Shown here: positions 1 through 43,313 of the stretch, piece after piece
Layout: every line of letters starts with the position of its first letter
Numbering within the stretch: position 1 is the stretch's first letter
Source: Clostridia bacterium
GTDB taxonomy: Bacteria > Bacillota > Peptococcia > Peptococcales > BICA1-8
Direction of reading: 5' to 3'
DNA length: 43,313 bases
Assembly (NCBI GenBank): GCA_012720075.1
Contig: JAAXZE010000204.1
Location: forward strand, 1-43,313
Program-made: the position numbers and the translations under genes
The notes under the pieces: generated by a model
The model's database searches: none
Seen by the model: the letters and a program-made list of their open reading frames with translations, nothing else
Told to the model about the DNA's origin: nothing

Positions 1-205
1 TTAATCCGGCACTTAATTGAAACTATTAATTTTGTATCTTTTAAATAAAAAATAATAAATATAAATAAAAGAATAATTAAGAACGTAACTATATTTTCAA
101 TTAAGTGCCGGGGAGTTTTGATAATTCCCGAAGCCACCGAGTTCATTCCTAATAATTGTTTGAGCTAGCTTTTCGTTGATAATAAATTTGGTTTGTTAAC
201 AAGCT
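1..205. mobile_element. Right portion of a non-coding MITE-like fold-back element (truncated by window start)
   Basis: Aligns to 36576-36777; the 46-nt block 93-138 is identical to 36665-36710. Perfect 17-bp internal IR at 6-22/95-111. Ends in TTTGTTAACAAGCT (192-205), directly abutting a hairpin. Confidence 0.75.
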
Positions 206-240
206 GAGGATAACCTTTTTTCAATGGTTATCCTCTTTTT
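206..240. terminator. Hairpin/intrinsic terminator downstream of the minus-strand permease gene
   Basis: GAGGATAACC (206-215) / GGTTATCCTC (226-235), followed by TTTTT on +. Confidence 0.65.
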
Positions 241-254
241 AAATATGTTCTTTC

Positions 255-1349
255 TCATTTAAAAGTTAACTTGTTTCTATCGGCCAAAACCTTTACGGTT
301 ATGGTTATTAACACAATAATTCCAAGGTATCCGGTATAAGGATAAACTGTGCCGATTAGCATTCCGAAAGGCAGCTGTCCGCCGAAAAAGGCGAAAATTG
401 ATAAGACAATGACGGCAATTTTGTTTCTGTTAGTGCCCTCTTTGCCTATTTTGTTGGCGGAAACCCAAAGCATGGGAGCGGCGGTACTGAATATTTCACA
501 TAGCAATATTATTGAAAAAATCATTCCAAAGGCCGGCGTAATTAAATCGGCAAAGTACAAGTTGGGAATGGCAAGATGGGCAATATCACCTATATAGGCC
601 AACAAGGCCAGGTTCAATAGGAGGCCGGAAGTCATCAATGCAACGGATCCTATTACGGCACCCAGTACTGCTTCTTTGCCGGTGGCAGCCCCTTTGCCCA
701 TTTCCGCCAAGAAAGGAATGGAGCCGGTTACGTTGTAAGCCACATATAAGATACCGGCCAGCCACCAGGCGCTGGGGGAACCGGTGGCTCTCGGCAGTTC
801 GCCTACTTGTTTCATGGCTTCTGAAACATTGGCCAAACCCCCGGGGTTGTTAATCAGGGCCACCAGGGCAATTATAATGGGAAAAATTATGGTCAGGGGG
901 CCAAGACTGCCGATGATATCAACCAGTCTTTTCAAGCCGAACATGTTGGTAATCATTACTAAAAAAGCCATAAATGCGGCACCCATATAATGGGGTAAGC
1001 CGAAGTATTGATTCATGGGTGCCCCTGCTCCGGAAATCATTACTACGACAACGGCAAAGAGGAAAACCGGTATGAAGTATTCCAAAAAGGTTCCCAAGAT
1101 TTTACCGCAGTAGTAACGAAAAGGATTGAAATAATAGTTATTTCTGTTATCAAATCCATATTTCATTATAAGGGCGCCGCTCCAGGCAAATAAAAACATG
1201 CTGATGAAAATGCCGCCAATACTCCAAATGCCATAGGCCGTAAAAAATTGCATGACTTCCTGTCCTGTGGCAAATCCTGAGCCAATCATAAAAGCAGTAA
1301 AGGCTCCGGCAAACTTTATGATTCTTAACCAACTGGTACGCTCTCCCAT
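255..1349 (-). CDS. YkvI-family integral membrane protein, probable amino-acid permease
   Basis: ~10 hydrophobic segments; N-terminal IGSGFATGQE signature; C-terminal YPYTGYLG; RBS GGAGG upstream. Confidence 0.8.
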   Translation of the reverse strand: MGERTSWLRIIKFAGAFTAFMIGSGFATGQEVMQFFTAYGIWSIGGIFISMFLFAWSGALIMKYGFDNRNNYYFNPFRYYCGKILGTFLEYFIPVFLFAVVVVMISGAGAPMNQYFGLPHYMGAAFMAFLVMITNMFGLKRLVDIIGSLGPLTIIFPIIIALVALINNPGGLANVSEAMKQVGELPRATGSPSAWWLAGILYVAYNVTGSIPFLAEMGKGAATGKEAVLGAVIGSVALMTSGLLLNLALLAYIGDIAHLAIPNLYFADLITPAFGMIFSIILLCEIFSTAAPMLWVSANKIGKEGTNRNKIAVIVLSIFAFFGGQLPFGMLIGTVYPYTGYLGIIVLITITVKVLADRNKLTFK

Positions 1350-1378
1350 GAGTTTCCTCCAAGCTATAAAATAACGTT

Positions 1379-2509
1379 TTATTTCATTAGTAATTTTTCA
1401 GCATCATGCAAACATTCCATTAAAAGGGACATATTTTTATGGACATGTAATCTTATGCAATTTTTCCCCAGCCCCTCATAGCATGTACAGGAAACGGCCC
1501 GGACTCCTGTTTGTTCTAATACTTTACAAAGATCTATTTCTTCGTTTTCGCAATAGAGCAGGGATATAGGAGTATAATCGGAAGTGTGGGCCATATTTAT
1601 TACTTTTAAGCCTGCCCGCAAAGTTTTTTTCGCTTCATGAACCCGCTTCTTTGTTTGTTCAATCCAGTCGCTCTCCAGAAGCCTAAGAGCAATGTATTCG
1701 GCAATAGTGCTTTTGGAAAAAGGAAGATTTACTTTGTTTACCAAATCTATTACTCCTTTTTGGGCAATGATATAGCCCAGTCTAATGCCGGCCGCCCCAA
1801 AGCCTTTGGAAAAAGTTCGGACTACTGCAAAGTTATCGTATGTATTAACCAGTTTGCCGGCCGAGTTTTCATTGTCCATGTAGTCACCATAGGCTTCATC
1901 GATAACGACAAAACTATTCCGGGCTTGAGCTTCTTTTATAATTTTTTCGATAATATCCAAGCCGATAATCTGACCGGTGGGGTTATTGGGATTATCAATA
2001 TAAATATAAGCAGTTTGATATTTAGTCATTGTCTCTAAAAAAACATCGGGATTAAATTTATAATTTTCTTCCTTTCTGAGGTATACCGGACGGTATTGGG
2101 CGCCATATGTTATGAAATCGTCTACCACTGCAGTAAATTGGGGAGCGATGCCCAGAATTACTCTACCTTCCTTTAAAATCATCCGGTTTAAGGCCACAAC
2201 CGCTCCGATGGACCCACAGGTCAGGGTAATATTCTCGGGAGCAATCTGAAAACTTTTAGAATAGTAACGGGCGATGGCTTCTTTTAATTCCAGGTCCGAA
2301 TGGGGATAAAGGGCGATATTTGTAAACAGGTCTCTGGGGCAATCAAGACCGGGCCATGTTCCATACGGGTTTGAACCCATTGAACAGTCGATTTTATAAT
2401 CAAAATCCGCCAGATGTTCTGCATAATCGTTTCTTTCTTGGTTCAAGATGAATTTATTAATACCGTACATAAGAACCATCTCCAGCAACAAATTTTTGGT
2501 TTTGATCAC
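1379..2509 (-). CDS. Class I/II PLP-dependent aminotransferase (HisC-like); true start may be ATG at 2470
   Basis: DNPNNPTG, IDEAYGDY and RTFSKGFGAAGIRLGY (PLP lysine) motifs. Confidence 0.88.
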   Translation of the reverse strand: MIKTKNLLLEMVLMYGINKFILNQERNDYAEHLADFDYKIDCSMGSNPYGTWPGLDCPRDLFTNIALYPHSDLELKEAIARYYSKSFQIAPENITLTCGSIGAVVALNRMILKEGRVILGIAPQFTAVVDDFITYGAQYRPVYLRKEENYKFNPDVFLETMTKYQTAYIYIDNPNNPTGQIIGLDIIEKIIKEAQARNSFVVIDEAYGDYMDNENSAGKLVNTYDNFAVVRTFSKGFGAAGIRLGYIIAQKGVIDLVNKVNLPFSKSTIAEYIALRLLESDWIEQTKKRVHEAKKTLRAGLKVINMAHTSDYTPISLLYCENEEIDLCKVLEQTGVRAVSCTCYEGLGKNCIRLHVHKNMSLLMECLHDAEKLLMK

Positions 2510-2549
2510 CTATAAATCTTATTCTACCATCCTACAACCTGGGTTTAGA

Positions 2550-2830
2550 AAATTAAAAACCTTTCATCCCGGGTTTAGGGACGAAAGGTTATTCCGCGGT
2601 ACCACCCTTATTGGTCAAAAAAATGACCCGCTTGGCAGGATACTAACAGGTTAAAGCAAAAAGCCGTAAATACCCTCTTCCTTATAACGGTGGAAGCTCC
2701 GGTTTCACCTACTGGTGACTTTTCAGCGAAACAACTCCGGAGGGAACTTCATTTTAACCTGGTTACCGGTTTCCAGCATATCCGGCTCTCTGTAAACTTT
2801 AGTTAAAACTACTTTCCTCTTTCACGGATT
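2550..2830 (-). ncRNA. T-box riboswitch (transcriptional attenuator)
   Basis: Minus strand: stem I with AGUA/GAA loop-E, AGAGA and GCUG boxes; T-box AAGGGUGGUACCGCG (2609-2595); antiterminator half UUCGUCCC; terminator AACCUUUCGUCCC/GGGAUGAAAGGUU (2590-2558) + U tract. Confidence 0.93.
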
Positions 2831-2857
2831 TTATTTATTTTTGTCAATTTGAATACG

Positions 2858-2886
2858 ATTATAAGGTTAATAATAATATTTGTCAA
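2858..2886 (-). promoter_or_regulatory. Sigma-A promoter of the T-box operon
   Basis: Perfect TTGACA (2886-2881) - 17 bp - TATAAT (2863-2858) on the minus strand, just upstream of T-box stem I. Confidence 0.88.
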
Positions 2887-2970
2887 CATGTTAAAATTTT
2901 AGAAGAAAAAAGACAATTGGATATTTTTGTTCCCAGGTATATAAACCAAAAGGGGAAGAAGTCATATAAT

Positions 2971-2997
2971 GCAGGATTATTTCCGGATTTGTAGAAA
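2971..2997 (+). promoter_or_regulatory. Possible sigma-H-type promoter
   Basis: GCAGGATTA-N11-GTAGAAA resembles RnAGGAwww-N11/12-RnnGAAT with one mismatch. Confidence 0.35.
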
Positions 2998-3044
2998 TAC
3001 CAAAACTATTAAAAACTGGTAACAGTAAATGGGGAGGAGCGGCT

Positions 3045-4055
3045 GTGAGGATATTATTAGCTGATGACAATGACGGCAGCCGGACAAGCGTAGCCGATTT
3101 TTTGCGCAAGATTGGCTATGAGGTTGATGAATACAAAGACGGTTATAGTGCCTTGAAAGGCTTTTTGGTAAATAATTATGACATGGTTTTGTCGGATATA
3201 AAAATGCCTAACATGACCGGTATTGAGCTATTAAAGGCAATATCCGCTTCTCCATACAAAAATGATGTTGATGTGGTCTTGTTTACAGGCCATGGAGATT
3301 TGGATTTTGCGATCCAGGCCTTACGCCTGGGGGCCTATGACTATTTGTTAAAACCTTTGAATATTAAAGAACTGGTAGAAGTAACCGAAAGGGTTGCCAA
3401 GCGGAGAAATGAAGAGCGGAAAAAGATTAATATTATGTTCCTTCATAACAATTCTTTGTTTTGCGAAGGTTTAAAATACATCTTTAGCCGGTCTAATAAA
3501 TTTAATCTCATCGGAGAGGCTGAAACTTTTGGAAAAGCCTTAAATCTTCTGCAAACTGTAAAAGTGGATGCGTTACTTATAGACATGGATCAATTTAGAA
3601 ATGATACAGAGAAATATTGTAAAGAAATCAAAGAAAAATTTCCCCGTTTGAATATTATTCTTCTATATTCCCACGATGGTTTATTATCTAAGGGTATGAA
3701 AGAATGCTGCAATCTTTGGATTAACAAAGATACTGATGCCAATAATATTACCTATATGTTGGAACAGATAGAAAAGGGCAAAGAAGTAGCCAATTTTGTT
3801 GTATCAAATGCCGTTACTGACGAAAAAAAGGAAAAGCTGCAAAGGCTGACTTCCAAAGAATATCAGGTTCTGGCGTTATTGGTCCAAGGCCTGACAAACA
3901 AAGAGATTGCGGAAAAAATGTTTATCAGCCAATCAACGGTCAGGACTTATGTATCCAAAATTTTAGAAAAACTGGAGGCTCCCAACAGGGCAGCGGCGGC
4001 GGCCTACGGGGCAAGGTATATAAAGCCGTCTGAACAGGCTGATTTAGAAAAATAA
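3045..4055 (+). CDS. Response regulator with two receiver domains and a C-terminal LuxR/NarL HTH
   Basis: REC1 intact (LADDND, LSDIKMP, FTGHG, LLKP); REC2 degenerate; LTSKEYQVLALLVQGLTNKEIAEKMFISQSTVRTY HTH; RBS GGAGGAG. Confidence 0.88.
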   Translation: MRILLADDNDGSRTSVADFLRKIGYEVDEYKDGYSALKGFLVNNYDMVLSDIKMPNMTGIELLKAISASPYKNDVDVVLFTGHGDLDFAIQALRLGAYDYLLKPLNIKELVEVTERVAKRRNEERKKINIMFLHNNSLFCEGLKYIFSRSNKFNLIGEAETFGKALNLLQTVKVDALLIDMDQFRNDTEKYCKEIKEKFPRLNIILLYSHDGLLSKGMKECCNLWINKDTDANNITYMLEQIEKGKEVANFVVSNAVTDEKKEKLQRLTSKEYQVLALLVQGLTNKEIAEKMFISQSTVRTYVSKILEKLEAPNRAAAAAYGARYIKPSEQADLEK

Positions 4056-4068
4056 GGGGTAGGCGGAG

Positions 4069-5790
4069 ATGAGGAAAAAGCTGGTGCGATATTATTGGGG
4101 GAAAACCCGGCAAGAAATTAAACAAACTCTGGATTTAACAAAAAAAAGACTGGACGAGATAGAATTATTGCTAAAAGGTACGGCAATTGTTTTAGAAAAC
4201 TGCTCTTTTAAACAAATGGCCAAACAAATCTTTGATTTGTGCCAAGAACTAATTGGGGCTACCGCCGGTTATGTAGCCCTAGTATCGGAAGAGTGTCGAG
4301 AAAATGTAGCTCTATTTTTGGATACCGGTGAAAGTGCCTGTACCCTGGAGCCCAAATTGCCTATACCTCTCCGTGGTTTGCGAAAGTATGCCTGTCAAAG
4401 TGGAAAAACAGTATTTGAAAACAATTTTACTGAAAGTACGTATTATAAATATTTGCCCCAGGGTCATATAGCGATAGAAAATGTTTTGTTTTCCCCTTTG
4501 GTTACCAAGGGCAAGGTAGTGGGTTTATTAGGTCTGGCCAATAAAAAGAACGGTTTTTCCGATTATGATGTGAATTTGATACAGTCGTTTAGTGAACTGA
4601 TGGCTTTAGCTTTAGATAACAGCAGAAAAATGGACATTTTACATGATAATGAAGAAAGGTTTAAAGCTGTTTCCCAGAGGAGTGAAAACCGCTTTAGAAC
4701 AATTTTTGAGAATGCTCCTGTGGGTATAGTTTTGGTGGACCCTAATACCATTATTTCTTTAGCAAATTCTGCTTTTTGTAAAATGGTGGATTATACAAAA
4801 CAAGAGTTGGAAAATAAGACTATGTTCGATATCAGCCATCCCGAAGATTTGGTAATTACTGCAAGTTTTTTAAAAGAAGCGGCTTTAGGGAACAAAAATT
4901 ATTTTTATTATAAAAAGCGTTATATTTCAAAAACGGGTAAGATTGTCTGGGCTAATGTAGCCATCTCGGTGTTAAAAGATATAAATGGCAATATAGAAAA
5001 TTATCTGGTTATGGTTGAAGACATAACCCAAAAGATTGAGGCTGAAGAACAGCTGGCTAAAGCCAGGAGGAAAGCCGCCGTTGATGAGAAACTGGCCGCC
5101 CTCGGTACTTTGGCGGCAGGAATTGCTCATGAAATTAACCAGCCCCTTAATTCCCTAAAGGTTAATGTGGACAGTATTTTATATTGTTATGAAAAGTTCG
5201 GAAAGATCGATGAAGGTGAACTGATTGCTAAGCTAAAATCAATTTCTCAGGAGACCGAAGGAATCAGCTCAATCATCAATAATGTGCGGTCTTTTGTCCG
5301 TAATGAAAGAAGTCTTTCCGTTGAACCTTGCGACATTAATAATATTATTGAAAATGTGCTGCAAAAAATGGAGAAAGAGTTAAAAGATAATAAAATTATC
5401 CTGGTTAGAAACTTAAAGGACATTCCCTGTATTAAAGGAAATAGAACCGGTTTGGAGACGGTGGTAGTGAACCTTTTGAATAATTCCGTCAAGGCTTTTA
5501 AAAGAACAGTCAATAAACAAAAGGAGATTGCCGTCAGTACTTTAGTTGAAGAAAGAAATATTTATATAGAAATAAGCGATAATGCTACCGGTATAAATGA
5601 AAGCATATTGGATATGATTTATGATCCCTTTTTTACTACCGGGGCCGTTAATGAGGGCATGGGTTTAGGGTTGACAATGGTTCATTGGGTGGTCAAAAGG
5701 CATCAGGGGAATATTGAGATAACAAACAATAATCAGGGAGGAGTAACCTGCAGGATACAGATCCCCATTTTGCCGGAGGAAAACCTATAA
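4069..5790 (+). CDS. Cytoplasmic GAF-PAS sensor histidine kinase
   Basis: H-box AHEINQPLN, N-box NLLNNS, DNATGI, DPFFTT, GMGLGL; PAS (HPED, GKIVW); no TM segments. Confidence 0.9.
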   Translation: MRKKLVRYYWGKTRQEIKQTLDLTKKRLDEIELLLKGTAIVLENCSFKQMAKQIFDLCQELIGATAGYVALVSEECRENVALFLDTGESACTLEPKLPIPLRGLRKYACQSGKTVFENNFTESTYYKYLPQGHIAIENVLFSPLVTKGKVVGLLGLANKKNGFSDYDVNLIQSFSELMALALDNSRKMDILHDNEERFKAVSQRSENRFRTIFENAPVGIVLVDPNTIISLANSAFCKMVDYTKQELENKTMFDISHPEDLVITASFLKEAALGNKNYFYYKKRYISKTGKIVWANVAISVLKDINGNIENYLVMVEDITQKIEAEEQLAKARRKAAVDEKLAALGTLAAGIAHEINQPLNSLKVNVDSILYCYEKFGKIDEGELIAKLKSISQETEGISSIINNVRSFVRNERSLSVEPCDINNIIENVLQKMEKELKDNKIILVRNLKDIPCIKGNRTGLETVVVNLLNNSVKAFKRTVNKQKEIAVSTLVEERNIYIEISDNATGINESILDMIYDPFFTTGAVNEGMGLGLTMVHWVVKRHQGNIEITNNNQGGVTCRIQIPILPEENL

Positions 5791-5810
5791 ATTTTCACCA
5801 GGCTATGGGA

Positions 5811-5850
5811 AAGCCACTGAAAAATCGCCGTAATTTTTCAGTGGCTTTTT
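5811..5850 (+). terminator. Intrinsic terminator after the two-component pair
   Basis: AAGCCACTGAAAAAT / ATTTTTCAGTGGCTT + TTT. Confidence 0.85.
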
Positions 5851-5889
5851 CGTTTAAATGAGACTGTTTTTTCTTTAAATCACTAAAAA

Positions 5890-5927
5890 TAGATAAATGT
5901 CTATAAAATATTAGACGAATGTCTATA
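5890..5927. promoter_or_regulatory. Tandem palindromic operator candidate
   Basis: TAGATAAATGTCTATA (5890-5905) and TAGACGAATGTCTATA (5912-5927): TAGAC-N4-GTCTA dyads 22 bp apart. Confidence 0.55.
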
Positions 5928-6023
5928 GCAAAAAATGTCAAGTATTAATAAAATGAGAAAAGGAAGAATTATGTCATTTTTTGTTGAAAGATTGAATGAA
6001 TTATAATTTACTAAACGGTGGTA

Positions 6024-6197
6024 ATGGATAATATGCCTGCAAAAAATTCATTACTTCAAGAAATAGAAAATAAAAGACAACAGTTAAATGATTTATATAA
6101 AAATGAAAAATATCTTTTAAGCAAAGTTTTATTGGAAAAAAGTAAAGAGCTTGATAAATTAATACTAAGGTATCTAAAGTTATTTGAAAAAAAATGA
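6024..6197 (+). CDS. Spo0E-family aspartyl-phosphate phosphatase-like small protein (57 aa; not in ORF track)
   Basis: Translated by hand: MDNMPAKNSLLQEIENKRQQLNDLYKNEKYLLSKVLLEKSKELDKLILRYLKLFEKK; IEnKRqqL helix and SKELDkLI, a variant of the SQELD signature. Confidence 0.78.
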   Translation: MDNMPAKNSLLQEIENKRQQLNDLYKNEKYLLSKVLLEKSKELDKLILRYLKLFEKK

Positions 6198-6233
6198 CGG
6201 GATACATTAGTTTTAAAAAGGTGTGTTGTTAAC

Positions 6234-6617
6234 GTGGAAAAACAAAGAGAGTTTATACTTTATGGATTGGGGGATTTTCCAAAAATACTAGATGAAATAG
6301 CGAAAATTACCAAAGGTATTTTGGACGAATTTGATTTGCAGTTGATACTTTCAGAATCCTTGTCCAATGCTTTTATCCATGGGAACAACAGCGATGATAC
6401 CAAACCCATTTATTTACGGTTAAAGTTGGAAGACGAGTTAATAAGATTTGAAATTGAAGATTCCGGGGCGGGAAAAAAAGAGTTTAAGGTGCCGGAAGAA
6501 ATTAGTGGTGAAAATATATTAGACGATCACGGAAGGGGACTTTTTTTACTCAAGTGTTTTACTGACAGCATGGATTTTTATAACAATACACTGTTCCTGA
6601 CGAAAAAATGTCGTTGA
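6234..6617 (+). CDS. RsbW/SpoIIAB-like Ser/Thr kinase (anti-sigma type ATP-binding protein)
   Basis: LILSESLSNAFIHGN, IEDSGAG, HGRGLFL. Confidence 0.88.
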   Translation: MEKQREFILYGLGDFPKILDEIAKITKGILDEFDLQLILSESLSNAFIHGNNSDDTKPIYLRLKLEDELIRFEIEDSGAGKKEFKVPEEISGENILDDHGRGLFLLKCFTDSMDFYNNTLFLTKKCR

Positions 6618-6668
6618 AATAAAGAAAAGCATAATTTTTTTTGTTTTTCCGGAAATTTGAGATGATTT

Positions 6669-7340
6669 TTGGTGGCGAGAACAATGCATGATGATGTAGG
6701 GCAACTTTTAAAAAGAATATGGAGTAAAGAATACAAGTTTCGCGAAAAAGACCTGGATTATTTAAGAGGTATTTTTCTTATTAAAAACCTCATCGATACA
6801 AATGATCATTATACTTACACCCATTCCATACAAGTTTCCCGTTACGCATATTTAATCGGACGGGCGATGAATATGGGCAAAACTCAGTTAGAGGAACTTT
6901 TATTAACGGCTTTGCTGCATGATATCGGCAAATCCCGGTTATCTGTCGGTATTATTTTAAAAAAAGAGCCATTAACCCCAGAGGAATATGAAGAAATAAA
7001 AAAGCATGTCTATTGCGGTGCGGAAATTGTAAGAAATTATAAATTTTCCGAGGGCCTGTACCGGAATATCCTTTACCACCATGAAAGATGGGATGGCAAG
7101 GGTTATCCCTTGGGCTTAAAAGGCAAAAAGATACCGTTAATATCCAGAATAGTGACCGTAGCCGATTCTTTTGATGCCATGACTACCAATCGGCCTTATA
7201 AAGCCGGAATGTCTTTAGATGTCGCATTGGAAGAATTAAGAAAACATTCCAATAAGCAATTTGACGGCGAGATAGTACAAGTTTTCATTAATATGATACA
7301 AAGAGAAAGGGATTGGAGGAAAAGTTTACTGTATGGGTGA
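6669..7340 (+). CDS. Stand-alone HD-GYP domain protein (cyclic dinucleotide phosphodiesterase)
   Basis: LLHDIGK, HHERWDGKGYP, VADSFDAMTTNRPYK; start may be ATG 6684. Confidence 0.9.
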   Translation: MVARTMHDDVGQLLKRIWSKEYKFREKDLDYLRGIFLIKNLIDTNDHYTYTHSIQVSRYAYLIGRAMNMGKTQLEELLLTALLHDIGKSRLSVGIILKKEPLTPEEYEEIKKHVYCGAEIVRNYKFSEGLYRNILYHHERWDGKGYPLGLKGKKIPLISRIVTVADSFDAMTTNRPYKAGMSLDVALEELRKHSNKQFDGEIVQVFINMIQRERDWRKSLLYG

Positions 7341-8790
7341 ATATGGCGAGGATATCAAATCCCAACTGGCGCAATTAAAAACAGCTTTAAAGGAAAGTGA
7401 AGATAGATACCTGAGCTTATATTACAATAATCATCTGATCATGATGTTAATTGACCCGGAAAGCGGCGACATCGTTGATGCCAACCCCGCTGCCTGCAAT
7501 TTTTACGGTTACACCAAAGAAGAAATGACGGGTAAAAAAATATTTGACATTAATATGCTCAACAAAGCGGAAGTTTTAGAAAAACTGAAGCGGGCAGTTA
7601 AAGAAAAACGAAATTATTTTCATTTTGTTCACCGATTAAAAAACGGAGAGCCAAGAAATGTTGAGGTTTACAGCGGTCCTATAACTATAGGGGGAAGACA
7701 GGTCTTATATTCCATTATTCATGATATAACCGACAAGGTAATGATGGAGAAATCCTTGGTTGAAAGCGAACAGCATTACCGAAGCCTTTTGGAATTAGCC
7801 CCTTATTGTATCTTGGTTTATTATGACTACAAAATCGTATTTGCCAATCAGACGGCTGCTCAAATGCTGGAGGCTGAAGAATCCCAATTAATAGGGCTAA
7901 ACGTATTAGACCTCTTTCCTCCCGAATACCGGGAAACTGCCCGGAAAAGAATAAAAAACGTTTTAATAAACAAAGCTCCTAATTCCCTGATGGAGTATAC
8001 TCTATTAACCCTGAAAGGAAAACCCATTTATGTTGAAGCCCGTTCCAATTTTTTTCTGTACAAGGGTAAACCTGCGGTGCAAACTATTTTTATTGATATA
8101 ACCGAGAGAAAAAAAGAACTGGAAAGGGCGGCCCGGATACAAAGACAGCGATTGTCAACGGAGTTTCCTTTAAAGGATAAAGGGAAATTGGAAGTTATTT
8201 ATAAACCGGCTAATTTTATTAGCGGCGATTTTTTCCATTTTTATCAGGCAAATGACCACCAGGTGGTGGGATTGTTAGGAGATGTAATGGGCAAAGGAAT
8301 AGCCGCCGCATTATGTAATTCGGCCCTTAAAGTATTATTTTACGACATTGTAGGAAAGATTAAAGAACCTGCCCAAATCCTGGATGCTTTGAATAAAGAA
8401 ACTCCCAAGTATTTAGACGATAATTATGTGGCAGCCTGCTGTTTTTCCTTTGATTTTAAAGAAAAGACTTGTCAGATTGCCGCGGCGGGGATTAGCCATT
8501 ATTCGGTAAAATCCGCTGAGAGATACTTCTTTGATGAAATAATAACCGGTTCCTTTTTGGGTATGTTCAAAGATTCATGCTTTGAAAGTAAAAATATTCA
8601 TTTCAAAAAAGGAGATGTGTTTTATTTTTATACCGACGGTTTGGAAAATCTGTTTGGGCAGAGCTGGATAAAAAATAAATTTGCTTCCTTTGATACCATT
8701 AAAGAGCAAAAAAAATTTATCAATAATTTAACCATGGATAACCAGGCTTTAGACGATGACCTGACCTGGTTGGCAGTAGAAATACTCTAA
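7333..8790 (+). CDS. PAS-PAS-SpoIIE/RsbU-type PP2C phosphatase
   Basis: Two PAS repeats; SGDFF, GDVMGKG, YTDG, DDDLT motifs. Confidence 0.88.
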
Positions 8791-8819
8791 AAATATTTAA
8801 TGTTAGGAGAGACGCAACG

Positions 8820-10820
8820 ATGGGCCTAAGGTTTAAAATGGTATTAAGTTTTATAACATTAATAACCATTTCGGTTTCCGCCTTAGGGTTTATCTCGTAT
8901 CAAATGGCGGCTGATTCTTTACAGGCGACTATCGAAGAACAGCTTAGGGAAATAACCGGTCAAACGGCTGAAATAATGGAGCAGACTTTAACAAATGCCG
9001 AAAACATGTTATCCATCGCCCATGGGGCTCCGGCCTTAATGAAAATTCTTTCCGACAGGGAAGATGAGTTAGCCAGGGAAGAAGGGTTTAGTTATTTAAA
9101 TAATTTGCAAAAAGAACATAATACCATTTTTGAAAACCTGGTTTTGGTAGATGCTACAGGAAAAGCGGTTTTGGACAATATCAATAAGGTGAGTGATATT
9201 GATTTAAAGGACAGGGATTATGTGCAAAAAGCCTTGCGGGGAGAACGGACCCTTAGTGATGTCATCTTTTCCGCATTGACCGGTGAACCGGTCATAGGGA
9301 TTGCTATGCCAATTGTTTCAGAAAATAATGTTTTAGGAGCTCTGATAGGCACGGTAAATTTTGGGACCATAACCCAACACGCCGCCAATATTAAGATAGG
9401 GGAAAACGGTTATGCCTATATGATACGAAGAGACGGAGTTTTCGTTTATCATCCCCAGAAGGAGAAGGTCCTAACCGAAAACTTGGGGGATACCGATAAT
9501 GAAGAGCTAAAATCCCTTGTGGCCATTATGCTGGAAGGCCAAGGGGGAGAGGGCTTTTATACTTACGAAGGTGTTTATAAATTTGTTCGTTTTGAGCCCG
9601 CCGCTAATTGGGTTTTATGTATAACCGCCAACTACGACGAATATATGGCCGCCGCTAATCAGATAAAATTAAGGACATTTTTGATTGTAGGAGCATTTTT
9701 GGTCCTGGCGGTAGTTGTATCAATTTTTATCGCCAACAATATAGTAAACCCAATAAAACAGTTGCAAGTTCTGATGGAGAAGGCAGGAAACGGCGATCTT
9801 ACGGTTAAATCGGCAATAAAAACCAGAGACGAGATCAGGGACCTGGGAGAATCCTTTAATAAGATGATCAGCAGTCAAAAAGAAATAGTCGGACAAGTTC
9901 GTAAGGCTGCTATGGAGTTGTCCGCTTCTTCCCAGGAGATGGCGGCCTCCTCAGAACAGGCCAGTTCTGCTACCCAGGAGATCAGCGCAAGTATTCAGCA
10001 GGTTGCCCAAGATGCCGACAAACAGAATAAAGCGGTTCTGGAAGTTTCTAAATCTTTAGTCCAGCTTTCCAGTCTGGTTCAGTTGGCTCAGGACAAAGCA
10101 GTTAAAGTTAATAAAAATTCGGAAGAAACAATGGATACGGCTCAAAAAGGGCGCCAAAAGGTCGAAGACACAGTGAGGGCAATGGAAACCATTAGTGTCA
10201 GCTCCCGGGAGACAGCTGACGTTATCAGGGAATTAAACAGTCTTTCGGTAAAAGTGGGTGAAATAATAACAACCATCAATGCCATTGCCGAGCAAACCAA
10301 TTTGCTGGCGTTAAATGCTGCTATCGAAGCTGCACGGGCAGGGGAGCATGGCAGGGGTTTTGCGGTAGTTGCCGAAGAAGTCCGCAAACTGGCGGAGGAA
10401 TCCAATGAAGGAGCCACAGAAATTGCTGCCCTGGTTAATCAAATGATGAAGCAGACTGAAACGGCTGTTGAATCCATGGACAGAGGCAAAAAGGCCGTTG
10501 ATAACGGCGTGAAAGTCGTTCAGGATACTGACCTGGCTTTTTCAGCCATAATTACAGCAGTGGAAGAAACGGTGCATGATATTAAAGAAATAGTTGACAT
10601 AACCAATGAAGAAGTGGCAACTTCCGACCAGGTGGTACGTCTAATTGACACCGTTGCTTCTATAACGGAAAGTACCGCGGCCAGTTCCCAGGAAGTTTCG
10701 GCTGCCACCGAGGAACAAACGGCGGCGGTACAAACGGTAGCATCGGCTGCAGAGGAAATCAGTGCCTTAGCTAATTCTCTGGATGATTTAGTAAAGATTT
10801 TTAGAATAGACAAAAACTAA
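8820..10820 (+). CDS. Methyl-accepting chemotaxis protein (dCache-HAMP-MCP)
   Basis: Two TM helices, DRDYVQKA and GYAYMI..G.FVYHP Cache motifs, [37 protein letters not shown]. Confidence 0.93.
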
Positions 10821-10833
10821 AAGAGGTGCAAAG

Positions 10834-11148
10834 ATGAGCATAATACTGGAAAAATCCACGGATATGTTTCGATTCATTATTAATGGGCCTTTTGCCGCTG
10901 AAGAGGCAGCATATTTCAGGAAAGAAGCATATAGATTTTTGGAAAATGATAGTAAGAAAATTTTGGTTGATTTTAGCAATTGCAATTTTATTGACAGCAC
11001 AGGATTAGGCATGCTGGTTTCTGTATATAAAAAATGTGCTGAGAAAAATGCCAAATTAGTCATTGCTTCCATAAAGGATGAGAAGGTCTTTAAAGTATTT
11101 CAACTGACCCGCTTGGATAAAGTCTTTGAATTCTGCGAATCCTGTTAG
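10834..11148 (+). CDS. STAS-domain anti-sigma-factor antagonist (RsbV/SpoIIAA-like)
   Basis: VDFSNCNFIDSTGLGMLV with phosphorylatable Ser; VFQLTRLDKVF. Confidence 0.9.
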   Translation: MSIILEKSTDMFRFIINGPFAAEEAAYFRKEAYRFLENDSKKILVDFSNCNFIDSTGLGMLVSVYKKCAEKNAKLVIASIKDEKVFKVFQLTRLDKVFEFCESC

Positions 11149-11160
11149 GTCTTATTATTT

Positions 11161-11197
11161 AAAAACCTCCAAGTTCCAATGGAAACGGAGGTTTTTT
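11161..11197 (+). terminator. Intrinsic terminator
   Basis: AAAAACCTCC..TTCC / GGAA..GGAGGTTTTTT. Confidence 0.7.
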
Positions 11198-11301
11198 CTC
11201 ATCAAAGTTTTTTTCTCTTGTCGTAAATAAGAAAAGTTGAATTAGCGATAAATAGAAGTTATTTCTGAAAATTTGATTTTAAAAATGGGGGACATGAATT
11301 T

Positions 11302-13308
11302 ATGAAATTTAATTTAGCCGGAAAAATTGGATTTTATTTTGGTATTCTCGTTTTAATTGTGTGTATGGGACTGGGGTATACCTCGTTTAAATTCTCATCA
11401 GATATTACTATAAGTGAAGCAGAAAAATCATTACAGTTATTGGCAAAAGAAGGGGTAAATTATATAGAGGCCGTAATTCAGGGTAATATTAATACTTTAG
11501 AGGCCATTGCCAACAGAGATGAAATAAGAAGTATGGACTGGGATACCCAGTTCCCGGTTTTAGAACGGGAACTAGCCAGGTTAAAAGAAAAGGGGTATTT
11601 GGGATTAGGGGTTGTTTTCCCTGATGGAACAACAAAATATACAGATGGTTCGGAAGCCAATCTGGGAGACCGGGATTATGTCCGGGAAGCCTTTGGTGGA
11701 AAAAGTAATGTTTCCGATGTAATAGTAAGTAGAGTAACCAATTCTACGGTATTAATGTATGCCATCCCTATCTATGATTTTGAAGGAAAGATAGAAGGAG
11801 TTTTGGTTGCCCGCCGCCCCGGGGATGCCCTTAATGACATCACCAGTGACATGGGTTACGGGCGGAACGGATATGCTTATATAATTGGAGCCAACGGGAC
11901 AATGTTTTCACATCCCAAGTTAGATTATATATTGGAACAAAGAAATGTTCTAACGGAGATAGAAAATAACGGCGAATTAAAAAGCTGGGCGTTAGCTGTG
12001 CAGCAAATAGGATTAGGAAATTCAGGGGTTTCTAAGTATGAACTTAATGGGTCCCAAATCTATATGGGACTGGAGGTTTTCCCCAGTACCGGATGGAGCT
12101 TAGGGGTTGTTGCCATGGAAGAAGAACTTTTAGATCAATTAAATTCTCTTAATAAGGTCATGCTCAGCGTCTCCATTGTGTTTGTTTTGCTAGGCATTGG
12201 ATTGGCGGTGTTTATAGGAAGATTAATAGCCAAACCGATAAATCTGGCTACCGCCTATGCGGTAGAAATGGCTTCCGGGGACTTTACCCAAGACATTCCG
12301 GAAAAATTTTTAAAACGCAACGATGAAATCGGAGAACTGGGCAAGGCTTTCAATACAATGACCCTGAACTTCCGCGGGATGATAGGGGAGATTAATAAAA
12401 AAGCCCAGGAGCTGGCAGCTTCCAGTGAAGAGATGTCGGCAATAGCTCAAAGCTCCTCGGCAAATATGGAAGAAGTCTCGGCTTCTACCGAAGAAATTTC
12501 TGCAGGCTTAGAAGAAGTTTCGGCAGCTTCGGAAGAAATTTCCGCTTCCAGCCAACAGATGAATGCCTCCACCGGTCAATTGGTTGAGAATATGAATCAT
12601 GGAATTAAACTGGCCGAAGAAATAGAAAATAAATCGGCCAAAATCCGGAAGGAAGTGGAGGAAAGCCAAGAAAAAGCCCAAAATATATATATGGAACTGG
12701 ATAAAAGATTAAAAGAAAGCATTGAAAAAGCTCAAATAGTAAATGAAATTTCCAATATGGCCAATCAAATCGCAGGCATTGCGGAACAAACCAATCTTTT
12801 GGCCCTAAATGCAGCCATAGAAGCCGCCCGGGCAGGGGAACAAGGCAGAGGTTTCGCAGTAGTTGCGGAGGAAGTTCGTAAACTGGCCACCGCTTCAACG
12901 CAAACCGTCGCTAATATTCAAAACCTGACCGCCCAGGTCCAAACCAACATAAAATCTTTAATTGCTGATACTAACGAATTATTAAGATTTATGGCTACAA
13001 ATGTAAACAGCGATTATAAAAAGTTCTTAGAAACCGCCGAAGAATATAAAAAAGATGCCGATGTTTTTTATGATTTAACAAGTCAGGCTTCTCAGATGGG
13101 TGAAGAGGTGCTTCAGGCCGTTAATGAAGTTACCAAATCCATAAATGAAATTTCCACGACCATTAGTCAAAGCGCTGAAGGAGCCGCTCAAATAGCCAAA
13201 GGCACCGATGAAACTGCCAAATCAATGATTGAAATTAATCAGGCTTCAGATAATTTAGCCAGAATGTCCGAAGAATTAACAAGATTAGTGGGGCAGTTTA
13301 AAATATAA
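11302..13308 (+). CDS. Methyl-accepting chemotaxis protein (dCache-HAMP-MCP)
   Basis: Two TMs, [22 protein letters not shown], conserved MCP hairpin tip. Confidence 0.93.
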
Positions 13309-13328
13309 AATTTAATTTCTATACATTT

Positions 13329-13354
13329 GTCCAGGCTTGAGCCTGGGCTTTTTT
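13329..13354 (+). terminator. Intrinsic terminator
   Basis: GTCCAGGCT / AGCCTGGGC + TTTTTT. Confidence 0.75.
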
Positions 13355-13518
13355 ATGTCTTTGCCAGGCAAAATTTTATGAAAAGGCCGAAGCTGTAACA
13401 AAAGAAAGCAGTGCTTTTGTCTGTTTCAGAAAAATTGGTATTTGTAGTACAATATAACCGGTTGGAAAAATTCGGGCTGTTTCTATAAACCCTTGAAAAA
13501 ATGCGAGGAGGAATGGGG

Positions 13519-14691
13519 ATGAAATCTCTGATTAAAAGAAGGGAATTGGGCAATACCGGCCTTTATGTTTCAGAATTAAGTTTTGGAGCCATGAATTTAA
13601 GAAAACTGGAAACGGAAGAGGAGGCCTTGGACATTTTAAATTATGTTTTAGATCAGGGGGTTAATCTTATTGATACGGCTAGGGCTTATAGCGCAACCAA
13701 CTCCCAGGGCCGGTTGATGGAAAGCGAGGTTCTGGTAGGTAAAGGATTAAAAAACAGAAATGATTTGAAGGAACCCATAGTAATAGTGACCAAGGGCCAT
13801 AGTTATACTCCCGAGGAATTGGAGGAAAACTTATTTACCAGCCGGACCAAGCTGGGTGTTGAAGGCAAGGGTGATTTAAAGATAGGAAACAATGCTGTTA
13901 TACTGGTGTATCTCTTCCATGGCCTTAATGAAGAAAGATGGGCAACCATGCAGAATTCGGGGGTTCTGAAAAAGGTACAGGAATATAAAAGAGAAGGAAT
14001 TGTTAATTTCATCGGTTTTTCAAGCCATTATGGCGATACCGTTGAGATAAAGAAAGCTGTTGACACAGGTTTATTTGATGTAGTTGAGCTCCCCTACAAT
14101 ATATTTAATAGGAGCTTGGGCGAAGACGGAGAATTAAATTTGCTGAAGTATATTCATGATAAGGAAATAGGTCTCATCAATATGAAGGCCTTTAACGGCA
14201 ATATAATGCCCGCCATTTATAATGTAATAAAGGACTTTATCTCCATTGATTACCCCACCATGTTGAACTTTTGCCTTACCAACCCTTATATTTCCACGGT
14301 AGACGCAGGAGCTATGAACGTGGAACAATTTGCCCAGGATGTTAAAGTTGCCGCAGGTCCCCGCCTTACCCAGGAGGAAATAACTAAATTTAAACAGGAA
14401 GCCGACAAAATTTCTTCCCTTCTGGAAAACATTTGCCGAGATTGTCTCCACTGCGTAGAAAAATTTCAATGTTCGGCAGGTATTGATTTTCCAGCCATAA
14501 TGGCCTTATATTCCAGGTATACGGTCAGCGAAAAGCTGGGAAGAGATGTAACTGAATTCAAAGAAAGATATAAGGAGTTTGCATTAAATGCCTCTGACTG
14601 CATTCAATGCGGCCAGTGTGTACCCTGGTGCGAGTATAAGCTAAATATTCCTGAGGTCTTAAGGGAAGCTCACCAGGCATTTATTAAATAG
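13519..14691 (+). CDS. Aldo/keto reductase with C-terminal 4Fe-4S dicluster domain
   Basis: RRELGNTGLYVSELSFG, IDTARAY, IGFSSH; CRDCLHC and CIQCGQCVPWC; RBS GAGGAGG places the start at 13519. Confidence 0.88.
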   Translation: MKSLIKRRELGNTGLYVSELSFGAMNLRKLETEEEALDILNYVLDQGVNLIDTARAYSATNSQGRLMESEVLVGKGLKNRNDLKEPIVIVTKGHSYTPEELEENLFTSRTKLGVEGKGDLKIGNNAVILVYLFHGLNEERWATMQNSGVLKKVQEYKREGIVNFIGFSSHYGDTVEIKKAVDTGLFDVVELPYNIFNRSLGEDGELNLLKYIHDKEIGLINMKAFNGNIMPAIYNVIKDFISIDYPTMLNFCLTNPYISTVDAGAMNVEQFAQDVKVAAGPRLTQEEITKFKQEADKISSLLENICRDCLHCVEKFQCSAGIDFPAIMALYSRYTVSEKLGRDVTEFKERYKEFALNASDCIQCGQCVPWCEYKLNIPEVLREAHQAFIK

Positions 14692-14757
14692 ATTTTTAAG
14701 CTTTCATTTATGGTAGTGCCACATGGCGAAAATGTAATTAATATATTTGAAAAAATA

Positions 14758-14784
14758 GAAGGATTTGCCTTTTTTTTGAAGAAT
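14758..14784 (+). promoter_or_regulatory. Sigma-H-type promoter candidate upstream of the riboswitch
   Basis: GAAGGATTT-N11-GAAGAAT matches RnAGGAwww-N11/12-RnnGAAT. Confidence 0.5.
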
Positions 14785-14813
14785 AAGAAGAATGAAACTA
14801 TATTTCAGTTACG

Positions 14814-14913
14814 GCTCGCCGAGCCTATTATCTAAGTCCGGGCTGGAGGATATGGTTATAGGCCATTGTGGGTATAATGGGAAACTATTATGCCTCCTTT
14901 GGAAAAGGGGAGC
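14814..14913 (+). ncRNA. Moco RNA motif riboswitch, P3-less (Wco/Tuco-type) variant
   Basis: CCGAG; P2 CCUAU..UCUAAG..UAUGG..AUAGG; short linker; P4 GGGUAUAAUGG-GAAA-CUAUUAUGCCU; CCUUUGGAAAAGG; closing GCUC/GAGC. Confidence 0.8.
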
Positions 14914-14933
14914 GTTTTTATAGCGTTGTTTTG

Positions 14934-14965
14934 GGCTGACCTTTCCAAAGGTCAGCCTTATTTCT
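14934..14965 (+). terminator. Riboswitch expression-platform terminator
   Basis: GGCTGACCTT / AAGGTCAGCC + TTATTTCT; 14942-14951 is also complementary to aptamer 14896-14905. Confidence 0.75.
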
Positions 14966-15012
14966 CTGACTAAGGAAAAGATTGAGTATTTTTTATTAAG
15001 GCGGTGTGTACT

Positions 15013-17028
15013 ATGGGCAGTGCTACAAGGGATAGCCATGATAAAATCTATCTCCAATGGGAAAAGTTTATAAAATCCGGCGGGCAAGACCGATCCTTGG
15101 ATATTAGGGTCAAAATTTTGGAATCATGGAAAAGGTGCTTCCGTCAAAAAGTCGATCCCTATGATGAAAAAATCCACCGTTCTTTAAAGGGAAATAAACT
15201 AAATAAATTACTGCGGGATAATCAGTGGCTTATTGATATAGCTAAGCCCTTCATGGCCAATCTTCATAAGTTTGTTAAAGGGTCCGGTTTTGTGGTTGTG
15301 TTAACCGATGACAAGGGATATATTATGGAGTTGTTTACCGATGAAGGCACCAAACAAAACCCATTGACAAAAAATTTCTTTATCGGTGCCAGCTGGCGTG
15401 AAGAGGAAGCGGGTACTAATGCCATAGGAACGGCATTAGTTTTGGGGGAACCCATTCAAGTTTCCGGCGCGGAGCATTACTGTCAAAAACATCATTGTTT
15501 AACCTGTTCGGCTGCTCCCATTTTTGATACCAACGGAAAAATCATTGGTATTTTGGATATGTCGGGAGCATCCCATGCCGCTCATTTACATACCCTGGGA
15601 ATGGTTGTAGCAGCTGCCGAAGCTATTATGGCTCAGATTAAAATCAGACGGAAAAATTCCGAGTTAGCCTTAATAAACACCCGGTTGACCAATTTTTTTA
15701 ATATGGTATCTGACGGGGTTTTATTGGTTGACAAAGATGAAGTAGTAGTGGAATATAACCCAGCCGCCAAGGTTCTTCTGGGAAGGGAGAAACAAAACAT
15801 TATTGGAATTCCTGTTAAAAAACTGTTCGATTATCGTTCCTCGGTTCAAAGAGAGAAAATCGATATTAACCATCGTTACAGTGATGTAGAAATTATGGTT
15901 GAGACCAAGGATGGATTGTGTTGTTGCCTGGTTTCCGGTGAGCCTATCGTTAATGAGCGAGGTGAAGTGACCGGCGGTTTAATGATTTTGAGACCCATCA
16001 AACAAGTGCAAAATTTGGTCAATAGATTTAGTGGATATATGGCAGCTTTGGATTTTAATGATATTGTCGGAGAAAGCCCCGAAATACAGGAAGTTATTAG
16101 ACTGGCCAAATTAACCGCCAGTAGCAGTTCCAATGTTTTACTGCAGGGAGAAAGCGGGACCGGAAAAGAAATTTTTGCCCAAGCAATACACAATGGCAGT
16201 GAGCAAAGAAACGGACCGTTTATACCTGTTAATTGTGGAGCAATTCCCCGGGAACTGATTGGCAGCGAGTTATTCGGCTATGAAGAGGGAGCATTTACCG
16301 GGGCTAAAAGAGGCGGCAAGCCGGGAAAATTTGAATTAGCCAATGGCGGTACCCTTTTTCTGGATGAAATAGGGGATATGCCCTTAGATCAACAAACGGC
16401 TTTGCTCCGTGTAATACAAGAAAAAAAGGTAGCCCGTATCGGCAGTGACAAAATGATTCCCGTTAATGTTCGTCTGATATGTGCTACAAATAAAAATTTG
16501 CGCCAGGAAGTAGAAAAGGGAACTTTCCGGGAAGATTTGTTTTATAGACTGAATGTAATTTCTATTATAATTCCTCCATTGCGTAATCGGGTGTCGGACA
16601 TTCCATTGCTTTTTGAACATTTCTTACAAAAGTTGACCCGGGATTGGGGCTATAAATTTTATGTGGAACCGGAAGTGCTGGAATGTTTGAAGCGGTATTC
16701 CTGGCCGGGCAATGTAAGAGAATTGCAAAATATTGTGGAAAGGGCGGCCCTTCTGGCTGAAAACGGGATTATTACCGTTAGGAATTTACCTCCGGAGATT
16801 ATTGAGAGCTCCGGTCATTATTCATTGTCCTTGACATTAGCGAACTATTCCCACCAAAATATAAAATGCCGTCAAGAAAGACGGAAAACGGCCAATGAAA
16901 TAGAAAAATACAAAATTATTAATTTGCTAAACAGCTTTGGAGGTAATGTCAGTAAGGTCGCAAAAGAAATGGGGGTTTCCCGTAAAACCGTTTACAATAA
17001 GATGCGCATCTATTCCATCAAAAATTAA
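15013..17028 (+). CDS. Sigma-54-dependent activator, AcoR type (GAF-PAS-AAA+-Fis HTH)
   Basis: ILESWKRC, GTNAIGTAL, GESGTGKE, GAFTGA, LFLDEIGDM, WPGNVRELQN, C-terminal HTH; start ATG 15013 or GTG 15004. Confidence 0.93.
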   Translation: MGSATRDSHDKIYLQWEKFIKSGGQDRSLDIRVKILESWKRCFRQKVDPYDEKIHRSLKGNKLNKLLRDNQWLIDIAKPFMANLHKFVKGSGFVVVLTDDKGYIMELFTDEGTKQNPLTKNFFIGASWREEEAGTNAIGTALVLGEPIQVSGAEHYCQKHHCLTCSAAPIFDTNGKIIGILDMSGASHAAHLHTLGMVVAAAEAIMAQIKIRRKNSELALINTRLTNFFNMVSDGVLLVDKDEVVVEYNPAAKVLLGREKQNIIGIPVKKLFDYRSSVQREKIDINHRYSDVEIMVETKDGLCCCLVSGEPIVNERGEVTGGLMILRPIKQVQNLVNRFSGYMAALDFNDIVGESPEIQEVIRLAKLTASSSSNVLLQGESGTGKEIFAQAIHNGSEQRNGPFIPVNCGAIPRELIGSELFGYEEGAFTGAKRGGKPGKFELANGGTLFLDEIGDMPLDQQTALLRVIQEKKVARIGSDKMIPVNVRLICATNKNLRQEVEKGTFREDLFYRLNVISIIIPPLRNRVSDIPLLFEHFLQKLTRDWGYKFYVEPEVLECLKRYSWPGNVRELQNIVERAALLAENGIITVRNLPPEIIESSGHYSLSLTLANYSHQNIKCRQERRKTANEIEKYKIINLLNSFGGNVSKVAKEMGVSRKTVYNKMRIYSIKN

Positions 17029-17040
17029 GCTGCTTCCCTG

Positions 17041-17106
17041 AAAAAGTGTTACCTTAATGTAAAAAAAGTGTTACCAAATTTGCATTAAGGTAACACTTTT
17101 TTTACA
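17041..17106. promoter_or_regulatory. Upstream activator sequence (enhancer) candidate
   Basis: AAAGTGTTACC twice plus an inverted copy; perfect 18-bp IR at 17058-17075/17089-17106; ~110-175 bp upstream of the -24/-12 box. Confidence 0.7.
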
Positions 17107-17216
17107 ATTTTACTTTTAATTTATTAAGTGTTTATCCCATATTATTTTTTAAAAATTCAAACAAAATGCGGGGTTTTTGGGAGTGTTTATAATAACCCGC
17201 GGCTTTTTTTATTCAT

Positions 17217-17232
17217 TGGCACATTTTTTGCA
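17217..17232 (+). promoter_or_regulatory. Sigma-54 (-24/-12) promoter
   Basis: TGGCAC-ATTTT-TTGCA, exact consensus spacing, downstream of the bEBP gene. Confidence 0.9.
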
Positions 17233-17254
17233 TTTTTAAAATTATGGAATGACA

Positions 17255-17372
17255 AGTTTTCTTCTGCGTGGGATAACTTAATAGATCCTGCGGCTGAAAA
17301 AGAAATACGGTGCGTTAATTTTGTGCGGTTTTGTAGCAAAGCACTGGTTTCTTTTCGGTGCTTTGCTTTTTT
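17255..17372 (+). ncRNA. Structured leader/attenuator (possible Moco-II-like RNA) with terminator
   Basis: Hairpin 17267-17292 with loop AACUUAAUAG; terminator AGCAAAGCACUG/CGGUGCUUUGCU + U5 (17335-17372); competing pairing 17296-17313 with 17341-17356. Confidence 0.55.
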
Positions 17373-17439
17373 GGCTTTCGGAAAAATTCATTCTTATTTA
17401 AATTGTTTAGAAATCAACCGGAAAAGGAAGTGAAAAAAC

Positions 17440-18465
17440 ATGAAAGCAGTACCGGTATATGAGGCTGTGGGGATGATTCTTTGCCATGATATCACGGAGA
17501 TCGTGCCCGGCAAGGTAAAGGGGAGGGCCTTCAAAAAAGGTCATATTGTAAGACAGGAGGATATACCTAAGCTGCTAAATCTTGGCAAGGAAAGACTTTA
17601 TGTCTGGGAAATGAATGAAAACGTCATTCATGAAGATGAGGCAGCAATAAGGATCGCTAAGGCGGTTGCCGGGCCCGTGGTTAATATTACCGAGCCTTCC
17701 GAAGGCAAAGTGGAACTGAAATCAGACATTACCGGTTTGCTTAAAATTAATACTTTGGCTTTGGAGGAAATTAACGATATTAATGAGATTGTAGTAGCAT
17801 CAATTCATTCCAATCAAATGGTGAAAAAAGGGGAAAAATTAGCCGGCTGCCGGGTAGTTCCCTTGATCATAGATAAAAAGAAAATTGAAGAAGTAGAAAG
17901 AATCGCCCAGTTGTATTTTCCTTTGTTTGAGGTTAAACCATTGAAATCCTTCAAGGTTGGAGTGGTGACAACGGGAAGCGAAGTTTACCATGGACGGATC
18001 GAAGATAAATTTGGCCCTGTTATCAGAAGAAAGGTTGAGGAAATGGGCAGCCGGTTTTTAAGGCAAATTTTTGCCAACGATAACGTCACCATGATTGCTG
18101 AAGGGATTCAGCAGTTGATTAGTGAAGGGGCGGAGTTGATTATTACAACGGGTGGGATGTCCGTTGACCCCGATGATGTAACTCCTGCCGGTATTAGAGC
18201 TGCCGGCGGCAAAGTTGTGGTTTATGGCGCTCCGGTCCTTCCCGGTTCCATGTTTATGCTGGCTTATATCGATGATGTACCTGTTTTGGGTTTGCCTGGG
18301 TGTGTAATGTACCATAGAACAACGGTTTTTGACCTGATTTTTCCGCGGATATTAGCAGGGGAAAAAATAACCCGTAAGGATGTAACCCGCTTGGCCCATG
18401 GTGGTTTATGCAAGGTATGTGATCCTTGTACCTATCCCCATTGCTCCTTTGGAAAAGGTTATTAA
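17440..18465 (+). CDS. Molybdopterin-binding (MoeA/MoCF_biosynth-like) protein with Cys-rich tail
   Basis: LCHDITEI, VTTGSEVY, TTGGMSVDPDDVTP, GLPGCVMY, C-terminal CKVCDPCTYPHCSFGK. Confidence 0.85.
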   Translation: MKAVPVYEAVGMILCHDITEIVPGKVKGRAFKKGHIVRQEDIPKLLNLGKERLYVWEMNENVIHEDEAAIRIAKAVAGPVVNITEPSEGKVELKSDITGLLKINTLALEEINDINEIVVASIHSNQMVKKGEKLAGCRVVPLIIDKKKIEEVERIAQLYFPLFEVKPLKSFKVGVVTTGSEVYHGRIEDKFGPVIRRKVEEMGSRFLRQIFANDNVTMIAEGIQQLISEGAELIITTGGMSVDPDDVTPAGIRAAGGKVVVYGAPVLPGSMFMLAYIDDVPVLGLPGCVMYHRTTVFDLIFPRILAGEKITRKDVTRLAHGGLCKVCDPCTYPHCSFGKGY

Positions 18466-18519
18466 GTTTTTAAGGCATAATTGCCTTGAAAAGTAAAAAA
18501 TAAAAAAGGAGTTGAGAAA

Positions 18520-21276
18520 ATGCTGAAAAAGGTCTTGAACATCAATGGTTTGCCCAGGACATTGATTGTAGACCCCGAAGCCAGTCTAGCTAAAGTATTG
18601 CGGGAACAGCTTCTCTTAACCGGCTGCAAAGTGGGCTGCAATCAGGGACATTGCGGAACGTGTTCTATCATCATGGATGGCGAGGTTGTTCGTTCTTGCA
18701 CCGTCAAAATGAAAAGGGTCCCCGACGAAGCCAGAATCACTACAATTGAAGGCTTGGCCACTCCTGATAACCTGCATCCGTTACAGGTGGCCTGGATGGC
18801 CCACGGCTGTGCTCAATGCGGTTTCTGCAGCCCTGGTTTTATCCTGTCGGCCAAAGTTCTTCTGGACAAAAACCCCAATCCTACCAGAGAAGAAGTTCGG
18901 GCTTGGTTCCAAAAGAATCGAAACGCCTGCCGTTGTACCGGCTACAAGCCATTAGTTGATGCCGTTATGGCTGCCGCCAAAGTAGTTCGCGGTGAAATGC
19001 GCAAGGAAGATTTGCTTTTCAAACCGGTAGGCAACAAAATCTACGGCACCACCTATCATCGTCCCTCCGCTCTGCAAAAAGTAACGGGAACCTGGGATTA
19101 TGGCGCCGATGTAAACCTGCAGATGCCTCCCGGAACCTTACGTCTGGCTTTGGTACAGGCAGAAGTATCTCATGCCATTATTAAAGGTATTGATACTTCT
19201 GAAGCAGAGAAAATGCCTGGAGTTTATAAAGTGATTACCCACAAAGACGTTAAAGGCAAAAACAGAATAACCGGTTTGATCACCTTCCCGACTAACAAAG
19301 GTGATGGCTGGGATCGGCCCATCCTTTGTGACGAGAAAGTATTCCAGTATGGTGACGCTATAGCCATTGTGGCTGCCGACACTGAAGAACACGCCCGGGC
19401 AGCGGCTAAAAAAGTAAAAGTTGATTTGGAAGTATTGCCGGCTTATATGAGCGCCCCTGCCGCTATGGAACCCGATGCCATTGAAATTCATCCCGGAACG
19501 CCTAATGTTTATTATGAACAAGGCATTGTCAAAGGTGAAGATACTAAGCCCATCATGGAAGATCCCGATGTGGTAACGGTAGAAGTCAATACTTACTGTA
19601 GCCGTCAGCCCCACCTGGTCTTGGAGCCTGACTGCGGTTGTGCCTATTTTGATGAAGAAGGTCGTTTGACCATTCACTCTAAGAGTATCGGTTTGCACTT
19701 GCATCACGCCATGATTTGCCCCGGTATCGGCATTGAACCGGAAAAATTACGGCTGGTGCAGAACCCGACCGGTGGTACCTTCGGTTACAAGTTTAGTCCC
19801 ACTAATGAAGCGTTATTGGGAGTAGCTGCATTAGCAACGGGAAGACCGGTAACCCTAAACTTTGATATGTACCAGAACATTACTTACACCGGTAAACGTT
19901 CACCGGGCTTTGTTAAATGTAAATTGGCCGCTAACAAAGAAGGAAAATTACTGGCTATGGAGACCGATTGGACTATTGACCACGGTCCCTACTCCGAATT
20001 TGGTGATTTATTGACATTAAGGCTGGCTCAGTTTATAGGTGCAGGGTATGACATTCCCAATATTCGAGGCAAAGGACGAACCGTATGTACCAACCATGCT
20101 TGGGGCTCGGCATTCCGCGCCTATGGTTCGCCGCAATCATTCCTGGCTTCGGAAATCGCCATGGATGAACTGGCCGAAAAATTGGGCATGGATCCCCTGG
20201 AACTCCGTTTGAAAAATGTTTATCGTCCTGGTTCAACAACTCCAACCCAACAAGAACCGGAAGTTTATTGCTTAGAAGAAATGCTTAACATACTGCGTCC
20301 TCGTTGGGAAGAAGCGAAAAAACGTTGTAAAGAGTTATCCACTCCGGAAAAGAAACGGGGTGTTGGTTTATCCATCGGTATGTACGGCTGCGGACTGGAC
20401 GGTCCCGATGGCTCTGAAGCATGGGTAGAGTTGACTAAAGACGGAGTTACCGTAGGTTGCAGTTGGGAAGATCATGGTCAAGGTGCAGACATAGGTGCGC
20501 TGACCCATGCCCATGAGACCCTGCGGCAGGCAGGTTTTAAACCGGAACAAATCAAGTTGGTCTTAAATGACATGGCCTATACTCCTAACAGCGGACCCGC
20601 CGGTGGAAGCCGTTCTAACGTAATGACCGGTAACGCTATTCGGGTAGGCTGCGAAATGTTACTAAACGCCATGCGTAAGCTTGACGGCACATTCCGTACT
20701 TATGAAGAAATGGTAGCAGAAAACATTCCTCTCCGCTATGAAGGAAAATGGGCTGCCTCCATGTGTACCCCCTGTGATCCTGAAACAGCTAAAGGTGAAC
20801 CATTCGGCAACTATGTTTACGAAGTATTTATGCCTGAAGTAGAAGTAGATATGAAAACCGGTAAAGTTACAGTGGTTAAATTCACAACCATTGTCGATGC
20901 CGGAGTAATTACCAATAGAACGGTTACAGACGGGCAAATTTACGGCGGCTTAGCCCAAGGTATTGGACTGGCTTTGAGCGAGGACTTTGAAGATCTGGAA
21001 AAACACACTAATTTAGTAAAATGCGGTCTCCCCTTTATCCAAGATGTTCCTGATGACATAGAAATAATCTATGTTGAGACTCCTCGGGCCACCGGACCAT
21101 ACGGCTCTTCCGGAATAGGCGAAGGTCCCTTGACTGCTCCGCATCCGGCCATATTAAATGCTATTTATAATGCCTGCGGTGTTCGGATTTACTCCGTACC
21201 TGCTTTGCCGGAAAAAGTCAAAGCCGGCTTGGAAGCTTTGGAAGCCAAAAAGAATGCTACAGCTGACAAAGAATAA
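18520..21276 (+). CDS. mop: Molybdopterin-dependent aldehyde oxidoreductase (Desulfovibrio Mop type, xanthine oxidase family, no FAD domain)
   Basis: 2x[2Fe-2S] motifs GCNQGHCGTC, AQCGFC, CRCTGY; GGTFGYK, AFRAYG, WEDHGQG, SGPAGGSR, GIGE (catalytic Glu). Confidence 0.93.
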   Translation: MLKKVLNINGLPRTLIVDPEASLAKVLREQLLLTGCKVGCNQGHCGTCSIIMDGEVVRSCTVKMKRVPDEARITTIEGLATPDNLHPLQVAWMAHGCAQCGFCSPGFILSAKVLLDKNPNPTREEVRAWFQKNRNACRCTGYKPLVDAVMAAAKVVRGEMRKEDLLFKPVGNKIYGTTYHRPSALQKVTGTWDYGADVNLQMPPGTLRLALVQAEVSHAIIKGIDTSEAEKMPGVYKVITHKDVKGKNRITGLITFPTNKGDGWDRPILCDEKVFQYGDAIAIVAADTEEHARAAAKKVKVDLEVLPAYMSAPAAMEPDAIEIHPGTPNVYYEQGIVKGEDTKPIMEDPDVVTVEVNTYCSRQPHLVLEPDCGCAYFDEEGRLTIHSKSIGLHLHHAMICPGIGIEPEKLRLVQNPTGGTFGYKFSPTNEALLGVAALATGRPVTLNFDMYQNITYTGKRSPGFVKCKLAANKEGKLLAMETDWTIDHGPYSEFGDLLTLRLAQFIGAGYDIPNIRGKGRTVCTNHAWGSAFRAYGSPQSFLASEIAMDELAEKLGMDPLELRLKNVYRPGSTTPTQQEPEVYCLEEMLNILRPRWEEAKKRCKELSTPEKKRGVGLSIGMYGCGLDGPDGSEAWVELTKDGVTVGCSWEDHGQGADIGALTHAHETLRQAGFKPEQIKLVLNDMAYTPNSGPAGGSRSNVMTGNAIRVGCEMLLNAMRKLDGTFRTYEEMVAENIPLRYEGKWAASMCTPCDPETAKGEPFGNYVYEVFMPEVEVDMKTGKVTVVKFTTIVDAGVITNRTVTDGQIYGGLAQGIGLALSEDFEDLEKHTNLVKCGLPFIQDVPDDIEIIYVETPRATGPYGSSGIGEGPLTAPHPAILNAIYNACGVRIYSVPALPEKVKAGLEALEAKKNATADKE

Positions 21277-21296
21277 TTTATAAAAAAATTATTAAT

Positions 21297-21346
21297 AAAC
21301 CTAAAACGAAATGAATGTTCTTTCATTTCGTTTTAGGTTTCCTTTT
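21297..21346 (+). terminator. Long intra-operon hairpin after mop
   Basis: Perfect 19-bp stem 21297-21315/21322-21340, then CCTTTT. Confidence 0.7.
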
Positions 21347-21435
21347 AAAAGAACAAATTTAGTCAGAAATTAGTTATGGTGAAAGGTTATCCAGAAGGAG
21401 TATTACCACCCATTAATAAAGAAAGGGGGAAAAAA

Positions 21436-23766
21436 ATGGATCAAAACTTGTTACGCCAGCGGGAAGCCAAGTGTGTTCAAGAAGAACCCCCTGGATGTAC
21501 TACTGCTTGTCCTGTCCATGTAGATGTTCGGGGAATAGTGGATGCCATTAGAAAAAATGATTATAAAACAGGTTTATTGTTATTCAATAAAGTGGTGCCT
21601 TTTCCGCGGATTATCAGCAGGATCTGCGACCAAGTTTGTCAAAAGGGCTGTAAGCGAAAGGAAATTGACGAGGCAATTGCTGTCAATGCTTTAGAAAGAA
21701 TTTGTGTTGATAACATGGGAGAACCCAAGGCCAGTTCTATGGCAATAAAAGCCAAAAAGGATAGGGTAGCGGTAATAGGCGGCGGCCTTAGTGGGTTAAC
21801 GGCCGCATTGGAATTGGCCAAAAAGGGGTATCTGGTAGTACTTTATGAAGCCACGGACCGTTTAGGAGGAAGCCTTTGGCATACTCCCGAAGAAAAACTG
21901 CCGCGGCGATTGATAGAAGATGATTTTATCCAACTCAAAAATAATCCTTTTATTGAAATAATCTACAACACCCCAATTAGCAATGACCGGAGCTCAAATC
22001 CCGCTTTTGACAGTATCTGCGCTGATTTTTCCGCAGTTTATTTAGGGATAGGTAGTAAAGAGGTCCTTTCTTTGAATTTAGGTCTTGATGTTGACCAAGA
22101 GGGCAAGGTGGTAATTGATCCCTTAACCTTGCAAACCAGTCATCCTAAAGTCTTTGCCGGCGGCAGCCTTTATCTTGGCGAAAAGGGAAAATCGCCTATA
22201 ACCTCCATATCCCATGGAAAAATTGCCGCCAATTCCATTGACAGACTTTTGCAAAAAGCTTCTTTAACGGCCAACCGGGATAAAGAAGGCAGCTATCCCA
22301 CCCTTCTTTATACTAATGTAAAGGGGATAGAACCCCAGGAAGCAGTAAAATGTTCAGACCCAATTAAGGGTTATAACAGGGAAGAGGCCTTAAAAGAGGC
22401 CCAACGCTGTATAATGTGTGAATGTCTGGAATGTGTAAAAGTTTGTGAATACCTGGCCCATTACCGTTCATATCCCAAACGTTATGTCCGGGAAGTATAT
22501 AATAACCTATCCATTGTAATGGGCATTCACCACGCTAATAAAATGATAAATTCCTGCAGCCTGTGCGGTTTGTGTGAAGAAGTGTGTCCCAACGGATTAA
22601 ATATGGGGGAAATATGCCAGGAAGCCAGGCGGATAATGGTAAAAAGAGGCAAGATGCCGCCATCGGCTTATGATTTTGCCTTAAGGGATATGGCTTTTAG
22701 CACCGGCGAAAAGTTTGTCTTAAATAAACATCAACCGGGTTTTAATGTTAGCAGAATGGTTTTCTTTCCAGGATGCCAGCTTAGTGGTTCATCTCCCCAG
22801 TATGTAAGAAAAATTTATAAATACCTCTGCGAAAAAATTGACGGTGGTGTCGGTCTCAGTCTGGGCTGCTGCGGTGCTCCCGCTGACTGGGCAGGTCAGG
22901 AAGAGTTATTTTCGGAAAACCTGGAAAATATCAAAAGTCGTTGGCTGGAGCTAGGAAAGCCGAAAATTATCACCGCTTGTCCTACCTGTTTCAAAATATT
23001 TAAGGAGCGGTTGCCCCAAGCAGAAGTGGATTATATTTGGCGTATTTTTGAACAGTATGGTCTGCCGCCCATGGCTAAGAGTGAACCTAGAAAACTGGTA
23101 ATCCATGATGCTTGTACGACCAGGCATGAAGACTGCTTGCATGAAAGCATTAGAAATATTTTGCTAAAATTAGGGCACCAAATAGAAGAACTGGAAAACA
23201 GTCGCCAGACTACCGGGTGTTGCGGCTACGGGGGATTAATGATGTTTGCCAACAGGGAGTTGGCTCAACAAGTGGTAGACCGGCGGATCAAGGAAAACCA
23301 GGCTGATTATCTGGTATACTGTGCCATGTGCCGGGATAATTTTGTCGCCCAAGGGAAAAAAACCTATCACCTGCTGGATTTAATTTTTGGAGAAAATGAA
23401 CAGGATCGTGCCCGGCAATTGGGACCGGATTTTTCTCAAAGGCATGAAAACAGGGCCAGGTGTAAGATTGCCTTCCTTAAGGAGATTTGGGGTGAAAATG
23501 TGGCTGAGGAGAAAATGGATATTAAGCTGATTATTCCTGAAGAAGCAAGAAGAATTTTAGACGACAGAAGAATTCTGATTGAAGACGTCGCTAAAGTCAT
23601 TCAGTATGCGGAAGAAACCGGCAATCGTTTAAAAGATACTTTGACCGGTCGTTATATTGCTTACTTTAAACCTGTTGCGGTAACTTACTGGGTGGAATAT
23701 TCTCCTCAGGAAGAGGGCTTTTTAGTGCATAACGCTTATAGTCATAGGTTGGAAATAAGTGGATAG
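21436..23766 (+). CDS. Fe-S flavoprotein: GltD-like N-terminus + ferredoxin dicluster + two CCG domains
   Basis: CTTACPVH, ICDQVCQKGC, IGGGLSG, CIMCECLECVKVC, CSLCGLCEEVCP, GCCG, GCCGYGG; RBS AGGGGG favours ATG 21436. Confidence 0.85.
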   Translation: MDQNLLRQREAKCVQEEPPGCTTACPVHVDVRGIVDAIRKNDYKTGLLLFNKVVPFPRIISRICDQVCQKGCKRKEIDEAIAVNALERICVDNMGEPKASSMAIKAKKDRVAVIGGGLSGLTAALELAKKGYLVVLYEATDRLGGSLWHTPEEKLPRRLIEDDFIQLKNNPFIEIIYNTPISNDRSSNPAFDSICADFSAVYLGIGSKEVLSLNLGLDVDQEGKVVIDPLTLQTSHPKVFAGGSLYLGEKGKSPITSISHGKIAANSIDRLLQKASLTANRDKEGSYPTLLYTNVKGIEPQEAVKCSDPIKGYNREEALKEAQRCIMCECLECVKVCEYLAHYRSYPKRYVREVYNNLSIVMGIHHANKMINSCSLCGLCEEVCPNGLNMGEICQEARRIMVKRGKMPPSAYDFALRDMAFSTGEKFVLNKHQPGFNVSRMVFFPGCQLSGSSPQYVRKIYKYLCEKIDGGVGLSLGCCGAPADWAGQEELFSENLENIKSRWLELGKPKIITACPTCFKIFKERLPQAEVDYIWRIFEQYGLPPMAKSEPRKLVIHDACTTRHEDCLHESIRNILLKLGHQIEELENSRQTTGCCGYGGLMMFANRELAQQVVDRRIKENQADYLVYCAMCRDNFVAQGKKTYHLLDLIFGENEQDRARQLGPDFSQRHENRARCKIAFLKEIWGENVAEEKMDIKLIIPEEARRILDDRRILIEDVAKVIQYAEETGNRLKDTLTGRYIAYFKPVAVTYWVEYSPQEEGFLVHNAYSHRLEISG

Positions 23767-23777
23767 GGGCGAGAAAG

Positions 23778-23984
23778 ATGAACAAAGAAAACAAGCAGCA
23801 AATTAATATTATTTGTGATAAATGCGGTATTCCTCTTACGCCGGGAAAGGTTACCTTATCCTATTTAGGCAGCAGTTTTCCTGTTGAACTGCCTAAATGC
23901 TCCCAATGCGGGCTGGTGTTTATCCCTGAAGAATTGGCCCGAGGCAAAATGGATCAGGTAGAAAAAGCGCTGGAAGATAAATAA
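23778..23984 (+). CDS. Small 2xCxxC redox/zinc-ribbon protein (DVU_1557-like)
   Basis: CDKC...CSQC, ends VEKALEDK; operon position. Confidence 0.82.
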   Translation: MNKENKQQINIICDKCGIPLTPGKVTLSYLGSSFPVELPKCSQCGLVFIPEELARGKMDQVEKALEDK

Positions 23985-24003
23985 TTGGGAGCGGTTAAGG
24001 TTT

Positions 24004-24684
24004 ATGAAACTTATAGACGGAGTTTTGCGTCCGGGGGGACTGGAAATTACCCAAAGACTTTTAGAATATTGCCAATTTAAATCCGGTGACAGGGTGGTTG
24101 ATTTAGGCTGCGGTGTAGGTACCACTGTGGAGTACCTCCGAAATGTCCATTGCCTGGAAGCAAGGGGTATTGATTTGTCCAAAGAAGCGGTGGAAGCGGG
24201 AAAAAATCGCTGTCCTGATTTGCCGTTAATAGAAGCTTCTGCTGAGGCACTGCCTTTTGTTAACCATTCCCTGGATGGTGTTCTGGCGGAATGCAGTTTA
24301 TCGGTAATGCAATATAATAGCAGGGTCCTGGCGGAAATTAATCGAGTTCTGGTAAAAGGGGGAAAATTGGCCGTTTCTGATTTGTATATTCGGGATGAAG
24401 GTACTCATTCACCATCATGGTTGGGAAAGGAAATTAATTGTCTGACCGGAGCAAAAAATTATGCTCAGTTAGAACAGATTTTAAAAAACCATAATTTTAA
24501 GATTTTGGTTTGGGAAGACCGGTCGGAATGCTTAAAAGAGTTTGTGGTTCGCTGCATAATGGAATACGGTTCAATAGAAGGATTTTGTCCATGGTGTTCC
24601 AAGGGGGATAACGACGGTCAGACTTCTCCCTTGAAAAAATCTTCAATAGGATATTTTTTGCTGGTGGCCCAAAAAACCGACTAA
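24004..24684 (+). CDS. Class I SAM-dependent methyltransferase (DVU_1556-like)
   Basis: LRPGGLEIT, VVDLGCGVG, AEALPF, LAECSLS. Confidence 0.87.
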   Translation: MKLIDGVLRPGGLEITQRLLEYCQFKSGDRVVDLGCGVGTTVEYLRNVHCLEARGIDLSKEAVEAGKNRCPDLPLIEASAEALPFVNHSLDGVLAECSLSVMQYNSRVLAEINRVLVKGGKLAVSDLYIRDEGTHSPSWLGKEINCLTGAKNYAQLEQILKNHNFKILVWEDRSECLKEFVVRCIMEYGSIEGFCPWCSKGDNDGQTSPLKKSSIGYFLLVAQKTD

Positions 24685-24732
24685 AGGCCTGAAATGGAAA
24701 ATTAAAGAGTATTGGGGAGGTAAGCGCGGACA

Positions 24733-25185
24733 ATGATGAATGAGGAGTTCTTTCGGATGGTAGAACTGTCCTACCAGGGCTTTTATTGCAGTCAAATATT
24801 AATAATGGACGCCTTGGAAAACCTCAACAAAAGTAACGAAGATTTGGTTCGAGCCATGGCCGGACTGGCGGGAGGAATCGGCTTTTCCGGAAAAAACTGC
24901 GGTTCCCTTACCGGGGGGGCTTGTGTACTGGCCTTGTATGCCGGGAAAGGTTCTCCTCAGGAGAAGGAAGACCCACGGCTCAATTTAATGATAAGTGAGC
25001 TGGTTCAATGGTTTGAAGAGGAGTGGGGAAAAACTTACGGCAGTATTGATTGCCAGGATATCCTGGAAGATAATCCCCAAAACAGGCTGCAGCGCTGCCC
25101 GCAGATAATTTTCCAAACTAATGAAAAAATCAAAGAAATACTTACCGCCAATGGATATAATTTGTCAGGAGAATTGGAGGAATAG
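24733..25185 (+). CDS. C-GCAxxG-C-C family putative redox protein (DVU_1555-like)
   Basis: FYCSQ, GLAGGIG, CGSLTGG, GSIDC, RC pattern. Confidence 0.82.
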   Translation: MMNEEFFRMVELSYQGFYCSQILIMDALENLNKSNEDLVRAMAGLAGGIGFSGKNCGSLTGGACVLALYAGKGSPQEKEDPRLNLMISELVQWFEEEWGKTYGSIDCQDILEDNPQNRLQRCPQIIFQTNEKIKEILTANGYNLSGELEE

Positions 25186-25186
25186 T

Positions 25187-26248
25187 ATGAATAAACTGTG
25201 GGAACAAATGGTAAACCTTTTATCCTCAGGAAAAAGTTTTGTTGTAGCAACCCTATTTGATAAATCGGGTTCCGCTCCCCGTGTCTCCGGCGCCAAGATG
25301 ATAATTAAAAGCGACGGCTCAATTGCGGGAACCATAGGCGGCGGTAGATTGGAAGGGGAAATAAGGGAATTGGCCAAAGATATTTTTGAAACTAAACGTC
25401 CCCAGATCCGACTTATCAGCCTGACGGGAGCCGATGCAGCCCAGATGGAGATGATTTGCGGCGGAACGGTGAAAGTTTTGGTAGATTATATTGAAGCCTT
25501 GGATCCGGTAAACCTGGAAATCTGCAGGGATATTGTCGATGTTATTAATAATAGGGGAAAGGCATGGTTAATAACTGCCTTAGGTACGGAAGGCCACAAT
25601 AAGGATAAAATACAGCGGTGTCTGGTAAAAGAAAATGATGCCTTGATCGGACAATTGGACTGTGACCAGGAGTTTTTAAAGAAGCTTATTTCCGGTCCGG
25701 CTAAAATAAGTATCCATTCGGAAACTTTAGAAGATCAGCGCATTTTTGTCGAACCAATACAAATAACCAAAACATTGTATATTTTCGGCGCCGGGCATGT
25801 TGCTCAACAAATTGCGCCGCTGGCGGAAAAGGTTGGTTTTAAGACCGTTGTCCTTGATGACCGGCAGGAATACGCCAATAAAGAGCGTTTCCCGGGTTCC
25901 GAAATAATTTTATTGGAATCTTTAGCCGACCCTCTGCCCCAATTGGATATTGACGAGGACAGTTACTTGTGCATAGTGACCAGGGGCCATCTCCATGATA
26001 AAAGGGTTTTAGAACAGGTGTTAAGAACTCCTGCTGCTTATATCGGTATGATCGGCAGTACAAGAAAACGGGATAAAGTTTATGAAAAACTGGAAGAACA
26101 GGGCTTTACTAAAGAAGAATTAAGGCGGGTCCATAGTCCCATCGGCCTTGAGATTCTGGCGGAAACTCCGGAAGAGATTGCGGTAAGCATTGTTGCCGAG
26201 TTAATTAAAGTGCGGGCGGAAAAAGAAAAATGTCAAAAGAAAAATTAG
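25187..26248 (+). CDS. xdhC: XdhC/CoxI-family Moco chaperone
   Basis: GSAPR, GTIGGG, MICGG, FGAGHVA, VTRGHLHD, YIGMIGS, SPIGL..AETPEEIAVSI; RBS GGAGG before ATG 25187. Confidence 0.9.
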   Translation: MNKLWEQMVNLLSSGKSFVVATLFDKSGSAPRVSGAKMIIKSDGSIAGTIGGGRLEGEIRELAKDIFETKRPQIRLISLTGADAAQMEMICGGTVKVLVDYIEALDPVNLEICRDIVDVINNRGKAWLITALGTEGHNKDKIQRCLVKENDALIGQLDCDQEFLKKLISGPAKISIHSETLEDQRIFVEPIQITKTLYIFGAGHVAQQIAPLAEKVGFKTVVLDDRQEYANKERFPGSEIILLESLADPLPQLDIDEDSYLCIVTRGHLHDKRVLEQVLRTPAAYIGMIGSTRKRDKVYEKLEEQGFTKEELRRVHSPIGLEILAETPEEIAVSIVAELIKVRAEKEKCQKKN

Positions 26249-27363
26249 CGGCTTTAATATTAGCCGCCGGCTATTCATCACGAATGGGGGAGTTTAAACC
26301 TTTGCTTCCTTTAAACGGTGAACCGGTAATTGCCCGGACCGTTTCCTGTTTTCGTGCCGCAGGCATTACCGATGTTAGAGTTGTGGCAGGCTACCGGGCC
26401 AATGATTTATTGCCCCTATTGAATAGGTTGGGAGTAAAAACAATAATTAATGAAAAATTTGATTGCGGCATGTTTTCTTCAGTCCTGACCGGTCTACAGA
26501 CTTTTGACAGTGAGCTGGAAGGTTTCTTTTTAATGCCCGGGGACATACCCCGGGTTAAAAGTCAGACCATAGAGACACTTATTGCAAAATATAAACAGTC
26601 CGACTACCGTGTTTTTTATCCCACATATCAAGGCAGGCGGGGTCATCCCCCTTTAATTACCAGGCCTTGCTTTAGCCGGATTTCGGCCCAGGATTATTCC
26701 GGAAACCTGCGCTTGGTGCTGCAGGAATTTGAAAATGAGTCTTGTGATGTTGAATGTACTGATGAAGGGGTTTTAATGGATATGGATACCCCGGAAGACT
26801 ATCAAAAAATTATCGGGGCGGCATTAAAAAATAAGATACCGACAGTTTCCGATTGTCAGCGGTTGTTCTCCCGGTATCAAGTGCCCGAAGGGATAATGAG
26901 GCACGGCCGGGCTGTAGCCGATGGAGCCCAAAAAATAGCCCGGCATTTGAATGAACGGAGAGGCTTTATGCTGGATATTGAGCTCATAACTGCCGCCGGG
27001 CTGCTCCATGATATTGCCAAGGGCCAGCCCAACCATGCTCAAAAGGGGGCAGCCATTCTTGTGGAAGAAGGTTTTCCGGCTGTGGCCCAGGTAGTAGAGG
27101 CCCATATGGACTTAAGTATCGATTATGGGAAGGACCATCCAATAGATGAAAAAGCGATTATTTACTTAGTAGATAAAATTATTCACCAAGAAGATATTGG
27201 AAGTATTGAAGGACGATTTTCTAAGGCTTTTGAAAAATATGCTGACAATGAAGAAATTCTGCAAAATATTAAAAAGAGACAAGAACAGGCCCTTTTTCTT
27301 AAAGAGAGAATTGAAGATTTATTAGATATTGAAAATTTATATTCGTTTTTAGCAAAAAAATAG
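26230..27363 (+). CDS. MocA-like NTP transferase fused to an HD domain (DVU_1551-like)
   Basis: LILAAGYSSRMG..KPLL, MPGDIP, GHPP, DMDTPEDY; then RHG...LLHDIAK. Confidence 0.88.
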   Translation: MSKEKLAALILAAGYSSRMGEFKPLLPLNGEPVIARTVSCFRAAGITDVRVVAGYRANDLLPLLNRLGVKTIINEKFDCGMFSSVLTGLQTFDSELEGFFLMPGDIPRVKSQTIETLIAKYKQSDYRVFYPTYQGRRGHPPLITRPCFSRISAQDYSGNLRLVLQEFENESCDVECTDEGVLMDMDTPEDYQKIIGAALKNKIPTVSDCQRLFSRYQVPEGIMRHGRAVADGAQKIARHLNERRGFMLDIELITAAGLLHDIAKGQPNHAQKGAAILVEEGFPAVAQVVEAHMDLSIDYGKDHPIDEKAIIYLVDKIIHQEDIGSIEGRFSKAFEKYADNEEILQNIKKRQEQALFLKERIEDLLDIENLYSFLAKK

Positions 27364-27409
27364 TTTTGTCTCTGAAAACAGGCCAAGTTTTTTATAAAGG
27401 AGTAAAGCT

Positions 27410-28798
27410 ATGGCAAAAGAGATCATTTTGGGAAATACCGAAAGTGTTTGCCCCCAATGCTTAAAAAGGATTCCTGCTCAAAAGGTTATTGTTGGTGCAG
27501 ACGTATATTTAACAAAAGAATGTCCGGAGCACGGCAAATTTCGGGTTCTGATTTGGAAGGGCAGTGAGCCGCCTTATGCTGATTGGGCCAATACAAAGGT
27601 GCCTGCAGCACCAAAAGTGTGTTTAACCAAAGTTGAGCAGGGTTGCCCCTTTGATTGTGGTCTTTGTCCGGAGCATCGGCGGGATACTTGCTGCTTGCTG
27701 CTGGAGGTGACTAAGGGTTGTAACCTCCATTGTCCCATTTGTTTTGCCGATGCCGATAAGGCTTGTGACAGCGACCCCGATTTGCAGGAAATTGAAAGCT
27801 GGTATAAAAGCCTATCAGAAAACGGTCTTCCTTATAATATTCAGATTTCCGGAGGGGAACCAACCGTAAGGGATGACTTGCCCCAAATAATTAAGCTTGG
27901 CCGGAAATATGGTTTTTCTTACATCCAGTTAAATACCAACGGTTTGCGGATGGGACGTGAACCCCGTTTTGTAAAACAGCTTAAGGAGGCCGGTCTAAGC
28001 TCCGTATTTTTGCAGTTTGACGGAACTAATGATGAAATTTATAAACAAATACGGGGGAAGGCTTTATTGGATGTAAAAACTGCGGCCGTGGAAAACTGCG
28101 CTAAAGAGGGGATTGGGGTAGTTCTTGTGCCCACCCTGGTTCCCGGTGTTAATATGGATAATATCGGAGAGATTATCAACTTTGCTGTTTCCTGTATGCC
28201 TGCTGTAAGAGGAGTCCATTTTCAGCCCATAAGCTATTTCGGCCGTTATCCCATGAGTCCTCCAGAGACCCGAATAACCATCCCGGAAATATTACGAGCT
28301 ATCGAAAATCAGACTAACGGTAAAATTAAGGCCGCCAATTTTCTGCCCCCTGGAGCGGAAAATGCCTACTGCTCTTTTCACGGCAATTTTATTTTAACTG
28401 AAGAAGGAGAACTTAAACCCTGGAACTCTTTGCAATCCGGTAAATCATGTTGTCAGCCTATAGATGCCAGAGAAGGGGTAAATAAATCCAGGGATTTTGT
28501 GGCAAGACAATGGGCGGGTCCCGGAAATCCGACTTTGGAAAACGGCTGTGGCTGCTCCTGCCCAAATCAAATAGATGAGTTGTCTGAAATAAATGTGGAT
28601 AGTCTGGATCGGTTTTTGACCCGGGTTCGGGATTTTACCCTGGCTATTTCGGGAATGGCCTTCCAGGATGCTTGGTCCCTGGATCTGGACCGCCTGCGGG
28701 ACTGCATTGTTCATGTCTTTAGTGCTGATAAAAGAATTATTCCTTTTTGCGCTTATAATCTAACGGCGCAAAACGGCAACAGCCTTTATCGTAAATAG
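27410..28798 (+). CDS. trsS: Radical SAM protein (TrsS-like, Cys form)
   Basis: CNLHCPIC, SGGEPT, NTNG; N-terminal CPQC, CPEHG, CPFDCGLCPEH; C-terminal IIPFCAYN. Confidence 0.85.
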   Translation: MAKEIILGNTESVCPQCLKRIPAQKVIVGADVYLTKECPEHGKFRVLIWKGSEPPYADWANTKVPAAPKVCLTKVEQGCPFDCGLCPEHRRDTCCLLLEVTKGCNLHCPICFADADKACDSDPDLQEIESWYKSLSENGLPYNIQISGGEPTVRDDLPQIIKLGRKYGFSYIQLNTNGLRMGREPRFVKQLKEAGLSSVFLQFDGTNDEIYKQIRGKALLDVKTAAVENCAKEGIGVVLVPTLVPGVNMDNIGEIINFAVSCMPAVRGVHFQPISYFGRYPMSPPETRITIPEILRAIENQTNGKIKAANFLPPGAENAYCSFHGNFILTEEGELKPWNSLQSGKSCCQPIDAREGVNKSRDFVARQWAGPGNPTLENGCGCSCPNQIDELSEINVDSLDRFLTRVRDFTLAISGMAFQDAWSLDLDRLRDCIVHVFSADKRIIPFCAYNLTAQNGNSLYRK

Positions 28799-28808
28799 AG
28801 GTGGAGTA

Positions 28809-30146
28809 ATGGAAATTAAGGAAATGGCCCCTATATCCCTTGATAACTGGATCAAGGAAAAGATAGGTTTTAACACCGAAAGGATTTCCCTGCAGGATAT
28901 AAAAGAATATCAATTAAAGAAGATAAGGCAAACCATTGATTATGTTTGCCAAAACAGCACCTTTTATCGTAAGCGTTTAGAGGGTTATTCGGGTCAGAGT
29001 CTAAACCGGTTGGACGATTTGGCAAAACTCCCCTTTACCTATCCTCAAGATTTAAGGAGTAACGCTCTGCAAATGCTCTGTGTGTCCCAAAGTGATATTG
29101 AGCGGGTAGTCACCCTTGATAGTTCCGGTACAACCGGGGAGCCAAAAAGATTATATTTTACCGCCGATGATCAGGGGTTAACCGTTGATTTTTTTATGCA
29201 GGGCATGTCTCTCTTGACTTCTCCGGGGGAACGGGTTTTAATCCTTTTACCCTGTGAACGGCCCGGGGGCATTGGAGATTTATTATTTAAGGCTTTGGTG
29301 CGGCTGGGTGCCGAACCTATAAAGCACGGTCCGGTGACCGGTTTGTCTGATGCTCTGCAGAAACTATCCGAAACCCGGGCTTCCGTTTTGGTGGGCATAC
29401 CGATTCAAGTATTAGCTTTGGCCAAATATTGGCAATTAAAAGAGAGCACAATTCCTTTGAACCTTAAACGAATGGTGCTAAGCACTGATTATGTTTCCCA
29501 GGCGGTTATTCAGGAAATCAAGAGAATTTGGGGCAGTGAGGTTTTCCGATATTATGGAATGACCGAGATGGGACTGGGGGGAGGCATCGAATGCCGGCAT
29601 CATCAAGGCTATCATTTGTATATGGGGGATTTTGTCTTTGAGATTGTCGATCCCCTTACAGGAGATGTTTTACCTCCTGGGCAATATGGTGAAGTTGTTT
29701 TTACTACCCTGACCAGGAGAGGAATGCCTCTGGTGCGATACCGCACCGGAGATATCTCGCGGTTTCTGCCCGGAAACTGCCCGTGTGGTTCGGTATTGCC
29801 CAGGCTGGATAATATCAAGGCCAGAAAAACGGGAATGGTTAAACTGACTGAGGATAGTTTTATCACAATAGCCCAATTGGATGAAATTTTGCTGGCTGTA
29901 CCCGGAGTTATTGATTTTACCGCAGTTGTTTCCAATCTTCCCGGAAAGCCGACTTTGGAAATAGAATTAATAATGTTGGACCGGAACATTGATCAATGGC
30001 AAGTTATAAATGAACTTTGCCAAACTGAGCCAATTGGAAGGGCATACTTAAAAGGAGCGCTGAAACTAAATCTAAAAGCAACCTATTATTCCGAAAAGAC
30101 CGTACTTCAAACCGGAAAAAGAACCATCAAAGTATTAACATCTTAG
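28809..30146 (+). CDS. PaaK-like AMP-dependent CoA ligase (DVU_1553-like)
   Basis: SSGTTGEPK, YGMTE, RYRTGD, CPCG. Confidence 0.87.
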   Translation: MEIKEMAPISLDNWIKEKIGFNTERISLQDIKEYQLKKIRQTIDYVCQNSTFYRKRLEGYSGQSLNRLDDLAKLPFTYPQDLRSNALQMLCVSQSDIERVVTLDSSGTTGEPKRLYFTADDQGLTVDFFMQGMSLLTSPGERVLILLPCERPGGIGDLLFKALVRLGAEPIKHGPVTGLSDALQKLSETRASVLVGIPIQVLALAKYWQLKESTIPLNLKRMVLSTDYVSQAVIQEIKRIWGSEVFRYYGMTEMGLGGGIECRHHQGYHLYMGDFVFEIVDPLTGDVLPPGQYGEVVFTTLTRRGMPLVRYRTGDISRFLPGNCPCGSVLPRLDNIKARKTGMVKLTEDSFITIAQLDEILLAVPGVIDFTAVVSNLPGKPTLEIELIMLDRNIDQWQVINELCQTEPIGRAYLKGALKLNLKATYYSEKTVLQTGKRTIKVLTS

Positions 30147-30166
30147 ACTAAGACAAGGGTGATTAC

Positions 30167-30805
30167 ATGGACCAAAAAACCATTTATCTGGTCAGGCATG
30201 GAAAAATTAAAACAGATACCCAAAGGTGTTATATCGGCCAAATTGATTTACCCTTAACCGGGGAAGGTTTTCAGCAGGCAAAAGCTTTAAGCAATAAATT
30301 GGGCCGGCTTAAAATTGAGGCCGTGTATTCCAGTGACTTGTCCCGTTCCAGGGATACCGCCAAAGAAATAGCTCTGAAGCATGGGTTGATTCCTCAGGAA
30401 AGAGCCGATTTGCGGGAAATTAGTTTGGGCAAATGGGAAGGGGTGACTTTTGCCGAAGTATCAACCCGTTATCCGGAAGAATTTAAACGGCGCGGGGAAG
30501 ATATCGGGTATTTCAGACCGCCGGGGGGAGAAAGTTTTGCCGATTGCAGCCAAAGAATAGTGGCTGCTTTTCAGGACATCCTGAAAACACCCTTTCAAAA
30601 TATTGTGATAGTCGGTCATGCCGGAATAAACCGGGTATTGATTTGTCATGTGCTGGGACTGCCTTTGGACAATCTTTTCAGGATATCCCAAGATTATGGC
30701 TGCTTAAATGTAATAATTGCCGGAAAATTTGGTTATCGGTTAAAGCTGCTTAATGCGCCGGTCTTTTCAAAAGAGACTGTAAATGAAAATCAAGAGGAAG
30801 GATGA
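30167..30805 (+). CDS. Histidine phosphatase (CobC/PGM family)
   Basis: LVRHG, SSDLSR, LREISLGKWEG, GGES, VGHAG. Confidence 0.9.
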   Translation: MDQKTIYLVRHGKIKTDTQRCYIGQIDLPLTGEGFQQAKALSNKLGRLKIEAVYSSDLSRSRDTAKEIALKHGLIPQERADLREISLGKWEGVTFAEVSTRYPEEFKRRGEDIGYFRPPGGESFADCSQRIVAAFQDILKTPFQNIVIVGHAGINRVLICHVLGLPLDNLFRISQDYGCLNVIIAGKFGYRLKLLNAPVFSKETVNENQEEG

Positions 30806-30810
30806 AAAAT

Positions 30811-30972
30811 ATGAAAGAATTAATTTGTCCGTTATGTACCAGTGAAAATAACCAGGTTCTTTACAAATGTGTAAGATGTTTTACTGTATATTGCAGGAAG
30901 TGCGAAGATACCGGTAATGGCAGTATTTGTCCAAAGTGCGGGATGTCTCACCGGATGATTCTTACACCGTAA
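30811..30972 (+). CDS. Cys-rich mini-protein with four CxxC motifs (53 aa; not in ORF track)
   Basis: Translated by hand: MKELICPLCTSENNQVLYKCVRCFTVYCRKCEDTGNGSICPKCGMSHRMILTP; fills the gap between flanking genes; alternative in-frame ATG 30802 overlaps the upstream stop (ATGA). Confidence 0.8.
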   Translation: MKELICPLCTSENNQVLYKCVRCFTVYCRKCEDTGNGSICPKCGMSHRMILTP

Positions 30973-30990
30973 AAGGGAGGGTTAAGGAAA

Positions 30991-31434
30991 ATGAGTGAAT
31001 ATATGAAATTATTAAAAAAAGAAATTGATGCTCTGACTGCAAAGATGTCGGAGAAACTGGTTCAACAAGAAGTAGAATTTGATGAGTTGGTAAATCTTTG
31101 GCTGGAATTACAACATTATTATCTGGATACGGCCGCTGACAGTTTTAAGAAACTGGTAGAGGAGCATTATCCGGCAGAGTTGGAACAGGTTGAGATTTTG
31201 GACCGCATTGAAGCCAATTCCGTTGTAATAGAAGTTATTGATAAAAACACCAGGCAATTATTTAGGCGTATTCTTCCCTTAGATTATCTGGAAACTGATA
31301 ACGGAATAGTTCTCTACGGAGAGACGGTAGATGGGCAGCCTACCCAAATAGCATTTTTATCCGATCTGGCCCTTTCCAAAATTAATGATGTGCAAGGAAA
31401 GGGGTTGGATAAACCTCGCTGTAAAGATCATTAG
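30991..31434 (+). CDS. Hypothetical acidic protein, last gene of the Mo operon
   Basis: 147-aa ORF with strong RBS GGGAGG; no motif recognised. Confidence 0.7.
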   Translation: MSEYMKLLKKEIDALTAKMSEKLVQQEVEFDELVNLWLELQHYYLDTAADSFKKLVEEHYPAELEQVEILDRIEANSVVIEVIDKNTRQLFRRILPLDYLETDNGIVLYGETVDGQPTQIAFLSDLALSKINDVQGKGLDKPRCKDH

Positions 31435-31756
31435 AAAAAAATTGGTTTTCTTAAATTGCCTCCCCAATATTTTGGTTTAAAAATCCCAAATATGACCCAC
31501 CGGTTGGAAAGTAAGGAATAATTAATCATAGGGCCGATAAAAAGGTGAAGGGATAAATAATTGAAAAATAATTTTTAAAAAAGGTTTAGAAATAGGAAAT
31601 CCGGTGTAATAATGGAAATGGGTGAATATTTTGCCAAGTATGGGGTTATAAGGCTTATTTTTTTGCCAATAAACTTGGCGAAATTTGTAGGAATTTTCTT
31701 ATTTTTTATGACGGGAGGACTACAAATACACATAACCAGTTTAAGCAAAAAAGGAA

Positions 31757-32797
31757 GTGGTGAGTCTGAAAAGAATTGTTTTTTTATTAACAGTTATTAT
31801 TATCTTTTCCGGTTGTGCTAATAATTTTGTAAAAGATTTAGAGTTCAGGGAAAAAACAGGATTAGGAAAAAGTAATGGGAGTCAAGACGGGATAACCATT
31901 TCCTATACCGATCAAATTACTGCGCAATGGATTGCTTCACCCCATGCCAAACCATTGGCAGCTACCGTTGGGAGAGACGAATGTATTAGGTGTCATGATG
32001 GCATGGCTTTTGCCCTCAAAATTGGACAAGCTCAAGACTTGGCTGCCAGTACGGGGCAGGATTGTTTGACTTGTCATTCTGGTTATGGAAGCCAATTAAA
32101 AGTCAGAGAGGTAATTGATATACCTGTAAAAAAGGATTTTATCGCAGGTATGGGAGCATTGTGCAGCAGTTGCCATAATAGTAATGGTGTGCCTGATATT
32201 AATGATCCCAGAAGGCCTTATCCCCATTATGGTCCTCAGGCTGATGTTTTGACCGGCTTTGGTGGCATCAGGGAAGCGGAGGACGTTCAGTATAATAATA
32301 CCTATGGGCATATCAGCTTGAGTGAAAGTTGTATTGACTGCCATATGCCTAAAAATAAAGAAGGTTTTATCACCCATACTTTTACAATGGAGCCGGAAAA
32401 TGCTGAGTTAGTCTGTGCCTCCTGCCATAATGGTGCCAAGGATTTTAATATTAAAGCCAAAATGGATTATGACGGAGACGGACTGATTGAGGGTTTGCAG
32501 GACGAGGTCTTGGAACTAATGGATATTTTAGAGGAAGCCATTAGAGCGGAATTAGGGGGCGGTTCCTTCGTGGCCTCCAGAGGTGTATTTCAGTTTTATG
32601 ATAACGAAGGAAAACTGCTGGAACAGGTTCCAAATAAGGTTTATCTTGCTGCCTATAATTATTATCTTATTAAGAATGACGGCAGTAAGGGCATTCATAA
32701 TCCATTGTTTGTCGTCCAACTCTTACAACAGTCTTATAAATCTTTGACCGGAAGGGATGTACCCGGTGCCGGTCTAGTACGGGATATTGGAGAGTGA
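31757..32797 (+). CDS. Pentaheme c-type cytochrome lipoprotein
   Basis: Lipobox IFSG-C; five CxxCH (CIRCH, CLTCH, CSSCH, CIDCH, CASCH); DYDGDG loop; DGSKGIHNP. Confidence 0.88.
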
Positions 32798-32801
32798 GCT
32801 G

Positions 32802-34550
32802 ATGAACAATCTAAGAAGAATTTTTGATGGAAATTTAATAATTAAATTATTGGTTCCCTTTATAATAGTTCTGTTTGTGTCTACCTTTTGCGGAGTGTAT
32901 TTAATTATTGATTTTTTAAATAGTAAACCTATAGATCAAGAAATCAGCAGGCTGAGAAGTATATCTCTCCAGTTGCAATCCATCTGGGATAACATGGAGG
33001 ACAGTCAACTGCATATCTTAAGACAATCCAACATAAATGCCTATAATGCCGGAAATATAGTCATGTATGATGCCCTGGCTACCGTTGAAAGATTTTCTGA
33101 AAAAATGCAAGCGGAGAATACCACTGTCAGGATTAGCGCCCCGGAACCCTTAAATACTGAAAATATCACTGATGAGTGGGAAAACAGCGTTGTGCAAGCC
33201 TTTAGAGAAAATAGGGAACTCCTTGACGGCAGCGAGATTATTAATGACGGAGAGCATACTTATTTAAGATATGCCATGCCTATTGAGCTGAAAAGTTCTT
33301 GTTTGTCTTGTCATAGCGGCAGTGCCGGTGATATTTACGGTGTGTTTAGTTTAACCACTTCCTTGGATTCCATAATCAGTCAGACTAAGATGATTACATA
33401 TTCAGTATTTGGAGGGGGAATTTTAATAATTCTTCTACTGGCATTCTTCATGTGGTTTATTTCCCGAAGGGTAATTAATAAACCTTTAGCGGATATAAAT
33501 AAGCAATTAGTGGAAATGAACTCCGGGGAGGGGGACCTAACCTATAGGTTAGTTGTCAAATCGGAAGACTTAATAGGCAGGATAGGTTTGGAATTTAATA
33601 GATTTTTAGAGTATCTGCAAAAAATGATCCTTAAAATCAACAGTTCTTCCCATGAGTTGGAAAAGGTGGCCGGCAATATTTCTTCCAGTATTGTGGAGAC
33701 CAGAAAAATATTAGCGAAAAATGCGGAACAAGTTGAAGCCCTCGCCAAGATTTCCTCTACTGTTGCTGATAATCTGCAGGAAGTACAGCGAGGTTCTGAA
33801 GAGGTGGCCAACAGTGCTTCGCAAATCTCTGTTTTGACCCAGGAATGTTTTAATGAAGCTGACAGTGTTCGGGAAGAGGCCGAAGAATCCGGACAGGGCA
33901 TGGAAGCCGTAGTTTCATCGGTTGAGGAAGTCAATCATAAGGTAAATCAATTAGAAGCGGTTTTTGAAATGCTTAATCAATCCTTTAACAAAATTTCCGG
34001 TTTTGTAACGGAAATTAATCAAATAGCATCCCAAACAAATCTTTTAGCCTTAAATGCCGCCATTGAAGCTTCTCGCGCCGGCGAACCCGGGCGGGGTTTT
34101 GCGGTTGTTGCAGAAGAAGTAAGAGAATTAGCAGAGCTTTCAGAAAAATCTGCCAGAGAAATTTCAATCATTATTGGCGAGCTTGGAGAAAAAACCAGGA
34201 TGGCCAATGATTATTTGAAAGTGTCCAGTAAAGCTGTAGAGAGCAGCCGCGAAAAGGTGGAAAATGTACAAAGGATGCTAAAATCCATTATCAATAGGAT
34301 TGCCCAAATAACAACAAGAATACAAGGAATAAGTGCTGCTTCCCAAGAACAGACTGCTTTGAGTGAGGAGATTACTGCAGCCATTACCGAAGTAACTAAG
34401 TTCAGTAATGAAACTGCGGCTTCCTCAGAACAGTTTAACTATTCCATACAGCAGCAATTACAATCAATTCAGGGCATTGAAGGAGAAGTTCTGGAACTAG
34501 AAAAAGTAGCCAAAACCGTTTTGGGGATGATAAACAAATTTAAAGTTTAA
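32802..34550 (+). CDS. Chemoreceptor with extracytoplasmic heme-c sensor domain (DUF3365/Tll0287-like)
   Basis: TM - P.N..N..D.WE - [15 protein letters not shown] - TM - HAMP - MCP tip; start ATG 32802 or TTG 32787. Confidence 0.87.
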
Positions 34551-34573
34551 TTTTATCTTGCTAGAAAAAACTA

Positions 34574-34602
34574 TTGCTATTTATTAAATATTATAATATT
34601 AT
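34574..34602 (+). promoter_or_regulatory. Sigma-A promoter candidate
   Basis: TTGCTA-17 bp-TATTAT just upstream of the riboswitch. Confidence 0.45.
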
Positions 34603-34625
34603 ATACTTGCAAACTTAATTTAATG

Positions 34626-34717
34626 TCTCCGAGGTTGTAACTCTAAGGATAATAATCTATGAGCTGCAATCATGGGTTTCTCCGGAAACGGAGAAGCCTC
34701 CCATAATGGAAAGGAGA
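34626..34717 (+). ncRNA. Moco RNA motif riboswitch, P3-less (Wco/Tuco-type) variant
   Basis: P1 UCUCC/GGAGA; CCGAG; P2 GGUUGUAACUC-UAAG..UAU-GAGCUGCAAUC; 2-nt linker; P4 GGGUUUCUCCG-GAAA-CGGAGAAGCCU; CCCAUAAUGGAAAGGAG. Confidence 0.88.
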
Positions 34718-34743
34718 AGTATAGCATATCGTCCTCCTCACCC

Positions 34744-34767
34744 TCTCCTTTTAGGAGAATTTTTTTT
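34744..34767 (+). terminator. Riboswitch expression-platform terminator
   Basis: TCTCCT-TTT-AGGAGA then A and T8; TCTCCTTT is also complementary to aptamer AAAGGAGA (34710-34717). Confidence 0.65.
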
Positions 34768-34857
34768 GCACCGATTTTTTTAATTAGGAGGGAAGAGATA
34801 GAAAGAAAATTGATTTTTTGAGGGATAATAAAATATCATTTAGTGGGGTGTGGTAAA

Positions 34858-36282
34858 ATGAAAAATTATATGATGTATATTGGCGGTCAATGGGTTGACA
34901 CAGCTAATAAAAAAGAAGTAATCAACAAATATACCGGTGAGCCTTTTGCCACTATAGCTCAGGCCAGTTTAGAAGACGTTGAGAAGGCTGTAAAATCTGC
35001 CAAGAATTCTTTCAATACGGTAAAATTAAGCCCCTATCAACGTTATGAAGTATTATATAAAACAAGCAGGCTGTTACTGGAACGCAAAGAAGAACTGGCC
35101 CAAATACTCTGCCTGGAGGTTGGAAAGCCCATCGGCGATAGCCGTGTTGATGTGGAAAGAGCGGCTCAGACATTTGAAATAGCTGCTGAAGAAGCCAAAA
35201 GAATTCATGGAGAAATGGTACCGGTTGAAGCAACGCCCGGTTCGGAAAACAGAATGGCTTTTACAATCCGGGTGCCTGTTGGAGTGGTTTGTGCCATAAC
35301 TCCCTTTAACGTACCTCTAAATCTTGTTGCCCATAAAGTGGCTCCGGCCATTGCCGCCGGTAATACTGTTGTATTGAAGCCTACCCAGGAAACTCCCATA
35401 GTAGCCGCTAAGCTTGTGGAATTAATGTTGGAAGCCGGTTTGCCCAAAGAACATATTAATTTAATATATGGAAGCGGCTCGGTTATCGGTGAAGCATTGC
35501 TGCAAAACCAAGATATAAACTTTTATAGCTTTACCGGAAGTCCTGCAGTAGGAGAAAGAATTAAACAGGTTATTGGTTTAAGAAAATGCACATTAGAGTT
35601 AGGAAGTAACTCCGCGGTAATAGTTCACGAAGATGCTCCGGATATTAAAAAAGCCGCTGTCTTGTGTGCCCAAAGAAGTTTTGCCAATGCAGGACAGGTA
35701 TGTATATCGGTGCAAAGGATTTATGTTCATGAAAATATTTATGAACAATTCTTAAATGAGATGAAAACCTATACCGAAACTTTAGTAGTCGGTGACCCAA
35801 TGGATGAAAGAACAAGTGTCGGTCCAATGATAAGTGAAAAAGAGGTGGAAAGAATTGACCAATGGGTTAAGGAGGCCATCCAACAAGGTGCCAAACTTGT
35901 GACCGGAGGGGAAAAAGTTGGTACACGGTTATATAAACCGACAATTTTAAGTGATGTTAAGAAGGATATGAAGGTTGTTTGTATGGAAACCTTTGCCCCC
36001 ATTGCCGTTGTTGTTCCATATAAAGATATTGATGAAGCCATTGCTTATACCAATGATTCCGAGTTTGGTCTACAAGCCGGGATTTTCACCTCCAGTCTCA
36101 ATATTGCTATGAAGGCCGCAAAAGAAATACAAACCGGCGGGGTAATTATCAATGATACCTCCATGTATCGGGCCGATGCAATGCCTTACGGCGGAGTTAA
36201 GAAGAGCGGCACCGGTAAAGAAGGACCCAAATATGTAATTGAGGAAATGACTGAGGAGAAAATTATTGTATTCAACCTTTAA
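34858..36282 (+). CDS. NAD(P)+-dependent aldehyde dehydrogenase
   Basis: ITPFNVP, LKPT, FTGS, LELGSNS (Glu), NAGQVCIS (Cys), ETFAP, PYGGVKKSGTGKEG. Confidence 0.93.
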   Translation: MKNYMMYIGGQWVDTANKKEVINKYTGEPFATIAQASLEDVEKAVKSAKNSFNTVKLSPYQRYEVLYKTSRLLLERKEELAQILCLEVGKPIGDSRVDVERAAQTFEIAAEEAKRIHGEMVPVEATPGSENRMAFTIRVPVGVVCAITPFNVPLNLVAHKVAPAIAAGNTVVLKPTQETPIVAAKLVELMLEAGLPKEHINLIYGSGSVIGEALLQNQDINFYSFTGSPAVGERIKQVIGLRKCTLELGSNSAVIVHEDAPDIKKAAVLCAQRSFANAGQVCISVQRIYVHENIYEQFLNEMKTYTETLVVGDPMDERTSVGPMISEKEVERIDQWVKEAIQQGAKLVTGGEKVGTRLYKPTILSDVKKDMKVVCMETFAPIAVVVPYKDIDEAIAYTNDSEFGLQAGIFTSSLNIAMKAAKEIQTGGVIINDTSMYRADAMPYGGVKKSGTGKEGPKYVIEEMTEEKIIVFNL

Positions 36283-36370
36283 TTCCTGAGGCATCACATG
36301 ATTGTTAAATTCTAGATCCAGCTCTTTTGGAGCAGCTTGCATGATGATTTATATAGTGCCAGCTTGATGT

Positions 36371-36410
36371 TTGGAAAAGGCGGACCTGGGTGTCCGCCTT
36401 TTCCAATCTT
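36371..36410 (+). terminator. Terminator hairpin after the ALDH gene
   Basis: Perfect 15-bp stem TTGGAAAAGGCGGAC / GTCCGCCTTTTCCAA. Confidence 0.8.
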
Positions 36411-36420
36411 TACCTATAAA

Positions 36421-36446
36421 GAACTGCGCCCCGAGGGGCGCAGTTT
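36421..36446. repeat. Hairpin direct repeat, left copy (putative target-site duplication)
   Basis: GAACTGCGCCCCGAGGGGCGCAGTTT; 23/26 identical to 36778-36803. Confidence 0.75.
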
Positions 36447-36777
36447 TGACTGTAGACAAAGCTATTAATAAATTATTTAGCAATAATAAAACTATATGAT
36501 TATTATCAAAAGAAAAGCCTTAGCGAGAATGAATAAAAAGAACGCAGGTGGCTGAGGAATAGAATTATCAACTGTTTGACCCGGCACTTAATTGAAACTT
36601 TCAATTTTGTATCTTTTAAAAAATAATGAATAAAAATAAAAGTATAATTAAGAAACGTAACTAAATTTTCAATTAAGTGCCGGGGAGTTTTGATAATTCC
36701 CGAAGCCACCTAGTTCATTCCGTAAAATTGTTTGAGCTAGCTTTTCGTTGATAATAAATATGGTTTGTCAACAAGCT
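36447..36777. mobile_element. Full ~330-bp non-coding MITE-like fold-back element
   Basis: Imperfect terminal IRs GACTGTAGACAAA / TTTGTCAACAAGC; five nested internal IR pairs; second copy at 1-205; flanked by a duplicated hairpin. Confidence 0.8.
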
Positions 36778-36803
36778 GAACTGCGCCCCGAAGTGCGCAG
36801 TTC
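36778..36803. repeat. Hairpin direct repeat, right copy; probable terminator stem of the minus-strand Tm-1-like operon
   Basis: GAACTGCGCCCCGAAGTGCGCAGTTC, adjacent to the stop codon at 36804. Confidence 0.75.
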
Positions 36804-37631
36804 TTATATTTTAATATTTTTAAATTCTGCAACCTGGGCTTTGATAGCCCTTTCGGTTGGTAATCTTTCAATGCTGGAAGCGCCGAAGAAACCGATTACA
36901 CCCTGGGTTCTTTCTAAAACATAGCGGGCATCTTCAGGTTCAGCAATGGGACCGCCGTGACAAATTACCATAATATCAGGATTTATGGCTTTGCCTGCGT
37001 CATGGATTGCTTGAATTCTTTGGACGCAGTCATCCAGGGTTATAGCTGTTTTGGCGCCGATGGTGCCTTTAGTGGTTAGCCCCATGTGGGCAACGAGAAT
37101 ATCGGCACCGGCTTTAGCCATTTTTTCTGCATCTTCCGGCGAAAATACATAGGGTGTTGTTAATAAATCCAGTTCATGGGCTTTTTTAATCATCTCCACT
37201 TCCAAATCATAACCCATTCCCGTTTCTTCTAAATTAGCTCTGAAAACACCGTCGATCAAACCGACAGTGGGAAAGTTCTGCACTCCGGAGAAACCAATAT
37301 CTTTAAGCTGTTTTAAAAACACATCCATTAGTCTAAAAGGGTCTGTTCCGCAAACTCCGGCTAAAACCGGGGTATTTTTGACAACGGGTAAAACCTCACT
37401 AGCCATTTCTACAACAATGGCGTTGGCATCGCCATAGGGCATTAGTCCGGCTAGAGAACCACGGCCGGCCATCCTGTAGCGACCGGAATTATAGATGATG
37501 ATTAAGTCAACTCCGCCGGCTTCAGCGCTTTTGGCCGAAATCCCCGTACCGGCTCCTGCTCCGATGATAGCTCGGCCTTGAGCAATCTGGTCCTTAATCC
37601 TTTGTAAAATGACATCCCGTTTAATTGCCAT
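36804..37631 (-). CDS. Phosphoenolpyruvate hydrolase-like / TIM-barrel protein (Tm-1 C-terminal homologue)
   Basis: [51 protein letters not shown]. Confidence 0.88.
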
Positions 37632-37633
37632 TT

Positions 37634-38854
37634 TTAATTTCCTCCCTCCAGCATACTGATAAGTTTTTTAGCCATTGCAACAGCAAATTGGGGGTCATTT
37701 ATATCGGTATCCATTTCTATTAATTCAACTTTATTTCTGTCAATTCCTTGACGCAATTCATTAAAGAGAGCTTTGTCCTCTTCGGGACCGTAAAAAGCCG
37801 CACCTTCTACGTCAATGGCCGATACTCCTTTCAAGGGTAAGAATAAAGCCGTCGGTCCTTGGGCAGCGTTGAGTTTACTGCAAATAATCTTGCCTAATTC
37901 TTTATTTTCTTCCACCGTTGTCCGCATCAAAGTGACAGTTGGATTGTGTTTATAAAGTTTTCTGTTTCTGAACTTTTCCGGGACAGTATCCATAGGCCCG
38001 AAATTTACCATGTCCAAAGCCCCTGTTGATACAACCTGGGGAATACCTTTTTTCCCCGCCGCTTCTAAGCGATGAGGTCCTGCGCTAAGGATGCCACCCA
38101 CCAGTTCATCACACCATTCGGTGATTGTAATATCCAAAACTCCCTTAATAAAGCCGGCTTCGATGAGACTTTCCATAGCCCGGCCACCCGTGCCTGTGGC
38201 ATGGAAAACCAGCACTTCATAACCATGTTCTTCAAGATATTCTCGGGCTTTGTTTACACAAGGAGTGGTCACTCCGAACATTGTAGCGGCAATCAAAGGC
38301 TTTTCCTCTTCTGCTTTTGGGGGTTCCCCTTTAGCCATACCGGCTATAGCAAAAGCAGCGTTAGCCAGGATCTGTCTGGATAAGCTGTTAATGCCGGAAA
38401 TGTCTACCACGGAATACATCATGGTTATGTCTTTGACCCCGACATAAGGACGGGTGTCGCCTGAGGCAACGGTACTAACCATGAGTTTAGGAACACCTAC
38501 CGGCAAAGCTTGCATAGCATGGGTACCGATAGTGGTCCCTGCCGTTCCTCCCAAGCTTATTATTCCCGCTATCTGTCCCTTTTGGTAAAGCTCCGTGACA
38601 ATTTTGGCCGCGCCCCTCATCATTACATCGATGGCTTCTCCCCGGTGATTTTTTGCTATCAATTCTTCCAAACTTACTCCACCGGCCAGGGCAACATCTT
38701 GGTTGGAAATATCAGGCTCAAAAAAAGGTTGGCCTTTGACCCCTGCGTTTATTACTATAGTCTGCATTCCGGTGCTTTCGATAATATCTTTGATATACTT
38801 GAATTCCTGGCCTTTGGTGTCTAAGGTACCTAAAATAACAACTTTCTTTTCCAT
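37634..38854 (-). CDS. Tm-1-like ATP-binding domain protein (UPF0261)
   Basis: [51 protein letters not shown]. Confidence 0.88.
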
Positions 38855-38893
38855 AAACTCCCCCCTTGAAATAATTAGTTGCTAATATAACCT

Positions 38894-38920
38894 ATACTCC
38901 ATAAATTGGTAAAATCCTGT
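38894..38920 (-). promoter_or_regulatory. Possible sigma-H-type promoter for the Tm-1-like pair
   Basis: Minus strand ACAGGATTT-N11-GGAGTAT, one mismatch to GAAT. Confidence 0.35.
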
Positions 38921-39134
38921 TAAGCAACCAAAAATTATTTTAATTTTTTGAATTTGGAGAAAACCCTTCTCATTTTAGTCCCATTAATTTATGGAAAATC
39001 AATTTTGGTTATATGGGGTATACACGTTCAATATTTTACAATGCTCCGCTGATATACTAACCTATAAATAGAATTAATACTTCTAATTATCCTTACAAAA
39101 TTTTTATTATCGCCAAAGGAAGGGAGAAAGAAAC

Positions 39135-41189
39135 ATGATGAGAAAACCGCTTACCAATAAAGTATTGGTATTGGGCGTCGACGGTATGGATCCAAGAATT
39201 AGCCGTAAATATTTGGCTGAAGGCAAAATGCCTAACTTGCAGAAACTAATCAACCGCGGTGCTGCCAGAGAGGATTTGAGGTTGCTGGGCGCAATTCCCA
39301 CCATTACTCCTCCCTGCTGGACTACTCTTGCTACGGGAGCTTACCCAGGAACCCATGGTATAACTTGTTATTGGAGGCAATCTCCGGAAAGCCTTGATGC
39401 AGTTGTTTATAATATGGACTCCAGAAATTGTACTGCCGAGCAGGTATGGAATATTACTGCCGAAGCCGGTATTAAGACATTGGTTTGGCATTGGCCCGGA
39501 AGTTCCTGGCCCCCGACCTCTCAAAGCCCCAACCTGAATGTTGTTGACGGGACTCAACCCGGTTCTGTTAACATGGGTATCGCTCAGTTAGACTGGGAAA
39601 AAATTATTGTTGCCACTCCAGATATTAAAGAAGTCCGCTATGCTCCCAGGGTAGAAAAACCCGCCGGCGTTGGCTGCATCATAACTGATTTGGAAGATAC
39701 GTTAGACATAAAGGATGAAGTAGATGATGAAATGATGGAACTTTGGTGGGGCGATAAAGCACGCCAAGGCGGAGAAATTCGCACTTATGTAATGGATGAT
39801 GAAGATACGGAAGTTGTTATAGGAAGCAAGGTTGCTTATGACATAGTCAATTCTCCTTTAAGAGAAGCCACAGGCTGGGCTAATGCTCCCGAAGGGGCAA
39901 AAGAATTTACCATATTGACTTCCGGCGGAGTTATGAGACGGCCTGCTCTGATCCTGAAAAACGAAGCCGGCGAATATGACCGGGTTGCCATTTACAAGAA
40001 TAAGAAAGAAACCGAGCCTATGCTTGTTCTTAAAAAAGGCGAAATGGTAACAGGCATCATTGACGATGTGATTAAAAATGAAGTCACCAAAAAGGGATGC
40101 CGTTCAATGAAAATTTTAGAACTGGATCCCGCCGGTAACATAGTTAGACTTTGGATCAGCAATGCCCTTGACATTTCCAATGACCAACTATGGCATCCCA
40201 AAGAACTTTATAAAGAGATTGTGGAAAATGTTGGTCATGTGCCTCCTGTAAGCTTAATCGGTGGAGAAGATGACGAATTAGTTAGGGAAATTTTCGAACC
40301 CTCCTGGGCTTTATACAATAAGTGGCAAGCTGACTGCATGAATTATTTGATCAAAACAAAAGGGTACAGAGCAGTATTCTCCCATCTTCACAATATTGAC
40401 TGTGCCGGTCATCAATTATGGCATCTGGCCAAAACTCTGCCTGAATGGTCCCATACCGATGAAAAAACTTATCAAGGATTTATTGAGAAGTTCTACCTGC
40501 AAACCGATGACTATATAGGAGAATTCTTACATCTCTTAGACGAAGGTTGGACTATTTTACTGGTAAGCGACCATGGCCTTATTGTTGGGGAGAATGTGCC
40601 ACCTATATTGGGTGAATACGGCGGCTTAAATACCAAAGTTATGGAAGAACTGGGTTATACCGTTTTGAAAAAAGATGAAAACGGCAACACCTTAAGGGAA
40701 GTTGACTGGGAAAAGACCAGAGCTGTTCAAATCCGCAGCAACTATATCTACATCAACCTTAAAGGCCGAGACAAATACGGTATTGTAGATCCCAAAGATA
40801 AATATGAGCTGGAAGAGCAAATAATCAACGATTTATATAATTACCGTGATCACCGGACCGGCAGACGTGTAGTTGGTATTTGTCTCAGAAACAAGGATGC
40901 CATGCTGCTGGGTACCCATGGCCCCGAATGTGGAGATATTTTCTTCACCATTGAAGAAGGACACAATAGACTCCATGGCGACAGTCTTTCCACTTCCGAG
41001 GGATATTTTGACACATCGGTTTCACCCATTTTTGTGGCAGCAGGTCCTGGCATCAAGGAAGGATTTGTAACTGATCGGATTATCCGGCAAGTTGATGTTG
41101 CACCTACCGTTTCTGCCCTGCTGGGTATTCGTTATCCCGCTCAATGTGAAGGAGCGCCGGTATATCAGATCCTGACGGAAGATATTTGA
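39135..41189 (+). CDS. Alkaline phosphatase superfamily hydrolase (type I phosphodiesterase/NPP-like), cytoplasmic
   Basis: VLGVDG, PTITPPCWTTLATGAYPGTHGI (Thr nucleophile), DCAGH, VSDHG, DVAPT; no signal peptide. Confidence 0.87.
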   Translation: MMRKPLTNKVLVLGVDGMDPRISRKYLAEGKMPNLQKLINRGAAREDLRLLGAIPTITPPCWTTLATGAYPGTHGITCYWRQSPESLDAVVYNMDSRNCTAEQVWNITAEAGIKTLVWHWPGSSWPPTSQSPNLNVVDGTQPGSVNMGIAQLDWEKIIVATPDIKEVRYAPRVEKPAGVGCIITDLEDTLDIKDEVDDEMMELWWGDKARQGGEIRTYVMDDEDTEVVIGSKVAYDIVNSPLREATGWANAPEGAKEFTILTSGGVMRRPALILKNEAGEYDRVAIYKNKKETEPMLVLKKGEMVTGIIDDVIKNEVTKKGCRSMKILELDPAGNIVRLWISNALDISNDQLWHPKELYKEIVENVGHVPPVSLIGGEDDELVREIFEPSWALYNKWQADCMNYLIKTKGYRAVFSHLHNIDCAGHQLWHLAKTLPEWSHTDEKTYQGFIEKFYLQTDDYIGEFLHLLDEGWTILLVSDHGLIVGENVPPILGEYGGLNTKVMEELGYTVLKKDENGNTLREVDWEKTRAVQIRSNYIYINLKGRDKYGIVDPKDKYELEEQIINDLYNYRDHRTGRRVVGICLRNKDAMLLGTHGPECGDIFFTIEEGHNRLHGDSLSTSEGYFDTSVSPIFVAAGPGIKEGFVTDRIIRQVDVAPTVSALLGIRYPAQCEGAPVYQILTEDI

Positions 41190-41203
41190 TAAGTTGATAC
41201 CTG

Positions 41204-41241
41204 AGCAGCTATCAGGAAACAACCTCTGATAGCTGCTTTTT
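41204..41241 (+). terminator. Intrinsic terminator
   Basis: AGCAGCTATCAG / CTGATAGCTGCT + TTTT. Confidence 0.75.
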
Positions 41242-41300
41242 AAAACAAATAAGCTCTGAAAGGACAAGAATTTTATCAGTTGCTATAAGGAGTGAAGGAT

Positions 41301-41627
41301 ATGTCTTTGCAACAATTAGATACAAATCTTTTTGAGGAAATTATCTATGATAATGCCGAACCGTGCTTGGTAATCTTTTCGAGAAAAAATTGCCATGTTT
41401 GTAAAGAAGTCTTGCCCATGTTAGAGGAGCTAAAGCCCCGCTATGAAGGCAAATTTGGTTTTTATTATGTTGATGTAGAAGAAAGCAAAAACCTCTTTGA
41501 AAGGTTCTCTTTAAAAGGAGTGCCCCAAATTTTGTTTTTTAACCACGGTATGTATAAAGGAAAAGTTGCCGGCAAAGTGGATGAAGACCAAGTAGAAGAA
41601 AAAATTGCGGAAGTTCTTGGTGCATAA
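41301..41627 (+). CDS. Thioredoxin-family protein (CHVC)
   Basis: IFSRKNCHVC, YVDVEE, GVP cis-Pro; start ATG 41301 or GTG 41292. Confidence 0.87.
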   Translation: MSLQQLDTNLFEEIIYDNAEPCLVIFSRKNCHVCKEVLPMLEELKPRYEGKFGFYYVDVEESKNLFERFSLKGVPQILFFNHGMYKGKVAGKVDEDQVEEKIAEVLGA

Positions 41628-41654
41628 ATCAAGAGGTAGAGGGATGTGGATTAA

Positions 41655-42869
41655 ATGTCTAATATTAACGATTTGATCATTATTGGCGCCGGTCCTGCCG
41701 GACTTTCCGCTGCTATATACGGCGGCAGGGCTAAACTAAAAACTTTAGTAATCAATAAGGGGTCAATTGGCGGGTTGGTTGATACAACACGGGAAATCGT
41801 AAATTACCCCGGATATATTCAAATAAGCGGACCGGATCTCATGAAAGATTTTGAAAACCATGCCAAAAGTTTTGGCGTTGAGTTTCTTAAGGGGGAAGTA
41901 GTGAACGTAGATTTTTCCCGGGAAAATAAAATTTTTATAACCAAAAAAGGTGAGGAATTTATTGCCAAAGCGGTAATCATTGCTTCGGGAAGCGAGCCAA
42001 GGCAACTGAATATCCCGGGAGAAAAAAGATTGCGGGGAAGCGGAGTAGCCTATTGTGCTACCTGTGATGCCGAATTTTTTGAGGGGGAAGATGTTGTTGT
42101 TATCGGCAGCGGTGACCAGGCTATTGAAGAAGGCATGTATATTACCAAGTTCGCTAAAAAAGTAACGGTAATTGTTCTCCATGATGAAGGTATTCTCGAT
42201 TGTAACAAAGTGAGCGCTGAAAAAGCATTTAAAAATGAAAAGATGGAATTTGTTTGGAACTCAACCGTTGTAGAGGTCCTTGGTGACGAAAACGTAGATG
42301 GGGTACGGATTAAAAATCTGAAGACCGGTACCCTTTCGGAGCTGAAGTGCCAGGGTGTATTCTTCTTTGTCGGTATGGTTCCGTCTACCGGCTATCTGAA
42401 AGATAGCGGCATAAAGATGAATGAAAAAGGATATATACTTGTCAATGATCAGATGGAAACAAACATTCCGGGAGTATATGCCGTGGGAGATAATCGGGTT
42501 AAATATCTGCGGCAGGTGGTTACTGCCGCCAGTGACGGCGCGATTGCCGCAGTAGCTGCCGAAAGATATATTGAGGAAATCAATAGCTTTAACAGCAGTG
42601 TACTGCAAAGTGACAAAAAGGTTTTACTTTTGTTCTTTAACGCTTATCTTACTGAAAGTCTGGAATTCAGCTCTTTATTAGAAAAATTGAACGGTGAGAA
42701 GGGCAATGACTATAAGATTTTCAAAGTTGATTTGGCTTCCAAAAAATTCTTGGCTGAAAAATATGCGGTCAAAACGGCCCCCACAGTTGTTGTCCTAGAT
42801 CAAGGAAAAGAAATGATGCGTTTTGAAGGCCTGACGGAAAAAGAAAAATTAGAAGCCCGTTTTTATTGA
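41655..42869 (+). CDS. trxB: Thioredoxin reductase-like flavoprotein with C-terminal CxxC-less thioredoxin-fold extension
   Basis: IGAGPAG, NYPG, CATCD, TNIPGVYAVGD, QVVTAASDG; altered pyridine-nucleotide motifs. Confidence 0.85.
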   Translation: MSNINDLIIIGAGPAGLSAAIYGGRAKLKTLVINKGSIGGLVDTTREIVNYPGYIQISGPDLMKDFENHAKSFGVEFLKGEVVNVDFSRENKIFITKKGEEFIAKAVIIASGSEPRQLNIPGEKRLRGSGVAYCATCDAEFFEGEDVVVIGSGDQAIEEGMYITKFAKKVTVIVLHDEGILDCNKVSAEKAFKNEKMEFVWNSTVVEVLGDENVDGVRIKNLKTGTLSELKCQGVFFFVGMVPSTGYLKDSGIKMNEKGYILVNDQMETNIPGVYAVGDNRVKYLRQVVTAASDGAIAAVAAERYIEEINSFNSSVLQSDKKVLLLFFNAYLTESLEFSSLLEKLNGEKGNDYKIFKVDLASKKFLAEKYAVKTAPTVVVLDQGKEMMRFEGLTEKEKLEARFY

Positions 42870-42923
42870 ATTGATTCGGCATGTAAAGAAAGGTAATAAC
42901 CAACAGTTAGAGGAGCTGGTGCC

Positions 42924-43223
42924 ATGGAAAACATGAGCGGGGAAGCATTAGGCCTTGTTGAAACAAGAGGAATGGTTCCTGCCATACAAGCCGCAGACGT
43001 AATGTGCAAAACCGCCGATGTAGTGCTGGTTTCTTTTGAAAACATGGGTTCGGGGCTTGTCACAGTCATGGTTAGAGGTGATGTTCAGGCAGTCACATTG
43101 GCAGTGGAAAAAGGAGCTAAAGCTGCGGCTGCCATTGGTGAATTGACAGCTTGTCATGTCATGCCGCGGCCCGTCAGTCGGGTAGACAAAATAGTTGCAA
43201 AACATGATATTAATACGGATTAA
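42924..43223 (+). CDS. Bacterial microcompartment shell hexamer (BMC-H)
   Basis: ALGLVETRG, AADVMCKTADV, GSGLVTVMVRGDV, HVMPRP. Confidence 0.93.
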   Translation: MENMSGEALGLVETRGMVPAIQAADVMCKTADVVLVSFENMGSGLVTVMVRGDVQAVTLAVEKGAKAAAAIGELTACHVMPRPVSRVDKIVAKHDINTD

Positions 43224-43259
43224 CAGCTATGGTCCGGGAAAGGGGAATCCCCGTTTGCC

Positions 43260-43313
43260 ATGAGTGATGCTTTGGGGTTTATTGAAACATATAGCTTAGT
43301 ATCGGTTCTGGAA
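43260..43313 (+). CDS. Second BMC-domain protein, truncated by the window end
   Basis: Open to the edge: MSDALGFIETYSLVSVLE, matching the BMC N-terminal ALG.IET motif. Confidence 0.75.
   Translation, partial: MSDALGFIETYSLVSVLE

Follow-up and report, generated by a model that had tools for sequence, protein, structure and literature searches.

Enzymes that work without a cofactor can stand in for those that need it, and metE and nrd are examples of B12-independent isozymes under cobalamin riboswitches. A category 'Isozymes of B12-dependent enzymes' is given for these riboswitches in PMC3766115, where the main text places MOCO targets only in the categories of cofactor biosynthesis and Mo/W transport.

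The Moco riboswitch of E. coli moaA is formed by P1, P2 with its receptor, P3, P4 with a GAAA loop and P5, and acts with OFF logic on the ribosome-binding site of a biosynthesis operon (PMC2408646). Regulski et al. 2008 defined a P3-less subclass, whose copies correlated with tungsten use, and speculated that such RNAs, lying before the Mo sulfite-oxidase genes of S. wolfei, repress them as the tungsten cofactor (Tuco) rises (PMC2408646). In Eubacterium limosum five out of five RF01055 RNAs lack P3, and two terminator-type operons rose under tungsten limitation (2024, PMC11725836). The targets there are WOR1, tupABC, two iron transporters and focA; the parts of that account dealing with these RNAs describe no aldehyde dehydrogenase (ALDH), xanthine-oxidase-family aldehyde oxidoreductase (AOR), transcription-factor target or isozyme-substitution logic (PMC11725836).

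We compare with these systems two RNAs, RS1 and RS2, found in a 43,313-nucleotide stretch of Clostridia DNA (the window). They share with the E. limosum riboswitches the Rfam family, the absence of P3 and a regulon wider than cofactor genes, and with the fetABC1 and focA leaders a terminator hairpin followed by poly-U (PMC11725836). From the E. coli moaA riboswitch they differ by the missing P3, by their terminators and by their targets, a sigma-54 activator and an ALDH. If they act as proposed below, they would resemble cobalamin riboswitches in that a cofactor riboswitch represses an enzyme doing the same job without that cofactor, in another RNA class and for another cofactor. The target genes are new for this known class. 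The replacement logic itself, regarded as undescribed in the initial annotation, has a precedent: Regulski et al. 2008 had raised the possibility that Tuco represses Mo enzymes wherever a tungsten route is available (PMC2408646).

P3-less aptamers and their target genes

RS1 and RS2 are genuine P3-less pterin-cofactor riboswitches of a known class. Using cmscan with Rfam 15 at the gathering threshold, both match RF01055 (Molybdenum/Tungsten riboswitch aptamer) above its cut-off of 36 bits (E 1.1e-09 and 1.1e-15, respectively), with alignments covering the full model 1-135, Table 1. The motifs first annotated at 14814-14913 and 34626-34717 lie inside these matches. As claimed there, P3 is missing: model positions 62-76 are deleted in both alignments, leaving zero P3 positions in RS2 and just 'AUU' in RS1. 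Both retain P1, P2 with the CUAAG...UAUG receptor bulge, the P4 GAAA tetraloop, P5 and the CCUCC...GGAAAGG core. P3 is absent in all three RF01055 matches of the source genome, the third of which heads a moeA / moeA-PBP / moaA / mobB-moaC / MOSC-moaB operon.

Table 1. Features of the RS1 and RS2 loci in the window, with coordinates, strand and supporting evidence.
Feature	Position	Strand	Evidence
Sigma-70-like hexamers TTGAAG-17-TATATT, directly 5' of RS1	14776-14804	+	consensus scan 9/12, consensus match only
RS1 aptamer, Moco/Tuco class, P3-less	14805-14926	+	P1 14815-14820:14907-14912; RF01055 51.9 bits
RS1 intrinsic terminator-like hairpin and U-rich tail TATTTCTC	14933-14966	+	stem 14933-14958, 11 bp, -16.4 kcal/mol
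Sigma-54 enhancer-binding activator, GAF-PAS-AAA+-HTH_8	15004-17028	+	PF00158 238.9 bits; GAF, PAS, HTH_8
Enhancer-like repeats GTGTTACC (x2) and inverted GGTAACAC	17046-17096	.	read in sequence
Sigma-54 promoter TGGCAC-N5-TTGCA (-24/-12)	17217-17232	+	sole perfect match in window
Conserved 5' leader ending in terminator-like hairpin (17335-17367)	17296-17375	+	sequence pattern
Molybdopterin-binding (MoCF_biosynth) protein, operon gene 1	17440-18465	+	PF00994 83.6 bits
MOP-type molybdopterin-dependent aldehyde oxidoreductase, xanthine-oxidase family, 2x[2Fe-2S]	18520-21276	+	NF045668 equivalog 1666 bits, cut-off 1100; Pfam domains
Operon remainder: NF045663 flavo/FeS oxidoreductase, methyltransferase, C_GCAxxG_C_C, XdhC	21376-30805	+	
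Operon remainder, continued: DVU_1551-family NTP transferase (MocA-like + HD), radical SAM TrsS, DVU_1553-family CoA ligase, histidine phosphatase	21376-30805	+	
Sigma-70-like hexamers TTGCTA-17-TATTAT, 5' of RS2	34574-34602	+	consensus scan, 9/12 matches
RS2 aptamer, Moco/Tuco class, P3-less	34615-34732	+	P1 34626-34630:34713-34717; RF01055 72.3 bits
RS2 short terminator hairpin UCUCCU/AGGAGA, then U8	34744-34767	+	34744-34758, 6 pairs; T8 34760-34767
NAD(P)+ aldehyde dehydrogenase, monocistronic	34858-36282	+	PF00171 533 bits, profile 1-460 of 461

The top NCBIfam match of the activator behind RS1 is DhaR-like and under its cut-off. Its proposed role at the Mo-AOR operon is borne out by the sigma-54 promoter and enhancer repeats that lie between the two. 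Allowing up to one mismatch, the sigma-54 consensus has 2 matches in the window, against 1.15 expected. Two relatives (G006, G119) carry TGGCAT-N5-TTGCT at the equivalent position with the same repeats upstream, and rpoN was found in the source genome. The conserved leader pattern following the promoter occurs in 4 out of 151 genomes, always upstream of the AOR operon, with zero Rfam family matches.

Five NCBIfam equivalog models of the MOP-type AOR cluster (NF045668 with DVU_1551/DVU_1553-family, TrsS and NF045663 neighbours) score above their cut-offs, and the 21376-30805 part is syntenic with G006 and G004. What differs here is the sigma-54 promoter and the riboswitch on the activator gene; the operons of G004 and G133 have the riboswitch at their own 5' end.

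For the metal-free ALDH, annotated early as the target of RS2 and supported by its PF00171 match, ATG 34858 is the likely start; the ORF list has GTG 34843, and orthologue alignments begin at residues 5-6. The top NCBIfam match is lactaldehyde dehydrogenase (531.6 bits, under the cut-off of 650). A terminator-like site follows at 36778-36803.

Both riboswitch-target links are conserved in other genera. The ALDH link is found in three genera of the family (G000, G004 with 84% identity and G006 with 80%), and a tandem riboswitch pair precedes DUF3870-ALDH genes in a Desulfotomaculum isolate (ALDH 55%). The Mo-AOR link is present in four genomes: G000 and G119 have it via the activator, and in G004 and G133 the riboswitch directly precedes the MoCF-AOR genes. 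Close orthologues without a riboswitch also exist, both of the ALDH (G119, 76%; L172, 77%) and of the activator (G006, 75%; G001, 69%).

Proposed control and the sensed cofactor

We propose that RS1 and RS2 are functional transcription-termination OFF switches. When the pterin cofactor is plentiful the aptamer would close, the hairpin and U-tract would form, and transcription would stop 5' of the gene; in the P3-less subclass the sensed cofactor is most likely Tuco. RS1 would set the synthesis of the activator, which the -24/-12 promoter, equipped with enhancer repeats of its own, would require, and the 13-kb MOP-type Mo-AOR operon would therefore need both a low cofactor signal and the effector sensed by the GAF-PAS module. 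RS2 would act directly on the monocistronic, cofactor-free ALDH. If this is true, scarcity of the tungsten cofactor would raise two tungsten-independent routes of aldehyde oxidation and plenty would lower them, which suggests that aldehyde-oxidising enzymes may be swapped according to cofactor supply, perhaps as a functional substitution for a W-AOR.

We give this reading as a whole an even prospect of being right. The backup regulon under tungsten scarcity, as initially annotated, is supported only in part: it gains from the OFF-type layout, the P3-less class and the conserved links; it loses from the thin tungsten equipment, two carriers without tungsten markers, the riboswitch-free orthologues and antiterminators of its own leaders that score like shuffles.

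The ligand was addressed by a survey of 146 RF01055 matches, 105 P3-less and 41 P3+. First genes are TupA-like after 18 P3-less and 2 P3+ matches, W-AOR or Fer4+W-AOR after 13 and 0, and MobA-like after 0 and 7. This split fits the published assignment of P3-less RNAs to the tungsten cofactor and, with the tungsten-limitation data from E. limosum (PMC11725836), upholds the suggested link between P3 loss and tungsten. Most likely, we infer, RS1 and RS2 bind Tuco rather than the molybdenum cofactor. MoeA/MoCF first genes divide evenly (14 P3-less, 14 P3+). AFOR_N does not separate the classes, being matched in 42 out of 48 genomes with P3-less matches and 9 out of 10 with only P3+ matches.

According to the foremost alternative, possible though rather doubtful, what the P3-less aptamers of this lineage detect is Mo-MPT, the cofactor with either metal, or the whole pool of free pterin cofactor. 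Such control would then be cofactor-pool housekeeping, because the AOR operon has the gene of a molybdopterin-binding protein in first place and also encodes XdhC and a MocA-like cytidylyltransferase; the ALDH would serve as a general backup for aldehyde oxidation by pterin-dependent enzymes. The even MoeA/MoCF counts agree with this, as do MoCF_biosynth homologues, often the first gene after P3-less and P3+ matches alike, and the sulfite-oxidase-fold genes among the P3-less targets. The source genome lacks a P3+ copy although it encodes ModA together with six enzymes predicted to use Mo or W pterin, and a P3-less RNA controls all of its MPT operon. Moreover, G133 (99% complete) and G006 (85% complete) have no AFOR_N or TupA match and nonetheless carry P3-less RNAs with the riboswitch-AOR or riboswitch-ALDH link. 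However, there is little sense in shutting a Mo enzyme off when Moco is plentiful, TupA-like and W-AOR targets are nearly all P3-less, and the published tungsten-limitation data on P3-less RNAs point to tungsten (PMC11725836). Targets also differ sharply where a genome holds both classes: in G119 modA-like and moeA operons follow P3+ RNAs, and the AOR activator follows the P3-less one.

Tungsten equipment of the source genome

The check for W-AOR and tup/wtp genes turned up little. There is one AOR-family gene (C119). It is divergent, sharing 35% identity with the W-AORs that riboswitches control in relatives, and is located inside a TctABC-ferredoxin operon without a riboswitch of its own. 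ModA was found in the source genome, as were four DMSO-reductase-family and two xanthine-oxidase-family enzymes; TupA, WtpA and any orthologue of the Fer4+W-AOR operon that G003, G004 and G007 carry were not. At 2.64 Mb the genome is small; those in the family that bear riboswitches measure 2.7-4.5 Mb.

These features would also follow if the switches were evolutionary leftovers in a lineage that no longer has the tupABC genes and the W-AOR operon under riboswitch control present in its relatives; there would therefore be little or no Tuco, the aptamers would stay empty and both units would be constitutive apart from the activator's effector. In line with this, four digester metatranscriptomes yielded RNA-library contigs over the MoCF and AOR genes with at least 99% identity, a weak indication as contigs give no levels. 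We consider such decay unlikely. The aptamers score well above the cut-off with cores and terminators intact, and the third RF01055 copy still heads the MPT operon. Further, ModA-type transporters may carry tungstate (PMC2408646), and genes may be missing from the assembly because it consists of 206 contigs.

Terminators and switch polarity

An OFF-type architecture with a stand-alone terminator is present at both RNAs. The hairpins had been described as competing with the aptamer 3' end; they exist, but lie wholly outside the aptamers without overlap, and competition could only be indirect, via a possible antiterminator. For RS1 the candidate is AAAGGGGAGC:GCUGACCUUU (-10.5 kcal/mol), and the unconstrained fold retains the terminator. 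In the unconstrained fold of RS2, AAAGGAGA (34710-34717) pairs with UCUCCUUU (34744-34751) as an antiterminator (-11.7 kcal/mol). In the window's own leaders neither pairing is above compositional shuffles, 83 out of 500 and 133 out of 500 reaching the score for RS1 and RS2, respectively. In orthologous leaders the pairing is above shuffles, which reach it in only 5/500 (G119) and 8/500 (G004).

OFF polarity is probable from this layout. Stand-alone terminators 3' of the aptamer are found in 3 out of 3 ALDH and 2 out of 2 activator leaders, and also in TupA-like (14 out of 18 P3-less), MobA-like (7 out of 7) and MoeA/MoCF leaders (11 out of 14 P3-less), where feedback repression is expected. 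ON switches, in which cofactor binding permits read-through, would make the apoenzyme of the AOR operon only with cofactor present and would match the default-OFF fold of RS1, but are very improbable, since the hairpins are complete without a single aptamer nucleotide, so that aptamer closure cannot keep them from forming, an identical layout heads tup and moe operons, and an ON switch is senseless for a cofactor-free ALDH.

At the W-AOR leaders of relatives the polarity is ambiguous, with SD-sequestor and SD:CCUCC models both fitting, and no reciprocal switch was demonstrable. In G004 a second P3-less riboswitch lies 99 nt from the riboswitch-ALDH unit, in divergent orientation, and is followed by a ferredoxin gene with 87% identity to the one located before a W-AOR in G003.

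The two riboswitches and the P3-less class

The whole window was scanned with Rfam 15 at gathering thresholds, and three matches were found, one T-box and two to RF01055 (Molybdenum/Tungsten riboswitch aptamer, Moco RNA motif; cut-off 36 bits). The two RF01055 riboswitches, RS1 before a sigma-54 activator gene and RS2 before an aldehyde dehydrogenase (ALDH) gene, both score above the cut-off, and the same two matches in the window are recovered by a search of the whole genome. The two Moco-motif RNAs of the initial annotation lie inside these matches, and its statement that both lack P3 holds: the P3 hairpin (model positions 62-76) is deleted in both Rfam alignments. P1, P2 with the CUAAG...UAUG tetraloop-receptor bulge, the GAAA-capped P4, P5 and the CCUCC...GGAAAGG core are all present. 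The P2 and P4 sequences vary among RS1, RS2 and a third copy of the genome, located before moeA, while the pairing is kept.

Positions of the sequence features of the two riboswitch branches in the window
Feature	Position	Strand	Description
Putative promoter 5' of RS1	14776-14804		hexamers match consensus
RS1 aptamer, RF01055	14805-14926	+	51.9 bits, E 1.1e-09, model 1-135, 122 nt
RS1 terminator-like hairpin	14933-14958		11 pairs, -16.4 kcal/mol, tail UAUUUCUC
Sigma-54 activator gene	3' of RS1		GAF-PAS-AAA+-HTH, 674 aa; PF00158, HTH_8
Enhancer-like repeats	17046-17096		two direct GTGTTACC, one inverted GGTAACAC; 5' of the sigma-54 promoter
Intergenic 101-aa frame	17128-17433		from ORF list; no family match
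Sigma-54 promoter	17217-17232		TGGCACATTTTTTGCA; between activator gene and operon
Molybdopterin-binding protein gene	17440-18465		first gene of the operon
Mo-AOR gene	18520-21276		xanthine-oxidase family, 918 aa; NCBIfam equivalog NF045668, 1666 bits (cut-off 1100)
Putative promoter 5' of RS2	34574-34602		hexamers match consensus
RS2 aptamer, RF01055	34615-34732	+	72.3 bits, E 1.1e-15, model 1-135, 118 nt
RS2 terminator-like hairpin	34744-34758		6 pairs, then eight U at 34760-34767
Terminator-like site 3' of ALDH gene	36778-36803		opposite-strand genes also downstream of ALDH

RF01055 was searched in 151 genomes, the window's own and 150 relatives. Matches were found in 61 genomes, 174 in total, of which 150 were listed. 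We analysed 146 matches, 143 of those listed from relatives and the three of the window's genome; five listed matches at contig ends, with no downstream DNA, were left out. The first downstream genes were clustered and the representatives named by NCBIfam or Pfam; for eight of the 146, no first ORF of 100 aa or more was found within 700 nt. Among these matches the length is bimodal, with none between 127 and 131 nt, which gives 105 P3-less and 41 P3-containing copies; RS1 and RS2 fall on the short side of the gap.

The downstream genes of P3-less matches, whose tabulation had been proposed as a check, differ between the two classes among the matches listed. TupA-like first genes follow 18 P3-less and two P3-containing copies. 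Genes for the tungsten AOR-family enzyme (W-AOR) come first after ten and none, and a ferredoxin gene followed by W-AOR after another three and none, 13 versus 0 taken together. MobA-like genes are found after none and seven, MoeA/MoCF after 14 and 14, and WtpA/ModA-like after six and four. This agrees with what is reported in the available text of the 2008 tungsten proposal, where P3-less RNAs were assigned to tungsten metabolism (PMC2408646), and of the 2024 study of E. limosum, in which all five RF01055 RNAs lack P3 and two terminator-type operons rise upon tungsten limitation (PMC11725836). From the target-gene survey and the tungsten-limitation RNA-seq in another species, the tungsten pterin cofactor (Tuco, as opposed to the molybdenum cofactor, Moco) is the likely ligand of these P3-less RNAs. 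RS1 and RS2 are ordinary representatives of an established class and of the P3-less subclass already recognised within it, and their expression platform is a common one. The AOR-family match AFOR_N itself was rejected as a discriminator of the classes, being found in 42 of 48 genomes with P3-less copies and in nine of ten with only P3-containing ones.

Some of the other targets are of separate interest. One relative (G132) has 17 RF01055 matches (loci L092, L094, L119, L129 and others), and among its P3-less copies three precede genes for methyl-accepting chemotaxis proteins (MCP) and two precede PAS-GGDEF genes, a regulon unusual for the Moco/Tuco class. P3-less copies before sulfite-oxidase-fold (Oxidored_molyb) genes are found at L103 (G105) and L111 (G132), the same "exception" that Regulski et al. 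describe in S. wolfei in the available part of their paper. In G099 two tandem P3-less riboswitches (L013, 7752-7868 and 7937-8053) precede a [FeFe]-hydrogenase-like gene.

Leaders, polarity and downstream genes

The terminators of RS1 and RS2 are complete hairpins without overlap with the aptamer. The same separate-terminator layout is found in all three ALDH leaders and both activator leaders, and in 14 of 18 P3-less TupA-like, seven of seven MobA-like and 11 of 14 P3-less MoeA/MoCF leaders. Since the genes of the last three groups are expected to be feedback-repressed, their layout supports an OFF reading. In the unconstrained fold of RS2, the aptamer segment AAAGGAGA pairs with the terminator segment UCUCCUUU, forming an antiterminator. 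The score of such a duplex is reached by few shuffles in the activator leader of G119 (5/500) and the ALDH leader of G004 (8/500), and it is not above chance in RS1 (-10.5 kcal/mol, 83/500), RS2 (-11.7 kcal/mol, 133/500) or G006 (92/500). We read RS1 and RS2 as OFF switches by architecture and analogy, which is not proof. The mechanism, OFF terminators that in the case of RS1 act via an activator cascade, has good support short of proof.

A reciprocal control, in which the W-AOR leaders of relatives would be ON switches, was also considered. In unconstrained folds of these leaders the Shine-Dalgarno sequence pairs with the aptamer CCUCC or with the 5' strand of P1, and its probability of being unpaired is 0.05-0.33, versus 0.60-0.73 for the downstream piece alone. 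Sequestor/antisequestor designs are described for wor1 and tupABC in the accessible text of PMC11725836. Our proxy for the bound state clipped part of a possible Shine-Dalgarno sequestor hairpin, ACCUUUAAA:UUUGGAGGU, which is visible in the fold of G003. Three W-AOR leaders were at first scored as having a separate terminator, and at least two of these (G043, G048) are U runs beside the start codon that we regard as false. As the polarity of the W-AOR leaders could not be established, it is not used as evidence and we claim no reciprocal regulation.

RS2 is followed by a single gene for a predicted NAD(P)+ ALDH (PF00171, 533 bits, profile positions 1-460 of 461). Among the substrate-level models none reaches its cut-off, the best being lactaldehyde dehydrogenase (531.6 versus 650). 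Immediately 5' of RS2, at 31757-34550, are an MCP gene (Tll0287-like sensor) and a multihaem cytochrome c gene that overlaps the MCP start.

The initial annotation placed RS1 before the activator of an operon for a MOP-type molybdopterin-dependent aldehyde oxidoreductase (Mo-AOR), and as far as can be predicted from the DNA it was right. All the elements of a sigma-54 operon are found: a -24/-12 promoter, which is the only perfect TGGCAC-N5-TTGCW match in the window, enhancer repeats, an AAA+ activator with HTH, and rpoN (a Sigma54_DBD gene on contig C35). In G006 and G119 the orthologous intergenic regions contain the same repeats and TGGCAT-N5-TTGCT. The Mo-AOR has two [2Fe-2S] domains and MoCoBD_1/2 and is predicted to bind molybdenum; XdhC and a MocA-like NTP transferase are encoded nearby. 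Its operon companions (NF045663 oxidoreductase, XdhC, DVU_1551-family NTP transferase, radical SAM TrsS, DVU_1553-family ligase) are the usual ones for this enzyme. The radical SAM protein, at 27410-28798 in this DVU_1551/1553-type cluster, scores 674 bits with the NCBIfam equivalog "radical SAM (seleno)protein TrsS".

The intergenic 101-aa frame 5' of the operon is unlikely to be a gene, since it holds both the sigma-54 promoter and a conserved 5' leader (17296-17375, hairpin 17335-17367). The leader is shared by L009 (G004), L011 (G006) and L008 (G119), and its pattern occurs in four of the 151 genomes. It is located 5' of the first operon gene and 3' of the sigma-54 promoter (of the riboswitch terminator in the case of G004), and consists of GAAAAAGRAAUACRGUG, about 20 nt, a 13-bp hairpin GCAAAGCRCUG.../...GCUUUGC and a U run. 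Its 5' CRGUGC is able to pair with the 5' arm of the hairpin, so the leader may be a second attenuator. Rfam at E<=1 over 17030-17450 gives only chance-level matches, and the leader has no Rfam family.

Tungsten equipment and conservation of the links

The assembly of the window's genome has 2.64 Mb in 206 contigs, is 98.5% complete and has 40% G+C. All three of its RF01055 matches are P3-less, and the third heads an operon of moeA, a moeA-PBP fusion, moaA, mobB-moaC and MOSC-moaB. The fusion, a second MoeA joined to PBP_like (PF12727), lies beside the plain MoeA on C126 (L033, 3450-5354); in many relatives the MoeA and MoeA-PBP pair follows riboswitches of both P3 classes. We considered whether a contig edge had cut off a P3-containing riboswitch 5' of the mobA orthologue (C164) and rejected this, with no aptamer motif in the 174 nt upstream.

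According to the available text of Regulski et al. (2008), the subclass criterion is a host with tupA/tupB or wtpA and tungsten enzymes. ModA is present above the cut-off (TIGR01256), and TupA (NF041772) and WtpA have no match in the 206 contigs. Among the PBP_like_2 matches PstS scores best, and LysR regulators account for the weak ones; PstS and ModA are the strong PBP matches. The genome encodes four DMSO-reductase-family and two xanthine-oxidase-family enzymes and has seven PF00171 matches, of which the ALDH of the window is by far the strongest. Its single AOR-family (AFOR_N) gene shares an operon with a ferredoxin and TctABC transporter genes and lacks a riboswitch; its product has 31-35% identity to the riboswitch-controlled W-AORs of relatives. 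A genome free of tungsten enzymes, which would have refuted the initial annotation, is therefore not what is seen, given this putative one, but the tungsten equipment is meagre.

The three closest ALDH orthologues in the 151 genomes are in G004 (84% identity), G006 (80%) and G119 (76%). A P3-less riboswitch is located directly 5' of the gene in G004 and G006, and none in G119. In a scan with one genome per species, all 52 loci with ALDH relatives were checked by Rfam, and a riboswitch was found upstream in four, the G004 and G006 contigs, a Desulfotomaculum isolate and a Halobacteroidaceae MAG. In the Desulfotomaculum isolate (55% identity) two tandem P3-less copies (L189, 471-589 and 626-742), each with a terminator, precede a DUF3870 gene and then the ALDH gene. 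In the MAG a fragment similar to the C-terminus of the ALDH lies immediately next to the riboswitch. At L222 (1384-1701) a sequence that is 68% identical to ALDH residues 401-473 and lacks an open frame directly adjoins a P3-less riboswitch; it may be what is left of a riboswitch-ALDH unit after a deletion. L172, an orthologue with 77% identity, is without a riboswitch. Extra candidates from a regular-expression aptamer scan of the ALDH loci (L183, L214, L215) were unconfirmed by Rfam.

Mo-AOR orthologues at E<=1e-150 are present in 31 of the 151 genomes. A P3-less riboswitch precedes the activator in the window's genome and G119, and directly precedes the MoCF-AOR genes in G004 and G133. In G087 a P3-containing copy is found before a Mo-AOR paralogue (47% identity). 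No riboswitch accompanies the Mo-AORs of G006 and G131 (87% and 84% identity) or, in G006 and G001, the activator orthologues. A second P3-less riboswitch in G004 is oriented divergently from the riboswitch-ALDH unit, at a distance of 99 nt, and is located before a ferredoxin gene with 87% identity to the one that precedes a W-AOR in G003; the contig stops before the next gene. In the five genomes with these links, the numbers of AFOR_N and TupA-like matches are one and zero in the window's genome, three and one in G004 (94% complete), six and two in G119 (100%), and zero and zero in both G006 (85%) and G133 (99%).

A possible isozyme substitution in aldehyde oxidation

We propose tentatively, as a possibility rather than a probability, that this Tuco-riboswitch regulon performs metal-dependent isozyme substitution in aldehyde oxidation, with direct control of the ALDH and control of the Mo-AOR via the activator cascade. 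At low Tuco the cofactor-free ALDH would be de-repressed directly, and the Mo-AOR operon would be de-repressed through the cascade from riboswitch to sigma-54 activator. Such a cascade would be an AND gate of the riboswitch and the activator's own effector. The initial annotation called the pair a tungsten-limitation backup regulon for aldehyde oxidation, which is reasonable but unproven; the thin tungsten equipment of the genome weakens it, as do the genomes without tungsten markers that share the same links.

The replacement logic had also been thought undescribed for this class, which does not stand, as substitution was already suggested by Regulski et al. for the Mo sulfite-oxidase genes of S. 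wolfei, in the part of the paper available (PMC2408646). For B12 riboswitches, "Isozymes of B12-dependent enzymes" is a standard category in the available text of PMC3766115, and isozyme substitution, if true, would be the first example in the Moco/Tuco class of the B12 riboswitch-metE logic. Our literature search found no paper linking RF01055 to ALDH, xanthine-oxidase-family AOR or a sigma-54 activator; supplementary tables, which were outside the search, may list ALDH or AOR targets.

If the proposal is true, it would give an RNA-level account of how anaerobes switch between W- and Mo-dependent aldehyde oxidoreductases by metal supply, with aldehyde oxidation and detoxification redistributed among W-dependent, Mo-dependent and cofactor-free enzymes. 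The class would then sense for more than synthesis and transport of its own cofactor, in one case acting on a transcription factor instead of an enzyme gene. For Peptococcales of anaerobic digesters, tungsten supply would become a regulator of aldehyde metabolism that can be tested, and RS1 and RS2 would be simple reporters for the discrimination of W and Mo by P3-less aptamers. If it is false, RS1 and RS2 remain well-formed riboswitches of a known class whose target genes had not been listed before.

At least half of the window's sampled words occur in DNA runs labelled as anaerobic digester, sediment, leachate or mixed-culture metagenome. In four digester metatranscriptomes, the MoCF and AOR genes (17.4-21.4 kb) are covered by RNA-library contigs with at least 99% identity. 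In these four runs no contig covers 14700-16033, and contigs run from the 3' end of the MCP gene into the RS2 aptamer. Because contigs carry no information on levels, starts or ends, we draw from them no conclusion on termination, only that the operon is present in RNA libraries. The T-box leader of the window (2574-2834, minus strand, 137 bits) precedes a gene for a class I/II aminotransferase (1379-2509, minus strand), not a tRNA synthetase gene.
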